Notes under the pieces: generated by a model | Told to the model about the DNA's origin: nothing | The model's input: the letters and a program-made list of their open reading frames with translations, nothing else | Databases searched by the model: none | Shown here: positions 1 through 64,000 of the stretch, piece by piece | Layout of the letters: each line of letters opens with the position of its first letter | Numbering within the stretch: the stretch's first letter is position 1 | From: Candidatus Iainarchaeum sp. | GTDB taxonomy: Archaea > Iainarchaeota > Iainarchaeia > Iainarchaeales > JAZDFD01 | Direction: 5' to 3' | Assembly: GCA_043808155.1 (NCBI GenBank) | Contig: JAZDFD010000001.1 | Location: 1 to 64,000 of the forward strand | Length of the DNA: 64,000 nucleotides | Translations under genes and position numbers: made by a program

Positions 1-81
1 ATAGGCGCTGCCTCTGTTTTAGCCAAAAATGCCAGAGATATTTCAGAAGATAAAAAAATAAGAAAGAGCTGGAAAAAATAA

Positions 82-194
82 TATTACCGCGGGATTTTAA
101 TCCCGCACATATTTCGGAGCCCTATTTCAGCAAAGCTGAAATGGGCACATTTCACACAAAGTGTGAAATCGTGCAACCGTACGAAATCGGTTAG
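82..194 (+). repeat. Composite palindromic repeat (module A plus B/C-type hairpins)
   Basis: TATTAC-CGCGGGATT-TT-AATCCCG-CACATA at 82-111; hairpin ATTTCACAC-AAA-GTGTGAAAT; GCAACCGTACGAAATCGGTTAG resembles 17983-18004. Confidence 0.75.
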
Positions 195-703
195 GCACTG
201 CCCTTGTTATAAGCCAAATCATGAATTTTCTGTTTCAAATCTTCAGTTTCTTCTTCGCGTGATTTATGAGAAAAATCGTTTAATTCTTCCAATCTTGCAA
301 CCCTGTCTTTTAGTGCTTCAAGTTCTATTTTTGTGTTATTCTTTTGATTTATCAGGGAATCTAATTTCTCTTTGATTTTTCCATTTTTTACTTCATCTTT
401 TTCCAAAGTTGCTTTTCCGATTTTTACGATTGCATTTTCCATTGCATCTAATCTTTGGTGTGCCATAATTATTTTTTCATTCAAAGCCTGAGTTGATGCA
501 TCGGGCAAACTTTGGCTATTGAAATTTCTTCCTGGTGGTGACTGCACAGGATACCCTGATTGATCATCACTAGGTTCGAATGTTTGATATGATTCTTCAT
601 TATACGACTCGTCAGTCTTTTTATTAGAAGATTTTGTAACTGCAAGAAATAAATTTCCCAAAACAAGCGCAATTACTACTATGATTAGAAATGTTGTCAG
701 CAA
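191..703 (-). CDS. Membrane-anchored coiled-coil hypothetical protein
   Basis: N-terminal TM helix, low-complexity linker, heptad-rich C-terminus. Confidence 0.7.
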   Translation of the reverse strand: MLTTFLIIVVIALVLGNLFLAVTKSSNKKTDESYNEESYQTFEPSDDQSGYPVQSPPGRNFNSQSLPDASTQALNEKIIMAHQRLDAMENAIVKIGKATLEKDEVKNGKIKEKLDSLINQKNNTKIELEALKDRVARLEELNDFSHKSREEETEDLKQKIHDLAYNKGSA

Positions 704-755
704 ATTTATCCCCTCCCCGTATACAAATAGCGTAGATTATGTTTTTATTTGTTTA

Positions 756-1499
756 CTAGAAATTGAAGAATTTCTTTGCGTTTTCAGTAGTGGTTTCAGC
801 AACATTTTTAAATGGAATTCCCTTAATCTCAGCTATTTTCTCAGCAACCCACTCAATCCAGCGTGATGTTGATTCCTTGCCCTGAAATGAAACAGGGGCA
901 TCAGATTCAAGCATTAAATTTGAGAGAGGAATTTCCTTTACAATTTCCTGAACAGCAATGCTTTGAATTACTGCAGGGCCTACGGAAATAAAATAACCTA
1001 AATCAACTGCTTCTTTAACTTCTTCAATACTATTGGTAAACCAGTGCATTAAAACAGGAGTATTTGCGTGCTGTGTTAAAGTCTGCAGAACTTCTTTTCC
1101 GCAGAAGCGTGAATGCACAACTAATGGTTTTTTTTCAGCACGTGACATTTCAATAAAATCTAAGAAAATATTTTTTTGCAGTTTTTTTTGTTCATCACTT
1201 ACTGCATGTTTGTAATCTAAACCTATTTCGCCAATTGCAACTGCTTTATCTAAATTCTTTCTTACAATTTCTTTTCCTTCTTCAATGTCCGCAGCTGACA
1301 TTCGTAGGATATCACTTGGATGCAAACCCAGACAGATTTTAACTTCAGGGAACATTTCAGGGAGAAGCAGATGTTCCTTTATGGATTTAAGACTCGTAGC
1401 ACAGGAGACCATGTTTGTTACTCCATGATGTTTTGCGTCTTCAACAACCTGTTTTTTATCTTCAAACCAGTCAAGATGGCAGTGTGAATCAATAAGCAT
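756..1499 (-). CDS. tatD: TatD family nuclease
   Basis: DSHCHLD, GLHP, AIGEIGLD, VHSR, HWF and LESDAP motifs. Confidence 0.95.
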   Translation of the reverse strand: MLIDSHCHLDWFEDKKQVVEDAKHHGVTNMVSCATSLKSIKEHLLLPEMFPEVKICLGLHPSDILRMSAADIEEGKEIVRKNLDKAVAIGEIGLDYKHAVSDEQKKLQKNIFLDFIEMSRAEKKPLVVHSRFCGKEVLQTLTQHANTPVLMHWFTNSIEEVKEAVDLGYFISVGPAVIQSIAVQEIVKEIPLSNLMLESDAPVSFQGKESTSRWIEWVAEKIAEIKGIPFKNVAETTTENAKKFFNF

Positions 1500-1646
1500 A
1501 CGGGGATATTAGGCAAAAAAAGTTTTTAATGCTATTTAATTTCATAAACTGGAAAGGAGGGGGGGGCACCTGCATAGATTTTTAAACATTAGACGATTTA
1601 TGATTCATAAGATTGATGAAAACATGCTTAATTAATAAGTGAAAAA

Positions 1647-2381
1647 ATGGAACTTGAAAAAATAACTCATCCTGATGGCCTGTATTATTGGCGATGGATA
1701 AACACAGATTATCTACCTTATGGCTGGCTTGAGGAATCAGAACTTAAAGATCTTCCTGTGCCTTTTCTTATGCTTTATATTCACCCTGACTGCAAAGTGG
1801 GTGTTGTGACAGAGCTGAAAGATGAAATTACAAATATAATTCCACTTACAACTTCTTTTGCAGAACTTAAAATAGATCCTGATTTAAGAAAAGACCTCAG
1901 AAGGATTGAACATAAAAATGAAAATACAAAAATAATATTCAATGAAGAAAACGCATTTGAAAAAAGTCAGAAATGGTTTCTTGACCAATGGAAAGAAGAA
2001 GAAGCAGATTTTGAAAGGCGAAAAATGATATGGCGCAAAGTAGCATATACATTAAGTGCGTATCAGGGAGATCAGCTCTTAGGCGTGCATATTGCAATGG
2101 AAGAAGGCGACACAGTTTATTATCTTGGATGCTGGTGGGACCGAACCTTCAAAAATCTGTCAGTCCCTACTTTTCTTCTAAAAAGGGACATTGAAAAAGC
2201 GATTGATGAGGGGAAAAAGTTTTATGATCTGGGAATAGGGGATGAACCCTACAAAAAACAATGGATGGTTATTGAAAAACCAACAAAATATTATGCAGTA
2301 GTTCCGAAAAAACTTGCGGAAAAATTTGAACTTAAAAAATATCGTGAAGTCAGTCTTGAGGAACTTGAAACACAAAAATGA
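1647..2381 (+). CDS. GNAT/FemAB-like acyltransferase-fold protein
   Basis: C-terminal IEKAIDEGKKFYDLGIGDEPYKKQW signature. Confidence 0.7.
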   Translation: MELEKITHPDGLYYWRWINTDYLPYGWLEESELKDLPVPFLMLYIHPDCKVGVVTELKDEITNIIPLTTSFAELKIDPDLRKDLRRIEHKNENTKIIFNEENAFEKSQKWFLDQWKEEEADFERRKMIWRKVAYTLSAYQGDQLLGVHIAMEEGDTVYYLGCWWDRTFKNLSVPTFLLKRDIEKAIDEGKKFYDLGIGDEPYKKQWMVIEKPTKYYAVVPKKLAEKFELKKYREVSLEELETQK

Positions 2382-2455
2382 TGGAATAACTTAAAAACAT
2401 TTATGTGTTATAATATCAAAGTAAAACTATACTTTTGAAATAAGGTCTTAAAAAC

Positions 2456-4798
2456 ATGGAAACTACAACCGCATTCCCAAAAAATTTTCTTTTTGTTTCA
2501 ATAGATGCTCTAATTTCTGACATCGCGTGGGTTATTTCCCGAGAAGGTCACAATGTAAAATATTATATTGGCTGTCCAGAAGACAAGGAAGTTGCCAATG
2601 GTTTTGTTGAGAAAGTTGATGACTGGGAAAAAGAAGTTGAATGGGCAGATGTGATTGTTTTTGATGATGTACTTGGAGAAGGGACTAAAGCAAAAAAGCT
2701 TCGTGATTCAGGCAAATATGTTATTGGCGGAACACCCTACACTGACCAGCTTGAGGATGACAGAGCGTTTGGGCAGGAAGAACTTAAAAAATACGGAATA
2801 AATATTCTGCCTTATGTGAATTTCACTTCTTTTGGAGATGCAATTGAATATGTGAAGAATCATCCTGACAAATATGTGATAAAGCCCAGCGGAGACGCTG
2901 GAAATATAAAAGGTCTTCTTTTCGTTGGTGAGGAAGACGATGGACGGGATGTAATCCAAGTGCTTAGTGACTATAATAATGCATGGTCAGATAAAATTCA
3001 GATGTTCCAGCTTCAGAAAAAAGTTTCAGGAGTTGAAGTTGCAGTTGGCGCATTTTTCAATGGTAATGAATTCATTTATCCTATCAATGTTAATTTTGAG
3101 CACAAAAAACTTTTTCCAGGAAATTTGGGGCCTTCAACAGGTGAAATGGGATGTTATGATGACCAGACCGAAGTTCTCACAAAACAGGGGTGGAAATATT
3201 TCAGCGAACTTAATTATAATGATGAATTGTGCACATTAAATCCAGACACACATGAAGTTGAGTATCATCTCCCTGACAACATAGTTGAATTTAACCATCA
3301 CAAAAAACTTGTTTCAGTTCAGAACCAGACACTTGATGTAATGGTTACTCTTGACCATAACATGTATGTTGCAAGCCAGAATGATATAAGAAGGGGAATA
3401 GAAAATTTTAAATTTGTTAAAGCAAAAGATTTAGAATATCAGTCTGTGATAAAAAGAACGGGTGCATGGAAAGGAGTCGCAGAGACTGTTTTTGTTCTGC
3501 CTTCAGTGGAAATAGGGCATTACGAAGGAAACCAAGTACAAGTACATAAATCTGCAGAAATAGAAATACCGATAGATCAGTGGGCATCATTTTTTGGTAT
3601 ATGGCTTGCAGACGGTTATACATCAAATAATAAAATAGGTATTGCACAAAAAAAAGAACCAAACACATCTGAAATAAGAAAACTGCTTGAACCAATGCCC
3701 TTTAAGTTTTCTGAAAATGAGAATGAATTTTATATGTACAGCAAACAATTGTCAGATTATTTGGGGCAATTTGGAAAAGCTTATGAAAAATATGTGCCTG
3801 AGTTCATAAAGACGCTTCCCCCTGAAAAAATTGAAATTTTCCTTAACTGGTTTGCACTTGGAGATGCAACAAAAATGAAAAGCGGGCATAGGATTTTTTA
3901 CACGTCTTCCAGAAGAATTGCAGATGACATACAGGAACTTCTTCTTAAATGTGGCAGAGTCGGCATTATAAAAACAAGAAATCCACGAGGGAAAGTATGG
4001 ATAAAAGACCATTATACTGAGTCTTCAAGAGTTCAGTATGAAATACACGAAAGAGTAAAAAAAAGGGATTCATGGATTGACAAAAGAGATATGAAAATAG
4101 TTGATTATGATGGGATTGTTTATTGTGCAACAGTGAAAAATCACATAATGTATGTCAGAAGAAACGGGAAGCCTTACTGGTGTGGTAATACATCAATGTT
4201 CTGGAGCGGACCAAACAAACTTTTTAACCAGACTCTTAAAAAACTTGAAGCAAAACTTGCAGAGGAAAAATATGTGGGTTATATTGACATAAACTGCATT
4301 GTAAATAATCACGGGATTTATCCTTTGGAATTTACTGCAAGATTTGGTTATCCCACAATAAGCATACAGCAAGAAGGAATGATTTCACCTATAGGTGATT
4401 TTTTTTACGCACTTGCGAAAGGTGAAATACCAAAATTCAAAACAAAAAGTGGTTTCCAGATTGGTGTGAGAATTGTTGTTCCGCCTTTTCCTTTCCAGGA
4501 CCCGGAAACATTTGAAGTTAAATCAAAAGATTCAGTAATCTTTTTCAAAAAAACTCAAGAAGGCGTGCACATTGAAGATGTTAAAATTGTAAACGGAGAA
4601 TGGGTTGTTACAGGAACTTCAGGTGTTATTCTTATTGTATGCGGAACCGGCTCCACAATGAAACAGGCACAAGCCCAAGTTTACAGCAGAGTAAAAAATA
4701 TCATGATTCCAAATATGTATTACAGAACAGACATCGGGGACCGATGGTATGAAGACAGTGATAAACTCCACTCATGGGGTTATCTGAGAGAAATGTAA
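2456..4798 (+). CDS. purD: Phosphoribosylamine-glycine ligase-like ATP-grasp protein (PurD-like) with intein
   Basis: EHKKLFPGNLGPSTGEMG, LEFTARFGYP and YYRTDIG PurD motifs; 434-aa extein after intein removal. Confidence 0.85.
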   Translation: METTTAFPKNFLFVSIDALISDIAWVISREGHNVKYYIGCPEDKEVANGFVEKVDDWEKEVEWADVIVFDDVLGEGTKAKKLRDSGKYVIGGTPYTDQLEDDRAFGQEELKKYGINILPYVNFTSFGDAIEYVKNHPDKYVIKPSGDAGNIKGLLFVGEEDDGRDVIQVLSDYNNAWSDKIQMFQLQKKVSGVEVAVGAFFNGNEFIYPINVNFEHKKLFPGNLGPSTGEMGCYDDQTEVLTKQGWKYFSELNYNDELCTLNPDTHEVEYHLPDNIVEFNHHKKLVSVQNQTLDVMVTLDHNMYVASQNDIRRGIENFKFVKAKDLEYQSVIKRTGAWKGVAETVFVLPSVEIGHYEGNQVQVHKSAEIEIPIDQWASFFGIWLADGYTSNNKIGIAQKKEPNTSEIRKLLEPMPFKFSENENEFYMYSKQLSDYLGQFGKAYEKYVPEFIKTLPPEKIEIFLNWFALGDATKMKSGHRIFYTSSRRIADDIQELLLKCGRVGIIKTRNPRGKVWIKDHYTESSRVQYEIHERVKKRDSWIDKRDMKIVDYDGIVYCATVKNHIMYVRRNGKPYWCGNTSMFWSGPNKLFNQTLKKLEAKLAEEKYVGYIDINCIVNNHGIYPLEFTARFGYPTISIQQEGMISPIGDFFYALAKGEIPKFKTKSGFQIGVRIVVPPFPFQDPETFEVKSKDSVIFFKKTQEGVHIEDVKIVNGEWVVTGTSGVILIVCGTGSTMKQAQAQVYSRVKNIMIPNMYYRTDIGDRWYEDSDKLHSWGYLREM
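3152..4189 (+). mobile_element. 346-aa intein with LAGLIDADG endonuclease domain
   Basis: Starts CYDDQTEVLTKQGWK; VTLDHNMYV block B; FGIWLADG and WFALGDA endonuclease blocks; ends YVRRNGKPYWCGN followed by Thr. Confidence 0.92.
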
Positions 4799-4840
4799 AA
4801 TCAGACCATACTTTTAATTCTATTGCCTATAAATTTGTTA

Positions 4841-5434
4841 ATGAAGAAGTTCTTTTTTTCAGATTTTGAAATTTCAGTTCTGGACAAAGTTTACGAACCA
4901 AAAGAAGACTCTGAACTTTTGGCAGAAGTGTTAGGGCGTGAAGATTTACAAGGAAATAGCGCTCTCGACATGGGGACTGGTTCTGGCATCCAAAGTATTA
5001 TTCTTGCAAAGAAAGGTTTTGATGTTACTGCTGTTGATGTTAATGCACGCGCACTGGACAATGTGGACATTAATGCAGAGGCATTTGGTTTTGAAGAAAA
5101 AATTCACGTTTTGAAAAGCGACTTATTTGAAAATGTTTCCGGAAAGTTTGATGTTATTATTTTCAATCCCCCTTATGTTGAAAGTGAAACTCTGAAATGG
5201 AAAGAAGTTGACGGCGGAAAAAAGGGAAGGGAAGTACTTGACAGGTTTTTGCAGGGGGTTGCTGACTTTTTGAATGACACAGGAGTTTGCTATTTTCTGC
5301 AGAGTTCGCTGAATGGGATTGAAGAAACTGAAAAAGTTTTGAAAACACAGAATTTTAAATTTGAAAGTATTGCAAGAAAGAAGCTGTTCTTTGAGGAGCT
5401 AATTGTTTTTAAAGTCTCCCAGCACCTCAGATAA
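4841..5434 (+). CDS. HemK2/PrmC-like methyltransferase
   Basis: VYEPKEDS, LDMGTGSG and FNPPY motifs; ATG start at 4841 preferred. Confidence 0.9.
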   Translation: MKKFFFSDFEISVLDKVYEPKEDSELLAEVLGREDLQGNSALDMGTGSGIQSIILAKKGFDVTAVDVNARALDNVDINAEAFGFEEKIHVLKSDLFENVSGKFDVIIFNPPYVESETLKWKEVDGGKKGREVLDRFLQGVADFLNDTGVCYFLQSSLNGIEETEKVLKTQNFKFESIARKKLFFEELIVFKVSQHLR

Positions 5435-5455
5435 ATGAAACAAAACATTTATATA

Positions 5456-5489
5456 TTAGTTAATAACTAATTATTATTAGTTAATAACT
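5456..5489. promoter_or_regulatory. Tandem palindromic operator of the TA cassette
   Basis: TTAGTTA-A-TAACTAA at 5456-5470 repeated at 5477-5489, just after TTTATATA. Confidence 0.6.
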
Positions 5490-5496
5490 TTTAGTG

Positions 5497-5775
5497 ATGA
5501 ATATGTTAAAACAAATACAAAAATTGGAACACTCCCCAACTCTTAATACTGTTTTAATGGTTGAAAATACTCTTAAAAATTTAGACGACAGTATTGTGAC
5601 AATTGCTGAACTTAAAAGAAAACTCCCTAAACAAATCAACCACAATATTTTGAAAATCATCCTTGAATATTTAGAAGATAGCAATAAAATCGCAGTCAGT
5701 ATTAAAGGAATAACATGGATTCACAACAGAAATCCTGTTTTAAGAAAAGCAATTTCGCAGGGTCTTGAATTATGA
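5497..5775 (+). CDS. wHTH-like putative antitoxin
   Basis: Overlaps the toxin start; paralog of 61241 (HSPTLNTVLMVE vs HYPRLDTVLMIE). Confidence 0.65.
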   Translation: MNMLKQIQKLEHSPTLNTVLMVENTLKNLDDSIVTIAELKRKLPKQINHNILKIILEYLEDSNKIAVSIKGITWIHNRNPVLRKAISQGLEL

Positions 5776-6125
5776 AAACAGTACGAGTAATTCTTTCTCC
5801 CGAAGCGGAAGAGGTTTACAAATATCTTAACAGCGAGGCGGTTAACTCCAAAACAGAAAGAACGATTCTCAATGCAGTAAATAAAAAAGTTGAGCTGATT
5901 AAAGCAAATCCGCATTATGGAAATCCCATAGCCAAAAGATTGATTCCAAAAAAATATAAAGAAAAATATGATATTAACAACCTGTTCAGAATTGAACTGC
6001 CAAATGCATGGAGGATGCTTTATTCCCTAACAGAAGGGGAAACAAAAATAGAAATCATTGCTTTTGTTCTTGATTTGATAGACCATAAAAGATACAATAA
6101 AAAATTTGGCTATAAAAAGAAATGA
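5772..6125 (+). CDS. RelE/ParE-like toxin
   Basis: NPHYG...LFRIELPNAWRMLYS...DHKRY pattern. Confidence 0.75.
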   Translation: MKTVRVILSPEAEEVYKYLNSEAVNSKTERTILNAVNKKVELIKANPHYGNPIAKRLIPKKYKEKYDINNLFRIELPNAWRMLYSLTEGETKIEIIAFVLDLIDHKRYNKKFGYKKK

Positions 6126-6172
6126 TTTTGAGGAGCTAATTGTTTTTAAAGTTTACAAACATTAGTGATACT

Positions 6173-7327
6173 ATGACTACGAATGTGACTTATGAGTATG
6201 CAAATGCTAAAGAGAAATACGATAATGCAAAAACTCCTGAGGAAAAAATGCTGGCACTGCAGGAAATGCAGAGAACCGCACCCGCACACAAAGGCGGAGA
6301 AAAACTAAGAAAAGAAATCTCAAAAAAAATGCTGGCACTGAAAAAGCAAATGATAAAAAACAGGGAACAGCAAAAAAAAGCAGGCTCATCTTCTTCCGGA
6401 ATGAATGTAAAAAAAGACGGCATAGGGCAGGTTATTTTAGCAGGTTTTGCAAACACAGGAAAAAGCACATTACTCAATAAACTTGCGAAAACAGATGTTG
6501 AAGTTGCGCCTTATCCTTTCACAACAACAAAACCCGAAGTGGGAATGGCACCATACAAAGGTGCAGGACTTCAGGTTGTTGACCTTCCGGCATTAATGAA
6601 AGGCTCGAGTGAAGGAAAAGCCTCCGGAACACAATTGCTTTCAATAATAAGAAATTCAGATGAAGTTGTTTTTGTGCTTAAGGGAAGTAACGCACTCCGC
6701 GAATTCAAAACACTCATGAAGGAAGTCGAAAATGTCAATATGAAATTCAATCAGGAACGACCAAAAATCAAAATTGAAAGGTCTAATTTTAAAGGGGTTA
6801 CAATTTCAGGAAAACAATTCCTGAAAGTTAAGGAAGATGCATTAATTGGTTTTTTGAAAAGCATTGGTTTTCACCATGCATCTGTTGTTTTGTCAGAAGA
6901 CACTACTCTGGAAAAAGTTGCACAATCCATGAATGATACATTAGTTTACAAAAAAGGATTTTTCATCATAAACACTTTTTTTGGTGTACCCTCCCCAAGA
7001 GATATTCAGAAAATAAAGAAAGTTGCAGATGTTATTGAAGTAAATTCACTTGATGAGGAAGAAATTGAAAAAATAAAAGACATGATGTTTGAGAGACTGA
7101 ATAAAATTCTTATTTACACAAAAAAACCAGGCGGAAAAGTGGAAATGGAACACCCGCTTATTTTAGACATCGGAAGTAAAGTAGAAGACGTGCCAGAACA
7201 TCTTCACAAAGATTTTGCAAAAAATCTAAAATTCGTTAAAGTATGGGGCTCTGCAAAATATGACGGACAAAGAGTTTCAAAAGATTATGAATTAAAGAAT
7301 TTAGATATTATTGAAATTTATTCCTGA
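6173..7327 (+). CDS. DRG/OBG-family GTPase with TGS domain
   Basis: GFANTGKST, YPFTT, DLP and VWGSAKYDGQRV motifs; start at MTTNV. Confidence 0.93.
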   Translation: MTTNVTYEYANAKEKYDNAKTPEEKMLALQEMQRTAPAHKGGEKLRKEISKKMLALKKQMIKNREQQKKAGSSSSGMNVKKDGIGQVILAGFANTGKSTLLNKLAKTDVEVAPYPFTTTKPEVGMAPYKGAGLQVVDLPALMKGSSEGKASGTQLLSIIRNSDEVVFVLKGSNALREFKTLMKEVENVNMKFNQERPKIKIERSNFKGVTISGKQFLKVKEDALIGFLKSIGFHHASVVLSEDTTLEKVAQSMNDTLVYKKGFFIINTFFGVPSPRDIQKIKKVADVIEVNSLDEEEIEKIKDMMFERLNKILIYTKKPGGKVEMEHPLILDIGSKVEDVPEHLHKDFAKNLKFVKVWGSAKYDGQRVSKDYELKNLDIIEIYS

Positions 7328-8169
7328 GAATCAGAATCTGAAGCAACTGATTTTTTATTAGAAAAATGCAGGAATACAAAGATAGCTAAAAGCGCAAGTA
7401 ATCCGCCTGCGATATACAATACAAAACTTCTGTCTTCAACAATTAAATTAAAATTTTTTTGGAATCTGTGTTTTTTACCTTCTAAATCATAGGAAAATTC
7501 AAGCATCACACTGTTGTCTCTCTGTGTTTTTGGTTCTACACTGAATTCCAGGAAAGCATCTATTTGTTTGTCTTCAGGCGTTATCTGGGCAACTGAAAAA
7601 TTATCTGACCGCTGAGAAAGACCTGTCTGAAGTTTTAAATTAGCAGAAAAATTATCAATATTTTTTTCAGATGTGTTTTTTATTGAAAATATTAGTTTGT
7701 TATAGCTTCCGGGGTCTGTTTGAGGGGTTTCAAGCTGAGCCATAACGTCAATCGGATTTTCAATCACATTTAAATAAGTTGTACTGGATTTTGAATATTC
7801 TTCCAGACCATAGTAAACTGAAATATTATAATTTTGGGGAAGTGCGTTTCCGTTTGGTTTTAATGTGAATTCTAAAACTTTCTGTTCGCCTGCTTTTAAA
7901 TCAATGAGAAAATACTTTTCTTTTTCTTCTTCAAAATCGAAAATTAATACAATGCCGTCCTGAGGCATGACCTTGAGTTTCAGTTCTTCATAATCAGAAG
8001 CAGAAGAATTGAAAATAGTTATTTTGTAATGTGCAATTTCTTCAGGATACAGGGAAATCACTTCTTCAGCAGAAATTGGTGCTAAATCAACTAAAAGCTG
8101 GGCATTTGCAGAGGAAATTAAACTAATCAAAATCAGGAATACTGCTAAGTTAATACTTCTGCCAGCCAT
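7318..8169 (-). CDS. Exported Ig-like/S-layer-type protein with C-terminal TM
   Basis: Signal peptide, beta-rich repeats, C-terminal TM helix. Confidence 0.7.
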   Translation of the reverse strand: MAGRSINLAVFLILISLISSANAQLLVDLAPISAEEVISLYPEEIAHYKITIFNSSASDYEELKLKVMPQDGIVLIFDFEEEKEKYFLIDLKAGEQKVLEFTLKPNGNALPQNYNISVYYGLEEYSKSSTTYLNVIENPIDVMAQLETPQTDPGSYNKLIFSIKNTSEKNIDNFSANLKLQTGLSQRSDNFSVAQITPEDKQIDAFLEFSVEPKTQRDNSVMLEFSYDLEGKKHRFQKNFNLIVEDRSFVLYIAGGLLALLAIFVFLHFSNKKSVASDSDSQE

Positions 8170-9475
8170 CTAACTCAACTTCGTCTCTTTCATCAGTCTT
8201 TTCATCCAAACGCATTAAAGAAGCAAATTTGCCCCTGTTTCTTATAACATATATTACTGCAATAATTATTAATAATCCTGCACCAACATAAAATAACAGT
8301 GTGGTGTCGACTTCATCATCTTCTTTTACACCCGCCTTGTAAATTAAAATCACAGACTCTTTTATGTCGGGAATTATACTTTCTGAAAGATCGTATTTTT
8401 TCGTTCCGAGATATGAGTTCAGTGTGTTCCATCGTGTTTCAAGTTCAATAACTTTTACATCTTCTGCCCATAAATAACGGTTATATTCGTGAAGAATTGT
8501 TTCTACTCCCTGACTTAAACTTGTGAATCCTGTTTCTTCACTTAATTCAGTATCAACACCGTAAACAGAATTGTACACATTATTTTTCTTAATTCTTGTT
8601 CCTAAGTTTCCCTGATAAACTTCGGTTTTTGAAACTGCAGTGTTGTAAATTTCATTTATTTTTTCGTCTCTTTGTGTAGCGTTGATTGCAAGCACATTAA
8701 TTCTTGAAAAACGCGATGGTACTGCGGAAACTGAAGTAATAAATTTTCTCGTGGACAGGGGAATTTGGGTTAATTGTGATACATCAAGATGGAAAGAACG
8801 CAGGTCATCTTCATATTCTTTCCTGCTTGTATCTAAGTTCTCAAGAGTATCAAATGCATCTTCAATTTCTGCAATTAAATCAACAGTTGCATTCGTGTCA
8901 GGATTATTAAAATAATCTAATTTTGATTCGACAACAGAAGTTATTTCATTTGAAAGCGTGTTTGAAGTTGCAACCATCAATGTTAATTTTGAAATTAAAG
9001 AATCAACATCAATCTGCAGACTTTGATATTCTGCAAGTTCTGTTTTAACACTTGAAAGATCTATTTTTTCAGTAGATAATTCATTTGCTGTGTCTGACAT
9101 AAATTTTGAATTTGCACTTGTAAAAAGCCAGGCATCTGAATCCCATGAATAATCTTCATCAAGTTTTGTGAATTCTCTGAGGAAATAAGCTGTTTTGAAA
9201 AGATTTCTCTGGGTAATAGATTGCACAGGTATGTCTAAAGATGCAACTGACAAGGGAATGAAATCAACTAATGCATTGTTTGAAGTTACTGAAACAACCC
9301 AGTATGATTTTTTATCGTTTTTTATCTGAACTTCAGGGGAAATTATTGCTTTTTCCACACTGTCCAGATAATATTCTCCGGTAACATGATTTATTGCATC
9401 CTGAGATGAAAAATCTGCATAAACAGGAATGGCGAAAATCACCAGAATCAACACAAAGAATATTCTTTTAATCAT
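8150..9475 (-). CDS. Exported helical protein with C-terminal TM
   Basis: Signal peptide MIKRIFFVLILVIFAIPVYA; C-terminal TM helix. Confidence 0.7.
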   Translation of the reverse strand: MIKRIFFVLILVIFAIPVYADFSSQDAINHVTGEYYLDSVEKAIISPEVQIKNDKKSYWVVSVTSNNALVDFIPLSVASLDIPVQSITQRNLFKTAYFLREFTKLDEDYSWDSDAWLFTSANSKFMSDTANELSTEKIDLSSVKTELAEYQSLQIDVDSLISKLTLMVATSNTLSNEITSVVESKLDYFNNPDTNATVDLIAEIEDAFDTLENLDTSRKEYEDDLRSFHLDVSQLTQIPLSTRKFITSVSAVPSRFSRINVLAINATQRDEKINEIYNTAVSKTEVYQGNLGTRIKKNNVYNSVYGVDTELSEETGFTSLSQGVETILHEYNRYLWAEDVKVIELETRWNTLNSYLGTKKYDLSESIIPDIKESVILIYKAGVKEDDEVDTTLLFYVGAGLLIIIAVIYVIRNRGKFASLMRLDEKTDERDEVELDGWQKY

Positions 9476-9521
9476 TCTAATAGAGTAATCTTTTATTATA
9501 TTAAAATATATAGGTGAAATA

Positions 9522-10205
9522 ATGAAAGCAAACATTGTAATGATTGAGCCTGAATACCCGGGAAATATAGGGCTTATATGCAGGGTAATGAAAAACTTCG
9601 GATTTTCAGAGCTAATTCTTGTGAATCCCCAAATTGACCATCTGTCAGGGGAAGCTTACGCGCGTGCAATGCATGCTTCAGATGTTCTGAAAAAAGCCAA
9701 AATAGTTAGTTCTTTGGAAGAGGCAATTTCAAAAAGTGAATACGCAGTGGCAACAACTGCAAAAATAACTAAAGGACACAAGTTATTCAGAACTCCTTTA
9801 ACAGCAAAAGAATTTGCAGATAAATTTTTAGAAGGTAATGCAAAAGTTGCAATTGTTTTGGGACGAGATTCTACAGGACTTACAAACTCAGAAATCAGAG
9901 CCTGCGATTTTGTTGTTCACATTCCCGCATCAAGACAATACTCTACACTTAATATTTCACATTCTGCAGCAGTTATTCTTTATGAGTTATTTCAGAAAAC
10001 AAGCAAGCGTGAATTTAAAACTGCAGACACTAAAAGCAGAAAATTACTTATTGATAAATTTGAGAAATTCATCAGAAACCAAAGTCACATCAAAAACAGA
10101 AAAAATCTGATGATCGCCTTTAAAGGCCTTGTTTCTCGTGCAATGATAACAGATAAGGAAGCTTCTTCTCTTATGAGTGCTTTTGATGATAAGAGCAACA
10201 AATAA
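9522..10205 (+). CDS. trmJ: TrmJ/LasT family SPOUT RNA methyltransferase
   Basis: PGNIGLICRVMKNFG, GRDSTGLTN and STLNISHS motifs. Confidence 0.9.
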   Translation: MKANIVMIEPEYPGNIGLICRVMKNFGFSELILVNPQIDHLSGEAYARAMHASDVLKKAKIVSSLEEAISKSEYAVATTAKITKGHKLFRTPLTAKEFADKFLEGNAKVAIVLGRDSTGLTNSEIRACDFVVHIPASRQYSTLNISHSAAVILYELFQKTSKREFKTADTKSRKLLIDKFEKFIRNQSHIKNRKNLMIAFKGLVSRAMITDKEASSLMSAFDDKSNK

Positions 10206-10243
10206 AAACATAAGCGCAACCCTTACATATGTGCAAACCCATC

Positions 10244-10369
10244 GCGAGCTAAAGCGAGCGTATGGGTTATAGCTCAAGGATATCGCCTTGGCGAGCTAAA
10301 GCGAGCTAGTGTCAGTGCAACTGACACGCGGACTCGCCGGCCGTTCGGCGAGCTCGAGGATATCGCCTT
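10244..10369 (+). repeat. Composite palindromic leader of tRNA-Trp (modules B and C)
   Basis: GTGTCAGT-GCA-ACTGACAC hairpin plus CTCGCCGGCCGTTCGGCGAG; 42 nt identical to the reverse complement of 15171-15212. Confidence 0.85.
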
Positions 10370-10611
10370 GGGGTCATAGTGTAACCTGGTATCACCACAG
10401 GCTCCAGAATTTTTATTTTTGGAGGCGGAGGGCATGTATTGTGCCCAATGACGAATAACAGGTAGGATGAGTCTGCTTTTGCAGGCAGTGACAAAAAATG
10501 TGAGTGCTTAAAGCACGAACAAGTGTCAGTGAAACTGACACGAATTCGCACGCGGAATTTGCCGCGTAGTGGAGTTACCTGTTAATCTGGGTTCAAATCC
10601 CGGTGACCCCA
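10370..10611 (+). tRNA. tRNA-Trp(CCA) with 169-nt intron (10408-10576)
   Basis: GGGGTCA/TGACCCC acceptor, ACAGG/CCTGT anticodon stem, CCA anticodon, BHB at 37/38, GTTCAAATC T-loop. Confidence 0.93.
10415..10494 (+). ncRNA. Intron-encoded box C/D guide RNA
   Basis: ATGACGA at 10448; guide TAACAGGT complementary to 3' exon ACCTGTTA; D-like ATGA at 10467 places D+5 on C39. Confidence 0.7.
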
Positions 10612-10710
10612 CATTTCTTTTTTAGAATATTAATGAGGTATTGAGCGAAATCCGCCAATGGGACATAGAGTGTGCAAAGAACTTTAAGTTAATTGTAATA
10701 TGTGTTAGTT

Positions 10711-11661
10711 ATGAACAAAAAATTTACAATTGGTATTCCTGCACATAATGAAGAAGAATCAATTGAAAGAACATTAAATAGTTTACTGAAAAGTAAAGTT
10801 CCCGCAGGTTACGAAAGAGAGATTATTGTTTGTGCGCATAATTGTCATGATAAAACAGCTGAAATAGTAAAACAGATTGCGAAAAAAGATAAAGAGGTAA
10901 AATTAATTGAACTCAGAACAACAGGAAAAAAAGAGGGGCGATTCAATCCATTAAATGAAATTAGGCGTGTCAGTAATTCAGAGATTATTATTTTTTGTGA
11001 CGCCGATGTGATAGTTGATAGCAGAGCCATAGGCAGACTTGTTTTAGATTTTGAAAAAATGCCACATATATTAGCAGCTTCAGGCGTATCGCGACCCACA
11101 GAAAGCAGAATTTTCATAAAACAAAAAGATCCAGCTAATATAATTACGTCTTTGAGAAAAAAACAAATACGAGAACCTGCTTTGCATGGTAGATTGTATG
11201 GAATAAGAACAAAATTAGTTCCGATATTTCCGCCATTAATGTTAGATGACCTTTTTATGTCTGCATGGGTAGGTAAAAACAGAATGCACATCGACCCAGA
11301 CGTAAAAGTATATTCCCGAAGCCCTCAAACAGTTGAAGACTATTATAAAAGACAGGTTTTGATGTACATAGCTGAACAAGAAATACTGGAAAATGCAGAA
11401 CGTTATGCTAAAGAGTACAGAGGAACTAAATCTGCGAGTTTGGATGATTTTATTAAATATGTGGAAGGTGTTGCTAAAAGCTACGAATTTGATCCTAAAA
11501 AAGTCCACAAGCCTCTGACTCAGGAAGAAACGTCTTTTGTTGAAGTTTATAAAATGCTGAGGGAAACAGCGAAAATGCATTCTCAGTGGGAACGTGACCC
11601 TCAGTGGGTTAAGACTCACAGTGCCAAATTGAAAAAAATAAATCCCAGTCACAGAAAATAA
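10711..11661 (+). CDS. Glycosyltransferase family 2
   Basis: IPAHNEE, FCDADV and DD motifs; basic C-terminus. Confidence 0.85.
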   Translation: MNKKFTIGIPAHNEEESIERTLNSLLKSKVPAGYEREIIVCAHNCHDKTAEIVKQIAKKDKEVKLIELRTTGKKEGRFNPLNEIRRVSNSEIIIFCDADVIVDSRAIGRLVLDFEKMPHILAASGVSRPTESRIFIKQKDPANIITSLRKKQIREPALHGRLYGIRTKLVPIFPPLMLDDLFMSAWVGKNRMHIDPDVKVYSRSPQTVEDYYKRQVLMYIAEQEILENAERYAKEYRGTKSASLDDFIKYVEGVAKSYEFDPKKVHKPLTQEETSFVEVYKMLRETAKMHSQWERDPQWVKTHSAKLKKINPSHRK

Positions 11662-11702
11662 ACTGAGAAATCCTTAAATAGTCCTGATTCTTTATTTATA
11701 CC

Positions 11703-12263
11703 ATGGCTATTAAGCAGAGAAATATGCTCTCGGAAGCAAGAAATGCTTTTTCAAAAAGTGATGTTTTCAAACTTCGTGAACTGAGCAATGAAGCCGTGAG
11801 GAACGCCTCACTGAATAATGATAAATTTATGGCAGAAATTGCAATTCTGGCTTATGCACTGCACAAACTTTCATCAAAAGAACACATTACAAAAAGCAGA
11901 CAATGGGAAACTATAAAAAAGAATATTCTGCGTTCAATGAGCAAAACAATTTCACTAATGGAATCTGAAAATTTAAAGGAATTCAAACAAAGTCTTAAAG
12001 AAGTAGTTGAGAGCGTAAGTGATGCAGATACTCATTTGGGCTATTTTTCACAGACACTTTACAGTAAAGCGCGGATAAAAGTTGCATCAACAGCTTATTC
12101 CTTAGGCATGTCTTTAAGTCAGGCAGTTGATTTAACAGATGCAGACAAAAGCAGATTACTTTCATATATTGGTGGCACGAGAATTTCAGACGAAGAAGTT
12201 GTCCACTTGGGAATTGCGGAAAGACTTGAAAAATTAAAGAAAGAACTGAGTGATAAGAAATGA
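11703..12263 (+). CDS. Hypothetical helical protein, possible partner of the PIN protein
   Basis: Overlaps the PIN gene start; HTH-like C-terminus. Confidence 0.65.
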   Translation: MAIKQRNMLSEARNAFSKSDVFKLRELSNEAVRNASLNNDKFMAEIAILAYALHKLSSKEHITKSRQWETIKKNILRSMSKTISLMESENLKEFKQSLKEVVESVSDADTHLGYFSQTLYSKARIKVASTAYSLGMSLSQAVDLTDADKSRLLSYIGGTRISDEEVVHLGIAERLEKLKKELSDKK

Positions 12264-12928
12264 AATTTATTGTTGATGCAAGTACACTTATTTCAATTTC
12301 TCAAACCTGTTTGATAAAAACTCTTGAAAATTTAAGACAACTGAGTTGTGAATTCGTAATTACCAAAAGCGTGGAATATGAAGCAGTAACACACCCTATG
12401 CAAATAAAACGTTTTGAACTAAATGCTGAAAGAATAAAAAAATCAATTGATGACGGATGGATTGAAATTTTAGAACCGATTGCGGAAACTGAGGAAATTG
12501 AAAAAAAAATTGAGTTTCTTGCAAATAATTCTTTTTTCTACAAACAAAAACCAATAAAAATAATTCACAGAGGAGAAATTGAAACTCTTGCATTGCTTAA
12601 GACTAGACAAGCAGATGCACTTGTTATTGATGAAAGAACTGCAAGAATGCTTATTGAAAATCCCGAGGCAATGAGAAAAACCATTCAAAGAAGAAAAGGT
12701 CTGATTATCAATAAAAATGAGAAAAATATTTCTGAATTAAAATCAATGTTTGAAGATGTAAGCATTTTGAGATCAACTGAATTAGTTGCGTTTGCATTTG
12801 AAAATGGTCTGCTTAAAGATGAAATTGGGGATACTAAACAGTCACTTGAGGCTGCACTCTACGCAGTGAAATACGCAGGCTGTGCTGTTTCGGGTTTTGA
12901 AATTGAACAGTTTCTGAAGGGAAAATAA
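12260..12928 (+). CDS. PIN-domain protein
   Basis: IVDASTLI, IHRGEIETLAL and IDERTAR motifs. Confidence 0.8.
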   Translation: MKFIVDASTLISISQTCLIKTLENLRQLSCEFVITKSVEYEAVTHPMQIKRFELNAERIKKSIDDGWIEILEPIAETEEIEKKIEFLANNSFFYKQKPIKIIHRGEIETLALLKTRQADALVIDERTARMLIENPEAMRKTIQRRKGLIINKNEKNISELKSMFEDVSILRSTELVAFAFENGLLKDEIGDTKQSLEAALYAVKYAGCAVSGFEIEQFLKGK

Positions 12929-13389
12929 TGAAAATTCTAAAAGCAGAAAAAGAAGATGTGAATGATATTTTCCCATTGCTTACAAAAGAATTTTCATATG
13001 TGAAAGTGGATTATGCAATTTTACTTAAGAGACTTGATGATGAAAATATTTTCATTTACAAAATAACTGAAAATTCGAAATTTGCAGGATTTATTGATAT
13101 GCAGATTTTGGAGAAAGGGATTGCCAGAATTAATGGGCTTGCGATTGTAGATGACGCACGCGGAAAACATTTGGGAAAAACACTTCTTGAATTTGGAATT
13201 GATTTTTTAAAAAAGAGGGGGATTGAAAGCATAAAACTCCTTGTGAAAGAAAATAATGAAACTGCAAGAAAACTTTACAAAGACGCAGGTTTTTCGTTTA
13301 TAGGTTTGCACCACGAGAACATCGAGGGTGCAGTAATTGAAGAAATGGAACTGAATTTAAGTAAAGAAAAACCAAAAGGCGTTAGTTAA
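12928..13389 (+). CDS. GNAT acetyltransferase
   Basis: ARGKHLGKTLL and NETARKLYKDAGF motifs. Confidence 0.9.
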   Translation: MKILKAEKEDVNDIFPLLTKEFSYVKVDYAILLKRLDDENIFIYKITENSKFAGFIDMQILEKGIARINGLAIVDDARGKHLGKTLLEFGIDFLKKRGIESIKLLVKENNETARKLYKDAGFSFIGLHHENIEGAVIEEMELNLSKEKPKGVS

Positions 13390-13397
13390 TCAGTTAA

Positions 13398-14852
13398 TTA
13401 GTAACTCTTTGCAAAGTATGCTTTTTCTTTTGCAGGTTTTCCGCATTTGATGCATTTTCCTTCATTACACTTTTGGCTGAAAGGAATGCATCTTGAGGTT
13501 GCAGTTGTTTCATCTTTTATTGTTTCTTCGCATTGTTCATTCATGCAGAAATATGCAAGCACAAATTTCTTGTCTTTTATTGCCTGTGTGAATTTGTCCC
13601 ATGAAGTCACTTCAGCAGTATTTTCATCTAAAAATTTCTTTGCTTTTTTGAAAAGATCTTTTTGCATTGTTTCAAGTTCTTTTTCAATTTCTTTTTCAAG
13701 ATCTGAGATTTTCACAAATTTCTTTTTGCCTGTGTCTCTTCTCACAATAACTGCCTGCTTTTTTTCCAAATCCTTTGGTCCGATTTCAACGCGTATTGGG
13801 ATTCCTTTCAGTTCCCATTCATTGAATTTCCAGCCCGCACTATGAGTTTCTCTGTTGTCAAAAATAGGATTGAATTTTTTCAGTTTTTTTGAAATTTTTT
13901 CTGTTTCTTTCAGAACTTTGTCTTTTGTTTTTTCGAAAATAATCGGAACAATTACAATTTTGTTGTAAGCGAGTTTTGGGGGGAGTATTAGTCCTTTGTC
14001 ATCCGAATGCGACATCACAGTTGCACCAATTAATCTTGTTGAGAAACCCCATGAACTTTGCCAGGGTAATTGTTCAGTGCTGTCTTCACCTATGAATTTT
14101 ATTCCGAAAGCTTTTGCAAAGCCCTGACCTAAATTGTGTGATGTTCCCATTTGCAGTGCTTTTCCGTCAGGCATTAGCGCTTCTAATGTCAGAGTGTAAT
14201 ATGCACCAGGAAATGTTTCATATTTTGATTTCATTCCTCCCAGCACAGGAATTGCAAGAAGTTCTTCGCATAATTTTTTGTATTCGCCAAGGAACATTTT
14301 CACTTCTGTGTCGCATTCTTCTTTTGTTGCATAGACACAATGCCCTTCCTGCCATAAAAATTCTCTTGTGCGTAAAAATAATTTAGTTTGTTTTACTTCC
14401 CATCTCAGAACATTACACCATTGGTTAATTCTCAAAGGGAGGTCTCTGTGTGAACGAATCCATTTTGAATAGGCATCATACATTATTGTTTCAGAAGTTG
14501 GCCGGATTGCAACTCTTTCTTCAGTGTCATCTTTAGATTCAATCCATGCTAATTCAGGTGCAAAACCTTCGGCATGTTCTGCTTCTTTTTTGAAGAAACT
14601 TTCAGGAATTAGTAAAGGAAAGTAACCATTCATTACTCCGTGTTCTTTAATTCGTGCATTGAAAAAATCCTGAATGCTTTCCCACATTGCATAGGCACGG
14701 GGACGTATAATCATGAAGCCACGCACTGGACCATAATCTGCAAGTTCTGCTTTCAGAACTATTTGATTGTACCATTCAGAAAAATCTTCTTCTTTTTTAA
14801 CAGTCAAACCAAGCTGCTGTTCTTCTTCTTTTTTTGCACACATTTTAATCAC
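13398..14852 (-). CDS. proS: Proline--tRNA ligase (archaeal type)
   Basis: RPTSET, FLRTREFLWQEGH, SWGFSTR motifs and C-terminal AKSY. Confidence 0.97.
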   Translation of the reverse strand: MIKMCAKKEEEQQLGLTVKKEEDFSEWYNQIVLKAELADYGPVRGFMIIRPRAYAMWESIQDFFNARIKEHGVMNGYFPLLIPESFFKKEAEHAEGFAPELAWIESKDDTEERVAIRPTSETIMYDAYSKWIRSHRDLPLRINQWCNVLRWEVKQTKLFLRTREFLWQEGHCVYATKEECDTEVKMFLGEYKKLCEELLAIPVLGGMKSKYETFPGAYYTLTLEALMPDGKALQMGTSHNLGQGFAKAFGIKFIGEDSTEQLPWQSSWGFSTRLIGATVMSHSDDKGLILPPKLAYNKIVIVPIIFEKTKDKVLKETEKISKKLKKFNPIFDNRETHSAGWKFNEWELKGIPIRVEIGPKDLEKKQAVIVRRDTGKKKFVKISDLEKEIEKELETMQKDLFKKAKKFLDENTAEVTSWDKFTQAIKDKKFVLAYFCMNEQCEETIKDETTATSRCIPFSQKCNEGKCIKCGKPAKEKAYFAKSY

Positions 14853-14878
14853 TTACATAATGGTTTTTGAATTTTTAA

Positions 14879-14913
14879 TATTACCGCACTATCGCACAGC
14901 AATAGTGCACATA
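14879..14913 (+). repeat. Module A palindrome
   Basis: TATTAC-CGCACTAT...ATAGTG-CACATA. Confidence 0.75.
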
Positions 14914-14941
14914 CAGATCTCCACCAGATCTCTCCGGTGTG

Positions 14942-15016
14942 TGGGAGCGCCCGGATTTGAACCGGGGTCGCAAGACCCCCAGCCTTGAATGCTAGACCAG
15001 ACTACACTACGCCCCC
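14942..15016 (-). tRNA. tRNA-Pro(GGG)
   Basis: Cloverleaf GGGGGCG...CAAGG-CT-GGG-GG-TCTTG...GTTCAAATCCGGGCGCTCCCA. Confidence 0.95.
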
Positions 15017-15033
15017 TACAAAAAAATTTGACA

Positions 15034-15099
15034 TATTACTGCAGGTTCGAATGAAATGAGAATCTGCACATATTCGTACCCGCCGGACGTGACGGCGAA
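15034..15099 (+). repeat. Module A+C palindrome between the two tRNA-Pro genes
   Basis: TATTAC-TGCAGGTTC...GAATCTG-CACATA followed by GTACCCGCCGGACGTGACGGCGAA. Confidence 0.8.
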
Positions 15100-15174
15100 T
15101 GGGACCACCCGGATTTGAACCGGAGTCACAAGCTCCCAAAGCTTGAATGCTAGACCAGACTACACCATGGCCCC
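15100..15174 (-). tRNA. tRNA-Pro(TGG)
   Basis: GGGGCCA...CAAGC-TT-TGG-GA-GCTTG...GGTCCCA. Confidence 0.95.
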
Positions 15175-15258
15175 AAGGCGATATCCTCGAGCTCGCCGAA
15201 CGGCCGGCGAGTGCAGGCACCACTTTCAGTGGCGCTAGCTCACTACGTTCGCTAAGGC
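15175..15258 (-). repeat. Composite palindromic leader of tRNA-Pro(TGG)
   Basis: Homologous to the tRNA-Trp leader; the 38 nt immediately 5' of the tRNA are identical. Confidence 0.85.
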
Positions 15259-15412
15259 TTAAACCTTCGACATTAAACTCAAGAATTGCTGAAAAAGATT
15301 TGGTTTGATAAGTATTAAAAATAGAACTTTTAATCCAGTGGAACCAATCCCCTTCTTTTCATGTGAATCAAATTAATTAAGTGAGGAAGAATTTAAATAG
15401 TTTTTCATTGTA

Positions 15413-16030
15413 CTATTTTCTTCTGGATTTTTTGACGGGTTTTCTGAACTTTTTTTCTTCTTTTTGTTTTCTGATCTTTCTAATGAGCGTTTCTTGCAAT
15501 CTGCCAGTTGTGTGAACAAAATTCAAAAGTTTAATACCTCTGTTCTTGAGGTTTATTTTGACTTGTTGATGCTTCAGCTTTAATTCTTCATCAATGACTC
15601 TTAATGTTGTTGGAACACACCACTGTTCAAAACTCCCAAAGCCGATAACTTCAACTTTTTTAGGATTAAAATTATATTTACCTACAACTTTTTTTATGCG
15701 ACCCTGCAAATGAGTTGGAAATGGTTCAGTAAAAACTTCACAATTTTTAACTTTGGCTCTTAAAAGTTTCTCAAACTCATCTTCCATTATGTGTGCTTTG
15801 TTTTTTCTGACGTAAATAAAAAGAGTGTTAGTAGCACTGTGCATTTCTAATGATTTTTTGTAGGCTTCAAAAAATCTCCTGTAGGGGTATTCACTAATTC
15901 TCTTAATTTCTTCAGGAGTTAGTCCTTCATAATACCTGTCAGTGTAATCCTCGGGATTAAATTCTTCGCTCATTAAAAGAAATGGAGGGTGTACAAAAGC
16001 GACTATTTTGTCAATTCTTTCTTTTCCCAT
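15413..16030 (-). CDS. Hypothetical protein with very basic C-terminus
   Basis: Long ORF ending RKPVKKSRRK; GxxxxxCV motif weakly like cysteine hydrolases. Confidence 0.6.
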   Translation of the reverse strand: MGKERIDKIVAFVHPPFLLMSEEFNPEDYTDRYYEGLTPEEIKRISEYPYRRFFEAYKKSLEMHSATNTLFIYVRKNKAHIMEDEFEKLLRAKVKNCEVFTEPFPTHLQGRIKKVVGKYNFNPKKVEVIGFGSFEQWCVPTTLRVIDEELKLKHQQVKINLKNRGIKLLNFVHTTGRLQETLIRKIRKQKEEKKFRKPVKKSRRK

Positions 16031-16092
16031 ATATAAACATTGTTTTTTGTCATTAAAATAGCTTTTTATCGTTTTTTGTGCTTTTAGTATGC

Positions 16093-17928
16093 ATGCAATT
16101 CAGAAAAGTAGCAGAGTATTTTGAGAAAATTGAGAAAGTTTCTTCGCGTTTGGAGATGACTGATTTAGTGAGTGAATTACTCTCGAAAGCTTCAAAATCA
16201 GATATTGCTAATGTGATTTATTTAAGCCAGGGGAAACTTGGTCCTGATTTTTTAAGTTTGGAACCAGGGCTGGGGGAAAAACTTGTTATTGAAGCAATTA
16301 CTAAATTTTCAGGTTATGAGAAAATTGAAATTGAAAAGAAATTTAAAAAACAGGGTGATCTGGGTTTAGTTGCATTTGAACTTGCGGAAAAGAAAAAACA
16401 GCAGAGTTTATTTTCAGAAGAATTAAGTGTTGAAAAAGTTTTCAGGAATTTTGAGAAGATTGCAAATGCAGAAGGCGCTGGGAGTCAGGAATCTAAAATC
16501 AGATTGCTTTCCGAGCTTTTGAATTCTGGATCTGCATTGGAAGCTAAATTTTTAGTTCGGGTTCCGTTGGGAACATTAAGATTAGGAATTGGTGATCCTA
16601 CATTGATGGATGCACTTGCACTGAATTATATTGATGAATTTAAAACAGGAAATAAAAAAGTAGTTTCTGAAATTGAAAAAGAAGTTAAAATAAAAAAAGA
16701 AAAAGAACGGGCAGAGGAAATTTCAAGAAAAATAAAAATGAAAATCCGTGAAGGAATTGAAGCAAAGTATAATGTAATGCCTGATTTAGGAGAAATTGCA
16801 GAAAATCTGAAAGCAAATGGTTTGGCGGGTTTGAAAAAAATAAAAATTAAAATTGGGGTGCCCATAAGACCAACACTGGCGGAAAGACTGCCTAGTGCAG
16901 ATGAAATTCTTAAAAAAATTGGCAAGTGTGCAGTTGAACACAAATATGACGGATTTAGATTTCAGGTTCACAAGAAAAATAATGAAGTTACAATTTTCTC
17001 ACGGAAGCAGGAAAATATGACACACATGTTTCCAGAAATTGTTGAAGGTGTGAGAAAACAAATTTCTGCAAAGGAAGCAATTATTGAGGGCGAAGCACTT
17101 GCATTTGATGAAGAAAAGAAAAGATATTACCCCTTTCAGGTTACAATTCAGAGAAAAAGAAAATATGATATTGACCAGAAAGCAGTTGAATTGCCACTGG
17201 AACTTTTTGTTTTTGATGTGATGTATGTTGATGGAAAAGAAACCATGAGCAAGAAATTTTCTGAAAGAAGAAAAATACTTGAAAAATTGATTAAGAAAGG
17301 GCCAGTAATAAAACCAACTGAAAGTATTATTTCAGAATCAGTTGGAGAAATTGAAACATTCTTTGAAAATGCGATTGCGAAAGGATTGGAAGGAATAATT
17401 GCGAAGGATTTGAATGCACCTTATATTGCAGGTGCGCGAAAGTATGCATGGATTAAGCTGAAGAAATCATATTCTGACAAAATGACGGATTCAGTTGATG
17501 TTGTTATAATTGGTTATGACAAAGGCAAGGGGCAGAGAACTAAATTTGGTTTGGGAAATTTGCTGACAGCATCATATGATGAGGAAAGCGATATGTTTAA
17601 TTCGGTTGCAAGAATTGGAACAGGAATTACTGAAGAAAGATTAAAAGAATTAGAAGAAATGCTAAGCAAAACTAAGGTTTCTTCAAAACCAGCGCGTGTA
17701 AATTCCGAAATTAAGCCAGATGTGTGGGTTGAACCAAAATATGTTATTGAAGTTATTGCAGATGAAGTTACGCAAAGCCCCCTGCATATGTGTGCGTTTG
17801 ATAAAAAAGAAAAAACAGGTCTCGCACTGAGATTTCCCAGAATGGTTTCATTTAGAGTTGATAAATCACCTGAAGAAGCAACAACGGATTTTGAAATTAT
17901 GAAAATGTACAAACAGCAAACGAAGTAA
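16093..17928 (+). CDS. lig: ATP-dependent DNA ligase
   Basis: EHKYDGFR, EGIIAK, WIKLK and LRFPR motifs. Confidence 0.97.
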   Translation: MQFRKVAEYFEKIEKVSSRLEMTDLVSELLSKASKSDIANVIYLSQGKLGPDFLSLEPGLGEKLVIEAITKFSGYEKIEIEKKFKKQGDLGLVAFELAEKKKQQSLFSEELSVEKVFRNFEKIANAEGAGSQESKIRLLSELLNSGSALEAKFLVRVPLGTLRLGIGDPTLMDALALNYIDEFKTGNKKVVSEIEKEVKIKKEKERAEEISRKIKMKIREGIEAKYNVMPDLGEIAENLKANGLAGLKKIKIKIGVPIRPTLAERLPSADEILKKIGKCAVEHKYDGFRFQVHKKNNEVTIFSRKQENMTHMFPEIVEGVRKQISAKEAIIEGEALAFDEEKKRYYPFQVTIQRKRKYDIDQKAVELPLELFVFDVMYVDGKETMSKKFSERRKILEKLIKKGPVIKPTESIISESVGEIETFFENAIAKGLEGIIAKDLNAPYIAGARKYAWIKLKKSYSDKMTDSVDVVIIGYDKGKGQRTKFGLGNLLTASYDEESDMFNSVARIGTGITEERLKELEEMLSKTKVSSKPARVNSEIKPDVWVEPKYVIEVIADEVTQSPLHMCAFDKKEKTGLALRFPRMVSFRVDKSPEEATTDFEIMKMYKQQTK

Positions 17929-17936
17929 AAAATAAT

Positions 17937-18004
17937 TATTACCGTGGCATTGAGCAAAACGAAATGCCACACATAAATCGGAGCACCCGTACGAAATCGG
18001 GTAG
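17937..18004 (+). repeat. Module A+C palindrome
   Basis: TATTAC-CGTGGCATT...AATGCCA-CACATA; GCACCCGTACGAAATCGGGTAG. Confidence 0.8.
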
Positions 18005-18012
18005 GTGGTATT

Positions 18013-18720
18013 ATGACTGAGTTATTGTATCTGAGTGATTCTTATCTGAAAAAATTTGAAGCACAAGTTGTTAGTGTAACTGATGGAAAATTTGTGGTTT
18101 TGGATAAATGCGCATTTTATCCGGAAAGCGGAGGGCAACCTTCAGATACGGGTTATCTGGAAAAAGATGGAAATAAAATGAATGTAATTTTTGCAAAGAA
18201 AATGGGTGAGAATATTTCACTTCAGGTTGAAGATTGCAATTTGAAAGAAGGTGACAAGGTAAAGTGTGCAATTGACTGGGATAGAAGATACAGATTTATG
18301 AGAATGCACACTGCAGCACATATTTTGAGTGCAATAATTTTCAAAGAGCTTGGCTGTTTGATTACAGGAAACCAATTAGGAGAAGAAAAAAGCAGAATGG
18401 ATTTTAATGTTGAAGATTTTGACAGAGAGTTATTAATTTCATTTGAAAAAAAAGCAAATGAAATTATAAAAAGAAATTTAGAGGTTGAAGTGTCTTATAT
18501 GTCCGCAGAAGAGGCATTCAAAAATGAACAATTATTCCGGCTTAAGGATGTTCTTCCTAAAAATCTGAAAGAGCTCCGCATTGTAAAAATCGGGGATTTT
18601 GATATTCAGGCTGACGGTGGAACCCATGTGAAGAACACGTCTGAAATTGGGTCTGTTAAAATCACTAAAATTGGAAATAAAGGCACAAACAACAGAAGGA
18701 TTTATTTTATACTGGAATAG
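18013..18720 (+). CDS. alaX: Alanyl-tRNA editing protein AlaX-M
   Basis: FYPESGGQPSD, HTAAH and ADGGTH motifs. Confidence 0.93.
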   Translation: MTELLYLSDSYLKKFEAQVVSVTDGKFVVLDKCAFYPESGGQPSDTGYLEKDGNKMNVIFAKKMGENISLQVEDCNLKEGDKVKCAIDWDRRYRFMRMHTAAHILSAIIFKELGCLITGNQLGEEKSRMDFNVEDFDRELLISFEKKANEIIKRNLEVEVSYMSAEEAFKNEQLFRLKDVLPKNLKELRIVKIGDFDIQADGGTHVKNTSEIGSVKITKIGNKGTNNRRIYFILE

Positions 18721-18771
18721 TGCTGGTTTTACTCAGCTTAGATTTAAATATTTCATTTGTGTTATTAGAAC

Positions 18772-20256
18772 ATGGATTCAGTGATGAGACTACTTGTTGT
18801 TGCAATTGCTGCTGCTGCTCTTATTGCAGTAATCTATCTGATGTTTGTTGTTCCTGCAGACGACCCAGGACAGCTTATAAAAAAACAGCTTGAAACTGCA
18901 CAGGTTGAGCTTGGTAAAATTCAGCAGATTCAGATACTGGAATATACTGAAAATTATGCTATGCAGGGTGAGCTTTTTGATGACCGTGGAAGGTCAGTTG
19001 CATTTGAATGCAATAATGAAAATCTTTGCTGCATAAAAGGTGAAAAATGCGGAGAAATTGAATGGGATGAAAGATTGATTGCATTCAAGAAAAAGCGGCC
19101 TGTAGAAACAATTTCAAGATGTTTTTTAGAAGAAGGTATTTTTGTTTGCAGAGTTTATTTTGGTAAAGGGCCAGCACAAGTTGAAATTACAGAAGTTGTT
19201 ACAGAAGACACTTTAGATTTGAGTCAGAGAACTGCATTTCCTGTTTCTGTGAAAATTAAAAATTCAGGAAATTCAATTATGACCTATGGTTCAATTGAAA
19301 TGAAACTTTATCAATGGCAGACACAGTTTGAAAACTCAAAACTTATTTTTATTACACAAGAATCACAGCCTCTTACAGTAATGAACCCTGGTAATGAATT
19401 CACAAGAGACTTTACTTTTAATCCAGAAACAAGCGGAGAATATGAAATTCATATAAGAGCAGAGGGGGAAAACGCAGGTTTCTGGGAGAAAACAATTGAA
19501 TTTAATGTGACTGGAATTCCAGCAAGCGACTGCTCAACAATTGATGATGAAGGCGAAATTGTTTGTGATCCGCAAACAAATAAAATAAAGGAAAAATACT
19601 ATTGCGATAAATGCGAGTTTGGATTTGAATGTGAAAAGTTATGGGAAGCCCAAACTGGTTTAACTTTAGAAACGGGTGACAAAAGTTTTACTTATTACTT
19701 AACTAATGATGATTGCCCAGATCCTAATGCAGAACCAGATTTTATTATTCCCAGCGGATCTGCGGGACAGTTAGCGTGGCCTACTCCGGGGATTACGAGA
19801 GTCGGGTCTTGTTTTGGTAATCGTATGCTGTCGGGCAGACCTGACTGGCATGACGGAATTGACATAAGTGCACCTTCAGGAACTCCTGTTTTTACAATGG
19901 CACCAGGCATAGTTTTCAGGATTGGCACAGGTTATAATGCAGGCTTTGGAAATTCAATTGTAATTAAACACAGTGACACGCTTTTCACAGCATATAATCA
20001 TTTGAGAGACGGGGGAATATTAGTTTCACCAGGTGAAACAGTTGTTGCGGGTCAGCAAATTGGAGTAAGCGGAAACACAGGCCTTTCAACAGGAGCGCAC
20101 TTAGACATTAAAGTTTACACTTCAGCGGATAAAGTTTGGCGCGGGGATACGGGGGTTAATCCTTTGTGTTATTTCCCCGCAAGTATCACTTCGGGTCTTG
20201 ATTTGGCTGGAGCCAGCTGTCAGACCCATAGTCCTTATGACGGCTGTAGCTCATAA
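18772..20256 (+). CDS. Membrane-anchored protein with Ig-like domain and C-terminal M23 peptidase
   Basis: N-terminal TM; HDGID, YNHL and GNTGLSTGAHL M23 motifs. Confidence 0.9.
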   Translation: MDSVMRLLVVAIAAAALIAVIYLMFVVPADDPGQLIKKQLETAQVELGKIQQIQILEYTENYAMQGELFDDRGRSVAFECNNENLCCIKGEKCGEIEWDERLIAFKKKRPVETISRCFLEEGIFVCRVYFGKGPAQVEITEVVTEDTLDLSQRTAFPVSVKIKNSGNSIMTYGSIEMKLYQWQTQFENSKLIFITQESQPLTVMNPGNEFTRDFTFNPETSGEYEIHIRAEGENAGFWEKTIEFNVTGIPASDCSTIDDEGEIVCDPQTNKIKEKYYCDKCEFGFECEKLWEAQTGLTLETGDKSFTYYLTNDDCPDPNAEPDFIIPSGSAGQLAWPTPGITRVGSCFGNRMLSGRPDWHDGIDISAPSGTPVFTMAPGIVFRIGTGYNAGFGNSIVIKHSDTLFTAYNHLRDGGILVSPGETVVAGQQIGVSGNTGLSTGAHLDIKVYTSADKVWRGDTGVNPLCYFPASITSGLDLAGASCQTHSPYDGCSS

Positions 20257-20292
20257 GCAGGCATGTTTTAAATATAAATCAAAATATAGTAT

Positions 20293-21639
20293 ATGGGATT
20301 GAAAATGAGCAATGAAAAATTCATGAAAAAACACGCTCTCAAAACAGGGGACATTATTGAAATTAAAACAAAAAATCAGATTCATGAGGGGACGGTTATT
20401 CCCTCAAAAGAAAGTGACTTTATTACTCTGAAACTTAAAAGCGGGTATAATATTTCTGTGAAAATGTCAGATATTTCAAATGTTAAAAAAACAGGTTCAC
20501 AGAAAGTTGGTAAAGGAGAAGCTGTGAAAGTTCAGCAGGATAAATCTCTTCCCAAGATAAGTATTCTTCACACTGGGGGCACAATTGCTGGGCGCGTGGA
20601 TTATAAAACAGGTGCAATACTTTCTGCATTTGAACCTGAAGATTTATTAGGAATGTTTCCTGAGCTTGCAAAAATTGGTTTTTTCCAAACTAAATTAGTT
20701 GGTAATATTCTTTCAGGAAATTTACGATTTAAAAATATTTCAAAAATTGCAAAAGCAGTTGAGAATGAAATTAAAACCCAGAAAAATATTAAGGGAATTA
20801 TAGTTTCACATGGGACAGACACACTAGGATATAGTGCAGCTGCTTTGAGTTTTATGCTTGAAAATTTAAACATTCCTGTAATTTTTGCTGCTGCACAAAG
20901 GTCAAGTGATAGAGGGAGTTCAGATGCAGCAATGAATTTAATTTGTGCTGCAAAGTTTATTGCAGATTCTGAGTTCAAAGGCGTCGGGATTTGCATGCAC
21001 AAAGGAATTTCAGATGACGAATGTTTAATTTTGCCTGCAACTAAATCAAGGAAATTGCACACCTCAAGAAGAGATGCATTCAAAGCAGTTAATTCACTTC
21101 CAATTGCGAGCGTGAATTATAAAGAAAAGAAAATTAAAATTATTGATAAAAATTCATTTGTGAAATTACAGGGCAAGTTTGCAGTTAAATCAAAAATGGA
21201 AGAAAAAGTTGGGATTTTGAAATCGCATCCTAATTTGATGCCGGAACAGATTGATTTTTTCAGAAAAAATAAATACAAGGGACTTGTTATTGAAGGAACC
21301 GGCATGGGTCATATTCCTGTTGGCGGGGATGGAAAAGAAAATGAACTTAATAAAAAAAATCTTGAAGCAGTTAAAAAACTCGTGAACTCAGGATGTGTTG
21401 TTGTTATGACATCACAATGTATTTTCGGAAGAATTAATATGCATGTGTATAGTTATGGTGTTGATTTAATGGGTGCAGGTGTGATTTCTGGTCATGACAT
21501 GTTACCTGAAACTGCATTTGTAAAACTTTCATGGTTGCTGGGGAATTATTCTGTGAAAAAAGTACCTGAATTGATGGAAGACAATTTGAGAAATGAATTA
21601 ATTGAAAGAACACAGGAAAATGAATTTGATTTGGAGTGA
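20293..21639 (+). CDS. gatD: Glu-tRNA(Gln) amidotransferase subunit D
   Basis: TGGTIA, HGTDT, QRSSDRGSSD and KLHTSRRDAF motifs. Confidence 0.96.
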   Translation: MGLKMSNEKFMKKHALKTGDIIEIKTKNQIHEGTVIPSKESDFITLKLKSGYNISVKMSDISNVKKTGSQKVGKGEAVKVQQDKSLPKISILHTGGTIAGRVDYKTGAILSAFEPEDLLGMFPELAKIGFFQTKLVGNILSGNLRFKNISKIAKAVENEIKTQKNIKGIIVSHGTDTLGYSAAALSFMLENLNIPVIFAAAQRSSDRGSSDAAMNLICAAKFIADSEFKGVGICMHKGISDDECLILPATKSRKLHTSRRDAFKAVNSLPIASVNYKEKKIKIIDKNSFVKLQGKFAVKSKMEEKVGILKSHPNLMPEQIDFFRKNKYKGLVIEGTGMGHIPVGGDGKENELNKKNLEAVKKLVNSGCVVVMTSQCIFGRINMHVYSYGVDLMGAGVISGHDMLPETAFVKLSWLLGNYSVKKVPELMEDNLRNELIERTQENEFDLE

Positions 21640-21643
21640 GAAA

Positions 21644-22012
21644 ATGTTTGAAATTAGTGAAATTATCGGAATGGTTGGATTAGGGATTTTGCTTTTGGCA
21701 TTTGCACTTAATCATGGCAAACATAAAAAACGATTTAGTTTCACATACAATGGTCTGAATCTTATTGGTTCATTAATGCTTGTTTATTACGCATACACAA
21801 TTAATGCAATTGTTTTCATAATTCTGAATATCACATGGGCATTTATTGCACTCTATTTTATAGTTAAGAAAATCAAAAATCGCGGAAGGATGACAGTTTG
21901 GGAAGGATTTACAGGCGAAGGTGGTTTGAAGTCTGATTTGAGAAAGGACGTTAGAAATCAGGGAATTTTTGATTTTAATGATAAGGATAAATACAGTCCC
22001 TGGTTTAAGTAA
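21644..22012 (+). CDS. Small membrane protein
   Basis: Three TM segments; YNGLNLIGS motif. Confidence 0.65.
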   Translation: MFEISEIIGMVGLGILLLAFALNHGKHKKRFSFTYNGLNLIGSLMLVYYAYTINAIVFIILNITWAFIALYFIVKKIKNRGRMTVWEGFTGEGGLKSDLRKDVRNQGIFDFNDKDKYSPWFK

Positions 22013-22033
22013 TTTTGAACCAAAACATTTAAA

Positions 22034-22049
22034 TGGGACAAATGTCCCA
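22034..22049. promoter_or_regulatory. Palindromic operator
   Basis: TGGGACA-AA-TGTCCCA directly after TTTAAA and 9 bp before the wHTH start. Confidence 0.6.
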
Positions 22050-22058
22050 ATATAAACT

Positions 22059-22256
22059 ATGTCTGCTGATTCCCAAAAAGTGAAAACCATAAAAGCACTC
22101 CTCAACAAAAATCCTCATGGTTTGTGGGTGCGTGAAATTGCTAGAAAAACAAAACTTAGCAAAAGCACAGTAAGCAGATATCTCTACAAATATATGAAAG
22201 ATGATATTGAAGAAGAATGGCTTGGCAGAAATAAAGTTGTAAGGCTGGTGCGATAA
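22059..22256 (+). CDS. Small winged-HTH regulator
   Basis: GLWVREIARKTKLSKSTVSRYL. Confidence 0.85.
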   Translation: MSADSQKVKTIKALLNKNPHGLWVREIARKTKLSKSTVSRYLYKYMKDDIEEEWLGRNKVVRLVR

Positions 22257-24149
22257 ATGGATTACGAAAAAATAGGTTTGAAATGCGGATTGGAAATTCA
22301 CCAACAGCTGGATACTGGAAAACTATTTTGCAGATGTCCTTCAAAATTGAGAGAAGACAAACCTGATTTTAAAGCTGAAAGAAAAATAAGAGCAATTGGT
22401 TCTGAATTGGGAAAGTATGATAAAGCAGCAGTTGACGCCCACTCAAGAAATTACAAATACATTTACGAAGGTTATCAGGATTCAACTTGTTTAGTTGAAT
22501 TAGATGAGGAACCACCTCACTCCGTCAATAAAGATGCATTAGAAACTGTTCTGAAAATTGCACTAATGGTTGATGCAAAAATTTTAGATACCTTATTTGT
22601 AATGAGGAAAGCAGTTGTTGATGGTTCAAACACATCAGGTTTTCAGAGAACAGCATTAGTTTCATTAGAAGGCAAGCTTGACATTGGGGAAAAGAAAATC
22701 GGAGTTTGGAGTATCGCGTTGGAAGAAGATGCTGCAAGAATTATTTCCCGCAATGATGAAAATAAAGAGATTATTTACAGATTGGACAGATTAGGAATTC
22801 CCCTTATTGAATTAGCAACAGCACCAGATATGAAAACACCAGAAGAAGTGAAGAGTGTAGCACTAAAAATTGGTGAGCTTCTGAGAAGAACCTGCAAAGT
22901 GAAAAGAGGTCTTGGAACAATAAGACAGGATTTGAATATTTCTATTAAAGAAGGTGCAAGAATTGAAATTAAAGGTGTGCAGGAACTCGAATTGATTGAT
23001 GAATACGTGAAACGTGAAGTTCGGAGACAGCAAGCACTTTTGGAAATTAAAAATGAATTACTTTCACGTAAAATTTCTGAAAAAGATTTCAAAAATGAAA
23101 TTATTGATTTTACAAAAGTATTTGAAAACACTTCTGCAAAAATGATTTCAAATGCGATTAGCAATGGAAAGCTTGTGAAGGGCATGAAACTTAATGGATT
23201 TTCTGGCTTAGTTGGAAAAGAAGTTCAGGAAGGAAGACGTCTTGGTACGGAATTCGCAAATTATGCAAAAGCGCGTTCTGGTTTGAAGGGTGTTTTCCAT
23301 TCAGATGAAGAACTTTTAAAATACGGAATTTCCGAAAATGAAATGTCAAATGTCCGAAAAAAACTTTCGGTTTCTGAAAAAGATGCATTTGTACTTGTTT
23401 TCGGAACAGAAGATGAATGCAATAAAGCTTTAACTGCGGTTCGGGAACGTGCAAGTTATTGCATTAGCGGAGTACCCGAAGAAACACGAAATGCACTGGC
23501 CGAAGGAAACACAGAATACAGCAGACCACTAGCAGGTGCAGCAAGAATGTATCCTGAAACAGATATTGAAGTTAAAGTAATTGATGCAAAGTATTTGAAT
23601 TCTTTGAAAAGCGCTCTTCCCTTAACAGTTTCAGAGCGTGAAATGCTTTACAAAAAATATGGTTTGAGTAAAAACCTCATTGAGGGAATGAAATTAGACA
23701 ACTGGGCCTGCTTTTTTGAAAATAAAGTGAAAGAAAGTTACAGCGCAACAAGAATTGCCATTCTCCTTCTTGAAGATTTTACAAAATTGAAGCGTGAAGG
23801 AATTGAAACAGAAAACATTTCAGAAAAAATGATTTCAGAATTTTTGAAATCAGAAAAGAATGGAAAATTTACAAAAGAAGTTTCTTTGGATGTTTTAAAA
23901 AAATGGGCTTCTTCTCCTGAAAAATCAATTGATGAAATTATTTCAGCGCTGGAAATTAAAAAAGCAGATAAAAATGAATTAGAAGAGATAATTGAAAAAA
24001 TTATTGCAAAAAATGAAGCACTTGTTAAAGAACAGGGTGAACGTGCAATTGGCGCTTTGATGGGTGATGCTATGAAAGAACTTAAAGGGAAAATCTCTGG
24101 AAAAGAAATTTCAGAAATGCTTAGAAAGAAGATTAGGGAGCGCGTTTAA
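22257..24149 (+). CDS. gatE: Glu-tRNA(Gln) amidotransferase subunit E
   Basis: GLEIHQQL, DGSNTSGFQRT, RLDRLGIPLIE and RMYPETD motifs. Confidence 0.97.
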   Translation: MDYEKIGLKCGLEIHQQLDTGKLFCRCPSKLREDKPDFKAERKIRAIGSELGKYDKAAVDAHSRNYKYIYEGYQDSTCLVELDEEPPHSVNKDALETVLKIALMVDAKILDTLFVMRKAVVDGSNTSGFQRTALVSLEGKLDIGEKKIGVWSIALEEDAARIISRNDENKEIIYRLDRLGIPLIELATAPDMKTPEEVKSVALKIGELLRRTCKVKRGLGTIRQDLNISIKEGARIEIKGVQELELIDEYVKREVRRQQALLEIKNELLSRKISEKDFKNEIIDFTKVFENTSAKMISNAISNGKLVKGMKLNGFSGLVGKEVQEGRRLGTEFANYAKARSGLKGVFHSDEELLKYGISENEMSNVRKKLSVSEKDAFVLVFGTEDECNKALTAVRERASYCISGVPEETRNALAEGNTEYSRPLAGAARMYPETDIEVKVIDAKYLNSLKSALPLTVSEREMLYKKYGLSKNLIEGMKLDNWACFFENKVKESYSATRIAILLLEDFTKLKREGIETENISEKMISEFLKSEKNGKFTKEVSLDVLKKWASSPEKSIDEIISALEIKKADKNELEEIIEKIIAKNEALVKEQGERAIGALMGDAMKELKGKISGKEISEMLRKKIRERV

Positions 24150-25163
24150 ATGTATTTTGAAAAAATTTCTGAACTTGACAAAGGAAACATGATTCAGATT
24201 TTAGATTCATTTCCTGAACAATGCAGAAAAGCTCTTGACATTGCAGATGATTTTGAAATTCCGCGTGAAATACTTGAAAGAGAGTATGATAAAATCTTAG
24301 TTTTTGGAATGGGCGGTTCGGGAATTGCAGGTTATGTGCTCAGGGATTTTTTGCTCAGTAAATGCAAAATTCCGGTTTTTGTTGTTCAGGGTTATGATAT
24401 TCCAAAATTCATAAATGAAAACACTTTGTGCTTTGCACTAAGTTATTCCGGAAATACTGAAGAAACTCTTTCCTGCTTTGGGAAAGCAGAGTTAGTTGAT
24501 GCAAAAATAATTTCAATTACGTCTGGGGGCTTGCTGAGTCAAAAATCAAAAAATAAAATATTAATTCCCAAAGGAATTCCTCCCAGAACAGGTTTGGGTT
24601 ATTTGCTTATTCCGATGATTGTTGTGCTTAATAAGACGGGCATTGCAAAAGGAGCATTAGAAGAAACAGAAGAAATGATTTCTAGCTTGGAGAAAGAACT
24701 TAAAGGAATCAAATTGAATGCACAAAAAAATACAGATAAATTATTTGGTAAAATTCCTGTTATTTACGGAACTGAAGGATTTGATTCAGTTTCACTTAGA
24801 TTCAGAACTCAAATTAATGAAAATGCCAAAACTTTCTCTCATAATAATGTGTTCCCTGAATTAAATCATAATGAATCAGTCGGCTATAAGCCTCAGGAAA
24901 AGAATTTAGTGTTTGTTCTTCTGCGTGACTCTGAAGAGAATCCGCAGGTTAGGAAAAGAATTGAAGTAACTAAAAAAATGCTGAGCTCGCACAGTTCTGT
25001 TCTTGAAATTAAATCATCTGGAAAAGGAAAACTTGCAAGAATGTTTTCATTAATTCTGGCGGGGGATTACACATCATATTATCTGGGACTTCTGAACAAT
25101 GTTGACCCCATGCCTGTTGAAAATATTGAATTTTTGAAAAAAGAAATTAAGGAAAAGAATTAA
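24150..25163 (+). CDS. Bifunctional phosphoglucose/phosphomannose isomerase
   Basis: GMGGSG, SYSGNTEET, ENAK and PELNHN motifs. Confidence 0.93.
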   Translation: MYFEKISELDKGNMIQILDSFPEQCRKALDIADDFEIPREILEREYDKILVFGMGGSGIAGYVLRDFLLSKCKIPVFVVQGYDIPKFINENTLCFALSYSGNTEETLSCFGKAELVDAKIISITSGGLLSQKSKNKILIPKGIPPRTGLGYLLIPMIVVLNKTGIAKGALEETEEMISSLEKELKGIKLNAQKNTDKLFGKIPVIYGTEGFDSVSLRFRTQINENAKTFSHNNVFPELNHNESVGYKPQEKNLVFVLLRDSEENPQVRKRIEVTKKMLSSHSSVLEIKSSGKGKLARMFSLILAGDYTSYYLGLLNNVDPMPVENIEFLKKEIKEKN

Positions 25164-25188
25164 ATATAACCTTCAAGTTATTATTAAC

Positions 25189-25356
25189 ATGCCTACTCCA
25201 AAAAGAAGAAGCTTTTTAAAAACGCAGATTCGAAAAAGGAAAATAAAAAGCCAAAAAGCACGTGGAATTGTTAAAAAGCGTCCAACAAAACCACCAATGC
25301 CCCCTATTCGTGATAAATCCCAAGGCGGCAGCAATGTTATAGAAGGGTGGACCTAA
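25189..25356 (+). CDS. 55-aa basic small protein (below ORF-track cutoff)
   Basis: MPTPKRRSFLKTQIRKRK...IEGWT; AT-rich TATA-like sequence upstream. Confidence 0.5.
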   Translation: MPTPKRRSFLKTQIRKRKIKSQKARGIVKKRPTKPPMPPIRDKSQGGSNVIEGWT

Positions 25357-25489
25357 GTACACGTTATTCATTCCTAAAAGCCGTTTCGATAAATCAAATT
25401 AGTTATGAGATTTTGTATAAAATCAAAACATTCCTTTAGCAAATTTTTCAGGGTGTGAATACCAGAGTATACACTATGACTACAAAACA

Positions 25490-26470
25490 TTACTCTACTT
25501 TAATTTTTATTCTCTTCCCAATTACAGGAATGAGTTTCTTTAATTCAACGTCTAAATCTTTATTTATTTTAAATTCATTAGCCGGTACATTTGGAAGTTT
25601 TCCGTTAACTTCGTATATATAATAACCTTTCGCACCATCAACTGCCGTTATGAATGCACCATCGGGATTTTCTTCAATTTTCAGACCTGGCACTTTTTTC
25701 AATGCTTTAAGTAATGTTGTAGTCTTAGGAACTTTTACTATTAACGATTTTTCAAATAAACTCCATACTTTTTTTATTTTTTCTAGTGCCTCTTGTTTAA
25801 TTGCCAAAACATGAGTATTACCTATCTTCTTCCTCTCAATCAAACCAACATCTTCAAGAATTTTAACATTTTTTGGAGTTTGTAATATTATGAAATCACT
25901 TTTTTTAAGAATCTCTTTTTTGTCAGTAAAAATTAAACCTCTTTTTTCCCACTCAGGCTTTCTTGTTTTGCTGTTATAAAGAACCTTCATCTTAAAACCC
26001 AAAGATGTGTTTGCAAGTAATTTTCCAACAGCTCCAAGACCAATAATACCTATTGTTTTGCCACTAAGTTCAGCAGGATAGTCTTTCCATTGATATTTTC
26101 CAAATCCCCTAACTAAATTTAGGAGCTGAAATAAGATATATTCTACAACTCCCTCATCACCATAATCAACAATATTAGACACAACAATGTTTCTGTTACT
26201 GCATTCTTCCAAATCTATGTAGTCGGAATTTGTTCCGCAAAGACAAATAAATTGTAAGTTCTTGCACGCAGAAAGTACGCCTTTAGTGATTGGCGTTCGC
26301 CAGCTTAGTAAAACGCAATCTGCATCAGCTATTCTTTCTTTTATTTCATTGTTGTCTTTTGGATCTGAATCAAAAATCTTGACCTGATTTTCCGAATATT
26401 TTTTAAGTTCAGTCATTGAACTGTCAGTAATATTTATGTCATCCAAAACAACGATCTGTTTAAACTTCAT
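25490..26470 (-). pseudogene. Chimeric ORF: truncated D-2-hydroxyacid dehydrogenase fused to a wHTH wing and beta-grasp-like C-terminus
   Basis: GIIGLGAVG Rossmann motif; similarity ends at QTPKNVKIL, then LEDVGLIERKKIGNTHVL and YEVNGK. Confidence 0.6.
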
Positions 26471-26573
26471 ATTAATATGATACTTGTATAGCTTTTTATT
26501 AATGTTACTGCCTTCTATGCATCAGACTGATTAATTCTTCCGATTAAACAGATTGAATTTAAGAATTAGATAA

Positions 26574-26759
26574 TTAAATCATTTTTTTGCTAACTTTCTT
26601 TGCTTGGCGAAGGCATTTTTTGTGCCAAAATTGGCCAGCCCATTTCTTGTCAGTTCCTGTGCCACCGCACAGTGCACATTCTTCATTGAATCTGCCTTCT
26701 GGTTCAGGTTCTTCTTCTGGCTCTTCCTTTTTTCCCCTAAACCTATCCAAAAGACCCAT
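26574..26759 (-). CDS. Small Zn-finger-like protein
   Basis: CALC...HKKC. Confidence 0.65.
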   Translation of the reverse strand: MGLLDRFRGKKEEPEEEPEPEGRFNEECALCGGTGTDKKWAGQFWHKKCLRQAKKVSKKMI

Positions 26760-26765
26760 ATAAAA

Positions 26766-27455
26766 TCACTCATCAACAATTGCTTTGTAAACCATTTCCG
26801 CATTTCTTAAATCTTTAAAGAGATAATCTGGGTTGTGTTCTTTAAGTTCTTCTTTAGAATATGAACCTGTTACAACTGCAATTGTTTTTGCATTGTATGG
26901 TTTTCCTGAATCAATGTCGTGGATTGAATCTCCAACAATTACAAGATCCTTATCTTTGAAATGAATTAAATATTTTTCATCTGCTTTTATTAATGCTTTT
27001 TCAACTATTTTTTCACGGGTTTTTGCTTCATCGCCGTATGCAAAAATTTTAAAGTAATCATAAAGTTTTGCAGATCTTAAAATTTTTTCGCCAGCTAGTT
27101 TTGAATTTCCTGTCACAACTCCCAAAACATGTTCTGAATTGTTTATTTTTTCAAGTAAAGTGAAAACACCAGGTAAAACATATTCTGAAGAATCTTCAGG
27201 AAGATTTCGTGAGAAATGATTCACATAGGACAGCAGTGCTTCTTCCTGTTTTGATTCAATATTCATTTCCCCGACATCATGCATTAAAGCAACTTCTCTT
27301 ACAACTTCCTGAAATCTCAAACCATCATATTTGATGTCTTCTAATTTCCCGGGAATATTGAAAACCTCCAGAAACATAGCAGCATAAGCTTTTGAATGGA
27401 ATTTCAGCACTTTTATCAGTGTCTGGTCAATATCAAATAATATCAGCTTTCTCAT
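26766..27455 (-). CDS. HAD family hydrolase
   Basis: FDIDQTL, VTGN and VGDSIHD motifs. Confidence 0.9.
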   Translation of the reverse strand: MRKLILFDIDQTLIKVLKFHSKAYAAMFLEVFNIPGKLEDIKYDGLRFQEVVREVALMHDVGEMNIESKQEEALLSYVNHFSRNLPEDSSEYVLPGVFTLLEKINNSEHVLGVVTGNSKLAGEKILRSAKLYDYFKIFAYGDEAKTREKIVEKALIKADEKYLIHFKDKDLVIVGDSIHDIDSGKPYNAKTIAVVTGSYSKEELKEHNPDYLFKDLRNAEMVYKAIVDE

Positions 27456-27580
27456 AAAATCGTATTATAATAGGTATTCAGAGCATTTAAAGCTTACTCA
27501 GGACATGACTAAAATCACGACAATTAACTGATTTCAGTTAAAGGGTTATGTTTATAAAGCTCTGAAGCCGGAATATATAC

Positions 27581-27940
27581 ATGCTGATAGAAGCGCTTAC
27601 ACATTTAGTTGCATTGGACCTAGACTGGTTTATCTCATTAGTAATGGGAAATTTGCACTTTGTTTTTGCATTATTTGCAGTAATCTACATGTTCTTTGAA
27701 GGTAAGAATTTAATTAAAGGTTTTTTTTTGATTGTTTTCATTCTTTGGACTCTTTCTGAATTTGAAAAAGTTACAAATATTGCAGTTTTTGTAGGTGGAT
27801 TTCTTACAATTTATTATTTGACAAAAATTGCATTATTAGCAATAACCGAAGACAGCACTTTCTTGAATAAATATTTTGTTCCAATTAGTACAATACAGGC
27901 ATATGTTGTGTTATTATTTTACAATTGGTTTTTGATGTGA
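27581..27940 (+). CDS. Small multi-pass membrane protein
   Basis: Hydrophobic 119-aa ORF. Confidence 0.65.
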   Translation: MLIEALTHLVALDLDWFISLVMGNLHFVFALFAVIYMFFEGKNLIKGFFLIVFILWTLSEFEKVTNIAVFVGGFLTIYYLTKIALLAITEDSTFLNKYFVPISTIQAYVVLLFYNWFLM

Positions 27941-27944
27941 TAAA

Positions 27945-28130
27945 ATGAGTTTCCTTTCAAGATTAACAAAAATTTGTGCGTTCGTACTTTTCGCTTACAC
28001 ATTTCTTTGGTTTTATGAATTAGTTACAGGAGATGTGCTTGTGTCTACTTTGATTTACACACCAATGGGTTTCTTTGTAATATTTGCTCTGGTCACGGGT
28101 GAAGCTTATTTCAATAATATTGGACTCTAA
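27945..28130 (+). CDS. Small two-TM protein
   Basis: Hydrophobic 61-aa ORF 4 bp after the previous gene. Confidence 0.55.
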   Translation: MSFLSRLTKICAFVLFAYTFLWFYELVTGDVLVSTLIYTPMGFFVIFALVTGEAYFNNIGL

Positions 28131-28154
28131 GAATAAGCTAATTTTCAAAAAAAA

Positions 28155-28340
28155 TATTACTGTCTTATCGGAGATAGGACACATATGCTCACGCAAGGGA
28201 CTCCGTCCCTTTGCAAACCCTGAAACTTTTTAATAGAATATTACTGCGGGGTTGAAAACCCCGCATATATGTTCACAATCGGAACGCCGATTAGCCCCGA
28301 GGAGTTCCACACATAGGGGCAACTACGTTTCCCCCTATTA
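28155..28340 (+). repeat. Cluster of palindromes: two module A copies, a C-type hairpin and a displaced tRNA-Gln 3' end
   Basis: TATTAC...CACATA at 28155-28185; TATTAC...CATATA at 28239-28269; TAGCCCCGAGGAG at 28292-28304 equals 28371-28383. Confidence 0.8.
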
Positions 28341-28370
28341 CCCCCTTCCTTTAATTATTAATAAAAAAGA

Positions 28371-28443
28371 TAGCCCCGAGGAGATTCGAACTCCTGTCAC
28401 CGGGTCCAAAGCCCAGCATCCTTGGCCACTAGACTACGGGGCT
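28371..28443 (-). tRNA. tRNA-Gln(TTG)
   Basis: AGCCCCG...CTGGG-CT-TTG-GA-CCCGG...GTTCGAATCTCCTCGGGGCTA. Confidence 0.95.
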
Positions 28444-28469
28444 AGTTTAAAGGAACTTAATAATTAGCT

Positions 28470-29681
28470 TTAGATTACGTATTTAAAGCTTTCTGGACTG
28501 AAAATATTGAACTTAGTTTTGTATTTTTTGATTTTGTTTAAGTTATGTTTTTGAGGGAGGGTAGCGCAGTTGGTAGCGCACGCGACTGATAATCGCGCGG
28601 TCATGGGTTCGAATCCCATTCTTCCCACTATTTTACGTAGAAGTTCATTTTTCTCCACACCGCAGTATTTTTTGCTCTTTTTTGAAATTTTCACACCATC
28701 AACAAAACCACCTAATTTCCAAAAATTTCTTATTGACTTTGAATCATAAATTCTAACACCACAAGCACCTGACCACGAACTTTTGCGCTTTCCAATTTTT
28801 CCATTGAGTCCATATTTCTTAAAAATAGTCTGCCATTGTTTGCACAAATTTGCATTATAGCATCCTAAATTCAATTCTGACTTCTTAGTTTTTGGATAGC
28901 TAATGCAACCATCAGTTGTAAAAGCAAAGCGAATGCACCAACTAAGTGTCTTCTCATCACATTTGTTTAGAAAATCTAGAGTTGGTTGTGGTTCATTTAA
29001 ATATTCGTTAACAGTTTGTCGATGTGCAGGAGATGTTTTGTAATTTGGGCTTAGTTTAAACAATTTCCGAGATAGAGTTGCATCTGTAAGTTTCAGATTA
29101 AACACTCCTTTTTTAGATTTATTAATTGCAGGCACATATCTACTAAGTCTAAGTAAAAGGCTGTTCATAAAATCCCTCAATATCGGATCTTTTGTAGAAT
29201 AAGCTATTCTATTTCTATCCCCACATGCTGAAAGAGAACCATCTGTCATCAGACAAGTTGCAAGAATGCACATTAGATTAACACAATCTTTTTCAAGCAA
29301 AGTTAGTAACTTATTATCAATTTTAATATTAAAGTCACTTTGAAGATTCTTTCTGCTTATGTGCGTTCTTATATATTTAGTATATTCATAAATATTTTCT
29401 ATTTGAGCTATTCTTGCTGAACCGCCTTTTCTTGCACTCCAATTCATAGGTAATTTCTTCCCAATATAGTTCTCAAATTCTTTCAATTCGGGTTGTAAAA
29501 TACATATTTTCTGAAAAACTGAAAAAGTCATGTTGCATTTTTCTTTTAACCAGTCTTTTAATGTCCATCTGCCGAGTTCTAACAATTCCGAGAGTTCTCT
29601 TTGTGGAAGATTTTGTTTCTTGTAAAAAGCCAATAAAAATTCTCGCTGTTTTCCTTTTTTAAATTTCAGCCTAAAGTTCAT
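28470..29681 (-). CDS. Free-standing LAGLIDADG-type endonuclease with N-terminal HTH
   Basis: LATCLMTDGSL and IRFAFTTDGCI double motif; N-terminal HTH; C-terminus is the antisense translation of tRNA-Ile. Confidence 0.75.
   Translation of the reverse strand: MNFRLKFKKGKQREFLLAFYKKQNLPQRELSELLELGRWTLKDWLKEKCNMTFSVFQKICILQPELKEFENYIGKKLPMNWSARKGGSARIAQIENIYEYTKYIRTHISRKNLQSDFNIKIDNKLLTLLEKDCVNLMCILATCLMTDGSLSACGDRNRIAYSTKDPILRDFMNSLLLRLSRYVPAINKSKKGVFNLKLTDATLSRKLFKLSPNYKTSPAHRQTVNEYLNEPQPTLDFLNKCDEKTLSWCIRFAFTTDGCISYPKTKKSELNLGCYNANLCKQWQTIFKKYGLNGKIGKRKSSWSGACGVRIYDSKSIRNFWKLGGFVDGVKISKKSKKYCGVEKNELLRKIVGRMGFEPMTARLSVACATNCATLPQKHNLNKIKKYKTKFNIFSPESFKYVI
28555..28627 (+). tRNA. tRNA-Ile(GAT)
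   Basis: GGGAGGG...CGCGA-CT-GAT-AA-TCGCG...GTTCGAATCCCATTCTTCCCA. Confidence 0.95.
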
Positions 29682-29792
29682 ATATTCAAAAGAAAAAGTT
29701 CATTTAAAAACAAACTTGGAGGTACATTTCCGATGAAATCCCTCCTTTCCCATTTCTTTTTCTTTTAAAATATATCTGAACGTAATAGTGAT

Positions 29793-30515
29793 ATGGTTGT
29801 TCCTAAAAAAATAAAAACACAACGAAGAAGCTTACTTCCTCAATTAGGAAATATGAGAATTTCTAAATCTGAAGCGGGAAGAAGACCTGAAAAAGCACAA
29901 TTGGATGCACGTAGGAAAGAAGAGTATTTAGAACATGATAGATACGGGGTTGAAGATGAAAGAACAAAAAAAGGTTGGCCTGCATTTCGTTCTGAATTAT
30001 GGAAAGTTGAAAAAAATTTACAAACAAATATCGTAGAGTATGTTCAAGAAAGAATTTCTAAATTTAGTGAAAAAACCCCTTTCAAAGTTATGGATTTGGG
30101 TTGTGGGGCAGGCGTAGCATTAAAAGAATTGAAAGGGCGACATCGAAAAAAAATAAAAACAACAGGTGTTGTTTTAAGAAAAACATCCGGGGAAACCTAT
30201 GGTGGTGTTGACCGTTTAATTGAAGGGGATATTAACCAAATAAATCCACGTGAAAAATACGATTTAATATTTTCAAATGCAGGCGCTACATTTTATACAC
30301 GACTTAAAACCACTGCATTTGAACGTGTGATTAGTTGGTTAAAACCAGACGGACGAGCAATACTTGAAATGGGCCACATGTCTGAAGATACACTAAATGA
30401 ATTGAAAACACTTCTTATGCAGAATGGAATCAAAAATTATGAACTTCGAAAAGACACTGCAGTAGGTGGAATTATTCTTGATTTTATTAAACCAGTACCC
30501 AAACTCCCAAAATAA
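29793..30515 (+). CDS. Class I SAM methyltransferase with basic N-terminal extension
   Basis: MDLGCGAG, YDLIFS and WLKPDG motifs. Confidence 0.85.
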   Translation: MVVPKKIKTQRRSLLPQLGNMRISKSEAGRRPEKAQLDARRKEEYLEHDRYGVEDERTKKGWPAFRSELWKVEKNLQTNIVEYVQERISKFSEKTPFKVMDLGCGAGVALKELKGRHRKKIKTTGVVLRKTSGETYGGVDRLIEGDINQINPREKYDLIFSNAGATFYTRLKTTAFERVISWLKPDGRAILEMGHMSEDTLNELKTLLMQNGIKNYELRKDTAVGGIILDFIKPVPKLPK

Positions 30516-30561
30516 TTCTTCTTTAGCAACTAATTAATATAACTTAAAACATTATTTCAGC

Positions 30562-31479
30562 ATGGAAACTCTGGTTATTGCTCTTGGCGGAAATGCACTC
30601 ATTAAACATCACCAAATTGGAAATTATAAACAGCAACTTGAGAATGTTAAGGAAACTTCAAAACAGATTGCAAAGCTGATTAAGAAAGGTTATTGCGTTA
30701 TTTTGACTCATGGAAATGGCCCCCAGGTTGGGAACCTGCAGATTCAGATGATAGCTGCGTCTGAAAAAGTTCCTGCAATGCCACTTGATGTGGATGTTGC
30801 AATGACGCAGGCGCAGATTGGTTACATGCTTCAGCAGAGTTTAAGGAATGAAATTCCTGCTGAGAAAGTTGCAACAATTGTTACTGAAATTGTTGTTGAT
30901 AAAAATGATTCTGCTTTCAGAAAACCAACAAAACCAATTGGACCTTATTACAAAAGCAAAAGCGAACTGAAAAAAGCAAAAATAAAAAATTTCATTTATG
31001 TGAAAGGGAAAGGCTACAGAAAAATTGTTGCATCTCCAAAACCAAAAAAAATAATTCAGTTAGAGAGTGTGAAGAAACTCTCTGAAAAGAAACGGGTTGT
31101 GATTTGCTGCGGCGGGGGGGGGATTCCTGTTGTGAAAAAAGGAAATGATTTTTTTGGCGTTGAGGCAGTAATTGATAAGGACAGAACTGCTTCATTGCTT
31201 GCAAAGGAACTGAAAGCGAAAACACTTGTGATTTTAACTGATGTTGAATTTGTTTATCTGAATTTTGGAAAAAAGAATCAGAAAAAATTAAGGAATGTGA
31301 AATTAAAAGAAATGAAAAACTATCTGAAGGAAGGGCATTTTTCAGAAGGTTCAATGAAACCAAAAATAGAATCTGCAATTGAATTTATTGAAAACAGCGG
31401 GAAGGAAGTAATAATAACTTCTTTGAACAAACTGCTTTCAGCAAGGAATGGTAAAACAGGTACGCGCGTGATAAAATGA
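30562..31479 (+). CDS. arcC: Carbamate kinase
   Basis: ALGGNAL, THGNGPQVG, PTKPIG and EAVIDKD motifs. Confidence 0.97.
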   Translation: METLVIALGGNALIKHHQIGNYKQQLENVKETSKQIAKLIKKGYCVILTHGNGPQVGNLQIQMIAASEKVPAMPLDVDVAMTQAQIGYMLQQSLRNEIPAEKVATIVTEIVVDKNDSAFRKPTKPIGPYYKSKSELKKAKIKNFIYVKGKGYRKIVASPKPKKIIQLESVKKLSEKKRVVICCGGGGIPVVKKGNDFFGVEAVIDKDRTASLLAKELKAKTLVILTDVEFVYLNFGKKNQKKLRNVKLKEMKNYLKEGHFSEGSMKPKIESAIEFIENSGKEVIITSLNKLLSARNGKTGTRVIK

Positions 31480-32417
31480 ACACATTAAAAGGACGGGATT
31501 TTTTAACACTGCAGGATTTTTCTAAAAAGGAAATTGCGAAAATGTTAGACAGAGCAGAAAATCTAAAATCAAGATATGCACGCGGCGGAGGCGCTAAAAA
31601 ACTCCTGAAGGGAAAAACACTTGCAATGCTTTTTATGAAACCCTCAACTCGAACACGGGTTTCATTTGAAACAGGAATGTATCAGCTGGGAGGGCATGCA
31701 ATTTTTTTGAATAAAGACCATACGCAAATTGGAAGGGGCGAGAGTGTTAAGGACACGGCGCTGGTGCTTTCACGATATGTTGATGGCGTAATGGCAAGAG
31801 TTTATGAGCACGAGTATTTGAAAGAGTTTGCAAAATGGTCTAGCGTCCCTGTGATTAATGGGCTTAGCAATTTTTTACACCCCTGTCAGGCTTTAAGTGA
31901 TCTTTTTACAATACAGGAAACTGTTGGAAAATTAAAGGGAGTTAATGTTTCCTATGTCGGAGAAGCAAATAATGTGTCAAATTCATTAATGATTGGCTGT
32001 TCAAAAATGAGTGTTGATTTTACAATTTATTCTCCAAAGCAATTTCCTGTGAATGAAACAATTTTGAAATATGCAAGAAAAAATGCGGAAGAATCTGGCG
32101 CTGAAATTTTAGTAAAAACAAAAATAGATGCAACGCTTGAAAACTCAAAATTCATTTATACTGATACATGGGAATCAATGCACCAAAGATTTGATAAAAA
32201 AGAACTTGAAAGAATAATGGCACCATTCCAAGTTAATGAATGCATGATGAAGACTCTGAAAAAAAGAAGAAAAATGTTTTATTTCATGCACGATCTCCCT
32301 GCACACAGAGGACATGAAATTACTTCAGAAGTAATGGATTCAAAATATTCAATAATTTTCAGACAGGCCGAAAACAGACTGCATGCACAGAAAGCATTAA
32401 TGAGTTTAATTCTTTAA
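31476..32417 (+). CDS. argF: Ornithine carbamoyltransferase
   Basis: STRTR, HPCQ, HDLP and QAENRLH motifs. Confidence 0.93.
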   Translation: MNTLKGRDFLTLQDFSKKEIAKMLDRAENLKSRYARGGGAKKLLKGKTLAMLFMKPSTRTRVSFETGMYQLGGHAIFLNKDHTQIGRGESVKDTALVLSRYVDGVMARVYEHEYLKEFAKWSSVPVINGLSNFLHPCQALSDLFTIQETVGKLKGVNVSYVGEANNVSNSLMIGCSKMSVDFTIYSPKQFPVNETILKYARKNAEESGAEILVKTKIDATLENSKFIYTDTWESMHQRFDKKELERIMAPFQVNECMMKTLKKRRKMFYFMHDLPAHRGHEITSEVMDSKYSIIFRQAENRLHAQKALMSLIL

Positions 32418-32813
32418 TCACTGACCAGTGATTTTAATATAAAAATTTCTTAATCTCGGACCATCGAATTCACAAAAGAAAATGCTCTGCCAGGTTCCCA
32501 AAATTAGATTTGATTCGTGAATGGGAATTGTTACAGAGTTTCCAATAAGTGAAGATTTGATATGCGCATCTGAGTTTCCTTCTGAATGTAAATAATTTTC
32601 ATCTTTAGGAATTAGCATTTCAAGTTTTCTGCTTATGTCAAGAACAACAGCAGGATCTGCACCTTCATTAATTGTAATGCCTGCAGTTGTGTGCGGTATG
32701 TAAACTGTGCAAAAACCATTTTTAACATCTGATTCGGAAATTGCTCTCTGCACATCTTTTGTAACATCTATAAAATCTGTTCTTTCACGCGTGCTTAATG
32801 TTATTTTTTTCAT
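32418..32813 (-). CDS. yjbQ: YjbQ family protein
   Basis: HTTAG, NSDAHIK and LGTWQSIFFCEFDGPR motifs. Confidence 0.95.
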   Translation of the reverse strand: MKKITLSTRERTDFIDVTKDVQRAISESDVKNGFCTVYIPHTTAGITINEGADPAVVLDISRKLEMLIPKDENYLHSEGNSDAHIKSSLIGNSVTIPIHESNLILGTWQSIFFCEFDGPRLRNFYIKITGQ

Positions 32814-32846
32814 ATAGTCACATGCCTGTTCAATTCACAAATAAAT

Positions 32847-34139
32847 TCAAGGATATAATCTGTTCATTGTTCTTGGATAAGGAATTACATCTTTTATGTG
32901 TTCTAATTTGCATAACCATGTTGTTAATCTTTCAATACCCAAACCAAAACCTGAGTGTTGTATTCCGCCGAATCGTCTCAAATCAACATACCATTGATAT
33001 GGTTTTGGATCAATATTCTGAGATTTCATTCTGCTTAAAATTTCATCCATATTCCAGCATCTTTCACCTGAACCAATTATTTCACCATATCCTTCAGGTG
33101 CTAGAATATCATTACATAAAAGATACTTTGGATTTTCAGGATCAGGTCTGTGATAAAATGGTTTTAGTTTTGCAGGATAATGAGTTACGATAATCGGTGT
33201 TTTGAAATCTTTAGTAATTTCACGCTCTTCTTTTTCTCCTAAATCTGACCCGTGTTTTAACTTTGGAAATTTCTTTTGAGCTTCTTTCAGAATCTCATCA
33301 TAAGTATATCTTGGCCATTTCTTAGTTATGGTGGGTTCTAAATCCTTTGGGTTTCTGCCTAATGCTTTGAGCTCTTTTTCATTATTTTCAATAACTTTTT
33401 TTGCCATGAATTTAACCATCATCTCCTCAAAATCAAGCAGTTCAGATAGCCCCATCCATGCAAATTCACCCTCTGCATGCCAGAATTCTGTCACGTGACG
33501 GCGCGTTCTGCTTTTTTCTGCTCTGAAGGACGGAGCGATAGTATAAACATCTCCATGGGAGAAAATAAAGGTTTCAAGATAGAATTGGGAACTCTGAGTA
33601 AGATATGCTTTTTTGCCGAAATATGGCACTTCAAAGAGTGTTGAACCACCCTCCACAGCACCAGTGACAAACATCGGACCCTGAACTTCAAGTACATTTC
33701 TTTCTTTCATAAACTCCCTGAAAGCCTCAAGAACTGTTGCTTTTACTTTCAAAGCATCAGTCATTTTTGAGGAGCGCATCCAGAGATGTCTTACATCTAA
33801 AATAAATGCTTCACTTAAATCTCTCTGGATTGGAAATTCATCTGCTAAAGAAATTATTTCAATATCATCTGCAACTAATTCAAAACCATTTGGCGCTCGT
33901 TTATCTTCTTTCAAAGTTCCTGAAAGTGAAACACTGGATTCAATTGTTGATTCTTCTGCTTTTTCCCAGATTTCATTTTTTAAATCAGGTTTTGCAAAAA
34001 CACATTGCATTTCATTTGTTGTATCTCGGAGAAGAATGAAAATTTTCTCTCCAAACGCACGTTTTCTTTTAACCCATCCACGTAATTTGAACTTTCCTTT
34101 TTTCTTTTTTAAAGCTTGGTTGATTGTTGTAAATTCCAT
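32847..34139 (-). CDS. asnS: Asparagine--tRNA ligase
   Basis: YLTQSSQFYLE, FRAEKSRTRRH and GEIIGSGER motifs. Confidence 0.93.
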   Translation of the reverse strand: MEFTTINQALKKKKGKFKLRGWVKRKRAFGEKIFILLRDTTNEMQCVFAKPDLKNEIWEKAEESTIESSVSLSGTLKEDKRAPNGFELVADDIEIISLADEFPIQRDLSEAFILDVRHLWMRSSKMTDALKVKATVLEAFREFMKERNVLEVQGPMFVTGAVEGGSTLFEVPYFGKKAYLTQSSQFYLETFIFSHGDVYTIAPSFRAEKSRTRRHVTEFWHAEGEFAWMGLSELLDFEEMMVKFMAKKVIENNEKELKALGRNPKDLEPTITKKWPRYTYDEILKEAQKKFPKLKHGSDLGEKEEREITKDFKTPIIVTHYPAKLKPFYHRPDPENPKYLLCNDILAPEGYGEIIGSGERCWNMDEILSRMKSQNIDPKPYQWYVDLRRFGGIQHSGFGLGIERLTTWLCKLEHIKDVIPYPRTMNRLYP

Positions 34140-34147
34140 AATCTCAC

Positions 34148-35464
34148 TTAAGGTAAAATTCTTTCAGTATCTCTTGGGAAGAGAACAACCTCTCTTATGT
34201 TTTCAATATTAAGTAATGTTTTTGTTATTCTTTCAATTCCAATTGCAAAACCGCCGTGCGGTGGAACACCATATTTGAAAAATTTAGTAAACCATTCTAA
34301 ACTTTTTTCTGACATTCCTGATGCATGCAACTGTGAAATGATTTTATCGTATCTGTGTTCACGCTGACCCCCAGAACTTAATTCAGTGCCTCTGAAATTT
34401 AAGTCTACGCTTCTTGCGTAATCTGGTTCATCATCAACACGCATTACATAAAATGGTTTTATTGCAGAGGGGAATCTGTTGAAGAAATAAAATTCTGATT
34501 TGTGTTTTTTCTGCACATATTCCCAGAAAATATTATTTGCTTCTGCATCTAAGTCTTCGCCTCTTTTAATTTTGCATCCTTCTTTTTCTAAAATATTGTA
34601 AATTTCAGGAAATCTGAATTCAGGAAATGGTTTTGTGGGAACGTTTACTTTCACACCAAGTAATTCTAATTCTGCTTTGCAGTCTTTGTTTACTTTTGTC
34701 ATTGCAGAAATAATCAAATCTTCCTGAAGTCTTATTGTGTCAGTTTCATCATTGAGGAACGCCATTTCTGCGGCAACAACTCTGTGTTCTGAGAGATGCT
34801 GAGTTGTGTGTGATTTTTCAGCTCTCCAGCATGGGCCAATATCAAATACTTTTTCAATTCCTGATGCAATTGATAATTGTCTGTGCAACTGCGGGTCCTG
34901 TCTTAAGAATACTTTTTTATCATTGTGATAATTTACTGAAAAAACTTCTGAACCAGATTCAGAAGGTGCACCCATTAAACAGGGAGTGAATACTTGTGTG
35001 AAATCTTGTTTTAGGAGTTCGTCTCTCATTCCTTCAAGAAGTTTTGATTCAATCTTTATTATTGCCTGGTTTTCAGGAGTTCGTAAATCAATACATCTCC
35101 AGTCTAATCTGCTGGGCAATTCTGACTTTATTTTTCCGCTGATGTCAAGAGGTACGGGTGTTTCAGCACGTGCTAGTAATTCAACTTTTGAGGGGATTAA
35201 TTCAACTCCGTTTGGGGCTTGTTTTTCTGCTTTCAATTCTCCAGTGATTATTACTACGCTTTCTTTTGTCAGATTGTTCAATTCTGAGAAAAGTTCTTCA
35301 GATACATTTGCTTTGTGAGCAGTGACTTGTACATAACCAGTTTTGTCCCTTATTTTCACAAACTTCAGTTTCCCAAAATCACGGATTTCAAAGACCCATC
35401 CCGCGATAGTTGCCTTTTTTCCGGCTAATTTCTTGTTTAATTCGTTTGCGTATAGTCTTTTCAC
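34148..35464 (-). CDS. aspS: Aspartate--tRNA ligase (archaeal type)
   Basis: QDPQLHRQ, ELSSGGQR, PPHGG and FPRD motifs. Confidence 0.93.
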   Translation of the reverse strand: MKRLYANELNKKLAGKKATIAGWVFEIRDFGKLKFVKIRDKTGYVQVTAHKANVSEELFSELNNLTKESVVIITGELKAEKQAPNGVELIPSKVELLARAETPVPLDISGKIKSELPSRLDWRCIDLRTPENQAIIKIESKLLEGMRDELLKQDFTQVFTPCLMGAPSESGSEVFSVNYHNDKKVFLRQDPQLHRQLSIASGIEKVFDIGPCWRAEKSHTTQHLSEHRVVAAEMAFLNDETDTIRLQEDLIISAMTKVNKDCKAELELLGVKVNVPTKPFPEFRFPEIYNILEKEGCKIKRGEDLDAEANNIFWEYVQKKHKSEFYFFNRFPSAIKPFYVMRVDDEPDYARSVDLNFRGTELSSGGQREHRYDKIISQLHASGMSEKSLEWFTKFFKYGVPPHGGFAIGIERITKTLLNIENIREVVLFPRDTERILP

Positions 35465-35521
35465 GAAAATTCCCCTTTATTATATATACAAGAGGTTTTT
35501 ATAAAGTGTTTTGGGGATTTT

Positions 35522-36517
35522 TCAGAATTCCCCAATTGTTTTCTGCCCTGCGTCTACAAGGGCGCGTGCAGGGATTTTGAGTCTTCTCTGTACGTAAGCA
35601 GCAAATTCTTTGTCATAGCCGTGCATTGTAAGAACTAATTTTGGGTTTGATTCCTTTACATATTGCATAAGTTGACTGAAATCAGCATGATCTGAAAGAG
35701 AAAATAATTTGTCATATGAACTTCCCCTCTGCCAGCCAGTTGCGAATGCAGTGAAAATCTTTTTTCCTGTGGAATAGGAAAGTGACTGCGCAAGACCTTT
35801 CTTCACAAGTGAGGGGGGAATGATGATCACATTGCTTTCTTTAAGGTTGTGATTTAATTTTATGTAATCACCCAAATGTACGCTGTGGTTTTCATAAATT
35901 TTATTTATTTCAAAAACCGAATCATGAACTAAGGGTGCGATTCCTGCATATTCATTACAAACTGCAGTTAATTCCTGTGCTTTTCCAATCGAATAACCTG
36001 CGAGAAGAACAAGCCCCTGCTTTGCGTTTTGTTTTATCCATGTTCCCATTTCATTATAGGTTTCTTCCCGCTCAGGAAATTCAAAACAGGGAATTCCAAA
36101 AGTACATTCAATAACTAAAATATCAGAATCTAAAACCTCTCCGCGTTTCATGAAAAGTGAGTCCTGAAGTTTGAAATCAGAGGTGATTACAATTCGTTCT
36201 GATTTTTTATTGTTCTCAACCAGAATTTGCGATGAGCCTAAAATATGACCTGAGTTATGCATACTCAGGGAGCAGCCATTTATTGGGATTTTTTCACCAA
36301 AATCAGCTGTCTGGCAGTTCTCAATTGGACCATAACGCGCTTCAACTAAATCTTTAGTTGCGTGTGACATTAAATATTTTGATTTTTTGTTTAAAGCTAC
36401 ATGGTCAGAATGCGCATGGGTAATGAATGCGTTTTTTGCCTTTGTTCTTGCGGAAGTATCTACTGCAAGCTCAGAATCCCTGCCAATGTTAATACCTCTG
36501 TCGTGAAAAATCTCCAT
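35522..36517 (-). CDS. MBL-fold (beta-CASP-like) nuclease
   Basis: THAHSDH, GHILGS, ECTFG and LSDHAD motifs. Confidence 0.9.
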   Translation of the reverse strand: MEIFHDRGINIGRDSELAVDTSARTKAKNAFITHAHSDHVALNKKSKYLMSHATKDLVEARYGPIENCQTADFGEKIPINGCSLSMHNSGHILGSSQILVENNKKSERIVITSDFKLQDSLFMKRGEVLDSDILVIECTFGIPCFEFPEREETYNEMGTWIKQNAKQGLVLLAGYSIGKAQELTAVCNEYAGIAPLVHDSVFEINKIYENHSVHLGDYIKLNHNLKESNVIIIPPSLVKKGLAQSLSYSTGKKIFTAFATGWQRGSSYDKLFSLSDHADFSQLMQYVKESNPKLVLTMHGYDKEFAAYVQRRLKIPARALVDAGQKTIGEF

Positions 36518-36640
36518 CTAAACCACTAAAAAAATTAAAGCATTAATAATAAAACATTCAGAAATAAAAACCCAACGTCAGGAATATAAAGAACCTTGTG
36601 TTAATATTAGTGAAATCCTGGGAAGAGGCTTTGATTCCAA

Positions 36641-37759
36641 ATGTCAAACATAAATAACACATTTAACAAATTAATAAATTCTATTGATGACATAGACAAG
36701 GAACTACTTAAAACCCGCTGGAAAGACATGACAAGAAATCTTTTCGTTAACACTCTGGAAAATAGTGTTACGTCTCTTAAAGAAAGCCAAGCACTACTAA
36801 AAGAGCTTAATTCTCAGCTTAGTTCTTTGGATACAGATGCACCTTCACTTGCAGTGATACTTAATGAGTTTGAAAAAACAATTATTGTTTTAGAGAAGAA
36901 TTTGAAATTAGAGAAAGGGAAAACGCACTCAGGAGATTCAGTTGTTAATATTACTTCAATTTCAGAAGTTCCTGAATTATATGCTTCATTAGAGCACAAA
37001 ATACTTGAACTTCTTCTGAAAACGCGCTATGTTTTGGAAGATGTGGATTTGTTTTTGAGAAAGGAACAAATCACACCTGTGGATGAAAAAGCAGGTGCAA
37101 AAAACCTTGTTGAAATTCTCAGAAAACGTGATGAGGAAATGCGTGAATTAAAAGACAATCTTGAGAAACTGAAAAAGAAAAGTTTCTTTGGCTACATTCA
37201 TGAGGAAAGCCCTGCAGATATTGAAAAGGAGGTTCATGAACTTGCAAAAAAACTAGAAATAAACCTTGAACAGATGAAAAATAATTATTCATCTTATGGC
37301 GACAGGCTTGAAAGCATGGCACATAATTTTTCACTTCTGAAAGAAAAAATAAAAGCTGTTGAAGAAATGTTTGATCAGTTTTCAGAAAAAAGTGAAGAAC
37401 TTACACGCATTCTGAAAAAGGAAAGAGATTATGCTAAAAAAATTGTTTTAGAAGCAGATGGTGAAACCGGCAGAGTAAGAAGAAGTTATACACAAGAACT
37501 CCTGGGTATGCAGAAGGAAAAAGTCAAAGTACGTGAAGATTCAGAACTGAAATACAGAAAACAGATTGATGAAATAAAAAAGGACATTTCTGAAAAAGAC
37601 AAAATGCTTAAAGAATTTACAGACATGCTTTCCAGAAGAGAGCACAAAATAGATGAACTTGAAGAAAGGAATAAAGAATTGAGGCTTTTACTGAAAGCTG
37701 GAGAAACCCATGCAAAAGCCAAAAAGACGTTCAAACAGAAAGCAAAACACAAAGAATAA
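36641..37759 (+). CDS. Long coiled-coil hypothetical protein
   Basis: E/K/L heptad-rich sequence; no ATPase motif seen. Confidence 0.7.
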   Translation: MSNINNTFNKLINSIDDIDKELLKTRWKDMTRNLFVNTLENSVTSLKESQALLKELNSQLSSLDTDAPSLAVILNEFEKTIIVLEKNLKLEKGKTHSGDSVVNITSISEVPELYASLEHKILELLLKTRYVLEDVDLFLRKEQITPVDEKAGAKNLVEILRKRDEEMRELKDNLEKLKKKSFFGYIHEESPADIEKEVHELAKKLEINLEQMKNNYSSYGDRLESMAHNFSLLKEKIKAVEEMFDQFSEKSEELTRILKKERDYAKKIVLEADGETGRVRRSYTQELLGMQKEKVKVREDSELKYRKQIDEIKKDISEKDKMLKEFTDMLSRREHKIDELEERNKELRLLLKAGETHAKAKKTFKQKAKHKE

Positions 37760-37791
37760 ATTACACAAAGTTCTAATTATTGCGTGATTTT

Positions 37792-39285
37792 ATGGGATTT
37801 GATGATTCACGATTTGATATGTATGATAATGTAGGTTCCAGAAATGAAGATTATGATGCAGAACCTAGCCAGATAGATGCTGTGAAGCAGTATTTGCCAA
37901 AAATTGTCATTGCTATTGTTGTTCTTGCAGTTGCATATTTTGCCTATGATTATTTTATTGGAAGCGTGACTGAAGTTAGTTTTGATATTGAAAATACAGA
38001 AGGCAACAAAATAAACAGCACAATTTTAGTTTATGATTCTCAGAATAATGAAGCATATAACAGTTCTTCAGGTAATAAAGCAAATTTGAGATTTGGAGAT
38101 TACACTTACGAAGTTACTGCAAACGGTTATAAACAAGAGATGGGTGATTTCACAATAAGTGCAAATAATAAATCTGTTAAAATTGAAATAGAAAAAGATA
38201 TGGATATTGAATTTGGTGCTGTTTCCTTTGCAGGGGGTTTGAGTCTTACAAGTCCTTTGCAGGGAACTGTTGAACTCAAAAATAATGATTCTGAAACTCA
38301 TGCAGTTGAGCTTGTTTTTGAAGGTGATTTTGATGAATATGATGTTATCATATTTCCTTCAACTGCATCTGTCCCTGGAAACGGGAACTCCATAGTTAAT
38401 GTTACTGCAACTCCAAAAGAAGGGACTGAAATTAAAAAAAGCAGTGGTGATTCTAAAAAAGGAACTATAAGAGTCAAATATTTAAACAGTGAGAAAGCTA
38501 TACACGAAGTTAATTTCAAACTTTATAAAGAAACTGAGATTGATACTCCTTCTAAAGTTACACTTAGTGTGAAATATAATGATTCAGACAATAAAAATGT
38601 GAAAATAGAAAATGATAATGATTTTGAAATAAAGAATGTTAAACTCGAACTTGATATTTTAGGTTCAACAATTAATGACACAGATGACATTTTAAGCTGG
38701 ATTTCATTTCCTTATGGTTCGGAAATAGATTCAATCCCTGCAAAAGGAGAACATGAATTTAAAATTCAGATTGATACACCACTTGATGCAAAAAAAGAAG
38801 ACATTGAAGCACAGATACGCGTAACATCAGCCTCAACAGATGAAACAATTACAATTGAACTCAGTATTAAAATTACTGATGAAGCTGAAACCGCACTTGA
38901 AGTTTCAATCAGTTCAAGCGCGCAAAATATTGAAATTGAATGGGACATAGAATCAGAGAAATTTGAAAAAGTTGAAAAATACAATCTTGAAATTGATAAC
39001 AAAGGCGACGTAACTATTTCAGAGATTCAGATTTCTGTTAAAAACAATGCAGAATGCATTACTTCCTGGTTAAGTATTTTATCACCTGCTGTTGGCACTC
39101 TCACTGCAGGCGATGATACTGAAGTTCCAATCACAATTTCTGCACCAAACGCAGTTTATGGGAAAGAAGCAAATTCTATTTCATGTGAGTTTGAAATTTC
39201 ATATGATGACCCCTTTGGTGGACCGCGTATAAAACAGGCGGTTCCCCAAAACATCCAAATAACTGCAAACTGGGAGGATGTGTAA
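37792..39285 (+). CDS. Membrane-anchored acidic Ig-repeat surface protein
   Basis: TM near N-terminus; repeated beta-rich domains. Confidence 0.7.
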   Translation: MGFDDSRFDMYDNVGSRNEDYDAEPSQIDAVKQYLPKIVIAIVVLAVAYFAYDYFIGSVTEVSFDIENTEGNKINSTILVYDSQNNEAYNSSSGNKANLRFGDYTYEVTANGYKQEMGDFTISANNKSVKIEIEKDMDIEFGAVSFAGGLSLTSPLQGTVELKNNDSETHAVELVFEGDFDEYDVIIFPSTASVPGNGNSIVNVTATPKEGTEIKKSSGDSKKGTIRVKYLNSEKAIHEVNFKLYKETEIDTPSKVTLSVKYNDSDNKNVKIENDNDFEIKNVKLELDILGSTINDTDDILSWISFPYGSEIDSIPAKGEHEFKIQIDTPLDAKKEDIEAQIRVTSASTDETITIELSIKITDEAETALEVSISSSAQNIEIEWDIESEKFEKVEKYNLEIDNKGDVTISEIQISVKNNAECITSWLSILSPAVGTLTAGDDTEVPITISAPNAVYGKEANSISCEFEISYDDPFGGPRIKQAVPQNIQITANWEDV

Positions 39286-39288
39286 ATA

Positions 39289-39735
39289 ATGACTATGACA
39301 CATTCAGATTTGTTTGGCAAGAAAATAGTTATTAGGAGTTTTTTTGTTACGCCCTTGATTTTTTTATTTATTGTTTTAGTAATGAGTTCTAATCCCAGCT
39401 TTGGAAATATAAGCGACATACAAAAAGCTGTGCTCCCATTTATTGCAATAACGTTTGCATTAGTGGGAATTATATCTAATGTTTTTGCTAGATTTACACT
39501 TGAGCAACAATTAAAAAATACAGAACAGGATTTTCCAATACTACTAATAATGATGACTTTTTCAGAAATACCAGTAATTTTAGGTTTGATTCTTACAATA
39601 CTGCTTGAAGAAATAATATACTTCTTTGGATTTTTTGTTTTAACATATTTACTAATGTTATGGAATTTCGGTCTTGTAAAAAACTGGGAACAGAAGATGC
39701 AAGAAGACCAAGACCAAACGGGGATGTATGCATAG
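39289..39735 (+). CDS. Membrane protein
   Basis: Four hydrophobic segments. Confidence 0.6.
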   Translation: MTMTHSDLFGKKIVIRSFFVTPLIFLFIVLVMSSNPSFGNISDIQKAVLPFIAITFALVGIISNVFARFTLEQQLKNTEQDFPILLIMMTFSEIPVILGLILTILLEEIIYFFGFFVLTYLLMLWNFGLVKNWEQKMQEDQDQTGMYA

Positions 39736-39887
39736 CCCCTGGGGATATTCACACACAGGGGACTCCATTCGCGATAATCCAACCAAACTTTACGAGAATA
39801 GTGAGATCACAACAACTTATCTGATGAGTAAAATAAACAAGTCTGCAAAGGAAATCCTTATATATCATTTGTATACCTATTTGATGT

Positions 39888-40154
39888 ATGAGCAATAAAA
39901 TGATTAATTTGAGATTGGGCAATCGTCTTATCCAAGAGATTGACAAAGCAGTAAAAGAAGAGCTTTACGAGAACAGAACTGAATTTATAAGAGCAATTTT
40001 AAGGGAAAAACTCAAAGAACGAAAAACAGAGAAATTAATCCAGAATTTGAAGAAAAGACAGGGCGAGGGAAAGCGATTGGGGATCAAAGACCCTTCAGAA
40101 GAAGAGTTCAGAAAAATCAGGGAAAATACATGGGATAAATTACATGAATCATAA
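39888..40154 (+). CDS. Ribbon-helix-helix (CopG-like) putative antitoxin
   Basis: INLRL...EIDKAVKEELYENRTEFIRAILRE. Confidence 0.85.
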   Translation: MSNKMINLRLGNRLIQEIDKAVKEELYENRTEFIRAILREKLKERKTEKLIQNLKKRQGEGKRLGIKDPSEEEFRKIRENTWDKLHES

Positions 40155-40577
40155 TTCTTCAGGAAGAAAAGATTTTGTAATGTGATTGAGTTTCTCAAAA
40201 TGCTTATCTCTAGAAACGACAATTGCACCATAATCTCTTGCAAGTACTGCGCACAAAGAATCTGTTTTAGGAATGTTGAATTTCTTGGAAATTTTCCTAG
40301 CTTCTTCAACTTGCGTATCAGAAGAATCAATAAATTCAATTTTCTTCGCATTCAGCAATTCTTTAAACACGGTATTTTGCAGATGTGATTCATTACAATT
40401 CAATATGTTTTTAATTTCAAAAACAACGTCCTTTGGAATAATCAGAAAATATTTACAACTTACTGCGTTATTGAAAAACTGAAATGCGAATTCGCCAAGC
40501 GGTTTAATTGAATCTTTTCTATCAAAATAATAATCAAGAAAAATATTTGAATCCACAAAGACTCTCTCAGCAACCAT
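40149..40577 (-). CDS. PIN-domain (VapC-like) protein
   Basis: FVDSNIFLD, DSLCAVLA and SRDKHF motifs. Confidence 0.88.
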   Translation of the reverse strand: MVAERVFVDSNIFLDYYFDRKDSIKPLGEFAFQFFNNAVSCKYFLIIPKDVVFEIKNILNCNESHLQNTVFKELLNAKKIEFIDSSDTQVEEARKISKKFNIPKTDSLCAVLARDYGAIVVSRDKHFEKLNHITKSFLPEEL

Positions 40578-40644
40578 AAAAAAATATTTGTTTTTACATT
40601 TAAAAATAGATTAGCAAGAGCTCATTTCCGGTGAACTTAAAAAA

Positions 40645-40716
40645 AGCCCCTGGGGAGATTCGAACTCCCGATCCCTTGTTTACGAAACAAGTGCTTTACC
40701 ACTAAGCCACAGAGGC
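40645..40716 (-). tRNA. tRNA-Thr(CGT)
   Basis: GCCTCTG...CTTGT-TT-CGT-AA-ACAAG...GTTCGAATCTCCCCAGGGGCT. Confidence 0.95.
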
Positions 40717-40759
40717 GCGCTTGATGACGATAATATCTTTGTCAATAAAAATAATTATA

Positions 40760-40825
40760 TATTACCGTGGGATTGAACAAAGTGAAATCCCACATATATT
40801 CGCACTCGCCGGGCGCGACGGCGAA
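40760..40825 (+). repeat. Module A+C palindrome
   Basis: TATTAC-CGTGGGATT...AATCC-CACATA; GCACTCGCCGGGCGCGACGGCGAA. Confidence 0.8.
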
Positions 40826-42316
40826 TTAAAGCGTTTTGTATTCTGCTTTTCCAATTTTTAATTTCCAGAGAGTTTCAGGGAGTTCCTGAATTTTGATTCT
40901 TTTCTGTTCCATTGAGTCACGCTCACGTAAGGTAACAGTTCCTTTCTCTAAAGTATCATAATCTAAAGTAATTGCATAGGGAGTTCCAATTTCATCAGCA
41001 CGCGCGTATCTTTTGCCTATGCTCCCTTTGTCATCGAAGAAAGCATCAAACTCAAAGTCAGAGAGTTCTTTGTAAAGGCTTTCTGCTTTTTCTTTTAACC
41101 CGTCTTTTTTCACTAATGGGAAAACAGCAACAAAGAAAGGTGCAACTCTTGCAGGGAGTTTCAAATATGTTCTTTCTTCAGGTCCTCGCTTTTCTTTTCT
41201 GAAGCCATGGTCTAAAACAACATATAATGTTCTGTCAATTCCTGCTGAAAGTTCAAAAACATGCGGGATGAATTTTTTTCCGTCTTCATTTACTGAAAGA
41301 TCTTTTTTGCTTTCTTTTGAATGGGATTTTAAATCATAATCTGTTCTGTAATTGCATGCCATTAATTCAATCCAACCCAAATCAGTTTCAACTTCAAAAT
41401 CCCAGGTTTCTTTTGCATAAAATGCTCTTGCTTCTTTTGCCAGTTCTCTGAAACGCATTGCTTTTACTGGGATGCCATATTTTTCAAACAACTGCTGAAC
41501 CCTTGTAATATAATAAGCAACTAATTTTCCTGAAACAATTTTTTTAGAAACTGCGTCTTTGCAGGAGATTGGATTCATTTTTTTCCCGATAAGCATTAAA
41601 TTGATTTTGTAATTTTCAACGTCATCAAAATTTTCAACTTCATTTATTTTATCAGGATTGAAGAAAATCTCTGCTTCGAATTGTCCGATTTCACGTTCTC
41701 TGATTAAACTCTGCCTTGGAGATATTTCATTTCTGAATGAAGTTCCTGCCTGTGCAATCCCAAAAGGCAAATTCAGGCGCATTGTTTTGTAAAGTCTGCT
41801 AAAATCCAAAAAAATACTCTGGCAGGTTTCAGGTCTCAAATAACATGGGTTTTGTCCTGTTGCACCAATTTCAGTTTTCATCATCATATTGAAGCGTTTG
41901 ACTTTTCCTAATACGCCTTTGCATTTTGTACATTTGATATTGTTCTTTTCAATAAGTTCTGTGAACTTTTCATCAGCCATGCTTTCAGGGAGCGATTCTT
42001 TTGTTTTTTCTTCAATCAGTTTATCTGCTCTGAAGTGTGAATGGCATTTTAAGCACTGAACAATAGGGTCATCGAAATTCTCTAAATGACCCGAAGCTTT
42101 GAAAACTGCTTCAGGCATAATCTGAGCTCCGTAAATTTCAAGCATATTTTCTTTCTGCACTAATTCTTTTCTCCAGAGTTCAATTATTTTTCGTCTCAGA
42201 GATTCTCCTACTGGTCCGAAGTCCCAAAAACCAGAAGGTGCATTTGGATAAATGTCTGCTGACGGATAGAAAATTGATCTCCTCAAAGCTAAATTTACGA
42301 TTTCTTCTTGTGGCAT
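40826..42316 (-). CDS. glyS: Glycine--tRNA ligase (alpha2 type)
   Basis: LRPETCQ, FRNEISPR and GSIGKRYARADEIGTP motifs. Confidence 0.96.
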   Translation of the reverse strand: MPQEEIVNLALRRSIFYPSADIYPNAPSGFWDFGPVGESLRRKIIELWRKELVQKENMLEIYGAQIMPEAVFKASGHLENFDDPIVQCLKCHSHFRADKLIEEKTKESLPESMADEKFTELIEKNNIKCTKCKGVLGKVKRFNMMMKTEIGATGQNPCYLRPETCQSIFLDFSRLYKTMRLNLPFGIAQAGTSFRNEISPRQSLIREREIGQFEAEIFFNPDKINEVENFDDVENYKINLMLIGKKMNPISCKDAVSKKIVSGKLVAYYITRVQQLFEKYGIPVKAMRFRELAKEARAFYAKETWDFEVETDLGWIELMACNYRTDYDLKSHSKESKKDLSVNEDGKKFIPHVFELSAGIDRTLYVVLDHGFRKEKRGPEERTYLKLPARVAPFFVAVFPLVKKDGLKEKAESLYKELSDFEFDAFFDDKGSIGKRYARADEIGTPYAITLDYDTLEKGTVTLRERDSMEQKRIKIQELPETLWKLKIGKAEYKTL

Positions 42317-42499
42317 TGTTCTCACTTCTAAATATCAACTCAAAAAGAATTTATAAATATGTTTATGCCAAATTTTTTTCAAAAAAATACTTTTAAATAC
42401 TAGTTAGGACTTTCTTTAAATTAAGATATAGTAGAGTGCAATGATGGCTTGCATAGTTTAGCATTTCTGATTATGTCAAAAACTAGGGGGGTTTGACCC

Positions 42500-42565
42500 A
42501 TGGTGAAGAAAAAACCTGCTGCAAAAAAAGTAAAGAAGAAAGCAGTAAAGAAAAAGAAGAAATAA
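42500..42565 (+). CDS. 21-aa Lys-rich micropeptide
   Basis: MVKKKPAAKKVKKKAVKKKKK preceded by G-rich SD-like AGGGGGGT. Confidence 0.55.
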   Translation: MVKKKPAAKKVKKKAVKKKKK

Positions 42566-42749
42566 GCATGTATGATTATACATTTGATAATAGGGGCATT
42601 TTTGCCTCTCTCTTATTTTTTTGAAATCAGGAAATTATTCAAATAATCTGTTTTTAAATATTAGTGTTTTTCGAGGACAGGGGTTCATTTTTATGCTTTT
42701 TGACACGCGAGTATCTTGCTCAAAAATATATGTTTTGGGGGGACTTGAA

Positions 42750-42824
42750 ATGAAATGCTTTTTAGAAAATGATCTCTACATGTCGGATGATGATGAAGAA
42801 TACAGCGATGAAGAAGATTATTAA
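42750..42824 (+). CDS. 24-aa acidic micropeptide
   Basis: MKCFLENDLYMSDDDEEYSDEEDY preceded by GGGGGGA. Confidence 0.45.
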   Translation: MKCFLENDLYMSDDDEEYSDEEDY

Positions 42825-42908
42825 GATGCAGATGAATGATTGCTCTGAAAATCTTTGCCCTATTTCTTTTTTTATTTTTTATTATTTTAGCAGTTTATTG
42901 TTTGCGGG

Positions 42909-43448
42909 TTAGGCATTCTTTAAATAGACGACTAAATTCCTTGTCAGAGTTTTAACTGAAGAAACATGTCGGGACATTTCTTTGTTTAATTGTGGGTCCA
43001 AAAATGGACTTATAATTAAAATTGAAAATGAAACTGAAACTATGTGCAGTAAAGTGAATGGAATCTGCATTATCAAAGTCACAATAAATGGCTGATTAAA
43101 CATAAATGAACTCATTATCGGGCCAGTTATAAAATCAAATATTAATACTGCAACTGCTCCCGAGCCAAGAAATAATTTCATAGTAGATTCTTTGTTTTTA
43201 AGGAAAAAATGGAAAAGCATTATTACTGCAGAATATGTGAGGCTTGTTACCAACGTCCACAACCCCAAATGACCTGTAATTATATCAAAAGAAAACATTA
43301 CTGCAAACGCAAACAACGCACCTTTCCACCATGGTTCGTTTTTTGCAGCAGGAAGTGCAAATCCCATTATCGGATCTGAATTAGGGAAAATTCTGAAAAA
43401 TCTGTAAAAATTTGTTAAAATCGCACCAAATAAATATTTGAATTTCAT
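42909..43448 (-). CDS. Membrane protein, ECF S-component-like
   Basis: Five to six TM segments; RIFPNSDP and IPFTLLH motifs. Confidence 0.6.
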   Translation of the reverse strand: MKFKYLFGAILTNFYRFFRIFPNSDPIMGFALPAAKNEPWWKGALFAFAVMFSFDIITGHLGLWTLVTSLTYSAVIMLFHFFLKNKESTMKLFLGSGAVAVLIFDFITGPIMSSFMFNQPFIVTLIMQIPFTLLHIVSVSFSILIISPFLDPQLNKEMSRHVSSVKTLTRNLVVYLKNA

Positions 43449-43506
43449 TTAATCACACCACATATATATCTGAAAAGACTTTATAAAAGTGTCTTTAATA
43501 TAATAT

Positions 43507-44538
43507 ATGGATATTATGCCAACAACAAACTTGGAAAGACTCCGAAAACAGCTTATTTCTAAGGCTAAAAAACAGATATCGGAAAAGTATTCAGGAGATG
43601 ACATTCACATAATCAGAGCAGTGAATGTTCTTGAAGACCTTGATTTTATTTTTAATTTACTGAGTGAACATGCACGTGAATGGTATTCAGTGCATTTCCC
43701 TGAACTTAATTCACTTGTGAAAGATAATGAAACCTATCTGAAAATGATAAATGATTTGGGAACACGAGAAAATTTTACAGAATCAAAAATTGAACAGTAT
43801 GCAAAAGAAAAAAATATTTCAAAAATTGCAGAAAAAGCAAAATCCGGAATGGGTTCTGAAATCGGAGAAAAAGAAATGGGAGAAATTAATTCATTAGTGA
43901 AAAATGCACTTTCTCTGAAAAAGGAAAGAAATGCACTTTCTGCATTTATCGAAAAAGAGACTGCTACTTTAATGCCGAACTTTTCAGAACTTGCAGGTCC
44001 GATTTTAAGTGCAAAACTTCTTAATGAAGCAGGAAGTTTCAAAAAACTTGCAATGATGCCAAGTTCCACAATGCAATTATTGGGAGCGGAGAAAGCACTT
44101 TTCAGACATATTAAATCAGGTGCACGCCCTCCAAAATACGGACACTTATTTCAGCATCCTCTTGTAAAACAAATGACACCCTGGCAGAAGGGTGCTACTG
44201 CAAGAACTATTGCAGGAAAATTAAGTATGGCAATTAAGGAAGATTATTTTGGAGATAAGAAAATTGCAGAGGATTTGAAAAAAGATCTTGAAGTAAGACT
44301 TAAGGAAATTTCAGAAACTCACAAGAAAAAAGAACCAAAAGAAGGCTCCAGAACAGATTCACAAACATATTCAAAGCCAAGAAGCTATTCAGATAACTCA
44401 GGACCCCGACCATATTCAAAACCAAAACAATATTCAAAACCAAGAACATATTCAAATAAATCAGGTGCTAAACCATTCAAAACTCAGGGAAATAAATTTC
44501 GTAAACCATTCAAAAAGAAAAATACATTCGGAGCATAG
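43507..44538 (+). CDS. nop5: Nop5/Nop56 box C/D RNP protein
   Basis: REWYSVHFPEL, QLLGAEKALFRH and PKYG motifs. Confidence 0.96.
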   Translation: MDIMPTTNLERLRKQLISKAKKQISEKYSGDDIHIIRAVNVLEDLDFIFNLLSEHAREWYSVHFPELNSLVKDNETYLKMINDLGTRENFTESKIEQYAKEKNISKIAEKAKSGMGSEIGEKEMGEINSLVKNALSLKKERNALSAFIEKETATLMPNFSELAGPILSAKLLNEAGSFKKLAMMPSSTMQLLGAEKALFRHIKSGARPPKYGHLFQHPLVKQMTPWQKGATARTIAGKLSMAIKEDYFGDKKIAEDLKKDLEVRLKEISETHKKKEPKEGSRTDSQTYSKPRSYSDNSGPRPYSKPKQYSKPRTYSNKSGAKPFKTQGNKFRKPFKKKNTFGA

Positions 44539-44546
44539 GTGTTTTT

Positions 44547-45209
44547 TTGAAGGAGATTTTCCCTGGAATTTATCTTATCAATGGGAAGTTGGCTACTTTA
44601 AACTCAGTTCCCGGAAATAAAGTTTATGGTGAACAGTTAGTTTCAGTTAAAGATCAGGAATTTCGTATTTGGGACCCCTACAGATCAAAATTAGCAGCTG
44701 CGATTAAAAAAAATCTAAAAACTGTCCCTTTGAAAAAAGATTTCAAAGTTTTATATTTGGGGAGTGCAGAAGGTACAACTGTTTCTCATGTTGCTGAGAG
44801 TGTTGGTGATAAAGGGCTGGTTTTTGGTGTTGAGTTTAGTGAAAGAACTATGAGGAAATTTATTGACATCTGTGAATCGCGTTCAAATATAATTCCGATT
44901 TTAGCAGATGCTAACAAACCAGACTCATATTCGGAATATTTAGAAGGTCAGGGCATTGATTTGCTTTATCAGGATATTGCACAGAAAAATCAGGCAGAAA
45001 TTTTCAATAAAAATGCAAAAATGTTTCTGAAAAAAGGCTCTTTTGGAATGATTGCAATCAAAGCGCGTTCCATAAGCCAGAAAAAAAATATAAAAGAAAT
45101 ATTTGACACAGAGATTGCTGAAATTGAAAAAGAATTTAAAATAATTGAAAGTGTTCCTTTAGCTCCATTTGAGAAAGAACATTTATTTGTTGTTTGCCAA
45201 AAAAAGTAA
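44547..45209 (+). CDS. flpA: Fibrillarin-like 2'-O-methyltransferase
   Basis: WDPYRSKLAA, VLYLGSAEGTTVSH and YQDIAQ motifs. Confidence 0.96.
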   Translation: MKEIFPGIYLINGKLATLNSVPGNKVYGEQLVSVKDQEFRIWDPYRSKLAAAIKKNLKTVPLKKDFKVLYLGSAEGTTVSHVAESVGDKGLVFGVEFSERTMRKFIDICESRSNIIPILADANKPDSYSEYLEGQGIDLLYQDIAQKNQAEIFNKNAKMFLKKGSFGMIAIKARSISQKKNIKEIFDTEIAEIEKEFKIIESVPLAPFEKEHLFVVCQKK

Positions 45210-45231
45210 GATTTTTAAATTAGTGATTATA

Positions 45232-45798
45232 ATGATTTCAGAAGTTAGAAGAAAATTTATTCACATTGGAATTGGCTCTGTCTTTGTACTGATGGTTTTC
45301 TTTTTAGGAACTATTAATTCATTAATGATTTTATTTCCAATTTATATTATTGGTCTAATTAGTTCATTTTTGATTTTAAAGGGAGTTAGAATTCCATTTG
45401 CTCATGCCTTACTTGATGATGTGCAAAGAACAGATGAAAAGCATCTCCCGGGAAAAGGAGCGCTTTATTTTTTCCTTGGTGCAAATTTAGTTTTAGCTTT
45501 ATTTTGGTGGAATCAGTTATTTGTTTTAGCAGCTCTTTGTACTGTTGTTTTCGGAGATGGTTTTGCAACAATGGTTGGAATTAAGTTTGGTAAACACACA
45601 TTAATTAGCGGAAAAAGTGTTGAAGGAACTCTTGCATGCATTATTGCGTGTGTAATTTTTCTTCATGTTTTATTTCCGTTCAGTATTTACAGAATTGGAT
45701 TTACTGCATTTGTTGCAACTGCAGTTGAACTTCTTCCATTAAATGACAATTTAGGGATGCCATTAGCAACAGCAGCAACATTATTATTGTTAATTTAA
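45232..45798 (+). CDS. Dolichol/phytol kinase family membrane protein
   Basis: RKFIH, GDGFA, KSVEG and NDN motifs. Confidence 0.88.
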   Translation: MISEVRRKFIHIGIGSVFVLMVFFLGTINSLMILFPIYIIGLISSFLILKGVRIPFAHALLDDVQRTDEKHLPGKGALYFFLGANLVLALFWWNQLFVLAALCTVVFGDGFATMVGIKFGKHTLISGKSVEGTLACIIACVIFLHVLFPFSIYRIGFTAFVATAVELLPLNDNLGMPLATAATLLLLI

Positions 45799-45818
45799 GA
45801 TAAAGTATGTGATGTCAG

Positions 45819-45859
45819 TGCCACTTTAGTGGCACCCGTACTAGCCGGACGTGACGGCG
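45819..45859 (+). repeat. Module B+C palindrome abutting tRNA-Arg
   Basis: GTGCCACT-TT-AGTGGCAC followed by GTACTAGCCGGACGTGACGGC. Confidence 0.8.
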
Positions 45860-45860
45860 T

Positions 45861-46001
45861 GGGCCTGTGGCGCAACGGATAGCGCAGCTGCCTCCTAACG
45901 GACAGATCCGTTAACGATCTGTATGTGCGGGGTTTTCAACCCCGCGATAATAATACGTGGGAGCGAGCAGAAGGTTGAGAGTTCGATTCTCTCCGGGCCC
46001 G
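45861..46001 (+). tRNA. tRNA-Arg(CCT) with 68-nt intron (45898-45965)
   Basis: GGGCCTG/CGGGCCC acceptor; CT-CCT-A then intron; GGAG-CG^A BHB half; GTTCGATTC T-loop. Confidence 0.9.
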
Positions 46002-46027
46002 ATATTCATTTTTTGTAATTTTAGAAA

Positions 46028-46310
46028 TATTACTGCACTGTTGTGCAAAACAATAGTGCACATATCGCACTAGCCGGGCGTTCGGCTTTCGATTCTCTCC
46101 GGGCCCGCCTTTTTAAAAAAAGGCAGGTTGCAACTTAAACCAATGAGGTTTAAGTGCACACTGAAACCAAAGTTTCAGTTGTGCCAAAAAGGCAAATCCT
46201 TTGGGATTTGCACATCTATTTTTTCAAAACAACTTTTATTAACAACCGAGCCCAAGCGAGATGTGCCACTGCAAGTGGCACTCGTACTAGCCGGACGTGA
46301 CGGCTTAAGC
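46028..46310 (+). repeat. Palindrome cluster with displaced tRNA-Arg 3' end
   Basis: Module A at 46028-46064, module C, TTCGATTCTCTCCGGGCCCG at 46088-46107 equals 45982-46001, further hairpins, B+C at 46263-46304. Confidence 0.8.
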
Positions 46311-46375
46311 AAATAACGTCCTGGCAATGTACGATTGACGTAAACCTTAAAAACTAGTTTTTACATATAAATTGT

Positions 46376-47086
46376 ATGGATAAACTGCCCTCAACTATTG
46401 CAGGTGAGATCTGCCTTTCAAAAGAACCAGGAAGTTCAATGAAAAAATGGCGAGAGATCTTTGGAATTTCTCAGACTGAATTAGCGGAATTTTTAAAAGT
46501 TTCATCTTCAACAATTTCAGATTATGAAGGGGGAAGAAGAAAAAGTCCTGGTATTAATGTTGTCAGCAGATTTGTTGAAGCATTAATCAGAATGGATAAA
46601 AACAAAGGTGGTCCGATAATAAAACAGTTAGAAAAAGATTTCAAACCAAAAGAAGATGCATTTGATACACATGAATTTTATGCTGCAATGCCGTCAGATA
46701 AATTCATAAAAAAATTAGAAGCAACTTGTGTTGCAAATCCTTCAAAATTAAAAAATTCACAAATTTACGGTTATACAATTGTTGATTCATTAAAAGTAAT
46801 TTTAGATGTTCCTGTTCATGAGTATATGCAGATTTATGGTAAGACTCCTGAGCGTGCACTGATTTTCAAACACGTGGAAAATGGAAGAAGCCCTTTAATC
46901 GCAGTAAAAATTGGACGCTTTTCTACGGAAATGAAACCTGCAATGGTAATACTGCACGGGGATTTGAAACCTTCAAAAGTTGACCCCATTGCAATAAAAA
47001 TTGCAGAATCAGAAAAAATCCCATTATTAGTTACCAGCAAACCAATAGGTGAAATAGTAGGGGTTTTTGAAAAATATGAAAGTTAA
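46376..47086 (+). CDS. Conserved archaeal HTH (XRE) regulator
   Basis: IAGEI, ISDYEGGRRKSPG and GRSPLIA motifs. Confidence 0.88.
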   Translation: MDKLPSTIAGEICLSKEPGSSMKKWREIFGISQTELAEFLKVSSSTISDYEGGRRKSPGINVVSRFVEALIRMDKNKGGPIIKQLEKDFKPKEDAFDTHEFYAAMPSDKFIKKLEATCVANPSKLKNSQIYGYTIVDSLKVILDVPVHEYMQIYGKTPERALIFKHVENGRSPLIAVKIGRFSTEMKPAMVILHGDLKPSKVDPIAIKIAESEKIPLLVTSKPIGEIVGVFEKYES

Positions 47087-47091
47087 GCTGA

Positions 47092-47802
47092 TTAAATTCG
47101 AATACAGAAAGTAAATCTTTTTTTATCTTTTCCAAATTTGTCTCTACCTGTGGTTTTGTATGATACTGTTTGATCTGATTTGTATTTTGAGGCAAGGATT
47201 GATGAAATTTTTCTTGCTGCTTTTTTAGAGCCTATAAAAAAATCCAGCCCGTTTTTTGCTTCTTTTATAGCAATTGCTTCTGAAAGTGGATCTCTCTTTT
47301 TTTCAAAAAATAAAAGCTGCTGTATTTCTTTTTTTATTTTTTCGTTTTTAATTGCAGTTGGTTTTTCATCTTTAAATCTTATCTGGAGGATTGCTTCATG
47401 ATAATATGATTGAACACGCATGCATGGATCGCACATAACTTCTTTTGGGACTAAATGTGTTTCCTTTTCAATTGTGACTTCCTGATTCTGAACAAGACCT
47501 GTTAATACAACTGTTGCAATTGTTGTGTTGTCATCCATTGGTTCTAAATCAATTGAGATTCTTTCAGAACCCATTTCTTTTGTTTTGATATTTGATTTTA
47601 CAAGATTTTCAATTAGTTCTGGTGTCTGCTCCTGCCATTTACCTCTGTAACGGATTTTGTTGCATACTTTGCAGTGTTCAATTTCTATTTTTTCAGGAAT
47701 CTGAACAAGGTCGTGATCTTTCAAATAACAATCTGTACAGAAACTGCCAATAAAATGACCTTTGTTTGTTCCACATTTTGGACACATTCTTTCAAGAGGC
47801 AT
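47092..47802 (-). CDS. NMD3 family protein
   Basis: Four CxxC pairs; YHEAILQIR. Confidence 0.9.
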   Translation of the reverse strand: MPLERMCPKCGTNKGHFIGSFCTDCYLKDHDLVQIPEKIEIEHCKVCNKIRYRGKWQEQTPELIENLVKSNIKTKEMGSERISIDLEPMDDNTTIATVVLTGLVQNQEVTIEKETHLVPKEVMCDPCMRVQSYYHEAILQIRFKDEKPTAIKNEKIKKEIQQLLFFEKKRDPLSEAIAIKEAKNGLDFFIGSKKAARKISSILASKYKSDQTVSYKTTGRDKFGKDKKRFTFCIRI

Positions 47803-48606
47803 TTAAATCACTTTTCCCTTAGAACTGACTTTTTGAATCTCCATATATATTACAGGATTAAGAACGATTATGTATGTTGCTATCAAAGCAGTTAAAAATC
47901 TTGAAACTATGAATAAAAACAGAAATTCTGGTTTATCTGCGACTGCTGCAAGAACAAATGAAACAAAAGAAAGCAGAAGCTGGAAAATAGACGCTTTTGA
48001 TATGTCTTTAAAATTTGATTTTGAAAGTGAAAAACTCTTTCCCAAAGTTCCAAAAACCCCTTTCTTTTCCAGCATTGAAACAGGATAAATCAGATAGAAC
48101 ATTATTGTTGTAATAAGCTCTGCAATAATCAGAAGAATTCCGGATAAAATAATTCCGACAATATCATTTGAAACTAATGAAAACGCCATCCACAAAATAA
48201 AAGGCATGCTTACTAACATGAAAATAAATAATGCAGTAAAAATTGACGGAATTACTATCAAGGATCTTGAAAAAGCAGATTTCACTGCATCAGTAAATGA
48301 AATTTTCTTTTTTTTATAAAAATCATCAACCATTTTCGGATACATTGAATTTATGAATGTGTCAAGAAGCAATACAAACAATGAAAAAATAAATAAAGTC
48401 GACACAACAGGCAACATTTCTGCAGCATAAACTGCAGCTTGGCTTTGGTTTTCCGTAAATATAAACTCAGTTAATGAAACCAGTATGTCCATTGTAAGAA
48501 GCATCATTACGCCATAAACTGCAGCAATTAAAAATTTAGGCAGAAATAATTTCGGCTTCTTTTTCAGAAGATTGAAAGAATTTACAAGAGCATCAATAAA
48601 ATGCAT
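47803..48606 (-). CDS. Multi-pass membrane protein
   Basis: Several TM segments. Confidence 0.7.
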   Translation of the reverse strand: MHFIDALVNSFNLLKKKPKLFLPKFLIAAVYGVMMLLTMDILVSLTEFIFTENQSQAAVYAAEMLPVVSTLFIFSLFVLLLDTFINSMYPKMVDDFYKKKKISFTDAVKSAFSRSLIVIPSIFTALFIFMLVSMPFILWMAFSLVSNDIVGIILSGILLIIAELITTIMFYLIYPVSMLEKKGVFGTLGKSFSLSKSNFKDISKASIFQLLLSFVSFVLAAVADKPEFLFLFIVSRFLTALIATYIIVLNPVIYMEIQKVSSKGKVI

Positions 48607-48611
48607 AATAA

Positions 48612-49883
48612 TCAGATTTCTAATGTTTTACCTAATTCAGGCATATGTGATGTAATTCCTGTGTCTTGTTCAATTTTATCTTTGAAAACAGCCATTGTAT
48701 CTTTATCGCCGTGAACAAGAATTATTTTTTCAGGAGACCATTTTTTTATTGTTTTAAGCATATCAGTTTGTGATGCATGAGCTGAAAAATCAAACTTTCT
48801 TAACTGTGCATTTACTTTGTAAATATTATCATCAATTGTGATTTTACCAGTATCCATCAATAGTCTTCCGGGAGTTCCTTCAACCTGATAACCTGTGAGA
48901 AGTAACTTATTCTTGGGGTTATCTGCTAAATATTTTAGATAATGTAACATAGGCCCTCCTTGGAGCATGCCTGCTGAGGACACAATGACACATGGTTCCT
49001 TCAATGCTTTTTTTCTTTTAAATGGTTTATCAACCCAGATGACTTTTTCTAATGCTTTTCTCAGAGTGGCTTCGTCTTTTAAATAAGTTGAGTGTTCTAA
49101 AAAGATTCTGGACGCTTTTTGCCCCATCCCGTCAAAATAAATTGGCACATCAATTTTGTACTCATAAAGAATATCAATAATTTCCTGGCATCTGCTTACT
49201 GCAAAAGCAGGAATCATAACCCAGCCTCCATTTTCAAGTCCTTCCTTTATTTCTTCAATAAATGTTTTTTCAACTAATTCACGCGGAGGGTGATCTCTGT
49301 CACCATAAGTTGATTCAATTATCAGAGTATCAACTTCGCCAACATCTAAATCAGCTGCATTAAAAAGTCGTGTTTCAATTGGCTGGAAATCGCCAGTGTA
49401 AAGAATGCTTTTTTCTTTGATTGTTAATTTAGATAATGCAGAACCGGGGATATGTCCTGCATCAAAAAGTTCCAAATTTGCATTTTCAGTAATATTGAGA
49501 TTTCTTCTGTACATAATTGGCATAATAAATCGGTCAGCTTTTTTTACTGCATCTTTAGTAAATAAGGGTCTTTCTTTTTCATGTTCTGCAATTTTTATAG
49601 TGTCATACCATAAAAGTCTTGAAATGTCAAGTGTTGGTGGTGTCATATATGTAATAAAATTAGAATCTAAGAAAAGTTCAGGTAAAGCACCAGAATGGTC
49701 AAGGTGAGCATGACTTATGATTACAGCATCTAAATTTGTACCTATATCAAGAGGATACTCTGGTTTTTCGTTTGTTAATTTTATTCCTCTGTCAAAAAGG
49801 AATTTCTCACCAGTATCAATCAAAAAAGAGCTTCTTCCAACTTCTCTGCAGGCTCCAAGACCCTTAAATGTTATTTTTCTCAT
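48612..49883 (-). CDS. Beta-CASP ribonuclease (aCPSF2-like)
   Basis: EVGRS, SHAHLDH, GHIPG, ESTYG and FSAH motifs. Confidence 0.93.
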   Translation of the reverse strand: MRKITFKGLGACREVGRSSFLIDTGEKFLFDRGIKLTNEKPEYPLDIGTNLDAVIISHAHLDHSGALPELFLDSNFITYMTPPTLDISRLLWYDTIKIAEHEKERPLFTKDAVKKADRFIMPIMYRRNLNITENANLELFDAGHIPGSALSKLTIKEKSILYTGDFQPIETRLFNAADLDVGEVDTLIIESTYGDRDHPPRELVEKTFIEEIKEGLENGGWVMIPAFAVSRCQEIIDILYEYKIDVPIYFDGMGQKASRIFLEHSTYLKDEATLRKALEKVIWVDKPFKRKKALKEPCVIVSSAGMLQGGPMLHYLKYLADNPKNKLLLTGYQVEGTPGRLLMDTGKITIDDNIYKVNAQLRKFDFSAHASQTDMLKTIKKWSPEKIILVHGDKDTMAVFKDKIEQDTGITSHMPELGKTLEI

Positions 49884-49965
49884 TAAAAATCACTATTTTA
49901 TGAATTAAACTCAAACAACTTAATAAATGTGCTTGAAAAATAGACGGTTAGAGGAATTAAGCAAA

Positions 49966-50205
49966 TTATTCCCCGTCATCTGCACCGTCATCTGAAGTTT
50001 CAGCATGTGTTTGTACGGCTTTATTAAGATCTTTAACAAGAACATCAGCATCAATACCGTGTGCAATTGCACCCTGTTCTAAATTTTCAAATCTTGCAGC
50101 TGCACAGCCAACGCAATGTAAACCATGCCTCATAAAAACTTCTACTGTTTCTGGAAATTTTGAAACAATGTCCATAATTGACATTTCTTTTGTTATTACA
50201 CCCAT
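49966..50205 (-). CDS. DUF1858 domain protein
   Basis: GLHCVGC...ENLEQGAIAHG. Confidence 0.85.
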   Translation of the reverse strand: MGVITKEMSIMDIVSKFPETVEVFMRHGLHCVGCAAARFENLEQGAIAHGIDADVLVKDLNKAVQTHAETSDDGADDGE

Positions 50206-50219
50206 CTTTTCACCATCCC

Positions 50220-50402
50220 CTATTTTACAACAATTGCTTTTGCAGGACAGCTCACTTCACATGCTCTGCACTGAATGCATTCATCTGGTTTTTTTACAAC
50301 TGATTTAGCGCCTTCTTTTTCAAAAACACCGACTGGACAAACATCTATACATGTTCCGCAACCAGTACATTTAGTAGAATCTATATATGGTCTTTCTGCC
50401 AC
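50220..50402 (-). CDS. 2x[4Fe-4S] ferredoxin
   Basis: Two CxxCxxCxxxCP motifs. Confidence 0.93.
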   Translation of the reverse strand: MAERPYIDSTKCTGCGTCIDVCPVGVFEKEGAKSVVKKPDECIQCRACEVSCPAKAIVVK

Positions 50403-50504
50403 AGAATCTCACCTCACAATAGAATATAATCTTTAAAGAGGGAGGTTTTAAAAGTTAACTAATCGTGATTTTTGGCTTATTTTGCCTAATAATACTCCTT
50501 CCCT

Positions 50505-51533
50505 CTAACGCCATTGTACCGGCAGTTTAGGCGGGTTTTTCAGGAGTTCCACGAGAACTTCAATTGCATCCTCAATATCCTGAGTATGTGCAATACTTAT
50601 TGTTGAATGGAGGTTTCTTATTGCTACACTTAGAGTTGCAGTTGGCACTCCTCCGCGTGTCATTGAAATATTCATTGCGTCTGTTGTTCCGAAATTACTT
50701 ACTTCTAGCTGAAGAGGGATATCTCTTTTCTTTGCTGCTGCTTTTAACATTTCAACAACTTTTTTATTTGAAATCATTCGTTCATCTTTTATTGAAATAC
50801 ATGGTCCTTTTCCAATTTCTTTTGTTATGTAATCTGCACTTGAACAGTCATTTGCATTTGTTGCATCAACTGCGACTGCCCAGTTGGGATTTATTTCATA
50901 TGCAGAAGCTTTAGCTCCAAAAAGCCCCACTTCTTCCTGTGCAGTAAAAACATAATATACTTCATTCTTAACTTTTTTAACGCGCTTTGCCAATTCAATA
51001 AGAACGTAACATCCAATTCTGTCATCAAGTGCTTTTCCGCAGATTATATTTTGGTTCCCCAAATAGGATGGTTTTTCATCAGGAGACATGTAATTTCCTG
51101 GTTCAATACCTAATTTTATAAGCTGTGTCTGAGTAAGTCCTGTGTCAACAAACAAATCACTTATAATTGGAAGATTCTCAATTTCATGGCTGTCGTTTAA
51201 TTCCTTGGTTGTGATTACTCCCAAAATTGTTCCTTTGTTTGTAGGGATTCTGACTTTTTGGCCGACTAAAAGCAGAGGTTCTATTCCTCCGACAGTTGAA
51301 AATCTCATTTTCCCGTTTTTCATTATGTCTTTTACCATTAAACCTATTTCATCCATGTGTGCTGCAAGCATTATTCTGGGTTTTGTTCCTCTCTGTTTTG
51401 CAACAAGATTACCTAGTTTGTCAATTTTTACTTCATCAACATATTTTTTTATTTCTTTTTCAATTATTGTGCGTACTTCATCTTCATCCCCACTTACACC
51501 GTGAGCATCCATTAATTTCATCAAAAGTTCCAT
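50505..51533 (-). CDS. M42 aminopeptidase
   Basis: AHMDEIG, KALDDR and QEEVG motifs. Confidence 0.93.
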   Translation of the reverse strand: MELLMKLMDAHGVSGDEDEVRTIIEKEIKKYVDEVKIDKLGNLVAKQRGTKPRIMLAAHMDEIGLMVKDIMKNGKMRFSTVGGIEPLLLVGQKVRIPTNKGTILGVITTKELNDSHEIENLPIISDLFVDTGLTQTQLIKLGIEPGNYMSPDEKPSYLGNQNIICGKALDDRIGCYVLIELAKRVKKVKNEVYYVFTAQEEVGLFGAKASAYEINPNWAVAVDATNANDCSSADYITKEIGKGPCISIKDERMISNKKVVEMLKAAAKKRDIPLQLEVSNFGTTDAMNISMTRGGVPTATLSVAIRNLHSTISIAHTQDIEDAIEVLVELLKNPPKLPVQWR

Positions 51534-51573
51534 TTTATCACCCGATTCAAAATAATATGTGTTTCTCCTTTAT

Positions 51574-52866
51574 TTAGTTTTTGGAAAGGAGGGATTTTTC
51601 AAAGATTTTCAAACCTCTATCCGCCTGTTCTTTTGTGATTATCAAGGGCGGGGCAAATCTTATTACGCTTTCACCCGCTGGAAGAAGCAAAAGACCGTTG
51701 TCATATGCCCTGCACAGAATTCTGCTTCTTTCTTCTTTGTCTGTTTTTTTGCTTTTTTTGTCTTTTACAATCTCCACTCCGATCATTAATCCTAATCCGC
51801 GTACATCTCCAATACACTCGTGTTCTTCTTTCAGTTCATTTAATTCTTTAATCATATATTTTCCTATTTTTTCAGCATTCTTTCCGAGTTTTTTCTTCGT
51901 CATGTAATTTAGTGTTGCAAGTCCACCTGCGCATGCAAGAAGGTTTCCTCCGAATGTGTTTGCATGTGAGCCTGGTTTCCAGTTCATTACTTTTCTGTTT
52001 GCAATTGTAACTCCTAAAGGTACGCCCCCGCCAACTGCTTTGCTCAAAGCAACTATGTCTGCAGTTACATTGAAATGTTCCATTGCTAAAAATTTTCCTG
52101 TTCTGAAAGCTCCGCTTTGCACTTCGTCGGAGCATAAAAGTGTGTTATATTCATTGCAAAGTTTTCTCAGTCCCTGAATGAATTTCTTTGGAGGTACAAT
52201 ATACCCTCCTTCCCCCTGCACTGGCTCAACAAAAACTGAAGCAAGATTATTTTTCACTGAACGCATTTTCTTTTCCATTGCTTCCAAACATTCATATGAA
52301 CAATCACCAAAAGCTTTTCCAAATTTACATCTGTAACAGTATGCAAAAGGGGTATGCTTAACAGGAAGAAATGGCGCAAATCTTTCTCTCTGCACTTTTT
52401 GTGAATTTGTCATTGACAATGAACCCATAGTTCTACCATGAAATGCTTTTTCAAATGCAATTGTCCATTTTTTATTTGTGTGCCATCTTGCACATTTGTA
52501 AGCTGCTTCAACCGCTTCAGTTCCTGAATTGGACAGAAAACCTGTGTTGTATTTTTTTGAAGTTAGTGTAAAAAGAGTTTCAAGAAATGTCACTGGAAGT
52601 TCAGCATAAAAATCTGCGAATCCTACGTGCATTCCCTTTGTGATTTGTTTTTTCACTGCACTAAGCACTTCGGGATTTGCATGCCCAACATTTGAAACAG
52701 CAATGCTTGCACAAAAATCTAAATATTTGTTATTATCCGCATCCCAGATATACATGCCTTTTGCATGGTCAAAAACCATTTCGTATTCACGCGTAAGGGA
52801 GGGGCTTGTAACTTTCTTATCACGTGCCCTTATTTGCTTTGATTTTGCATTTCTCTTCGATTTCAT
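51574..52866 (-). CDS. Class III PLP aminotransferase
   Basis: NSGTEA, FHGRT, EPVQGEGG and DEVQSG motifs. Confidence 0.95.
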   Translation of the reverse strand: MKSKRNAKSKQIRARDKKVTSPSLTREYEMVFDHAKGMYIWDADNNKYLDFCASIAVSNVGHANPEVLSAVKKQITKGMHVGFADFYAELPVTFLETLFTLTSKKYNTGFLSNSGTEAVEAAYKCARWHTNKKWTIAFEKAFHGRTMGSLSMTNSQKVQRERFAPFLPVKHTPFAYCYRCKFGKAFGDCSYECLEAMEKKMRSVKNNLASVFVEPVQGEGGYIVPPKKFIQGLRKLCNEYNTLLCSDEVQSGAFRTGKFLAMEHFNVTADIVALSKAVGGGVPLGVTIANRKVMNWKPGSHANTFGGNLLACAGGLATLNYMTKKKLGKNAEKIGKYMIKELNELKEEHECIGDVRGLGLMIGVEIVKDKKSKKTDKEERSRILCRAYDNGLLLLPAGESVIRFAPPLIITKEQADRGLKIFEKSLLSKN

Positions 52867-52891
52867 CGCAAGTATTAGGTATTTGAGTTAT

Positions 52892-53392
52892 TTATTTCTT
52901 TCCGTATTTATTTTTTGAGTTAATTCCTGATTTCATTCTAACAATATTTGTTGTTTCATCAAACTCTAAAAGAATTGGGCATTTACCTAAAATATCTGGA
53001 ACACTATGGCGAATATTCTGCCACTGTTCAGTGCCTCTTCCAGCAATTTCAATAATTAAAGAATCTGCTTTTTTTACTAATTTATTAGTGCGTTCTTGCA
53101 ATTCACTAATAAATTTGCGCGTACTTAACTGACGTTTTATATCACTTGGGTGATAATGAGAGTGTAACTGTTTTGTGGCATAGATTGAGCCATACAACAA
53201 ATTGTTGAATATTTGAGTATGTAAATCAGATGGCGAATATAAATATTTATTTTGGAACGCATTAACAGTTACATGCCGATGTATGTCTTGTGCTGTGGCG
53301 CCTTCCTTCTCTAAAACCGGATGTCTAATACAGGCATCAATGATTTTAGTATGATCAAATGGTTTACGTTGTACGGGTTTTTTTACAGGCAT
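52892..53392 (-). CDS. Hypothetical protein with basic N-terminus
   Basis: MPVKKPVQRKPF start; no family recognised. Confidence 0.55.
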   Translation of the reverse strand: MPVKKPVQRKPFDHTKIIDACIRHPVLEKEGATAQDIHRHVTVNAFQNKYLYSPSDLHTQIFNNLLYGSIYATKQLHSHYHPSDIKRQLSTRKFISELQERTNKLVKKADSLIIEIAGRGTEQWQNIRHSVPDILGKCPILLEFDETTNIVRMKSGINSKNKYGKK

Positions 53393-53472
53393 TATAGGAT
53401 AAAGATGCATCTTATTTTTATGCCTTTTCTAAATAACCAATGAGATTATATATTTGATGAATTTAAATTATA

Positions 53473-53982
53473 ATGATGAAAATGCTTAAAGAATTCAAAA
53501 ACAAAAAACCGAAAATACACGCAAGTGCTTTTGTTGCAGAAAATGCTTCAGTTATTGGAAATGTTGAAATTTCCGAAAATTCAAGCATATGGTTTGGCGC
53601 AGTTGTTCGGGGGGATTTAAATTCCATTAAAATTGGTGCCAGAACTAATGTTCAGGACAATGCTGTTCTTCACGTGAGTGAACAAAACTCTCTCGAAATT
53701 GGTGACGATGTTACAATCGGTCATTCTGCAATTGTGCACGGCTGTAAAATTGGAAATAATTGTCTTATTGGAATGGGTGCAGTAATTTTAAGCGGCGCAG
53801 TGATTGGAGACAATTGTGTTGTTGGTGCTGGTTCTGTTGTTACTGAAAACTATGAAGTTCCTTCAGGAAGCGTTGTTTTGGGTGTACCCGGAAAAGTAAA
53901 AAGAAAGATTTCTGAAGTGATGCTTGACGACATTAAAAGAAATGTTTCTGAGTATGTTGAATTAAAAGAAAAATATAAATGA
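53473..53982 (+). CDS. Gamma carbonic anhydrase family protein
   Basis: RGD, NVQDN and GHSAIVHGC hexapeptide repeats. Confidence 0.93.
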   Translation: MMKMLKEFKNKKPKIHASAFVAENASVIGNVEISENSSIWFGAVVRGDLNSIKIGARTNVQDNAVLHVSEQNSLEIGDDVTIGHSAIVHGCKIGNNCLIGMGAVILSGAVIGDNCVVGAGSVVTENYEVPSGSVVLGVPGKVKRKISEVMLDDIKRNVSEYVELKEKYK

Positions 53983-54044
53983 ACAAAGGAAATTAAAAGA
54001 AAAAGAAGAATCAGAAAATGAAAAAAGAAAACATTATAAAAGAA

Positions 54045-55286
54045 TCAGAGCTGCATTTTTTCTTTTACTGCTTCAGCAACTCTTCCTATTGCTAAAATGT
54101 ATGCTGCCTGTCTTGTGGTACATCGGTATTTTTCTCTTATCTTAAAAATGTCTTCGAATGATTTTTCCATAATTTCCTTAAGTTTTGAATTTACTTCTTT
54201 CAGTTCCCAATATTTGTCGTCCATATTTTGTTTCCATTCGAAATAAGAGACAGTAACTCCGCCTGCGTTTGTTAAAATGTCTGGAACTATGAGAACATTC
54301 TTTTTTCTGAGGATTTTATCTGCGTCAGGAGTTGTTGGTCCGTTTGCAAGTTCCATAATCAGCTTTGCTTTTATGTTATTTGCATTTTCTTTTGTGATTT
54401 GGTTTTCGAGTGCTGCAGGAACTAAAATATCAACATCTAACTCCAAAAGTTCGGAGTTTGAAATGTCTTTGCAACCTGCAAATCCTTTTACTGAACCGGT
54501 TTTTGTTTTATGTTCAAAAACTTTTGTTGGCTCTAAACCTTTTTCACAGTAAATCCCGCCTTTGGAATCAGAAACTGCAACAACTTGAAAACCCATTTCA
54601 GTAATTAATTCTGCAAAAACATGTCCTGCATTTCCATAACCCTGAATTGCAACTGTCTTTCTTTTTGAATTAACTTTTGAAACTGCTGCATCAAGAATGA
54701 ATGCGGCTCCTTGTGCTGTTGCCTTGTCTCTTCCTTTGGAACCACCCTGTTCAACAGGTTTTCCGGTAATTACGCCTAGTGATTTTGGATCGTGAGTTAT
54801 TTTTTCGTATTCATCACGCATCCAGTTCATTATTTTTGCATTTGTGTAAACATCTGGTGCAGGAACATCTTTCATCGGACCCACGATGTCTGCAACTTTT
54901 CGCATGTATTCTCTGCTTAAGTTTTCTAATTCAGTTTCAGAAAGTTCTTTAGGATTTACAATTACTCCGCCTTTTCCCCCGCCCAATGGAAGGTCTGTTA
55001 CTGCGCATTTGAAAGTCATCCACATTGAAAGTGCCTTAACTTCATCAAGTGAAACATTCGGGTGATATCTTATTCCGCCTTTAGCTGGGCCTCTTGCATG
55101 CGAATGCTGACAGCGGAAACCTTTGAAGATTTTTATTTCACCAGTGTCCATCTTCACAGGCAAATAAACTGTAAGAACTCTTTCAGGTTCTCTGAGAATT
55201 TTTGCAATGTTTGAATCAAGCTTCATTAATTCAGCTGCTTCATCAAACTGCTTCTGTGCGCTTTCAAAAGGATTTACATTAGACAT
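54045..55286 (-). CDS. gdhA: Glutamate dehydrogenase
   Basis: KGGIRYHP, GGGKGG, PAPD and GGVTVSYFEW motifs. Confidence 0.96.
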   Translation of the reverse strand: MSNVNPFESAQKQFDEAAELMKLDSNIAKILREPERVLTVYLPVKMDTGEIKIFKGFRCQHSHARGPAKGGIRYHPNVSLDEVKALSMWMTFKCAVTDLPLGGGKGGVIVNPKELSETELENLSREYMRKVADIVGPMKDVPAPDVYTNAKIMNWMRDEYEKITHDPKSLGVITGKPVEQGGSKGRDKATAQGAAFILDAAVSKVNSKRKTVAIQGYGNAGHVFAELITEMGFQVVAVSDSKGGIYCEKGLEPTKVFEHKTKTGSVKGFAGCKDISNSELLELDVDILVPAALENQITKENANNIKAKLIMELANGPTTPDADKILRKKNVLIVPDILTNAGGVTVSYFEWKQNMDDKYWELKEVNSKLKEIMEKSFEDIFKIREKYRCTTRQAAYILAIGRVAEAVKEKMQL

Positions 55287-55438
55287 TTAATCACTCCTCA
55301 CAATTACTGCAACTTTTTGCAGGTCACCAATTATTATGGAATACATGCAGAGGAATAAATAGGTTTCGTTTGTGTTAAGATGATATACATAATTAATGAA
55401 TCAGAATAATAAAATAAAGAATTAGAAATGAAGATTAT

Positions 55439-55633
55439 TTACTCTTCAGTTACCATAATGCATGAAACAGGACAACTGCTTTCTGCTTCTTTGTTGCAAC
55501 CAACATCATCTAATTTTGTCTTTTTGGGAGCAGATTTACCATCGCTTTTTATTTCCCAATTTTCTTCACAAACTGCTGCGCATGCACCGCAACCAATGCA
55601 GGCATCTCTGTCGTGTTTTATAATAAAAGCCAA
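55439..55633 (-). CDS. Ferredoxin
   Basis: CIGCGACAAVC...CP. Confidence 0.88.
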   Translation of the reverse strand: MAFIIKHDRDACIGCGACAAVCEENWEIKSDGKSAPKKTKLDDVGCNKEAESSCPVSCIMVTEE

Positions 55634-55674
55634 TATTACACCTCGTGAAAATATATTTTAATTCACTTAAAAAA

Positions 55675-55914
55675 TTATAATCCAAGAGCTTCATCAATTG
55701 CGTCTCTGTTAAAACCAACAATTATTTTGCCATCAATGTCTAAAACTGGTACTCCGCTTTGTCCTGACTTTGACATCATTTCCTTTGCTTTTTCGTGGTC
55801 CTGTGAAACATCAATATCTTCGAATTCCACACCTTTTTCTTTCAGATAGTCCTTTACCATATGACAGTAGGGACAGGTTTGTGTTGAATAAACAATTACA
55901 TTTGCCATTTGCAT
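55675..55914 (-). CDS. Glutaredoxin-like protein
   Basis: CPYC and GVPV motifs. Confidence 0.92.
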   Translation of the reverse strand: MQMANVIVYSTQTCPYCHMVKDYLKEKGVEFEDIDVSQDHEKAKEMMSKSGQSGVPVLDIDGKIIVGFNRDAIDEALGL

Positions 55915-55985
55915 ACCCCCCTATACTGTCTATTTTGGGGAAGTGTTAAAAAGGTTTTGCGAAAATGAATTAATAGTGATTTTTT

Positions 55986-56741
55986 ATGAGTAATAAGAAG
56001 AAGAAAACCAAAGAAAATAATGATAGTATCTCTGAAGAAATAAAAGAAACAGAATTGCGGGAAGCATCTGAAGACATTTCAGAAGTATATCAGAAAAAAT
56101 CTGAAGATGACGCCTCAAAAGAAAATAAAGCAACTGAAACAGACGAAACACAAGTAGCAGAAAAAGAAACAACTGAAATTCCAAAAAGCAGAATTTCACA
56201 GAAAACAATTATGGCTCTTGGAGTTGTAGTTATTTTTGCAGTTGTCGGAATAATTTTTTTCTTTTCAATTGAATTACCGCCAACAGGTCAGATTGTAATG
56301 ACTGGTCTTGACAATGTGGATGCCGGAGAAATAACAACTTTTTCAGCATATGAAATGGACACATGCACTGATAACGGAAAACCAACTGTGATTCAGTTTT
56401 CAATTTCAACTTGCCCACATTGTGTATGGGCAGAAGATGCATTCAAGGCGGCAGTAAAACCATATGTTGCAGAAGGAAAAATCTCAGCTTATCTTTGGAA
56501 TTTAGATACTGGTGACAATCTCTTAACAGAAATAATTGAAACCAAAGATGAAATTCCAAGAAAACATCTGCAGATTTTCTCACACTTTGATACTCAGCAA
56601 CAGGTTCCGTTCTTTGTAATTGGCTGCAGATATTACAGATTGGGAACAGCCTATGAAATAGAAAACAACAAAGAAAAAGAAGTTGCAGAGATGAAAGCAG
56701 TTATTGAACAAATGTTAAAAGAGTTTGAAGAAGGGAAATAA
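55986..56741 (+). CDS. Membrane-anchored thioredoxin-fold protein
   Basis: TM helix, CPHC and VP motifs. Confidence 0.8.
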   Translation: MSNKKKKTKENNDSISEEIKETELREASEDISEVYQKKSEDDASKENKATETDETQVAEKETTEIPKSRISQKTIMALGVVVIFAVVGIIFFFSIELPPTGQIVMTGLDNVDAGEITTFSAYEMDTCTDNGKPTVIQFSISTCPHCVWAEDAFKAAVKPYVAEGKISAYLWNLDTGDNLLTEIIETKDEIPRKHLQIFSHFDTQQQVPFFVIGCRYYRLGTAYEIENNKEKEVAEMKAVIEQMLKEFEEGK

Positions 56742-56820
56742 ACTTCTTCTAATTTCTATTTTTTATAATTCTGTTTTTGTCTGTTATTTTTATTATCCTG
56801 TTTTGACCTGTTATTTTTTA

Positions 56821-57177
56821 TTATCCTATTTTTATCAGTTCGCAATTTTCATCTAATTCTATAAAATATTCTGCGTTGTTTTCTCTGAATGCTGAACATT
56901 GATTTTCCGGAAGATTATCAATTTCTGTTCGCGGGTTGTGTGCAATGTCACATACGTAATTTGGCATCTCCTGAATAGGATTTCCAATGCATGGACCGGC
57001 GCTTAAATCTCCGCCATCTGAAATTTTAAGTTCACACAAATCCCTGCACATTTTTACTGCAGCATCCTGTGTTGAAAGTTTTTCCACTGTAGGATAATTG
57101 AAAAAATCAGTAAACAGCAACAGTGAAAATAAAATAAGCACAGCAGCAATAATGAGAACAATTATCGATTTTTTCAT
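56821..57177 (-). CDS. Exported Cys-rich small protein
   Basis: N-terminal TM/signal; six Cys. Confidence 0.65.
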   Translation of the reverse strand: MKKSIIVLIIAAVLILFSLLLFTDFFNYPTVEKLSTQDAAVKMCRDLCELKISDGGDLSAGPCIGNPIQEMPNYVCDIAHNPRTEIDNLPENQCSAFRENNAEYFIELDENCELIKIG

Positions 57178-57252
57178 ACTACAAATAGAGCCGAAAACAA
57201 TAAAAAAAGAAAAAGAGAAAATCCCTTTCGGGATTTTAACCACAGATTTTAA

Positions 57253-58329
57253 TTAACCGCAAGTTGCGTCTGTTCCTGTGCCTTCTTCATATCCAAAGCC
57301 AGCGGATGGCGATACAGAAGATAATTCAAGAGTGCATTCTTCTGGCTGTTCATTGAATGCTCCGCAGATTGTTTGCAGTAAACTTGCAGAAGTTCTTGCA
57401 CTGTTTACAGTTGTTCCATTAACAACTAAAGTCGGGCTTCCACCAACACCATACTCGGTATTCTTTTCTGCATCAATTCCAAATAAAGGATATTTTCCGC
57501 TCAGGTATTTTGTTGTGTCAAGATAATTTGCAGTTATTTGGAATTCATTATCTGCGTCTAAAACACATGTTTCCATTGCTGCAGTGTCTATTTCTGCTTC
57601 TGCTAAACAGGTGTCAGTCTCTCCTGCTTTAAGGAAACATTTCAGGTATGGCAAATATTTGTCATTTTGTTCTTCTTCAATACAGTACTGTTTTAATTCT
57701 TCCTGCATTTCAGTAAGACCGTGCATTGTATAGTAGACAAATCTCATTTCGAAATCTATTTTGTCACCAAGTGTTTCCACAACTGGAATTAGTCCTTTTT
57801 CCATTTGTGTTCCGTATGGGCAATGTGACATAACAAATAATTCGACTGTGGGTTTATCAGATTTCTGTAATTCGACTACTGGTTCTGGTTCAGATGCTGG
57901 CTGTTCCAAAGCAACAGCAGTATCTAAAACACTTCCCAAAAGAATTCTGTCTCCGGTTTCGGTTACATAAACAGTTCCTGGTTGTGTTTGTCCATCCAAA
58001 GTTACATCAATAGTTACTGCATAAAGACTGTCTCCAGCGGATTCAATATTGGTTACTGTTGCAGTTGCACCATCGGGGATTAAATTTGTATTTACATAAT
58101 CCAAAACTTTTGTGCTAAGCGTTCCTGTGTTCATACTTGTATTAACTGTATTATCCCCAATTACAACTTCTGCAGTTGAATGGGGAAACCAAACTGAGCC
58201 CATAACAAGCCCTGCTGCAAGAACTAAAACTGCGCCGATAATTGCAAACTCAAGCTTTATGTGTTTCGGCACTTCAAAGGATGAAGGCTTTTCCGAAACT
58301 TTCTTTTCTTTTGTTTCTTTTTCTGTCAT
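57253..58329 (-). CDS. Membrane-anchored DsbA/thioredoxin-like protein (CPYG)
   Basis: FVMSHCPYG and GSPTLVVNG motifs. Confidence 0.8.
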   Translation of the reverse strand: MTEKETKEKKVSEKPSSFEVPKHIKLEFAIIGAVLVLAAGLVMGSVWFPHSTAEVVIGDNTVNTSMNTGTLSTKVLDYVNTNLIPDGATATVTNIESAGDSLYAVTIDVTLDGQTQPGTVYVTETGDRILLGSVLDTAVALEQPASEPEPVVELQKSDKPTVELFVMSHCPYGTQMEKGLIPVVETLGDKIDFEMRFVYYTMHGLTEMQEELKQYCIEEEQNDKYLPYLKCFLKAGETDTCLAEAEIDTAAMETCVLDADNEFQITANYLDTTKYLSGKYPLFGIDAEKNTEYGVGGSPTLVVNGTTVNSARTSASLLQTICGAFNEQPEECTLELSSVSPSAGFGYEEGTGTDATCG

Positions 58330-58362
58330 CGTATACCCTCCTCAATTAAGATGATTATAATT

Positions 58363-58884
58363 TTATAATTTATACACATAATTCTTAAGAGAATTGTTTA
58401 TAAAATTCCCTGTTGAGTGATTTGCTTCACAATTCTGGTCTGTGCATTCACAGGCACCAGTGCAACCCACGCCCTCAACATAATCGCATGTTGTGCCGTC
58501 ACTGCATATTTCAAGACTGCATTGTTCCTCTGTTAAAATATCTTCATAAATGCAGTATTCACTTGAATTTTCTCCGTTGCAGTTTCCGTAAGTTACGTAA
58601 TTGTAAACACCCCATATTCCAAAAATTAAACTTAAAATTAAACTCAGAGTTAGTGCCCATGAAATTAATTCAAAGTGTTTGTGCACAAATTTTCCTGCTG
58701 CAGGACTTCTTTTAAGCAATCCTGTTGAGATTTTCATTTTCATTTTTTGATCAAAAGCACTTTCACATTTTCTCAGAGTTACTCTTCTAAAAACGCAGTC
58801 AAATGCTTCCTTTGCGAGTTCTCTGTGGGAAGCTGAAAATATTCCCAAAACTGCAAAAACGAATAATGCAACAAAACAAATCAT
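58363..58884 (-). CDS. Cys-rich membrane protein
   Basis: Two TM segments and a Cys-rich tail. Confidence 0.65.
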   Translation of the reverse strand: MICFVALFVFAVLGIFSASHRELAKEAFDCVFRRVTLRKCESAFDQKMKMKISTGLLKRSPAAGKFVHKHFELISWALTLSLILSLIFGIWGVYNYVTYGNCNGENSSEYCIYEDILTEEQCSLEICSDGTTCDYVEGVGCTGACECTDQNCEANHSTGNFINNSLKNYVYKL

Positions 58885-58982
58885 AATATCACTAATTTTT
58901 AATTAAGTATTCATTAATTCATTAATGAAGCTAATTTAAATCTTACTCATTGATTAGGGGAAATACTGTTTCTTAAAAGAAG

Positions 58983-59465
58983 CTAGTTTTTAGGATTTTG
59001 TTCTAGGGTTTTTTGAATTTTATTGTGGACTCCCGTCCATTCAACAATAAGTTCATCAATTACCTGTCTTGCTGCTATTGCTCTGTGATCAGCATGCACA
59101 TTCACAATCACCCCAGACGTGCTCAGGGGAACTCCGGGAAGAGGAGACATTGGTCGTATGTGCGAAGTTTGATCAAATTCTTTCTTTTTTTCCTCCAGCT
59201 GTAAAAGGAGTTTGTCTATTTGCTCAACGAAATGCTCACCATTTTTTTGTATCATGGGGTCTGCTTCCTTGCAAAAATAAATAAGGTCATCTACAGACAC
59301 CTTGTTACCTGTCTTTGTAGGAATAGTTCCAAAATCCTTTCTGATTGTATCTCGTACTTCTGCATGAATTTTTTGAGATTCTGTTAGTCTTAGCGGTCTT
59401 TGTCTTTTCGGTTCTGGTGAAGATTTTCTTTTGAAAGGATTTCTAAATGTGAATCTTTTAAACAT
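58983..59465 (-). CDS. Hypothetical protein with basic N-terminus
   Basis: MFKRFTFRNPFKRKSSPEPKRQRPLR start. Confidence 0.55.
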   Translation of the reverse strand: MFKRFTFRNPFKRKSSPEPKRQRPLRLTESQKIHAEVRDTIRKDFGTIPTKTGNKVSVDDLIYFCKEADPMIQKNGEHFVEQIDKLLLQLEEKKKEFDQTSHIRPMSPLPGVPLSTSGVIVNVHADHRAIAARQVIDELIVEWTGVHNKIQKTLEQNPKN

Positions 59466-59504
59466 CTAATTATTTATATGCTACAAAAGATTTTAATCTG
59501 AGTT

Positions 59505-60173
59505 GTGACCTTCAGAAAGTTTAATATACAAAAAATGCCTAATACTGAGATGCCAGTATTAGATGTTTTTGAATCCCAAAATTTACTTAAAAAATACGGA
59601 ATTCCTGTTGTTAAAAGTGATTTGTGTAAAAATGAAGCTTCTTTGACTTCTGCTTTGAAAACAACTAGATTTCCTTTAGCAATGAAGGTTGTTTCCTCTG
59701 CCATATCGCATAAAACAGAGGCTCAGGGCGTAAAATTAGGGGTTTCCTCAGCCTTAGAAGCTAAAAAAGCCTTTAATCAGCTCAAAAAACTCAGGGGATT
59801 TGAGGGCGCTCTGGTTCAGGAAATGCTTTCTGGTACTGAGATTATTATTGGTGGAAAACGCGACGCTACTTTTGGACCAACTGTGCTCTTTGGTTTGGGC
59901 GGTATTTTCGTTGAGGTTATGAAGGATGTTTCCCTGCGCGTTTGCCCTATTAGTTCCCGTGATGCTGCTGAAATGATTTCTGAAATTAAGGGTTATAAAT
60001 TACTCACTGGTTTCCGCGGTTCTGAACCTGTGAAACTTTCTGCAATTAATGATTGTTTACTGAAGACTTCCAAAATGATGCTTCAGGAGGAACAAATCAA
60101 AGAACTTGATATTAACCCCTTATTTGCTGATTCTAAAGGTGTGAAAGCAGTGGATGCGCGTGTAGTAATTTAA
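59505..60173 (+). CDS. ADP-forming acyl-CoA synthetase beta subunit
   Basis: HKTE, FGLGGIFVE, LDINP and DAR motifs. Confidence 0.93.
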   Translation: MTFRKFNIQKMPNTEMPVLDVFESQNLLKKYGIPVVKSDLCKNEASLTSALKTTRFPLAMKVVSSAISHKTEAQGVKLGVSSALEAKKAFNQLKKLRGFEGALVQEMLSGTEIIIGGKRDATFGPTVLFGLGGIFVEVMKDVSLRVCPISSRDAAEMISEIKGYKLLTGFRGSEPVKLSAINDCLLKTSKMMLQEEQIKELDINPLFADSKGVKAVDARVVI

Positions 60174-60287
60174 TGATTTACGAACATGCAAGAACCATTT
60201 ATTGTTCTTTTAGAATTTGAAAAAGTTGGAACCTCAACAAAATTATTTGAAGCTAAATGTTATGCGAATTGATAAAATGTTCAGGCA

Positions 60288-60340
60288 ATGATGAGATTAA
60301 CACCTCTCTGAAATGGCGGATGATGTACTCCCCCTTCAGA
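60288..60340 (+). ncRNA. Candidate box C/D sRNA
   Basis: ATGATGA, 13 nt, CTGA, then ATGATGT, 10 nt, CAGA in intergenic DNA. Confidence 0.35.
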
Positions 60341-60469
60341 CTGTTATTACTCATACTTTTTTAAACATTTTTGAGTAATAAAACCTACAAGCTAAGTATC
60401 ATTACTTTTTCACTATAAAACACAAAGCTTAAATAATGCTTAGCACATAAGTATTGTAGTGATTTTATA

Positions 60470-60751
60470 GTGGAGATTTTTTGGACAAAACATGCGCTGG
60501 AAAGGTTTATGGAAAGAGCCTTGCTTTATGGTTTGGAAAGAATAGAAGTTGAGGAAATAATCAAAAAACAACTAGTAAGAATTAGAAAAGGTTTTGACAA
60601 AAAGTACAAAAAGGACTGCTTTGAAACCATTGGGGTGGTTGCGAACAAATTTTTCACTGTCCAAAAAGCGGAAGACAAAAAGAGCATAATTGTGATAACA
60701 CTGTGGGAATCAAACAAAAAGGAGGTTGAATTATGGTTATCAAAAAAATAA
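60470..60751 (+). CDS. DUF4258/RelE-fold putative toxin
   Basis: WTKHALERFMER...VITLW. Confidence 0.7.
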   Translation: MEIFWTKHALERFMERALLYGLERIEVEEIIKKQLVRIRKGFDKKYKKDCFETIGVVANKFFTVQKAEDKKSIIVITLWESNKKEVELWLSKK

Positions 60752-61068
60752 TAAAGTGTCCGGTATGCGAAGGCGAAGCAACTCTTTCAAATGAAAGCAT
60801 AGAATTATTTAAGGGATTGATTAAGTTAAAGAACAACCCAATATACAAATGTAGCTCATGCAAAGAAAAGTTCGCAACAGGGAAAATAGTTGACAAGAGT
60901 CTGCAGGAAGCAAGAAAAGAATTCAGTTTTGCACGGAAATTGATTTCAACAGGCGGAAGCCTTGCAATAACCATCCCGCCAGACCTGGCAAGATTCTATA
61001 AGCTGAAAAAAGGAGAAACCATCGATTTGGTGCCTGCAGGAGAACATCTACTGAAAGTAAAACTTTAA
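60733..61068 (+). CDS. Zn-ribbon plus AbrB/MazE-type antitoxin
   Basis: CPVC...CSSC; GGSLAITIP. Confidence 0.8.
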   Translation: MVIKKIIKCPVCEGEATLSNESIELFKGLIKLKNNPIYKCSSCKEKFATGKIVDKSLQEARKEFSFARKLISTGGSLAITIPPDLARFYKLKKGETIDLVPAGEHLLKVKL

Positions 61069-61240
61069 GGTTTTCTTTTTAAACTATAAATTTAATCAGT
61101 TAACACTATACCTTACAATAGGCAATGATGATGTGAAAACCAATTTGAGCAGATAAAACAGGCTATTATTGAGGGTAAGAAAGAGCTGATTTTACAGTAA
61201 ATTTGCGATATATTTAAATACTTTAATCATATAAACTTAT

Positions 61241-61525
61241 ATGATAACTATGGATTCGAGAACAACTGTTTTGCATTACCCGAGGCTGGATACTGTGCTA
61301 ATGATAGAGGATGCCATAAAGAACGCAAAAGATTATCCTAAAAGAACAGAGCTTTGGAAAAAACTGCCAAAGAAAGTAATGTACCAAACCTACAAAATAG
61401 TGGTTGACTATCTGATTGATTCAAGAAAAGTAATGCTTACCAAAGACGACAAGCTTGTCTGGATTTTCGCAGACAACGAAAAACTCAAAAAACTAATCGA
61501 AGAGAGCGTGCCAGCAAATGCGTGA
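61241..61525 (+). CDS. wHTH-like putative antitoxin (paralog of 5497)
   Basis: Visible similarity to 5497-5775. Confidence 0.7.
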   Translation: MITMDSRTTVLHYPRLDTVLMIEDAIKNAKDYPKRTELWKKLPKKVMYQTYKIVVDYLIDSRKVMLTKDDKLVWIFADNEKLKKLIEESVPANA

Positions 61526-61860
61526 AATAAAGTATTCGGCAGAGTTTAACAAAGACTATGTAAAACTAAGGAAAAGAGCAGACAATGGAAACTCTGAAGC
61601 ACAATACCTGCTTGACTTAATCAGCAAGGCAACTGCCAAGCTTGCTGAAAATCCTGAGGCAGGCAAAAAAAATTCCAAGAAAACTCTGGCCAAAAGAATA
61701 TGTGCAAAAATACGGAGTGAATAATTTATGGAAATACAACCTTGACTCAAACTGGCGACTCATTTACACAGTGACAGGCAACCAAGTGGACTTGTTCCTA
61801 ATCTACTTGGAATATATGGATCACAAAAAATACAACAGAAAATTCGGCTACAAAGGTTAA
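61518..61860 (+). pseudogene. RelE-like toxin frameshifted in an A8 tract
   Basis: Removing one A from 61665-61672 joins NPEAGKK to IPRKLWP...WRLIY...DHKKY, giving 113 aa paralogous to 5772. Confidence 0.8.
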
Positions 61861-62037
61861 GTGCAATTTAACATCAAGATTAGCATTTCATTAATTTTCA
61901 TGTTACAACAAAATTACCAAATCAGTAACATTCGTGTAGCAATCGCTATTTATAAAAAACTTTTTCTCTTTATAAAGAATTGAGTGGAATTGCTTCCCTT
62001 TTAGAAACGCTTTTAAACAGACCAATTGTATAAACTT

Positions 62038-62466
62038 ATGATGAACAAAAAATTATGTTATGGAATCTTAGCAGCCTGTGTTTTAGCTATTGTGATGATT
62101 GGCCTATTTATGTTGAACCCTCTTTTGGATGTAGAAGACGATCCATTTGGTGTGCCGCCAAAAGGAACTTCGCCTAATTGTGGTCCTGAAGATAGATACA
62201 AATTTGATGTAGCGATTAATTCAAAAAATGATTTCATAAACTTCATAAAAAACAATGAAATAAATCAATGGGTAAGATTAGATAATTTTAGAGATGAACA
62301 AGAAGGTAACATCAATTGGGATGACGTTTTAACTGCGATTAAAATTGAAAAAGTTGTTAGTAGAACTGTTTATGTTCTTGACTATAATCCGCAATTTTGT
62401 TCAGGATTTACTTTAAAAATGACTAATGATGGCCACATTTCCGTGTATGGTTGTTGTGGGATATAA
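62038..62466 (+). CDS. Membrane-anchored hypothetical protein
   Basis: N-terminal TM helix. Confidence 0.6.
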   Translation: MMNKKLCYGILAACVLAIVMIGLFMLNPLLDVEDDPFGVPPKGTSPNCGPEDRYKFDVAINSKNDFINFIKNNEINQWVRLDNFRDEQEGNINWDDVLTAIKIEKVVSRTVYVLDYNPQFCSGFTLKMTNDGHISVYGCCGI

Positions 62467-62740
62467 AAAATCATTAAAAATATAGCACACATTGTGACTT
62501 TTTCAAGCAAATTTTTTCTTTAATCCACAATTAATTCGTATGAAAGCCCTGCTAACCGGAAGCTTTGACCATATTCTTTTAGTAGTAGCAACGCCCCCCC
62601 CTCCCATATTTCAGGCGACGATGATGTTATTGCCCTAATTGCAATAGGCATAACTTAAAAATATTCAAAAATCAACTTTTTAGTTGATTTTTTTTCAACC
62701 GCAGGTATATTAACACTCGAGACAGGGATATAACTGACAA

Positions 62741-62794
62741 ACCCGAACTTGTTCGCCGGTGAGTCCCGATGCACTCCTTCGGGAGTGCATCACC
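62741..62794 (-). repeat. Divergent module B+C palindrome
   Basis: Reverse complement GATGCACTCC-CGAA-GGAGTGCATC-GGGACTCACCGGC...GTTCGG resembles 10309-10349. Confidence 0.5.
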
Positions 62795-62858
62795 CGTCTA
62801 AAAAAAGACAAAGAGAGTTGGTCGCAGGGAAATTTTCAGGAGCTCCTTTTTTTCTGCG

Positions 62859-63710
62859 CTATTTGAAATAAGTCATGAATTTTTTCCTTAAAACTTCGGC
62901 CATTTGTTGGTTTTTTGTGATTTTTACCATTATGTCTACTTTTCGTGATGCAAATTTTTTTCTTGTGAACTCTGAAAACAAATCGGTTAGATTAGAATTT
63001 TTTTGATAGAATTGATCGATTACTTTCTTTGATTCTTCTGAATATTCAAAGACAAGTATGGAATCACCATGAACAATAATCTCATTGTCAAATTCATCAA
63101 AGTTCACACCTAGTTTTACTCCACCCCATCCATTTTTTAAGAATTCTTTTGATGCCCATTTATCAAAAGGGAAATTATATCGCGTAACCATATACGAAAG
63201 TGGATTTTTTTTTATTACACTTCTCAGAATTAACATGTCACCGAACTTAAAATTTAAAGGCCACCAAACATGCCTTGTAATTCCAAGTGGTCCAGAGGGT
63301 GTCGAACCAATAAAAACTTGTTTTGCCAATAAATCTGCAATTGTTATAACAACATTCGAATAATCGTCAAATCTCCATTCAATTGATCCTTCGAAATTTG
63401 GATCTAGCGTATATTTTTTCTGTGAATTTGAATAAACATTCTCAATTCTGTCAATAAATCGTCTCTGGTTTGAAATCCATAATTTATGTAATTGGTAGGT
63501 TTTACCCTCTTTTAATATGACATTCATAGCTTCAAGTTCGGTTAATTTTTTATGCACGGCTTGGTAAGAAATGTCTTTGTCACATCTCTTAATAATTAAA
63601 TTGTAAATTTCTTTAGCACTTAATGGCCATTTTTCAGAAAGCACAAAAATAATTGCTTCCTCAGTAGAAGCTTTCTTTGGATTCATTTTTAAAATTTCAA
63701 AATATGACAT
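62859..63710 (-). CDS. wHTH-domain protein
   Basis: WPLSAKEIYN...ISYQAVHKKLTEL. Confidence 0.75.
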   Translation of the reverse strand: MSYFEILKMNPKKASTEEAIIFVLSEKWPLSAKEIYNLIIKRCDKDISYQAVHKKLTELEAMNVILKEGKTYQLHKLWISNQRRFIDRIENVYSNSQKKYTLDPNFEGSIEWRFDDYSNVVITIADLLAKQVFIGSTPSGPLGITRHVWWPLNFKFGDMLILRSVIKKNPLSYMVTRYNFPFDKWASKEFLKNGWGGVKLGVNFDEFDNEIIVHGDSILVFEYSEESKKVIDQFYQKNSNLTDLFSEFTRKKFASRKVDIMVKITKNQQMAEVLRKKFMTYFK

Positions 63711-63711
63711 T

Positions 63712-64000
63712 TTATTTCTCCTTGAAATAAGGCAAAACTTGTTGCCTAACAATACCTGCTAACTCAGGATCTTTGATTAATTCAACTTTGATGCTTGCTT
63801 TTCGATTTCTAAAATTATCTAATGCATAATATTTGAACAAAGAACTTAGATTATGAATTTTAGAATATATTTCATCCATAAATTTTTTGGTTTCTTCTGA
63901 AAAAGTGACTTTTGTAATTGTGTCACCGAAAGCACCAATGTCGGACTTAGAACAATCCAATTCCGAAATACCGCATTTGCTCTTAAAGCCCGCTCTACAA
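63712..64000 (-). CDS. C-terminus of a tandem paralog of the wHTH protein (runs off the window)
   Basis: GDTITKVTFSEETKKFMDEIY aligns with GDSILVFEYSEESKKVIDQFY. Confidence 0.7.
   Translation of the reverse strand, partial: CRAGFKSKCGISELDCSKSDIGAFGDTITKVTFSEETKKFMDEIYSKIHNLSSLFKYYALDNFRNRKASIKVELIKDPELAGIVRQQVLPYFKEK

Follow-up and report, generated by a model that had tools for sequence, protein, structure and literature searches.

A putative gene-less mobile element with a single-strand DNA fold at tRNA ends of Candidatus Iainarchaeum

Family A, a short structured repeat with 41 loci in the genome of Candidatus Iainarchaeum sp. (GCA_043808155.1), could be a mobile element without genes of its own, moving as single-stranded DNA and entering its sites with the pseudoknot end copied first, by an enzyme whose gene lies elsewhere, a reading to which we give an even chance. 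Its fold is of the DNA type seen in single-strand transposons, its insertion scars are those of retroposons, and we know of no family that combines the two. The fold and the scars point to an enzyme that joins structured single-stranded DNA beside tRNA genes, and the element may reveal how archaeal tRNA introns arise. Together with a sister family B (42 loci), whose hairpin is unlike that of family A while its pseudoknot is of the same class, it makes up about 80 repeats tolerated by a streamlined 1-Mb genome.

Copies in the window and their fold

The window, i.e., the whole stretch of DNA analysed, comprises 64,000 nt (contig JAZDFD010000001.1, positions 1-64,000, forward strand). The initial annotation had described nine hairpins there, with TATTAC...CACATA flanks around varying stems, and all nine were recovered at their coordinates, two of them deviating slightly from the pattern (28239, end CATATA; 45922, start TATTAT). 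The pattern TATTAYYGYN{12,32}RCAYATA has nine matches in the window and none in each of 100 dinucleotide shuffles. The hairpins are real, but they are only the 5' halves of the unit: each copy extends a further 22-30 nt or so, forming a pseudoknot overlooked earlier. The features are listed below, with the distance to the nearest tRNA at the end of each family A line.

Family A
82..192 (+), copy 1: hairpin 82-111; pseudoknot 112-192, interrupted by a two-hairpin module at about 122-172; 10259 nt
14879..14939 (+), copy: hairpin 14879-14913; pseudoknot end adjoins the 3' end of tRNA-Pro(GGG) 14941-15016 (-), antisense; 28 nt
15034..15097 (+), copy: hairpin 15034-15072; pseudoknot end adjoins the 3' end of tRNA-Pro(TGG) 15099-15175 (-), antisense; 18 nt
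17937..18002 (+), copy: hairpin 17937-17975; between the DNA ligase gene 16078-17928 and the AlaX-like gene 18013-18720, stopping just 5' of a GGTGG ribosome-binding site; 2762 nt
28155..28238 (+), hairpin 28155-28185 with a variant 3' module: first member of a direct tandem pair; 184 nt
28239..28292 (+), copy: hairpin 28239-28269; then 12 nt (28293-28304) that repeat the 3' end of tRNA-Gln 28369-28444 (-) in antisense; 100 nt
40760..40824 (+), copy: hairpin 40760-40796; upstream of tRNA-Thr(CGT) 40645-40716 (-), the pseudoknot end facing not this tRNA but the class II synthetase gene 40826-42325 (-), at its stop codon; 44 nt
45896..45952 (-), copy: hairpin 45922-45952; within the tRNA-Arg(CCT) intron, pseudoknot end at the 37/38 splice site; 0 nt
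46028..46087 (+), copy: hairpin 46028-46064; pseudoknot end joined at T54 of the duplicated tRNA-Arg 3' end; 26 nt

tRNA-Arg(CCT) and its duplicated end
45860..46002 (+), tRNA-Arg(CCT), interrupted by an intron of 68 nt (45898-45965); bulge-helix-bulge-like pairing is retained in the predicted precursor
45982..46001 (+), left repeat of a perfect duplication of 20 bp, covering tRNA positions 54-73; a 26-nt AT-rich filler comes next
46088..46107 (+), right copy of the duplication, beginning at the pseudoknot end of the 46028 copy

Family B
10294..10351 (+), copy upstream of tRNA-Trp, flanked by a duplication of 21 nt
10505..10567 (+), copy in the 169-nt intron of tRNA-Trp(CCA) 10370-10612
15193..15249 (-), copy upstream of tRNA-Pro(TGG), with other letters in its place in one related-strain contig
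45816..45858 (+), copy ending 2 nt 5' of G1 of tRNA-Arg(CCT)
46253..46305 (+), copy

The family A unit is 60-70 nt long and is ordered as N-TAT/TAYY/8-bp stem/AC/ATA-N' followed by an H-type pseudoknot. The 4-bp helix at its base is separated by the TAYY/AC internal loop from a covarying stem of 8 bp, and the 3' pseudoknot comes last. The TA of the TAYY foot is invariant in 89 of 89 stems. The stems vary and yet pair, as had been claimed, with 261 Watson-Crick, 9 G.T and 2 A.C among the 272 cells of 34 distinct genome copies. The flanks are indeed fixed, but they are not simply non-palindromic as first described: N-TAT forms pairs with ATA-N', and covariation extends to the outer -1/+1 pair (69 Watson-Crick and 3 G.T out of 87). 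Across the alignment 98.3% of the cells are paired and 8 of the 12 pairs have changed on both sides; the covariation score, computed on 30 triloop copies picked out of about 100, is 0.661 versus 0.225 for shuffled (0 of 500) and at most 0.157 for slid alignments. A pseudoknot score of at least 20 is reached by 80 of 103 copies versus 13 of 309 shuffles, and 44 different stem-1 pairings occur among 83. An Rfam scan of the window at the gathering threshold returned six tRNA matches only, and no family covers the repeat.

The proposal of a structure-conserved repeat thus stands, in that the pairing is conserved and strand-specific and the loops are of DNA type. Folding of one strand is indicated by 16 G.T versus 5 A.C across the 89 stems, and folding programs give near-equal energies for the two strands. 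With a pattern blind to the loop, all 12 triloops of this genome are GNA; counts at loci from GNA-requiring patterns are circular because those patterns demanded GNA. Longer loops are mostly GA-NN-NNA-NN-GA. An unusual stability of d(GNA) loops in DNA is described in passages of PMC3201870. The two ends of the element are unrelated to each other, with no terminal inverted repeats, and the copies occur as singlets, direct tandems, and nested and tandem mosaics.

Junctions, duplications and tRNA introns

Seven of the nine window copies had been said to lie near a tRNA, and seven do so within 184 nt. Genome-wide, 19 of the 41 family A loci lie within 100 nt of a tRNA versus a background of 7.8%, and a family A or B copy occurs within 250 nt of 29 of the 45 tRNA genes. 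The pseudoknot end meets tRNA G1, position 73-75, the 37/38 splice site, T54 or the ribosome-binding site. These junctions agree with mature tRNA and exon ends to a few nucleotides, and in several copies the pseudoknot's final G doubles as tRNA G1.

The copy first reported as inverted is present and sits in the intron of tRNA-Arg(CCT) and supplies about 55 of its 68 nt. The element is found within 5 of the 12 intron-containing tRNA genes of this genome. In the antisense cases its end falls at the tRNA splice site; therefore, tRNA intron gain or growth becomes testable. Passages of a preprint presenting a tRNA census of Asgard archaea (bioRxiv 10.64898/2026.10.13.758758) call the arrival of archaeal tRNA introns open, and give no general route.

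Such positions might also be expected of a host signal that binds a protein or directs processing, is kept at the junctions of tRNAs and operons, and spreads through gene conversion or repair. The share of tRNA genes with a copy nearby would agree with this, as would the orthologous tRNA-Glu intron of a relative, which carries a copy with a different stem; the fold has therefore been kept or replaced in place. However, the copies face both ways relative to transcription, young copies are flanked by duplications, the 17937 copy is missing in a close relative, and 200 of the 215 genomes of the phylum have no genuine match to the pattern, so that we regard a host signal as very improbable.

Direct duplications that begin at the pseudoknot end flank 11 of 97 copies versus 4 of 471 controls; a clear duplication is thus present in only about one copy in nine, and 2-3 of the 11 are tandem arrays. 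All 15 duplications scoring at least 24 start within 3 nt of the pseudoknot end, and 10 of them within 1 nt, in a search confined to offsets of -3 to +3. They are 13 to 46 nt long and differ in sequence between sites. The 3' junction is precise and the 5' end variable. The 3' flank consensus consists of T/A at the first base and nothing further, i.e., no fixed target motif, while N-TAT at the 5' junction may derive from the target (locus L287). The 17937 copy is absent in a related strain, as read from one contig of a diverged strain at a depth of about 4.

A precise 3' end, a variable 5' end and duplications of variable length would also suit a SINE-like RNA element, whose TATTAC strand would be transcribed and whose 3' pseudoknot would be gripped by a reverse transcriptase copying at a target nick or jumping from tRNA ends (target-primed reverse transcription). 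G1, position 73-75 and 37/38 are ends of processed tRNA molecules, the terminal G is shared with G1 in several copies, and junctions at mature tRNA and exon ends fit an RNA-level process equally. On the other hand, GNA loops are of the DNA type, and 16 of the 22 tRNA-labelled loci have the folded strand in antisense to the tRNA transcript. RVT_1 is found in 27 of the 215 phylum genomes, yet in 2 of the 15 genomes that carry family A versus 25 of the 200 others, which is no association; it is absent in 13 of the 15 carriers and in all 6 genomes of the richest family. A reverse transcriptase motif scan of this genome's ORFs gave one match, which resembles a non-coding frame. We consider the SINE-like reading unlikely.

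Distribution and candidate enzymes

The spread of family A over its 15 carriers is patchy, with single copies in distant families; 3 of the 31 hits of one search, under non-Iainarchaeum titles, were without stems and were dropped as chance. The loci are neighboured by housekeeping genes and tRNAs, and no gene family common to the neighbourhoods was found. No mobilising gene was found among the window genes, in agreement with the suggestion that the protein is not encoded there. Viral contigs yielded no strict-pattern hit, loose-pattern loci without a paired stem, none with the pseudoknot pattern, and one chance coding hit for the sister-family pattern. A family A match was not found on plasmids. 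The repeat is absent from both solo TnpB elements of this genome, and neither their ends nor the relatives' IS200 loci show any likeness to it; no match to known IS ends emerged.

The initial annotation had viewed the repeat as a REP served by a RAYT nuclease. If a Y1 HUH transposase moved the repeat as a REP- or PATE-like element, TAYY would be the guide at the hairpin foot, with IS200 TnpA or an undetected RAYT cutting and pasting the single strand. A single-strand hairpin with a fixed 5'-foot tetranucleotide and a loop starting with G is shared with the REPs described in passages of PMC8266576, and the tandem and nested mosaics resemble the BIMEs of PMC3333891, as far as the excerpts go. 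Likewise, the folded strand is the G-rich, presumed lagging-strand template at 20 of 25 scorable loci here (p=0.004; genes 386 of 674), with the replication direction inferred from GC3 skew, and the bias did not repeat outside this genome (6 of 11, low power). IS200 TnpA (PF01797) is present in 5 of the 15 carriers. However, its hits show the IS200 Y---Q motif wherever readable and have no repeat within the fetched flanks, and PF01797 has no match in the other 10 carriers, including this genome (88% complete) and one that is 99% complete. Moreover, the 3' junction has no fixed target motif and duplications exist, and for archaea passages of PMC6006769 note the IS200 subclass only. An HUH-moved element is, in our estimate, rather unlikely.

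Other enzymes were sought as well. Y2_Tnp and Rep_1 were each matched in none of 11 carriers, the latter being a weak negative because its control matched nowhere; the two REP_ORF2-G2P matches were both below the cut-off, and a scan of the ORFs of this genome turned up no convincing HUH motif. A tyrosine integrase was rejected as the mobiliser, XerA-like alone being common to the five genomes searched. LAGLIDADG occurs in all 5 carriers searched (carriers only), mostly in long intein-bearing frames, and is not discriminating.

For movement as single-stranded DNA, the invariant internal loop and the pseudoknot would be the sites recognised by the enzyme. A nick or a free 3'-OH bordering a tRNA or another GC-rich structured stretch would be joined to the pseudoknot end, or would prime copying from it, leaving a precise 3' junction, and host repair would close the other end with a variable-length duplication, a deletion or a captured 5' flank. 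Selection would then retain only inserts with which the tRNA or gene can still work: those at tRNA ends, those in introns that can be spliced, and those whose duplication restores the tRNA 3' end or the start signal. Candidate enzymes that fit are a divergent single-strand nuclease-ligase and a template-jumping DNA polymerase. In favour of this proposal are the conserved fold, the GNA loops, the antisense folded strand, its lagging-template bias in this genome, the empty site, the duplications, the patchy spread, the mosaics and the 13 of 15 carriers free of reverse transcriptase; against it are the failure to find an enzyme, the strand bias unrepeated elsewhere, the junctions that would suit an RNA-level process as well, the few duplications, the single-contig empty site and the near-equal strand energies. 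A bolder version, which we put forward as a tentative possibility, is that of a transposable element of a new class, in which single-stranded DNA without genes would enter through its pseudoknot by target-primed, DNA-templated copying, carried out by an unknown enzyme or by host enzymes alone. It would home to tRNA processing ends and build spliceable introns. If true, it would offer a traceable route to archaeal intron gain.

Comparison with known systems

No description of the element was found in the literature available without subscription. A likeness of TATTAC to the nick sites of CRESS viruses or to loop B of the hairpin ribozyme was dropped because the partner strand does not fit. MITEs have terminal inverted repeats and a fixed-length duplication, whereas family A has neither. 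With IS200/IS605 elements and PATEs it shares a strand-specific single-stranded DNA fold, two structured modules and, in this genome, a presumed lagging-template bias; however, IS200/IS605-type transfer is not known to leave a target duplication, and family A has duplications and lacks a fixed 3' target tetranucleotide. With SINEs and other target-primed retroposons it shares a precise structured 3' end, a variable 5' end, variable-length duplications and a non-autonomous nature, but its loops are of DNA type, its folded strand is often not transcribed, and there is neither a poly(A) tail nor any tracking with reverse transcriptase.

As a multi-copy extragenic palindrome of 20-40 nt, family A with its 41 loci resembles the REPs. 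Like the bacterial REPs, BIMEs and REPINs described in passages of PMC8266576, PMC3333891 and PMC6006769, it forms short multi-copy extragenic hairpins with a fixed 5' tetranucleotide, single-strand folding and mosaic or tandem arrays. The foot of REPs is GTAG in the part of PMC8266576 concerned, whereas that of family A is TAYY. Family A further differs in having two conserved flanks that pair together and a pseudoknot 3' of them, and the copies are singlets or direct tandems, with flanking duplications and tRNA-end targeting. We do not regard it as a REP, since it has no GTAG foot, no RAYT gene was found, and duplications are present at its precise 3' end.

Finally, the tRNA-targeting elements of the SSV1 and pNOB8 types, as passages of PMC3293823 portray them, differ from family A, which is 60-100 nt long, has no linked integrase and no common att core, and uses many targets including non-tRNA ones. 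With these elements it nevertheless shares T-loop insertion, a duplicated tRNA 3' end and the proposed route of tRNA intron gain.

Copies and anatomy of the fold

The family A repeat is real and mobile. Its nine copies in the window were all recovered where the initial annotation had placed them, and they are the only matches there of a loop-blind pattern, for which 100 dinucleotide shuffles yielded no match. Across the 1.08-Mb genome assembly (35 contigs, 88% complete), there were 29 matches to a similar pattern, versus one for the reversed control. With a nucleotide HMM, 41 family A loci were obtained after merging, partial and interrupted loci included, and the sister family (family B) has 42. 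The closeness to tRNAs noted earlier also holds: of the nine copies in the window, seven are no more than 184 nt away from a tRNA, and genome-wide 19 of the 41 loci lie within 100 nt, compared with 7.8% of sampled non-ORF positions (p ~4e-11). Copy 40760, although close to a tRNA, points away from it.

Each unit has two modules, the first of which reads N-TAT-TAYY-[8-bp stem and loop]-AC-ATA-N'. Its outer segments, N-TAT and ATA-N', pair with each other; at -1/+1, 69 of 87 copies have a Watson-Crick pair and three others a G.T. As the initial annotation had proposed, pairing is kept while the stems vary: in 30 triloop copies, 98.3% of cells pair and 8 of the 12 pairs have changed on both sides. 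The covariation score of these copies, which were chosen from about 100 and lack the +1 base in three rows, is 0.661, versus 0.225 for shuffled alignments (0/500) and at most 0.157 in slid registers. The second module, the 22-30 nt 3' of CACATA, folds as an H-type pseudoknot through pairing of the linker with a second hairpin's loop; a pseudoknot score of at least 20 was reached by 80 of 103 copies versus 13 of 309 mononucleotide shuffles. Stem 1 shows 44 different pairings among 83, such as TCG/CGA, GGA/TCC, TGCG/CGCA and CAGA/TCTG. The sister family carries a different GNA hairpin ahead of the same pseudoknots, and the pseudoknot loop of family A takes further inserted modules. Such modules and other structures noted in the window are as follows.

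122-172: insert inside a pseudoknot loop, a two-hairpin module with TATTTC...GAAATG repeats and AAA loops; similar modules occur on contigs C13, C14 and C35 and in genome G012
28305-28345: hairpin bounded by CACATA (left) and TATTAC (right), the family A order permuted, between both tRNA-Gln 3'-end copies
46108-46211(-): further multi-hairpin, pseudoknot-scoring mosaic adjoining the duplicated tRNA-Arg 3' end
62736-62796(-): GC-rich region with hairpins that scores highly as a pseudoknot, outside both families

In genome G086, which lacks family A, a tRNA-Arg adjoins a mosaic related to that at 46108-46211. The superfamily probably extends beyond family A.

The window genes are archaeal, and titled records with the repeat bear the label Candidatus Iainarchaeum or unclassified archaeon, which points to a DPANN archaeon of the Candidatus Iainarchaeum group as the host. 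The purD-like gene (2456-4798) has a LAGLIDADG domain mid-gene, and relatives' contigs skip about 3121-4316, so this insert is likely an intein. In addition, this archaeon carries an M23 peptidase gene (18772-20256); M23 peptidases usually cut peptidoglycan.

The folded strand

Among the defects of 89 stems, read on the TATTAC strand, G.T occupies 16 cells versus 5 for A.C, and consequently the TATTAC strand is likely the folded one; folding programs rated both strands about equal. With pattern-selected loci whose GNA counts would be circular left out, triloops in this genome are GNA in 12 of 12 cases, and most longer loops follow GA-NN-NNA-NN-GA. In DNA, the d(GNA) loop, with its sheared G.A pair, is known as a stable motif (PMC3201870). 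The fold argues for single-stranded DNA as the form recognised.

Relative to the tRNA, the folded strand runs antisense at 16 of 22 tRNA-labelled family A loci. Of 25 scorable loci in this genome, 20 also have it as the G-rich strand, which would be the template of lagging-strand synthesis (p=0.004 against an expectation of one half), the comparison counts being 386/674 for genes, 16/30 for tRNAs and 19/27 for the sister family. In short loci of other genomes the count is 6/11, so that support from the strand bias is confined to one genome.

Insertion sites, scars and spread

The end of family A that contacts the target is the pseudoknot end. Within the 40-48 nt scanned around tRNAs, on which the junction counts are conditional, 21 of the 23 antisense-side calls judged real by eye end -3 to +4 nt from tRNA position 72 (six more rows were left out as AT-rich chance folds or miscalls), and 19 of the 22 sense-side rows judged real, mostly sister-family copies, end no more than 3 nt from G1. 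ARAGORN finds 12 intron-containing tRNA genes in this genome, four of which hold family A and one the sister family; the antisense intron copies (three here, four in relatives) end at most 2 nt from the 37/38 splice site. In operons, the pseudoknot end lies directly 5' of the ribosome-binding site. Individual sites in the window are the following.

45896-45952(-): family A copy accounting for about 55 nt of the tRNA-Arg(CCT) intron (68 nt); pairing around the anticodon is predicted to persist in the precursor, and five tRNA-Arg(CCT) genes of relatives are intronless or have unrelated introns
46028: family A copy whose junction is T54 in a second, perfectly matching 20-bp copy of the tRNA 3' end; sister-family copies at tRNA-Gly and tRNA-Glu join a duplicated 3' end likewise
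10370-10612: tRNA-Trp(CCA) with a 169-nt intron holding a sister-family copy, missed by the default tRNA call and found by an intron search

The match of the junctions to tRNA processing ends would be accounted for by a SINE-like RNA route, which is rather unlikely and fits the loops poorly.

Direct duplications starting at the pseudoknot end were found in 11 of 97 copies versus 4 of 471 mismatched controls at a score of at least 30, and in 15 of 97 versus 7 of 471 at a cut-off of 24. They are 13 to 46 nt long, often accompanied by AT-rich filler ahead of TATTAC, and include two or three tandem arrays. Copy 17937 is absent from one related-strain contig (run X2, depth ~4), where 17915 is joined to 18005 via 21 other letters, and sister copy 15193 is absent from another. 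These scars argue for a precise 3' junction and a 5' junction made by repair. At one locus with a tandem pair (L288, G018:C4, near 39152-39290), the downstream target recurs in short, inverted form within the filler on the 5' side, which hints that a polymerase switched templates at the 5' junction. At another (L287, G018:C1, near 248860), a 39-nt duplication extends into the TAT of TATTAC, and the 5' junction may therefore use N-TAT microhomology.

The pattern was matched in 26 of 215 phylum genomes; on inspection by eye, the stems of 15 were judged true. Viral contigs and plasmids yielded no valid copy. Such patchy spread is a poor fit to a host signal, a very improbable reading of the repeat.

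Spread of family A among carriers (counts from incomplete genomes; related genomes are not independent)
This genome: 30 matches
Family f16: 6/6 genomes, 1-27 each
G018: 5
G043: 2
G147, G154, G169, G176, G037, G012: single copies

Mobilisation and comparison with known systems

From the DNA-type fold together with the precise-3'/repaired-5' scars, we favour, with moderate confidence, a gene-less single-stranded DNA element inserted pseudoknot end first beside tRNAs or other structured stretches. The single-stranded DNA fold would be the form recognised, and the element would be joined or copied in, pseudoknot end leading, at the edge of such a stretch, with a precise 3' junction and a 5' junction closed by repair.

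The initial annotation had suggested a search for RAYT/IS200-like HUH genes flanked by the repeat. No such arrangement was seen: the PF01797 (Y1 HUH transposase) matches of five carriers are IS200-type, with no repeat in the flanks retrieved, and the other ten carriers have no match, among them a 99%-complete genome with one family A copy whose pseudoknot has decayed. In a survey of 172 archaeal genomes (PMC6006769), only the IS200 subclass was seen in archaea. A REP/RAYT route, which would account for the fold, leaves the duplications and the missing gene unaccounted for and seems unlikely. Y2_Tnp, Rep_1 and REP_ORF2-G2P gave nothing above cut-off in 11 carriers. The reverse transcriptase domain RVT_1 occurs in 2 of 15 carriers versus 25 of 200 other phylum genomes, and the SINE-like route is left without its reverse transcriptase. 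XerA is the only integrase common to the five genomes searched, and the genes next to the copies show no recurrent family. On these results no mobiliser is named; it may be encoded on a transient element or in DNA missing from the assembly. Two TnpB genes (G000:C23:24537-25823 and G000:C7:8169-9410) lack a tnpA partner, and their assembly has no Y1 transposase.

No description of the family A element was found in the literature searched. The comparison draws on PMC8266576, PMC6006769, PMC3333891, PMC3201870, PMC3293823 and bioRxiv 10.64898/2026.10.13.758758, with SINE, PATE, MITE and bulge-helix-bulge features taken as general background. Family A is like a REP or an IS200/IS605 end in its fold and differs from each in a defining test; it is like a SINE in its scars, where again a defining test fails, and it is likewise set apart by a defining test from MITEs and from integrative elements.

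Follow-up and report, generated by a model that had tools for sequence, protein, structure and literature searches.

The tRNA-Trp gene at 10370-10612 of the window, by which we mean the whole 64,000-nt stretch of DNA analysed, is probably a working gene whose intron is built in two layers: an old box C/D-like guide and a young structured repeat unit consisting of hairpin modules A and B followed by a pseudoknot. The gene model, the geometry of the motifs, the complementarity of the guide to the exon, the membership of the unit in a repeat family, the covariation of its stems and its absence from related Trp introns form the firm part of this reading. The old layer, ~99 nt in all (10408-10498 plus 10569-10576), would be an archaeal tRNA-Trp guide intron in which two hairpin-closed K-turn-like motifs flank a 12-nt spacer predicted to pair with the 3' splice junction and tRNA positions 38-45. 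By the fifth-base rule, C39 would be the nucleotide 2'-O-methylated by a complex of L7Ae, Nop5 and fibrillarin, and a second antisense element would lie on the anticodon loop with its register off by one. The young layer (~10500-10568) would be one complete A-B-pseudoknot unit of the family, and it probably arrived by insertion or duplication at the DNA level. As the unit follows the guide's A-rich tail and precedes the 3' strand of the bulge-helix-bulge, it would leave guide, splice motif and exons intact and would itself be discarded at splicing. The features are collected in Table 1.

Table 1. Features of the tRNA-Trp gene, its leader and its intron, in window coordinates.
Feature	Position	Strand	Basis
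Another B hairpin, located in the gene's own 5' leader	10309..10327	+	Sequence match to 10523-10541
tRNA-Trp(CCA) 5' exon, positions 1-37	10370..10407	+	ARAGORN with introns
Intron at the canonical 37/38 site, 169 nt	10408..10576	+	ARAGORN with introns; drawable bulge-helix-bulge
Anticodon-loop antisense element, pairing with 10402-10409	10417..10424	+	Duplex in the minimum-free-energy fold
K-turn-like motif A	10426..10454	+	Boxes read from sequence; stem predicted by folding
Guide spacer, 12 nt	10455..10466	+	Nine consecutive Watson-Crick pairs with 10576-10584
K-turn-like motif B, weaker than A	10467..10494	+	Boxes read from sequence; hairpin predicted by folding
Module A, hairpin closed by tandem G.A/A.G, GUGA-GUGC-UUAAA-GCAC-GAAC	10500..10520	+	Fold prediction; composite listing
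Module B, 8-bp hairpin with GAA loop	10523..10541	+	Sequence match; covariance model
Interleaved double stem, pseudoknot-like, then UA	10542..10568	+	Interleaved-stem score 10.5; covariation; model match
tRNA-Trp 3' exon, positions 38-73	10577..10611	+	ARAGORN

ARAGORN, run with introns allowed, placed the intron after G37, exactly at the canonical site, and with the length and boundaries that had been proposed for it from the letters alone in the original prediction; the gene was missed by the default ARAGORN scan and by Rfam at the gathering score. Archaeal tRNA introns are given a range of 11-129 nt in a 2014 review (PMC4090602), and the longest intron among the tRNA-Trp genes of the relatives considered below measures 152 nt. 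The genome (G000) is a draft of 1.08 Mb in 35 contigs, 88% complete, and across these contigs ARAGORN called 45 tRNA genes, one of them for tRNA-Trp; since this is the sole Trp tRNA found in the genome, it has to work. Directly upstream of the gene lies a SpoU-family RNA methylase (PF00588, E=1e-29; window 9522-10205), which means that a protein methylase of this family neighbours an intron predicted to serve RNA-guided methylation.

The exon-intron borders form a 3-4-3 bulge-helix-bulge with a central helix of 4 bp (10402-10405/10571-10574), two bulges of 3 nt each (10406-10408 and 10575-10577) and an outer helix of 3 bp only (10409-10411/10568-10570), and when this motif was constrained together with the cloverleaf all 24 pairs were standard. 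The minimum-free-energy fold of the pre-tRNA reached -101.3 kcal/mol (z = -7.0; 0 of 200 shuffles were as low); it contains both guide-target duplexes, the intron being paired to the two exon ends. The conformer with cloverleaf and bulge-helix-bulge came to -80.2 kcal/mol, 21 kcal/mol above that minimum, and a rearrangement would therefore be needed before splicing. The products of the archaeal splicing endonuclease are joined by RtcB, and the genome encodes both EndA (PF01974, 96 bits, in a 180-aa frame) and RtcB (PF01139, 471 bits). Since the sole tRNA-Trp carries the intron and the splicing enzymes are encoded, the intron is presumably spliced out. The Pfam match of RtcB falls in two parts (model positions 1-52 and 49-426) within one 989-aa frame (G000:C28:41419-44226), which suggests that an intein or another insert may interrupt the protein.

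The first ~90 nt of the intron, overlooked by the original prediction, are a predicted box C/D-like guide. Motif A has the geometry of a K-turn, with a D'-like CGGA (10426-10429), a 5-bp stem-loop (10430-10446), a 3-nt bulge AAU, a C'-like AUGACGA (10448-10454) and two G.A pairs, and motif B is composed of a D-like AUGA (10467-10470), a 6-bp hairpin (10471-10486), a bulge AGU and a C-like GUGACAA (10488-10494). Measured against RUGAUGA and CUGA the boxes are degenerate (C' agrees at 6/7 positions, C at 5/7, D' and D at 3/4 each), and the GA dinucleotides required for sheared pairs are present in all four. The spacer agrees with a box C/D guide in its length, in its complementarity to the target, which reaches 92% between 10453-10464 and 10576-10587, and in the fifth-base rule, with the fifth base from the D-like box, G10462, paired with C39 (10578). 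For the anticodon-side element a manual count put C35, not C34, opposite the fifth base upstream of the D'-like box, so that targeting of C34 as in Haloferax was not found on this side. L7Ae, Nop5 and fibrillarin genes are all encoded in the genome, a strict pattern scan of which yielded 0 canonical C/D sRNAs. A cmscan of 10200-10700 at E<=10 returned no ribozyme family and no curated C/D family of Rfam; its sole match, a weak one to mascRNA, fell on the 3' exon. The resemblance of 10466-10484 to C12:1676-1694 was set aside as chance, the latter stretch reading as coding. The genes for Nop5 and fibrillarin are adjacent to each other at window 43630-45206, immediately upstream of tRNA-Arg(CCT).

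The same arrangement recurs among relatives. From 44 genomes of the same order we recovered tRNA-Trp genes, 35 of them intronless and nine with an intron of 22-152 nt, and in six of these nine introns a C-box-like motif is followed by perfect antisense (at least 8 nt) to positions 38-45. The six comprise five g56 genomes and G052, and the fifth-base register falls on C39 in all of them; with G000 counted in, seven of ten intron-bearing tRNA-Trp genes are thus of the guide type, spread over three families of the order. The Trp intron of G052 has the same D'-stem-C' layout as that of G000 with another stem sequence, and the fifth-base register of its anticodon-side element falls on C34.

The best-known guide intron of this kind is found in Haloferax volcanii, where, as summarised in passages of PMC3326292 and PMC4090602, a 105-nt Trp intron is a C/D RNA guiding Cm34 and Um39 (Clouet d'Orval 2001, Singh 2004) and, according to the former source, is stable as a circle. 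The intron described here is alike in residing at the same canonical site of the same tRNA, in an antisense element whose pairing brings the fifth base from the D-like box opposite position 39, in a second element on the anticodon loop, in guide duplexes that compete with the splicing fold, and in the presence of the C/D protein genes. It differs in that its boxes are degenerate, its anticodon-side guide is off by one, both of its K-turn-like motifs are hairpin-closed rather than formed by the intron ends, its host is a small DPANN-type archaeon, and it reaches 169 nt owing to the inserted unit. The guide part is a further member of the known tRNA-Trp guide introns, and it is the composite with a structured repeat, at 169 nt, that is new. 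If read correctly, it would add a reduced DPANN-type lineage, in which position 39 is the conserved target, to the known range of tRNA-Trp guide introns, so far the Euryarchaeota and, by some hints, Sulfolobus.

The repeat unit had been noticed in the original prediction as a segment at 10523-10569 of the intron, consisting of a hairpin with a near-identical copy upstream of the same tRNA and a C-variant hairpin ending just before the bulge-helix-bulge strand. Its positions proved exact: the hairpin GTGTCAGTGAAACTGACAC occupies 10523-10541, with the one-mismatch copy at 10309-10327, and the second hairpin is present as CGCGG (10551-10555) paired with CCGCG (10562-10566), a stem that stops one base short of the outer helix at 10568-10570, with the GGAG strand (10571-10574) next. 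The segment itself is thus present as claimed and only its extent needed revision, the unit being ~67-70 nt rather than 47 once module A is added. This module is joined to B via 'AA', and the same junction is found in four other copies in the genome. A listing of A-then-B composites gave 30 candidates in the genome, of which 13 were chosen by eye as clear, the Trp intron among them. A-type hairpins alone were weakly enriched (141 versus 75-97 in shuffles), and therefore only the composites are informative; a GC-island screen and a loose hairpin screen were too permissive for use.

With up to three mismatches the 19-nt hairpin occurs genome-wide at four loci only (C1:10309, C1:10523, C20:7441 and C24:70138), and 100 dinucleotide-preserving shuffles of the window gave 0 chance matches to it. 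At C20:7441 and C24:70138 the hairpins carry paired changes (GTGCCAG..CTGGCAC) that keep the stem, and by BLAST 10522-10568 was 89% alike to C20:7440-7486 (47 nt) and 84% alike to C24:70137-70179 (43 nt). The A-B-C-D block of the tRNA-Trp leader around 10309-10327 recurs upstream of tRNA-Pro(TGG), 96% alike over 52 nt. In the Trp intron the two interleaved stems pair 10542-10547 with 10555-10560 (S1) and the CGCGG with the CCGCG already given (S2), and an interleaved-stem score of at least 9 was reached by 29 of 95 candidate hairpins versus 2.5% of shuffled tails. The pairing scheme was examined in 21 aligned copies, drawn from this genome and from others and excluding both window copies: 91.7% of cells pair versus 77.2% in shuffles and 33-50% in slid controls, and 11 of 16 pairs have changed on both sides, a figure that 0 of 500 shuffles reach. 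Both S1 and S2 covary in these 21 other copies.

A covariance model built from this alignment, R1, had its best match in the window at 10523-10569 (38.7 bits, E=5.8e-8, model positions 1-46), which bears out the earlier claim that the intron segment is a member of a repeat family, and the family's order of A, B and interleaved stems is kept. R1 found 20 matches in the genome at E<=0.1, among which the Trp intron copy scores mid-range. Subtracting ~10500-10568 from the intron leaves one of roughly 99 nt, in the same size class as other guide introns. Among Rfam families none was found for the 18-nt variant of the unit's hairpin, and a literature search of main texts found the variant in no paper.

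The unit appears to be an addition to the intron. The original prediction had proposed aligning Trp introns from relatives, and in that comparison none of the nine (0/9) holds the unit and their genomes are without an R1 match, even though six of the nine share the guide part; its reading of the repeat as an insertion is thereby supported. Within the order R1 had matches to the unit in 13 of 149 other genomes searched, with none found in f3 (0/16) or f5 (0/3), the families that have guide-type Trp introns, nor in G095, G122 or G022; the 18-nt hairpin variant, sought by pattern, was detected in 12 of 150 genomes, again with 0/16 in f3 and 0/3 in f5. We infer an empty ancestral site at the Trp intron, judging from distant introns and short contigs.

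The short contigs came from four public metagenome runs (X1-X4) of groundwater and cold-seep populations, which were mapped to 9800-11000 at 80% likeness and gave contigs of at most 299 nt. One contig from X2 (record 13), from another study, covers 10448-10611 with no gaps and nine differences, so a related population has the unit at this place and its join to the exon is no assembly artefact of this genome; contigs from X1 cover 10395-10493. That the composite arose by chimeric assembly through the repeat, or is a chance similarity, is accordingly hard to credit at all, despite the draft state of the genome and the tendency of repeats to break assemblies, given this independent contig across the junction, the X1 contigs, the lack of matches in shuffles and the E-value of the R1 match. 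Exact scans of a metagenome contig collection found 0 loci for the intron-exon junction and 0 for the C'-guide stretch, and the B1-plus-S1 pattern had 0 loci in a genome contig collection.

Other contigs differ from the window in their arrangement. In X2 and X3 one joint runs back from 10567 to 10448 across five other letters, and another leads from 10432 to 10516 across 25 other letters that are readable as another tandem-GA hairpin; these joints hint at an allele in which the anticodon-side element is separated from the C' box by a second unit, and joints in such short contigs often stem from repeats or other organisms. A contig from X4 has the terminal stem and the exon after unlike AT-rich sequence, without hairpin B, and another X4 contig, of cold-seep origin, joins 10276 to 10357 and is thus without 80 nt of the leader (10277-10356). 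Together these contigs are a hint that other alleles hold extra units or fewer of them, and that the unit turns over. In the window, an 80-nt stretch of the tRNA-Trp leader is enclosed by direct repeats of 21 nt (10271-10291 and 10351-10371, 95% alike).

The X2 and X3 contigs also bear on a different origin, because they place a unit directly upstream of the C' box. The unit could be the former 5'-leader module of a separate 3' half of tRNA-Trp that was later fused to its 5' half, and the B-pseudoknot module does serve as a leader directly before whole tRNAs, for example Ser-TGA and Ala-CGC. Yet the intron occupies the canonical site and has a complete bulge-helix-bulge, the guide that lies upstream of the unit is common to introns free of it, and no split tRNA was seen among the 45 ARAGORN tRNA genes of the 35 contigs, so that we consider such a remnant very improbable. 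We favour instead, as stated at the outset, the late arrival of a unit in an existing guide intron.

The direction of transfer may also be questioned, with the intron segment as the source from which the copies in tRNA flanks were derived. Transposition of introns among tRNA genes has been proposed in the Thermoproteales, where similar introns are found in different tRNAs (Fujishima et al. 2010, as cited in passages of PMC4090602 and PMC4033280), and family-like units are present in five of the 12 introns called in this genome (Trp, Arg-CCT, Tyr, Glu-TTC and a doubtful 'Pyl'), in both orientations. The intron copy, however, is one of ~20 model matches and scores in their middle, most units lie in leaders and trailers here and beside protein genes in other genomes, and the three closest copies, 84-89% alike, give no sign of the intron copy as ancestor; a reversed direction is therefore improbable. 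Our case resembles that of the Thermoproteales in that different tRNA genes of a single genome share related sequence in segments lost at splicing, which implies spread at the DNA level, and differs in that the unit is just part of an intron, occurs in leaders and trailers as often as in introns, folds into three modules that covary and points into exon edges. The growth of tRNA introns, whose mechanism has so far been argued mainly via sequence similarity in the Thermoproteales, would have a concrete case in a structured repeat that landed in the one functionless part of an intron.

Among the other introns with family-like units, that of tRNA-Arg(CCT) (45860-46002) matches R1 in antisense (45894-45940, minus strand, 15.4 bits, E=0.033), and a further R1 match lies downstream of this tRNA at 46263-46308. 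The 'tRNA-Pyl(CTA)' called by ARAGORN at G000:C20:3956-4108 has a family-like unit in its 75-nt intron, and the call itself looks doubtful.

In this genome many tRNA leaders carry family modules and many trailers carry inverted copies, and about half of the genome's tRNA genes have no unit. Of 35 composite units, 18 end between -3 and +9 nt from a tRNA exon edge, always pointing into the exon, with 12 at 5' edges in sense and six at 3' edges in antisense; the Trp intron unit obeys the same rule, ending 9 nt before the 3' exon. The original prediction saw in the intron a safe haven for the repeat, and the occurrence of units in leaders, trailers and introns fits this view, but their abutment on exon edges is too precise for passive tolerance alone.

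This precision would favour an action in cis, for which the unit would have been selected: a stable GC-rich fold beside the weak 3-bp outer helix, or beside mature tRNA ends, would nucleate local folding and define the cleavage site of EndA, RNase P or RNase Z. Such an action would agree with the inward-pointing pseudoknot ends, with S2 lying one base from the outer helix in the Trp intron, with the strong covariation of both stems, with the retention of the unit in the related population represented by the X2 contig, with the identity of the 18-nt hairpin (B2) across several families of the order, and with units that end 0-5 nt before ATG start codons in several other genomes. It is weakened by the 35 of 44 relatives that do without a Trp intron and the nine that have one without the unit, by the restriction of the unit to 13 of 149 other genomes, by the many tRNA genes here that lack it, by the two orientations in introns, in which the loops would differ as RNA, and by an RNase P RNA that is present and ordinary. 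We regard it as possible and rather unlikely. The idea that the units replace RNase P was rejected, since with that RNA present leader units are not needed for this purpose.

A passenger unit is accordingly the interpretation we prefer, with a cis-acting clamp ranked second. The patchy distribution, the two orientations in introns and the duplication of tRNA ends would suit a selfish element, and the covarying stems and the conserved hairpin would suit a functional fold; the identical hairpin in different families could equally reflect conserved function. The duplicated tRNA ends were seen downstream of tRNA-Asp (G000:C28:16960-17080, L122), where two unlike hairpin-pseudoknot units are arranged in tandem and a copy of GGGGGCG, the seven bases that end the tRNA, comes after each; GGGGGCG(TATA) flanks the units three times in this stretch, and the repeat reaches 11 nt twice. 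At the intron copy, inspection gave no convincing target-site duplication, the best candidate being GTGAG versus GTGGAG.

Two routes of spread were considered for the unit and rejected. No Y1 transposase of an IS200/IS605 element and no reverse transcriptase that could support retro-mobility were found in the genome, 88% complete as it is, and two TnpB frames are present whose ends are unrelated to the modules of the unit. Bacterial REP/BIME and pneumococcal BOX elements are short modular hairpin units that occur in varying combinations in non-coding DNA and have no gene of their own. The unit is likewise a short, modular, hairpin-forming element of non-coding DNA, and it differs from these elements in its archaeal host, in stems that covary between copies rather than being near-identical, in its strong placement at tRNA exon edges and in the lack of a RAYT-type (Y1) transposase among the genes found.

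A bolder and more speculative proposal, which we hold to be doubtful, is that the hairpin-plus-pseudoknot unit is not junk at all: its conserved, covarying fold would home to or mark the boundaries of mature RNAs, namely tRNA 5' and 3' ends, intron-exon junctions and, elsewhere, start codons. It would then be either a boundary-targeting mobile element not described before or a novel RNA end-definition signal, carried here inside a protein-bound circular intron, and related populations may have none, one or two units. That units always abut start codons was rejected, as the 12 non-tRNA units checked in G000 do not.

The excised intron would be expected to circularise with the repeat unit aboard, by analogy with known systems. 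Circular tRNA-Trp introns are documented, and stable, in Haloferax and Sulfolobus according to passages of PMC3326292, and stable circular tRNA introns of metazoans are described as tricRNAs in an excerpt of PMC4536317. As in the archaeal cases, endonuclease and RtcB should together give a circle, and it is the protein-bound Trp introns that are stable; unlike the known circles, the predicted one would add a structured repeat unit of ~70 nt. A search for RNA runs containing 10206-10640 listed none. Should the excised intron form a protein-bound circle, as other Trp introns do, the repeat would last as a stable RNA.

Beyond this genome, an identical 18-nt hairpin occurs in Candidatus Iainarchaeum (by MAG title), other DPANN-type archaea, Methanoperedens and Methanolliviera, whereas the seven bacterial matches are within the ~17 estimated by chance for a collection of this size. 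Methanoperedens accounts for seven loci and Methanolliviera for four (together L082, L084-L086, L098, L100, L103, L107, L109, L111 and L114), and in five Methanoperedens MAGs the hairpin lies at the same conserved locus. Units that end 0-2 nt before an ATG were seen at L106, L108, L110, L112 and L118, in Candidatus Iainarchaeum and other DPANN MAGs; the genes that follow such units include one that resembles a translation factor, in two MAGs, and another that two MAGs have in common. A tRNA-Asp from another family of the order (~1442-1619 of G101:C10, L076) is interrupted by an intron of 103 nt, in which the 18-nt hairpin and interleaved stems lie in sense.

Follow-up and report, generated by a model that had tools for sequence, protein, structure and literature searches.

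In the stretch of archaeal DNA analyzed here (64,000 nt of contig JAZDFD010000001.1; hereafter "the window"), the genes for tRNA-Arg, tRNA-Gln, and tRNA-Thr are each followed by a second, displaced copy of their own 3' end. In our judgment there is about an even chance that these displaced tails are target duplications produced by the insertion of short DNA segments at tRNA 3' ends. The best reading of the process, to which we would give similarly balanced credence, is that non-autonomous hairpin elements insert duplicatively, in the manner of a transposon, with a preference for the part of a tRNA gene running from the T-loop to the 3' end. The genome (G000) is an archaeal assembly of 35 contigs, 88% complete and ~35% GC.

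Displaced tRNA tails in the window

The features are listed by position, with strand and basis.

28154..28291 (-), native-type tRNA trailer, located after the displaced Gln copy and not after tRNA-Gln itself (module scan)
28292..28304 (-), displaced tRNA-Gln tail, the last 13 nt (CTCCTCGGGGCTA), a direct exact 13-mer 66 nt downstream
28305..28370 (-), insert after tRNA-Gln, 66 nt (sequence; fold z = -2.1)
28371..28443 (-), tRNA-Gln(TTG), intact (ARAGORN; Rfam, 62.5 bits)
28470..29681 (-), HTH and LAGLIDADG ORF, 403 aa (Pfam LAGLIDADG_3, PF14528, 3.9e-08, residues 250-320)
28555..28627 (+), tRNA-Ile(GAT) (ARAGORN, Rfam)
29733..29752 (+), claimed degenerate copy of the tRNA-Ile tail (12/20 identities, not above chance)
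39734..39750 (-), displaced tRNA-Thr tail (16/17 nt; gap to tRNA-Thr 894 nt)
39750..39766 (-), right end of the Thr insert, GGAGTCCCCTGTGTGTG (motif search)
39888..40154 (+), RHH-family ORF within the Thr insert (Pfam RHH_8, 1.1e-06)
40149..40577 (-), PIN-domain ORF within the Thr insert (Pfam PIN, 1.1e-12)
40645..40716 (-), tRNA-Thr(CGT), intact (ARAGORN, Rfam)
40759..40827 (+), hairpin element (AATATTAC-hairpin-CACATAT plus conserved box), between the ProRS gene and tRNA-Thr (nhmmer, module scan)
45817..45860 (+), hairpin element A (hairpin 1 plus conserved box GCCGGACGTGACGGC) (nhmmer E = 5e-14; fold)
45861..46001 (+), tRNA-Arg(CCT) (Rfam, 47.6 bits; intron-aware ARAGORN)
46002..46087 (+), insert after tRNA-Arg, 86 nt (fold z = -3.3)
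46088..46107 (+), displaced tRNA-Arg tail, an exact copy of nt 54-73 (20/20)
46262..46310 (+), third copy of hairpin element A (nhmmer E = 3.8e-15)

A first-pass annotation had proposed tail duplications at four tRNAs, and those of Arg (20/20), Gln (13/13), and Thr (16/17) hold up. The fourth, at tRNA-Ile, is a chance match: five windows reach 12/20 identities within 2 kb downstream, and random 2-kb stretches of the genome contain a mean of 2.9 such windows (at least one in 90% of them).

ARAGORN run without introns missed tRNA-Arg(CCT), which was recovered by Rfam and by intron-aware ARAGORN, the latter placing an intron of ~68 nt at ~45898-45965. This intron contains a hairpin module, whose hairpin shares a 20-nt identity with 28246-28265; hairpin modules also occur inside the tRNA-Tyr intron. 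The last 61 nt of the Arg insert (46027-46087) are a hairpin element ending in CGGCT, immediately 5' of the displaced copy. On the other side of the gene, element A at 45817..45860 terminates 2 nt 5' of tRNA-Arg +1. The third copy of element A lies upstream of the promoter region of an HTH gene (46376-47086), and this promoter is conserved in L045.

The Gln insert includes a G-rich hairpin and terminates in ...CCCCTATGTGTGGAA. Close relatives provided no clean empty allele of the kind the first-pass annotation envisaged; the nearest is a paralogue, tRNA-Gln(CTG) on contig C23, from which the insert is absent (a gap of ~73 columns in the alignment). Apart from the inserted block, the two Gln loci are collinear, and this extends to the trailer at 28154..28291, which is made up of a hairpin (28278-28291) and two ATATGTG-hairpin-GGTAATAT modules (28238-28270 and 28154-28186).

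The Thr insert carries genes. As first annotated, the RHH and PIN ORFs both fall inside the 894-nt gap (Pfam); they are arranged tail-to-tail, and the RHH ORF has weak NCBIfam matches of the ParD/NikR type. The displaced Thr copy overlaps the stop codon of a convergent 148-aa ORF (39289-39735). Words of GGAGTCCCCTGTGTGTG recur in the tRNA-Gln(CTG) trailer on C23, and a variant form precedes the Gln copy (motif search). The tRNA-Thr(CGT) gene itself is located 3' of the ProRS gene, an order shared with relatives (conserved at 8 of 12 examined loci).

The LAGLIDADG gene stands apart from the tail duplications. The last ~50 codons of its ORF run through the antisense of tRNA-Ile, and homologues, found in 3 of 40 other genomes (G025, G023, and G009), are all beside tRNA-Ile(GAT), so that the gene is patchily distributed yet occupies a fixed genomic site. 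The earlier suggestion that LAGLIDADG genes, toxin-antitoxin-like genes, and palindromes form one system finds no support: there was no sign that they belong together, and the linkage of LAGLIDADG to tRNA-Ile(GAT), seen in four families including this one, comes without a duplication.

The hairpin family and its flanking repeats across the genome

In the all-tRNA scan that the first-pass annotation had recommended, the 3'-terminal 26 nt of all 45 tRNAs served as queries against 2 kb of flanking sequence (other tRNA genes masked, score at least 12). Direct downstream copies of the 3' end were detected for eight of the 45, and the three controls (upstream direct, downstream inverted, and reversed query) all gave 0/45. 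For a ninth tRNA (C28:16892), the copy is 12 nt long and takes in one base beyond the tRNA end. The scattered breakpoints that would have refuted the annotation's proposal were not seen: seven, from five genomes or contigs, fall at T54, and two more at G57. Some distal copies have diverged (Glu at A67, C34 with four mismatches, G025 with three) and are incompatible with the acceptor 5' strand; those of C34, G025, and Leu do not fit the acceptor stem of their own tRNA, and those of Arg, L067, and G020 do. On C14, two cassettes follow tRNA-Gly(CCC), each terminating in a 3' half that begins in the anticodon loop, and one of them has RHH-like and MazF-like ORFs (named by eye from the translation).

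The hairpin family comprises GC-rich, non-coding repeats in which a variable hairpin is followed by a conserved ~22-nt box, CGCACTnGCCGGnCGTnnCGGC, that folds into a small hairpin on its own. There are 30 nhmmer matches in the genome (20 with E<0.001), and copies from different loci share 88-98% identity over 45-70 nt. Pairing in hairpin 1 is kept, with 17 distinct arm sequences among the 22 copies that have a stem of at least 6 bp. Four module types have 8/16, 13/16, 13/20, and 9/14 of their copies within 200 nt of a tRNA, a zone that makes up 2% of the genome. The right end of the element adjoins the displaced copy at Arg, Glu, C34:17072, C26:56259, and Leu, with the junction usually exactly at T54. 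In several genomes the box also lies 0-4 nt 5' of tRNA +1, and in G000, G009, G097, and G103 it is found 1-2 nt 5' of the tRNA-Tyr 3' exon. No clear terminal inverted repeats were found in the hairpin elements, and none in the Arg or Trp-leader inserts. In one array, the trailer hairpin AGCCGGTTTCGTCCGGCT resembles the reverse complement of the box, by eye only. The hairpin element may serve RNA or gene expression instead of being purely mobile.

Most inserts at tRNA ends, 59-185 nt long, belong to this hairpin family. The idea of repeated insertion at tRNA 3' ends is supported, with tiny, non-coding inserts and no nearby integrase. The arrangement of tRNA, hairpin insert, and T54-73 copy was found in four further lineages. 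In all four the copy starts at T54, with the same conserved box at Gly(CCC) of G025 (17/20) and Ser(GGA) of G098 (19/20), and with a different hairpin (...AAGGCTT) at Arg(CCT) of L067 and Thr(CGT) of G020 (each 20/20). The DNA 3' of tRNA-Ser(GGA) and tRNA-Arg(CCT) differs in each relative examined, and the integrase-bearing proviruses that the first-pass annotation had considered were not seen at these sites in relatives.

Flanking repeats were counted where sequence beginning 0-3 nt past the box was repeated no more than 260 nt leftward. By this definition, 11 of 33 box copies in the genome show one (permutation mean 1.1, maximum 4). With one row left out (two paralogous tRNA-Pro genes), 10/33 remain, namely four tRNA tails, three unique AT-rich sites (repeats of 11+, 30, and 33 nt), two in a triple repeat on C12, and one leader hairpin. 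In G014, G099, G034, and G093, 6/40 copies have a flanking repeat versus 0.6 by permutation; leaving out two tRNA-Lys paralogues and one tandem unit, there are four clean cases, with repeats of 20, 22, 23, and ~35 nt. Away from tRNAs, at sites of unrelated sequence, elements bounded by direct repeats of 17-37 nt occur in five genomes, this one included, and some elements with flanking duplications sit where no RNA gene exists. The flanking duplications go with the element and not with tRNAs.

The reported lack of an integrase is correct for the window, which has no PF00589 match, and no integrase lies in or near any element. Elsewhere in the genome, PF00589 matches only a XerA equivalog on C34 (283.6 bits), the only complete recombinase, and a tyrosine-recombinase fragment at the edge of C24, cut by the contig start. 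These are all that the suggested search for an integrase or HUH protein brought to light: Pfam searches of the 88%-complete genome detected no Cas1, Y1 HUH (Y1_Tnp), RVT_1, rve, or DDE_Tnp_1. Cas1 had 0 matches in five element-rich relatives (G014, G099, G034, G093, and G020). Two TnpB-like ORFs are present in the genome, neither of which adjoins a hairpin element.

Origin of the duplications

Under transposon-like insertion, an enzyme acting in trans would join the conserved right end of the element to T54, the first base of the T-loop (sometimes to G57), on one strand, and the left end would be joined on the opposite strand, slightly beyond the discriminator (nt 73 to about 81), after which gap repair would duplicate the intervening 17-28 nt. 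The proximal copy would remain in the working tRNA, and the distal copy would retain the old downstream flank and decay. The same elements would at times land off tRNAs, with duplications of 18-37 nt. Gene-bearing inserts (Thr with RHH and PIN; the two C14 tRNA-Gly cassettes) may reflect the same process with more DNA, or may be ordinary integrase products. Replacement of tRNA 3' ends, as originally proposed, is one of two readings, and the long flanking duplications at non-tRNA sites make it less likely that the element carries a tRNA tail with it than that the target site is duplicated. Several observations count against our preferred explanation. No candidate enzyme and no clear terminal inverted repeats were found, and duplications made by a single transposase do not usually vary so much in length (17-37 nt). 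A block that starts exactly at T54 and stops at nt 73 or slightly beyond also matches the att site of a T-loop-class tyrosine integrase. In addition to the lack of a clean empty allele in a close relative, a metagenome set of 80 loci yielded a copy in 1/46 tRNAs versus 2 in the upstream control.

The classical tyrosine-integrase att scar is a serious rival, above all for the gene-bearing inserts, even if on the whole we consider it rather unlikely. Here the element would have brought its own tRNA 3' part and displaced the original tail by recombination in the T-loop or anticodon loop, and the tiny inserts would be deletion remnants or trans-mobilized satellites. It accounts for identity blocks that begin exactly at T54 and finish at nt 73 or a few nt later, and for C14 cassettes that each close with a 3' half starting in the anticodon loop. 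The variable DNA 3' of tRNA-Ser(GGA) and tRNA-Arg(CCT) across relatives resembles an integration hot spot, a second tyrosine recombinase is cut at the start of C24, and archaeal tRNA fragments have been ascribed to integrated elements (PMC9897764 and PMC3293823). However, the same hairpin family carries repeats of unrelated sequence (18-37 nt) at non-tRNA sites in five genomes, which a site-specific attP does not explain. Moreover, no integrase accompanies the elements, XerA being the only complete recombinase, and the inserts of 59-185 nt share a conserved right end, unlike random deletion endpoints.

It is improbable, in our view, that the duplications are by-products of break repair, in which a LAGLIDADG or other nuclease would cut tRNA genes and template switching into hairpin repeats would leave templated insertions with flanking duplications, halted at a stable GC hairpin. 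The genome has 14 LAGLIDADG_3 matches (the window ORF not among them), 5 of ~8 free-standing LAGLIDADG genes (the window ORF counted) are within ~250 nt of a tRNA, and the window gene is tied to tRNA-Ile(GAT) in G025, G023, and G009. The variable duplication length, the right junction precisely at the hairpin end, and the variable left part would also fit. Nevertheless, no duplicated-tail hairpin insert has a LAGLIDADG gene as its immediate neighbor (on C6, a LAGLIDADG ORF terminates inside tRNA-Leu, ~70 nt upstream of the displaced-tail copy), and untargeted repair would not be expected to start so exactly at T54. We consider quite improbable a functional RNA arrangement, in which the box would mark the 5' boundary of each tRNA piece and the distal copy would act as a processing signal or an alternative 3' exon, the latter making a T-loop "intron." The placement of the box before tRNA +1 (0-4 nt) and before the tRNA-Tyr 3' exon (1-2 nt, four genomes) is in its favor, as are the perfect 20/20 copies that follow lineage-specific T-stem sequences in G000, L067, and G020. 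On the other hand, the C34, G025, and Leu distal copies clash with their own acceptor stems, RNase P RNA is present in the genome, so leaders need no special route, and flanking duplications also occur where no RNA gene lies. Chance matches or an assembly artefact are scarcely credible: the assembly is in 35 contigs and 88% complete, and the Ile case is indeed chance, but the scan gave 8/45 versus 0/45 in controls and the same architecture appears in the independent assemblies G025, G098, G020, and L067.

Known systems and significance

Williams reportedly distinguished, in 2002, T-loop and anticodon-loop classes of att site for tyrosine integrases at tRNAs. As with tyrosine-integrase elements, the insert lies between direct copies of the tRNA 3' part, which run from the T-loop or anticodon loop to the tRNA end or just beyond, and the tRNA remains intact; unlike them, the inserts here are without integrase, 59-185 nt, and non-coding, and repeats also occur at non-tRNA sites. 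MITEs and REP/BIME are small, multi-copy, intergenic, hairpin-forming, non-coding repeats, found as module mosaics in both orientations. The hairpin family is likewise small, non-coding, multi-copy, and a mosaic of modules in both orientations, and like MITEs it has flanking repeats of the target-site-duplication type, here of no fixed length (17-37 nt), but it differs in its lack of clear terminal inverted repeats, its long, variable duplications, and its strong tRNA association. Unlike REP/BIME, no RAYT/Y1 transposase was found in the genome, and unlike MITE families with an autonomous partner, no related transposase-bearing element was found in this 88%-complete genome. Neurospora mitochondrial DNA has conserved GC-rich palindromes beside tRNA genes, similarly GC-rich and tRNA-adjacent in an AT-rich genome, although in an organelle and another domain of life; we know of no T54-73 duplications for them.

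For casposons, PMC5137440 gives a duplication of 15 bp that overlaps the tRNA-Pro end by only 5 bp, and off-target duplications in vitro of 4, 15, 16, and 22 bp. The likeness is a transposon-type duplication beside the tRNA T-arm, with the T-arm palindrome within the target; the differences are that the duplication here spans nt 54 to 73 or beyond, and that casposons are large, with terminal inverted repeats and Cas1, whereas no Cas1 was found here. Archaeal tRNA fragments and introns have been ascribed to mobile DNA integration (PMC3293823 and PMC9897764). The hairpin modules inside the tRNA-Arg and tRNA-Tyr introns recall such tRNA-disruption models, which involve kb-scale elements with a recombinase and not tiny hairpins.

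It is possible, and we suggest it only tentatively, that these hairpin elements, non-autonomous and found in a DPANN-like archaeal order, form an undescribed class whose putative enzyme reads the T-arm, joins the box to T54, and duplicates nt 54-73. In practical terms, tRNA annotation and genomic-island calling can go astray at displaced tails and hairpin arrays. Genes for tRNAs are classic landing sites of mobile DNA, and the agents known to us there are kb-scale elements that bring an integrase or Cas1; here, hairpins of 60-190 nt appear to do the same job in tiny archaeal genomes without a recognizable enzyme. If the mechanism is new, it would add a DNA-insertion activity that reads tRNA gene structure, and would provide a concrete route to archaeal tRNA fragments, long leaders, and introns. 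If the T-arm-reading class is real, there would be a direct link between small mobile DNA and the way in which archaeal tRNA introns and fragments arose.

Displaced tRNA tails and former gene ends

The window corresponds to nt 1-64,000 of contig C1 in genome G000 (C numbers denote its contigs), which is archaeal and comprises 1.08 Mb in 35 contigs at 35% GC, with a completeness of 88% and tRNA introns of up to 169 nt. It is the sole representative of its family among the genomes compared, and its nearest relatives are at the order level (~65-73% DNA identity for a neighbouring gene). ARAGORN run without introns found five tRNAs in the window; tRNA-Arg(CCT) (45861-46001, ~68-nt intron) was added by Rfam and intron-aware ARAGORN. 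The genome-wide set numbered 45 tRNAs (40 from Rfam, four intron-bearing ones from ARAGORN, and one recognised by its two ends, C26:56259-56428).

The first-pass annotation had proposed that four window tRNAs (Arg, Gln, Thr, Ile) have displaced copies of their 3' ends, and three of these are borne out:

46088-46107: exact copy of nt 54-73 (20 nt, first T-loop base to discriminator) of tRNA-Arg
28292-28304: second occurrence of the 13-nt tail of tRNA-Gln
39734-39750: 16 of 17 nt of the tail of tRNA-Thr

The supposed tRNA-Ile copy matches at only 12 of 20 positions, a level reached by 90% of random 2-kb stretches of the genome, and is dropped. When all tRNAs were scanned, 8/45 had a direct downstream tail copy (within 2 kb, score of at least 12), vs 0/45 in each of the upstream, inverted, and reversed-query controls. 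A looser genome-wide scan outside tRNAs (score of at least 14) recovered 14 tail-like fragments vs 3 with reversed queries; with tRNA 5' ends, the corresponding counts were 5 and 3. At 42735-42749 (-), an intergenic 15-mer, TTCAAGTCCCCCCAA, matches the tail of tRNA-Thr(TGT), probably by chance, as the reversed-query control reaches the same score.

The distal copies mark the former tRNA 3' ends. This follows because the trailer hairpin that lies directly 3' of tRNA-Gln(CTG) follows the displaced copy, not tRNA-Gln(TTG) itself, because a convergent neighbouring ORF has its stop codon within the displaced Thr copy, and because the displaced Arg copy lies towards the HTH gene, whose synteny with tRNA-Arg is kept in relatives. 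The tRNA-Gln(TTG) and paralogous tRNA-Gln(CTG) loci align throughout, save for a gap of ~73 columns. Some distal copies have decayed: that of tRNA-Glu has A67 vs G67 in both tRNA-Glu genes, and those on C34 (four mismatches) and in genome G025 (three mismatches) have lost their acceptor-stem fit.

Empty alleles in relatives, which the first-pass annotation had suggested looking for, were not found in clean form at the loci compared. All sister species of G098 have different DNA past tRNA-Ser(GGA). The closest relative found (L045, whose neighbouring HTH protein is 91% identical) lacks the hairpins and the copy and has an ORF of ~198 aa between tRNA-Arg and the HTH gene, and in G028 an intron-less tRNA-Arg lies ~120 nt from the HTH gene; no locus among these is a clean pre-insertion site.

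Hairpin inserts and the origin of the duplications

The inserts at tRNA ends are non-random DNA. A nucleotide profile made from eight copies had 30 matches in G000, 20 of them at E<0.001. The element consists of a sequence-variable hairpin (among the 22 copies whose stem has at least 6 bp, 17 distinct arm sequences occur), a linker, and a conserved right end, the box CGCACTnGCCGGnCGTnnCGGC, which is predicted to fold into a second small hairpin. For the four hairpin module types, 8/16, 13/16, 13/20, and 9/14 copies are within 200 nt of a tRNA, vs 2% of the genome, and modules occur before or after about half of all tRNAs. The tRNA piece is always on the box-end side of the element.

Placement of the box relative to tRNA pieces
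Box 0-2 nt upstream of tRNA +1: Arg (window); C26:83642; C35:18331
Box antisense, 2-4 nt past the tRNA end: Val; Pro; Gly copy on C14
Box immediately ahead of a displaced copy: Arg; Glu (C6); C34:17072; C26:56259; Leu (C6)

We asked whether the sequence that follows the box on its right reappears no more than 260 nt leftward (score of at least 11, start 0-3 nt past the box). It does in 11 of the 33 box copies in G000, vs 1.1 on average and 4 at most with permuted flanks. One case involving two paralogous tRNA-Pro genes was left out; the other ten comprise four tRNA tails, one tRNA-Trp leader hairpin (ambiguous, as the duplicated hairpin is a repeat in its own right), two in a triple repeat on C12, and three AT-rich sites that are unique, where the repeats measure 11 or more, 30, and 33 nt. 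In four other genomes (G014, G099, G034, G093), 6/40 box copies scored vs 0.6 expected; after removal of a pair of tRNA-Lys paralogues (one case) and one tandem unit, the four clean cases have repeats of 20, 22, 23, and ~35 nt around inserts of 80-245 nt. Two of the G000 loci are as follows:

10273-10370: leader of tRNA-Trp (169-nt intron), with a 59-nt hairpin element between two copies of the 21-nt leader hairpin AGCTCRAGGATATCGCCTTGG
C12:69780-70080 (-): ATGGGCTGTCTGAGGCA three times, each directly after the box of a hairpin element

The C12 repeat ATGGGCTGTCTGAGGCA contains words that resemble C/D boxes (GATGGG...CTGA); it may represent the gene of a small RNA that was repeatedly hit.

Copies at a tRNA tail, a non-tRNA site, and an antisense tRNA end share up to 96-97% identity over 70 nt. 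That long repeats flank the element at unrelated sites speaks for a duplication created on insertion, as by a transposon, and against one imported with an element-borne tRNA tail. On this view, the tRNA cases would represent a pronounced target preference in which one joint stays at T54, the first T-loop base, and the other lies 20-28 nt downstream. The same repeats count against the tail copies being products of a T-loop-class tyrosine integrase. We consider that origin less likely but retain it as a strong alternative, because the T54 start and nt 73 end fit the site of such an enzyme equally well, and because gene cassettes at tRNA-Gly on C14, whose halves start in the anticodon loop, resemble ordinary integrase products. 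The insert at tRNA-Thr may be either a hairpin-type insertion or an integrase product. Its RHH and PIN ORFs (39888-40577) are convergent with 3' ends overlapping by 6 nt, and thus do not form the usual antitoxin-toxin operon.

As to enzymes, the search for an integrase or HUH protein prompted by the first-pass annotation recovered a XerA equivalog (283.6 bits vs a cut-off of 220) and a second, divergent tyrosine recombinase truncated by the start of contig C24. No Y1 HUH, Cas1, RVT_1, rve, or DDE_Tnp_1 was found in this 88%-complete genome. Two TnpB-like (Cas12f1-like_TNB) ORFs are also present, one of 429 aa (C23:25545-25742) and one of 414 aa (C7:9042-9236). A Y1 HUH transposase (IS200/IS605 or REP type), brought to mind by the "TATTAC-hairpin-ATAT" look, was rejected for want of Y1_Tnp, and this family is not known to leave duplications. 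Retro-insertion, which would suit the sharp right end, the varying left part, and duplications that vary, was rejected given no RVT_1 and copies without CCA. The nearest precedent is the casposase, for which PMC5137440 describes the T-arm as part of the target, duplication of the adjacent 15 bp, and variable off-target sizes. However, Cas1 is missing here, as it is from five element-rich relatives (one of them 97% complete in two contigs), and a casposase was rejected as the inserting enzyme.

LAGLIDADG genes near tRNAs

The first-pass annotation had suggested that endonuclease genes and hairpin inserts might belong to one system; nothing connects the two. The window gene, a 403-aa HTH + LAGLIDADG ORF, passes through the antisense of tRNA-Ile. 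Of 40 other genomes, three (G025, G023, G009) contain a homologue, in each case adjoining tRNA-Ile(GAT), which looks like a separate homing-type linkage. G000 has about eight free-standing LAGLIDADG genes, and five of these are ~250 nt or less from a tRNA (domain coordinates from the genome-wide search, plus the window ORF absent from it). Six or seven LAGLIDADG_3 matches lie within ORFs of 586-1380 aa and are probably inteins. Two loci outside the window have composite structures:

C1:91974-92973 (-): tRNA 5' 26 nt (92973-92948) and 3' 26 nt (91999-91974) with perfectly matching acceptor strands, anticodon arm missing, pieces ~950 nt apart; the gap contains an HTH + LAGLIDADG ORF as well as an entire tRNA-Ala(GGC) with its intron
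C6:22325-23527: tRNA-Arg(GCG), then a 325-aa LAGLIDADG ORF that at its end runs into the first part of tRNA-Leu(TAG); beyond these, one hairpin element and a tail fragment of 17 nt (a full match to the tail of tRNA-Ser(TGA), 15/17 for that of Leu)

The motif TTCACCGGAAAT was rejected as a left end of gene cassettes because many unrelated genes have it in front of them, ~45 nt from the ATG. Similar motifs with a TATA-like stretch after them (40624-40635, 29726-29737, and many other G000 loci) probably serve leaderless genes as a common operator and promoter.

Recurrence in other genomes and boxes without duplications

Among 196 genomes of the order, 23 contain the box pattern, with 91 occurrences in all (backward control, 21), an undercount given that the pattern demanded a non-G terminal base. 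It is most abundant in G000, G014, G099, and G034. Inspection of the matched strings by eye revealed boxes ahead of tRNA 5' ends, antisense tRNA 3' ends, and T-loop-started tails, and, in G009, G097, and G103, ahead of the tRNA-Tyr 3' half. The full arrangement was verified in four further lineages.

Loci with a tRNA, a hairpin insert, and a T54-started copy
G025, Gly(CCC): conserved box, 75-nt insert, copy 17/20
G098, Ser(GGA): conserved box, 59-nt insert, copy 19/20
L067 (metagenome), Arg(CCT): different hairpin with end ...AAGGCTT, 78-nt insert, copy 20/20
G020, Thr(CGT): different hairpin with end ...AAGGCTT, 71-nt insert, copy 20/20

Across 80 metagenome loci, only 1 of 46 tRNAs had a tail copy (upstream control 2 at an equal threshold), and tail duplication is therefore patchy. 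We found no prior description of archaeal hairpin elements with T54-73 duplications in the open-access literature. The single box match in viral contigs, on a contig of 73% GC, was taken as chance, and viral carriers were rejected. In another family, locus L018 (G016:C7:7855-8021) carries three repeats, at a 72-nt period, of the hairpin GTCAGTGCCACTTTAGTGGCAC, which matches in full the hairpin 1 that precedes tRNA-Arg in the window.

Hairpin modules also occur within tRNA introns. In the tRNA-Tyr intron of four genomes from three families (G000 C6:43557-43752, L019, L039, L040), the box is 1-2 nt ahead of the 3' exon and the hairpin preceding it varies; this intron is ~120 nt in G000 and ~230 nt in G009. 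A role for the box as an RNase P-free leader processing signal was rejected, as the genome encodes archaeal RNase P RNA. Given the duplication-free boxes at tRNA starts, at tRNA ends, and in the tRNA-Tyr intron, the box may have an RNA-level or regulatory role.

What the first reader, a model, noticed from the sequence alone, without database searches (positions are those of the whole stretch)
28470..29765. Free-standing HTH-LAGLIDADG gene inserted at tRNA-Ile and reading antisense through the entire tRNA
Seen: the 403-aa ORF has two LAGLIDADG-like motifs and no intein ends. It crosses the tRNA (GRMGFEPMTARLSVACATNCATLP) and stops 26 bp before tRNA-Gln. Just upstream of the ORF, AAATCCCTCCTTTCCCA (29736-29752; 12/17 with the tRNA end) could still pair with the GGGAGGG acceptor strand and is followed by a T-rich terminator-like run. 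Inference: an intron-less homing element that cuts naive tRNA-Ile alleles and supplies a sequence-altered, immune 3' end. Its mRNA would also be antisense to tRNA-Ile.
Basis: partly seen in the sequence, partly recalled or inferred. Interest (0 to 1): 0.8.

Follow-up and report, generated by a model that had tools for sequence, protein, structure and literature searches.

The report
Homing endonuclease gene anchored on tRNA-Ile
A stand-alone DNA-cutting "selfish" gene sits flush against the end of the cell's only tRNA-Ile(GAU) gene, and its relatives in many small archaea hold the same spot, which points to an undescribed family of mobile genes that lives on one essential tRNA gene.

Summary
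ORF 28470-29681(-), 403 aa, is a free-standing N-terminal HTH plus two-motif LAGLIDADG protein. Pfam, an AlphaFold model and Foldseek agree. It runs antisense through the whole tRNA-Ile(GAU) gene (28555-27) and stops 25 nt before tRNA-Gln.

The 52-residue tail is unstructured and not conserved, so it is read-through. The conserved protein ends 9 nt from the tRNA 3' end.

Every close relative whose end could be examined abuts a tRNA-Ile(GAU) gene with its C-terminus. Twenty-two distinct loci are convergent on the 3' end, like the window. Eight are co-directional on the 5' end.

Related genomes show empty sites, one 45-nt deletion scar, one broken copy, and two deeply different nuclease lineages alternating at the same site within two genera. 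dN/dS is about 0.15-0.3.

I read it as a new DPANN-archaeal family of tRNA-Ile-anchored free-standing homing endonuclease genes. The nearest functional analogue is phage T4 SegB. Cleavage, target and homing are inferred, not shown.

Clear tRNA-end duplications do flank the sister 5'-class cassettes.

The parts
28555..28627 (+). tRNA-Ile(GAU). It is intact, has no intron, and is the only tRNA-Ile(GAU) gene found in the 88%-complete genome.
   Evidence: ARAGORN; Rfam RF00005 70.7 bits, model positions 1-71; whole-genome ARAGORN finds 45 tRNAs with one Ile-GAT.
28470..29681 (-). Whole ORF, 403 aa plus stop: an HTH-LAGLIDADG homing-endonuclease-like gene, single copy in the genome.
   Evidence: AlphaFold mean pLDDT 85.6. 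The listed Foldseek PDB hits are LAGLIDADG enzymes, LAGLIDADG-bearing inteins, a maturase or WhiA.
28638..29681 (-). Conserved protein body, aa 1-348. It ends with the family motif EKNxLL, 9 nt from the tRNA 3' end.
   Evidence: Alignment A1 of 25 sequences; the distance from KNxLL to the tRNA end is 9-45 nt in 12 of 12 loci.
28470..28628 (-). Read-through tail, aa 352-403 plus stop: the antisense translation of the tRNA and of the 82 nt of spacer before it. It is not conserved and is predicted disordered.
   Evidence: pLDDT is below 50 for residues 360-403. Homologue tails differ in frame and length, and stops lie from -158 to +16 nt relative to the tRNA end.
29496..29651 (-). N-terminal Xre/HipB-type helix-turn-helix region, aa 11-62.
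   Evidence: Pfam HTH_3 aa 20-59, E 0.0033; profile against PDB matches HipB at E 0.0066; model helices at 11-23, 27-33, 38-45 and 53-62; above cut-off in homologue L007.
29235..29273 (-). LAGLIDADG motif 1, aa 137-149, ending in D147-G148.
   Evidence: D147 and G148 are invariant in 25 sequences. Model helix 136-147 is followed by strand 148-153.
28905..28943 (-). LAGLIDADG motif 2, aa 247-259, ending in D257-G258.
   Evidence: D257 is at least 90% conserved and G258 invariant. Model helix 243-257 is followed by strand 258-261. The best Pfam stretch covers aa 250-320.
29736..29752 (+). tRNA-Ile 3'-end-like 17-mer, corresponding to tRNA positions about 57-73. It may be a displaced native end, or a relic of the end of a lost small upstream ORF. 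Status is open.
   Evidence: 12/17 match; shuffle p 0.022 and 0.024; nhmmer model positions 9-25, E 9.2. A like element sits at the same relative place in L007 (E 1.6). Not significant over 17 loci. The block is homologous to small-ORF ends elsewhere.
29753..29768 (+). T-rich run after the 17-mer. It resembles the oligo-T trailers that follow tRNA-Ile at empty sites.
   Evidence: Sequence; trailers of empty sites L032, L033, L066 and L064.
29703..29735 (-). Upstream block: TTTAAA (29703-29708) and CATCGGAAA (29727-29735 on the + strand as TTTCCGATG). It is either promoter-like or a decayed N-terminal extension; in the window an in-frame TGA lies 7 codons upstream of the ATG.
   Evidence: Upstream regions of the other loci were compared. 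The open frame is 409 aa against an ORF of 403 aa.
28369..28444 (-). tRNA-Gln(UUG), the divergent partner of tRNA-Ile. This pairing is conserved synteny in relatives with and without the gene.
   Evidence: Both tRNAs are present in 21 of 36 loci examined.
29793..30515 (+). Flanking methyltransferase-like gene, the first gene beyond the endonuclease gene. It is not part of the element.
   Evidence: NCBIfam gives weak class I methyltransferase hits, all below cut-off.

Best explanation
The ORF is a free-standing, single-chain (two-motif) LAGLIDADG homing endonuclease gene with an added N-terminal helix-turn-helix domain. It belongs to an undescribed family of DPANN archaea (Iainarchaeota-type and Woesearchaeota-type MAGs) that lives on the tRNA-Ile(GAU) gene.

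Shown here:
- The fold and both catalytic-position aspartates.
- Purifying selection on the protein.
- The fixed position of the gene, with its C-terminal end flush against either the 3' end (convergent, as in the window) or the 5' end (co-directional) of tRNA-Ile(GAU).
- Presence/absence polymorphism at exactly this site.

Inferred:
- The enzyme recognises DNA of the tRNA-Ile gene end. This is a sequence that cannot drift, as with the intron and intein targets of other homing endonucleases.
- It cuts alleles that lack the gene.
- Double-strand-break repair then copies the gene into them, just outside the mature tRNA. No splicing is needed and the essential tRNA stays intact.
- In the occupied allele the site is split by the insertion. 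In the 5' class the cassette carries a replacement copy of tRNA nt 1 to about 20, and most of those tRNAs also carry an insertion in the D arm.
- The 52-codon antisense passage through the tRNA is a by-product: the cassette ends at the tRNA with no stop codon of its own. It is not a functional domain.
For: Fold and active site:
- Pfam LAGLIDADG_3, 33.9 bits against a cut-off of 22.5.
- AlphaFold pLDDT 85.6.
- Foldseek top hits are bI3 maturase, PI-PfuI, WhiA, I-Tsp061I, I-AniI, I-SceI and I-DmoI (TMt up to 0.72), with 108 hits at E<=0.001.
- D147/G148 and G258 are invariant and D257 is at least 90% conserved in 25 sequences.

Anchoring on tRNA-Ile(GAU):
- 18 of 18 assessable loci of the phylum search are convergent on it: 12 of the window's type and 6 of two divergent nuclease types that share the N-terminal domain.
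- 4 further distinct metagenome loci show the same arrangement (L069, L072, L078, L080).
- 8 loci have the tRNA-Ile 5' end within -14 to +12 nt of the conserved ORF end.
- Of 45 family representatives scoring at least 300 bits, 26 have C-terminal tails with sense or antisense tRNA peptide signatures, against 43 of 2840 control windows.

Gain and loss:
- 33 of 215 genomes of the phylum have any match.
- Empty tRNA-Ile sites have the next gene starting, or a convergent gene ending, 7-150 nt after the tRNA.
- In genus g29 the insertion in G069 starts right after the discriminator base, when compared with empty G066 and G070.
- G067 keeps 45 nt of the gene's 3' end after its tRNA.
- The G062 copy is in two pieces.
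- The window's type and type-B nucleases alternate at the same site within genera g29 and g34.

Selection: dN/dS is 0.15-0.29 in 6 of 8 pairs; the other 2 are saturated.

Tail: pLDDT is below 50 for residues 360-403, and the frames differ between homologues.

5'-class cassettes are flanked by a second copy of tRNA nt 1 to about 20. L070 and L068 match 19/20 after removing the D-arm insertion. Shuffle p values are 0.002, 0.02, 0.002 and 0.028.

The tRNA is single-copy in the genome.

Precedent for the target: T4 SegB recognises a 27-bp site containing the 11-bp T-psi-C motif of tRNA genes (abstract of PMC2330249).
Against: - No cleavage, target site or homing event was observed; all of these are inferred.
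- The protein tree largely follows host families (f12, f14 and f15 each cluster). This fits long vertical descent with losses as well as it fits homing among close relatives.
- No HEG-less allele was seen in the four public runs that hold fragments of this organism. These are contigs at low depth, so the result is weak.
- No relative was found on viral contigs.
- The occupied allele still contains a complete tRNA. If the target lies wholly inside the tRNA, immunity is unexplained for the intron-less 3' class.
- Some relatives are not next to a tRNA: L017, L018, L019 and L027, and the distant L057-L061.
- Only 6 of 91 representatives scoring 100-200 bits show tRNA-type tails.
Confidence: 0.6

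Rival explanations
1. It is a domesticated or host-retained protein. Under this reading a LAGLIDADG-derived DNA-binding protein (regulator, or a nuclease that guards the tRNA-Ile locus against elements that integrate there) is inherited vertically and lost repeatedly. It is no longer a mobile gene.
For: - The tree follows host families.
- Purifying selection persists over deep divergence. By the recalled Goddard-Burt cycle, purely selfish endonuclease genes are expected to decay after fixation.
- The position is constant.
- WhiA, a LAGLIDADG-derived regulator, is among the top fold hits.
- No HEG-less allele was seen in the runs laid.
Against: - Both catalytic-position Asp-Gly pairs are kept across the family, unlike what I recall for WhiA.
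- The Pfam WhiA model scores below its cut-off (21.2 against 23.2).
- The distribution is patchy: 33 of 215 genomes, with mixed states inside genera.
- There is a deletion scar and a broken copy.
- Two unrelated nuclease domains alternate at one site within two genera.
- The gene has moved from the 3' to the 5' side of the same tRNA, and there it carries duplicated tRNA ends.
Confidence: 0.22
2. It is the remnant or cargo of a larger element that integrated at the tRNA-Ile 3' end by site-specific (integrase-type, Campbell-like) recombination. The endonuclease gene would then be only a passenger.
For: - By established knowledge, tRNA 3' ends are the classical attachment sites of archaeal and bacterial integrative elements.
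- The window has a 12/17 direct repeat of the tRNA end.
- In G069 the insertion relative to empty sites is 2.3 kb and also holds a 288-aa ORF and a small ORF.
Against: - In the window the whole insertion between the tRNA and the next gene is about 1.16 kb and holds only this ORF.
- No integrase family was reported for the proteins scanned.
- The endonuclease gene, not any other gene, is the constant neighbour of the tRNA in 22 + 8 loci.
- Its C-terminus, not an att-type repeat, abuts the tRNA.
- The repeat is not significant over the class.
Confidence: 0.08
3. The gene lies inside a giant tRNA intron, or between halves of a split tRNA. On this reading the 17-mer (or, in the 5' class, the upstream 20-mer) is the true exon, spliced by the archaeal bulge-helix-bulge pathway, as for LAGLIDADG genes in archaeal rRNA introns.
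For: - Archaeal LAGLIDADG genes known so far are intron- or intein-borne. This rests on recall and on the titles of the fold hits.
- The tRNA-end fragments lie on the tRNA's strand on the far side of the gene.
- Many tRNAs of these genomes carry introns.
Against: - A complete, high-scoring tRNA-Ile stands next to the gene (70.7 bits).
- The window's 17-mer has T-stem strand CCCTC, which cannot pair with the tRNA's ATGGG.
- In the 3' class the gene is antisense to the tRNA.
- Rfam finds no intron family.
Confidence: 0.03

Closest known systems
Phage T4 SegB, a free-standing GIY-YIG homing endonuclease in the T4 tRNA gene cluster
   Same: It is a free-standing endonuclease gene lying among or next to tRNA genes. 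Its 27-bp site contains the conserved 11-bp T-psi-C stem-loop motif of tRNA genes. Homing carries the gene and adjacent tRNA genes into related genomes that lack it. This comes from the abstract of PMC2330249, read.
   Different: SegB has a different fold (GIY-YIG, not LAGLIDADG plus HTH) and is on a phage rather than an archaeal chromosome. It is not tied to one tRNA species, and its ORF is not fused end-to-end with the tRNA. No duplicated tRNA ends are mentioned in the abstract. For our protein, cleavage and homing are not shown.
Archaeal intron- and intein-encoded two-motif LAGLIDADG endonucleases: I-DmoI, I-Tsp061I, PI-PfuI
   Same: They share the double alpha-beta-beta-alpha-beta-beta-alpha fold (TMt 0.60-0.72), have an acidic residue at the end of each motif, and target an essential, slowly evolving gene.
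   Different: They sit inside rRNA introns or inteins and depend on RNA or protein splicing to be harmless. This gene is free-standing and sits outside the mature tRNA. It has an extra N-terminal HTH domain. Sequence similarity is too low for any PDB hit to the nuclease part by profile search.
WhiA, a LAGLIDADG-derived transcription factor of Gram-positive bacteria
   Same: It combines two LAGLIDADG-like domains with an HTH domain in one chain. It is a fold hit at rank 3, and the Pfam LAGLIDADG_WhiA model matches at E 3.2e-4.
   Different: That Pfam match is below its cut-off (21.2 against 23.2). From recall, WhiA's HTH is C-terminal, whereas here it is N-terminal. The catalytic-position Asp residues are kept here. 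The distribution is patchy and tRNA-anchored, not universal.
   Same: A free-standing endonuclease gene lies beside its target gene. In the occupied genome the target is interrupted by an intron that blocks cleavage. The parallel here is that 6 of 8 5'-class tRNA-Ile genes carry an insertion in the D arm, near where the duplicated tRNA fragment ends.
   Different: The cyanophage case involves a group I intron in a protein-coding gene of a phage. Here the insertions are putative archaeal tRNA introns whose splicing and protective effect are untested. The window's own tRNA has no intron.
tRNA-targeting integrative elements (tyrosine-integrase islands and viruses)
   Same: They insert at the end of a tRNA gene, the tRNA is kept intact, and (in the 5' class) the tRNA end is partly duplicated on the far side of the insert.
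   Different: No integrase is present. The insert is a single endonuclease gene. The duplication in the window is doubtful, and in genus g29 at most CCA is duplicated.

Membership tests
LAGLIDADG homing endonucleases (single-chain, two-motif) | Two LAGLIDADG domains with the alpha-beta-beta-alpha-beta-beta-alpha fold | tested here: met
   PF14528 scores 33.9 bits against a cut-off of 22.5, in 2 stretches. The AlphaFold model has pLDDT 85.6, with helix 136-147 then strands, and helix 243-257 then strands. Foldseek gives 108 PDB hits at E<=0.001, led by LAGLIDADG enzymes.
LAGLIDADG homing endonucleases (single-chain, two-motif) | An acidic residue at the C-terminal end of each LAGLIDADG helix, serving as a metal ligand | tested here: met
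   D147-G148 are invariant; D257 is at least 90% conserved and G258 invariant, across 25 sequences down to 29% identity.
LAGLIDADG homing endonucleases (single-chain, two-motif) | Site-specific cleavage of a long (about 20 bp) target leaving 4-nt 3' overhangs | not testable with these tools
   This needs purified protein and substrates.
LAGLIDADG homing endonucleases (single-chain, two-motif) | Mobility: occupied and empty alleles of the same site, with degeneration and loss | tested here: met
   Found: empty sites, an insertion exactly at the tRNA end, a 45-nt scar, a broken copy, and two lineages at one site. All of this is between species. No within-population polymorphism was seen.
Intron- or intein-borne homing endonucleases | Residence in a self-splicing or BHB intron, or in an intein with Hint splice domains | tested here: not met
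   Pfam reports no intein family. Rfam reports no intron family at E<=1 in 27500-30500. The ORF starts with its own ATG and lies outside the mature tRNA.
Free-standing ('intron-less') homing endonuclease genes of the T4 Seg/Mob kind | An intergenic gene beside a conserved target gene, with cleavage of genomes lacking it and co-conversion of flanks | tested here: inconclusive
   The position beside a conserved gene is met in 30 loci. Cleavage and co-conversion were not testable. tRNA-Ile is somewhat more divergent than the neighbouring tRNA-Gln (77.5% against 83.4% mean identity over 210 non-independent pairs), which is only a hint.
WhiA-type regulators | Degenerate LAGLIDADG domains without catalytic residues plus a C-terminal HTH, and universal presence in a lineage | tested here: not met
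   PF14527 scores 21.2 against a cut-off of 23.2. The catalytic-position Asp residues are kept. The HTH is N-terminal. Only 33 of 215 genomes have a match. WhiA's own features are recalled, not tested.
Integrase-type tRNA-integrating elements | A tyrosine or serine recombinase gene and an att direct repeat of the tRNA end | tested here: not met
   The only ORF of at least 50 aa lying wholly between tRNA-Ile and the next gene is the endonuclease gene. The repeat is 12/17 in the window, and is not significant over 17 loci.

The most novel reading that the evidence does not exclude
A whole family of archaeal homing endonucleases is specialised on one essential tRNA gene and is locked in an arms race with it.

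The cassettes insert at or inside the tRNA-Ile(GAU) gene. Where they insert inside it (5' class), they bring a replacement copy of the displaced tRNA end. The non-canonical D-arm insertions, and perhaps the odd C55 T-loops, of the linked tRNA-Ile genes are then immunity devices that split or alter the endonuclease's target.

This would give the first concrete selective agent for non-canonical archaeal tRNA introns. It would also explain the unusually variable acceptor stems of tRNA-Ile in these lineages.

A further step is possible. The A/T-rich codons of the conserved C-terminal EKNxLL motif may double as the tRNA's oligo-T terminator in the 3' class (read antisense) or as its TATA box in the 5' class. 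The cassette would then replace the expression signals that it displaces.
Probability: 0.25. Interest if true: 0.85.

Novelty: new variant of a known kind. Interest (0 to 1): 0.68.

Why it matters
Homing endonucleases persist by targeting sequences that hosts cannot change. They avoid harm by hiding in introns or inteins. This family would show a third solution in cellular chromosomes. It parks the gene flush against, or nested with a spare end in, an essential single-copy tRNA gene, and needs no splicing.

The family offers a set of natural HTH-LAGLIDADG enzymes whose likely target is conserved across many archaea: 113 clusters at E<=1e-30 and 353 at E<=1e-10. That is useful for studying how specificity evolves, and as nuclease scaffolds.

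It also makes a long-standing question directly testable: why archaeal tRNA genes carry introns at odd positions. The hypothesis that such introns protect against mobile elements is recalled from Randau and Soll; I did not read it here. The testable point is that the linked tRNA-Ile genes of the 5' class are intron-laden exactly where the cassette's duplicated end stops.

It is also a caution for annotation. The last 50 or so residues of such proteins are translated antisense tRNA (GFEP, IRT and similar) or sense tRNA (GPVA, ARS and similar).

Tried and rejected
- Population polymorphism. I laid four public runs on 27900-30400. They yielded only short low-depth contigs and no joint that skips the gene. 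One 800-nt contig of a roughly 87%-identical variant (X3) keeps the arrangement from the gene's N-terminus to the methyltransferase gene. Nothing can be said about HEG-less alleles or habitat.
- Viral vectors. The scan of viral contigs found no relative.
- tRNA 3' remnant across the 3' class.
  - The ungapped search gave p<0.05 in L001, L007 and L026 only.
  - The nhmmer profile of the last 25 nt found only L001 (E 9.2), L007 (E 1.6) and L078 (E 6.5) reaching the model's end.
  - The gapped test over 17 loci gave Fisher p 0.17, against 0.94 for the opposite-strand control.
  - I therefore do not claim a remnant for the class.
- Remnants at relatives beside tRNA-Pro, tRNA-Gln(CUG), tRNA-Glu and tRNA-Gly: none found (p 0.30-0.82; ORF starts were imprecise).
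- 'Altered immune acceptor stem': rejected. G5-U68 is common to occupied and empty alleles.
- T-loop variants. I tallied these by eye. Non-canonical T loops occur in 11 of 22 occupied and 4 of 18 empty alleles. The rows are not independent and the empty sites were retrieved by BLAST, so this is a hint only.
- Intron enrichment. 13 of 45 tRNAs of G000 carry ARAGORN-called introns. About 6-7 of 35 and 7 of 25 Rfam tRNA hits in G215 and G216 are longer than 90 nt. Introns are therefore common there, and no enrichment at tRNA-Ile can be claimed. The only specific observation is that the two tRNA-Ile genes are the two lowest-scoring RF00005 hits above the cut-off.
- Promoter reading. My first reading of TTTAAA and CACCGGAAAC as promoter or operator is weakened. 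In many loci they are codons of an N-terminal extension.
- BHB structure of the D-arm insertions. Plain folding keeps the acceptor, anticodon and T arms, but I did not establish bulge-helix-bulge motifs.
- Peptide-tail signatures for distant representatives are uninformative: 6 of 91 at 100-200 bits.
- Literature. Searches gave no paper on LAGLIDADG genes flanking archaeal tRNA genes. I saw only the listings. Supplements are closed and might hold such annotations.
Full report
WHAT IS IN THE WINDOW

ORF 28470-29681 on the minus strand encodes 403 aa. tRNA-Ile(GAU) lies on the plus strand at 28555-28627 (ARAGORN; Rfam 70.7 bits over the full model). It sits inside the ORF's last 52 codons. The stop codon (28470-28472) lies 25 nt from tRNA-Gln(UUG) at 28369-28444. 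The gene is single-copy in its 1.08-Mb, 88%-complete genome. This tRNA is the only tRNA-Ile(GAU) among the 45 tRNAs found there, so it must be functional. Contigs from independent public runs, identical or nearly identical to the window, bridge the tRNA/ORF junction.

THE PROTEIN

Pfam finds LAGLIDADG_3 above its cut-off, in two stretches, and a weak N-terminal HTH. The HTH is above cut-off in a homologue. At profile level it resembles HipB/Xre repressors.

An AlphaFold model built on 25 homologues is confident (pLDDT 85.6). It shows an N-terminal helical domain and two helix-then-strands modules whose first helices end at D147 and D257. Residues 360-403 are disordered.

Foldseek against the PDB returns LAGLIDADG enzymes, LAGLIDADG-bearing inteins, a maturase and WhiA among its listed hits. 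D147-G148 and G258 are invariant and D257 nearly so, in sequences down to 29% identity. The active-site positions are therefore kept. Pfam reports no intein family and Rfam no intron family.

THE TAIL

In the alignment, conservation stops at EKNxLL plus a few residues. In the window, the last conserved Leu codon ends 9 nt from the tRNA's 3' end. The rest is the antisense translation of the tRNA. Homologues have tails of different length and frame (GFEP, IRT and NRT types). Their stops fall anywhere from 158 nt inside or beyond the tRNA to 16 nt before it. The crossing of the tRNA is therefore a by-product of a gene that ends flush with the tRNA and has no stop of its own.

THE FAMILY IS ANCHORED ON tRNA-Ile(GAU)

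A profile search of the 215 species genomes of the phylum found matches in 33. Record titles of the same contigs name them Candidatus Iainarchaeum / ainarchaeum or 'archaeon' MAGs, that is, DPANN archaea.

With intron-aware tRNA finding, all 18 assessable loci are convergent on the 3' end of tRNA-Ile(GAU). Twelve are of the window's type. Six are of two divergent LAGLIDADG types that share only the N-terminal domain. Two loci ended at contig edges and could not be assessed. One tRNA, miscalled Ser, is Ile(GAU) with a 16-nt intron by inspection.

Metagenome contigs add four distinct convergent loci. Eight further loci (two MAGs, six distinct metagenome contigs) have the gene on the other side. 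There it is co-directional, and the tRNA-Ile 5' end lies within -14 to +12 nt of the conserved ORF end. The ORF stops inside the tRNA, at TAG in the D arm or TGA in the anticodon loop. ARAGORN and Rfam miss or miscall five of these tRNAs. I identified them by a perfect or 6/7 acceptor stem, a T arm and a CTGATA anticodon loop.

Without any DNA, 26 of the 45 best family representatives have C-terminal peptides that look like translated tRNA, against 1.5% of control windows. The family is sizeable, with 353 clusters at E<=1e-10.

More distant relatives sit directly upstream of tRNA-Pro(GGG), tRNA-Gln(CUG), tRNA-Glu(CUC) and tRNA-Gly(CCC). Others have no tRNA nearby: L017-19 and L027, and L057-61.

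GAIN, LOSS AND TURNOVER

tRNA-Ile sites without the gene are common. At them, the next gene starts, or a convergent gene ends, 7-150 nt after the tRNA.

- In genus g29, G066 and G070 are empty. In G069 the extra DNA begins exactly after the discriminator base. The flank resumes after a retained CCA.
- G067 keeps 45 nt of the gene's 3' end behind its tRNA, which is a deletion scar.
- G062 has a copy in two pieces.
- In genera g29 and g34, the window's type and type B occupy the same site in different species. L003 and L023 share the N-terminal coding part and the upstream DNA (73% identity) but not the nuclease part.

The protein is under purifying selection (dN/dS 0.15-0.29, although dS is near saturation).

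Against frequent long-range transfer, the tree groups the proteins by host family. No viral relative was found. In that tree the 5' class is one clade (SH-aLRT 85), and the window's protein is its sister (SH-aLRT 90).

THE 'DISPLACED tRNA END'

Its likeness to a tRNA end is only nominal. L007 and L078 have like elements at the same place, but over 17 loci the effect is not significant.

The block that contains it is homologous to the end of small upstream ORFs and to the start of an N-terminal extension of the endonuclease in other loci. In the window that extension is closed by an in-frame TGA.

In genus g29 no replacement end is needed. The window's T arm is identical to that of HEG-less L033. 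Its acceptor 3' strand differs from L033's at one base.

A second copy of tRNA nt 1 to about 20 lies just upstream of the gene's promoter region. It matches the functional gene at 19/20 in L068 and L070 once that gene's D-arm insertion is removed. Six of the eight 5'-class tRNAs carry an insertion in the D arm or D loop, and seven of eight carry at least one insertion. Introns are common in these genomes anyway, so enrichment is not shown.

HOW IT MOST LIKELY WORKS

This part is inferred. The enzyme binds the end region of the tRNA-Ile gene. It cuts alleles without the gene, and repair copies the gene into them. The insertion lies outside the mature tRNA (3' class), or it brings its own copy of the displaced end (5' class). 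The essential tRNA survives in either case.

The closest worked example is T4 SegB, whose site includes the T-psi-C motif of tRNA genes (abstract of PMC2330249). How the intron-less occupied allele escapes cutting is open. The simplest idea is that the site spans the tRNA/trailer junction, which the insertion splits.

RIVALS

- Domestication (0.22) fits the tree and the long conservation. It fits poorly with the kept active site, the patchiness, the scar, the lineage turnover and the jump to the 5' side.
- Cargo of an integrase-type island (0.08).
- A giant intron (0.03).

The last two are discussed in their sections.

NOVELTY

Five full-text searches (listings only) found nothing on LAGLIDADG genes flanking archaeal tRNA genes. 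Free-standing homing endonucleases, LAGLIDADG enzymes and tRNA-directed homing (SegB) are all known. I therefore rate this a new variant of a known kind.

Noticed in passing
L003, L008, L010, L069 (upstream of the endonuclease gene); window 29703-29760 is the decayed counterpart: In several loci a small ORF precedes the endonuclease gene on the same strand. Two unrelated types occur: one with a GNPFGEG motif, the other ending ..LW(I/V)L.NF.GD... Its stop overlaps, as ATGA or GTGA, the start of a 25-35-aa N-terminal extension of the endonuclease (MN.GN.PL...(F/Y)K). This suggests a translationally coupled two-gene unit. The window has lost both.
   Followed up: partly
L003/L023/L012 (genomes G082, G080, G081) against L045 (G079): In the three occupied species of genus g34, tRNA-Ile has T loops TCCGATT or TCCGAAT, with C at the almost universal U55 position. 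The empty species of the same genus has the canonical TTCAAAT.
   Followed up: partly
L052, L053, L068, L070, L071, L076, L079: tRNA-Ile(GAU) genes next to 5'-class endonuclease genes are 101-179 nt long, with one to about four insertions in the D arm, anticodon stem or loop, and before the T arm. ARAGORN and Rfam miss or miscall five of the eight 5'-class tRNAs.
   Followed up: partly
L014-L016, L028-L031: More distant HTH-LAGLIDADG relatives end within 0-90 nt of, or overlap, the 5' end of tRNA-Pro(GGG), tRNA-Gln(CUG), tRNA-Glu(CUC) and tRNA-Gly(CCC). The habit of abutting a tRNA gene may be older than the tRNA-Ile specificity.
   Followed up: partly
window 10370-10612 and 45860-46002; G000 contig C20 3956-4108: Intron-aware ARAGORN calls tRNA-Trp(CCA) with a 169-nt intron and tRNA-Arg(CCT) with a 68-nt intron inside the window. 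It also calls a 'tRNA-Pyl(CTA)' with a 75-nt intron elsewhere in the genome. The plain ARAGORN run did not list the two window calls. All are unverified.
   Followed up: no
tRNA-Ile against tRNA-Gln in 21 loci: The acceptor stem of tRNA-Ile varies widely even within genera (GGGAGTG, GCGCCTG, GGGAGCG and GGATGAG in g29). The neighbouring tRNA-Gln keeps AGCCCC(G/A/T) in 20 of the 21 loci (L044 has AGCCCGA). Mean pairwise identity is 77.5% against 83.4%.
   Followed up: partly
window 30562-32417: A carbamate-kinase-like ORF and an ornithine-carbamoyltransferase-like ORF overlap by 4 nt just beyond the methyltransferase gene. I judged them by eye from the translations.
   Followed up: no
L010 (G069), 1428-2294 nt beyond the tRNA end: A 288-aa ORF of unknown family lies between the endonuclease unit and the conserved flank in G069. 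It is absent from the empty sites of G066 and G070. It was not scanned against any family library.
   Followed up: no
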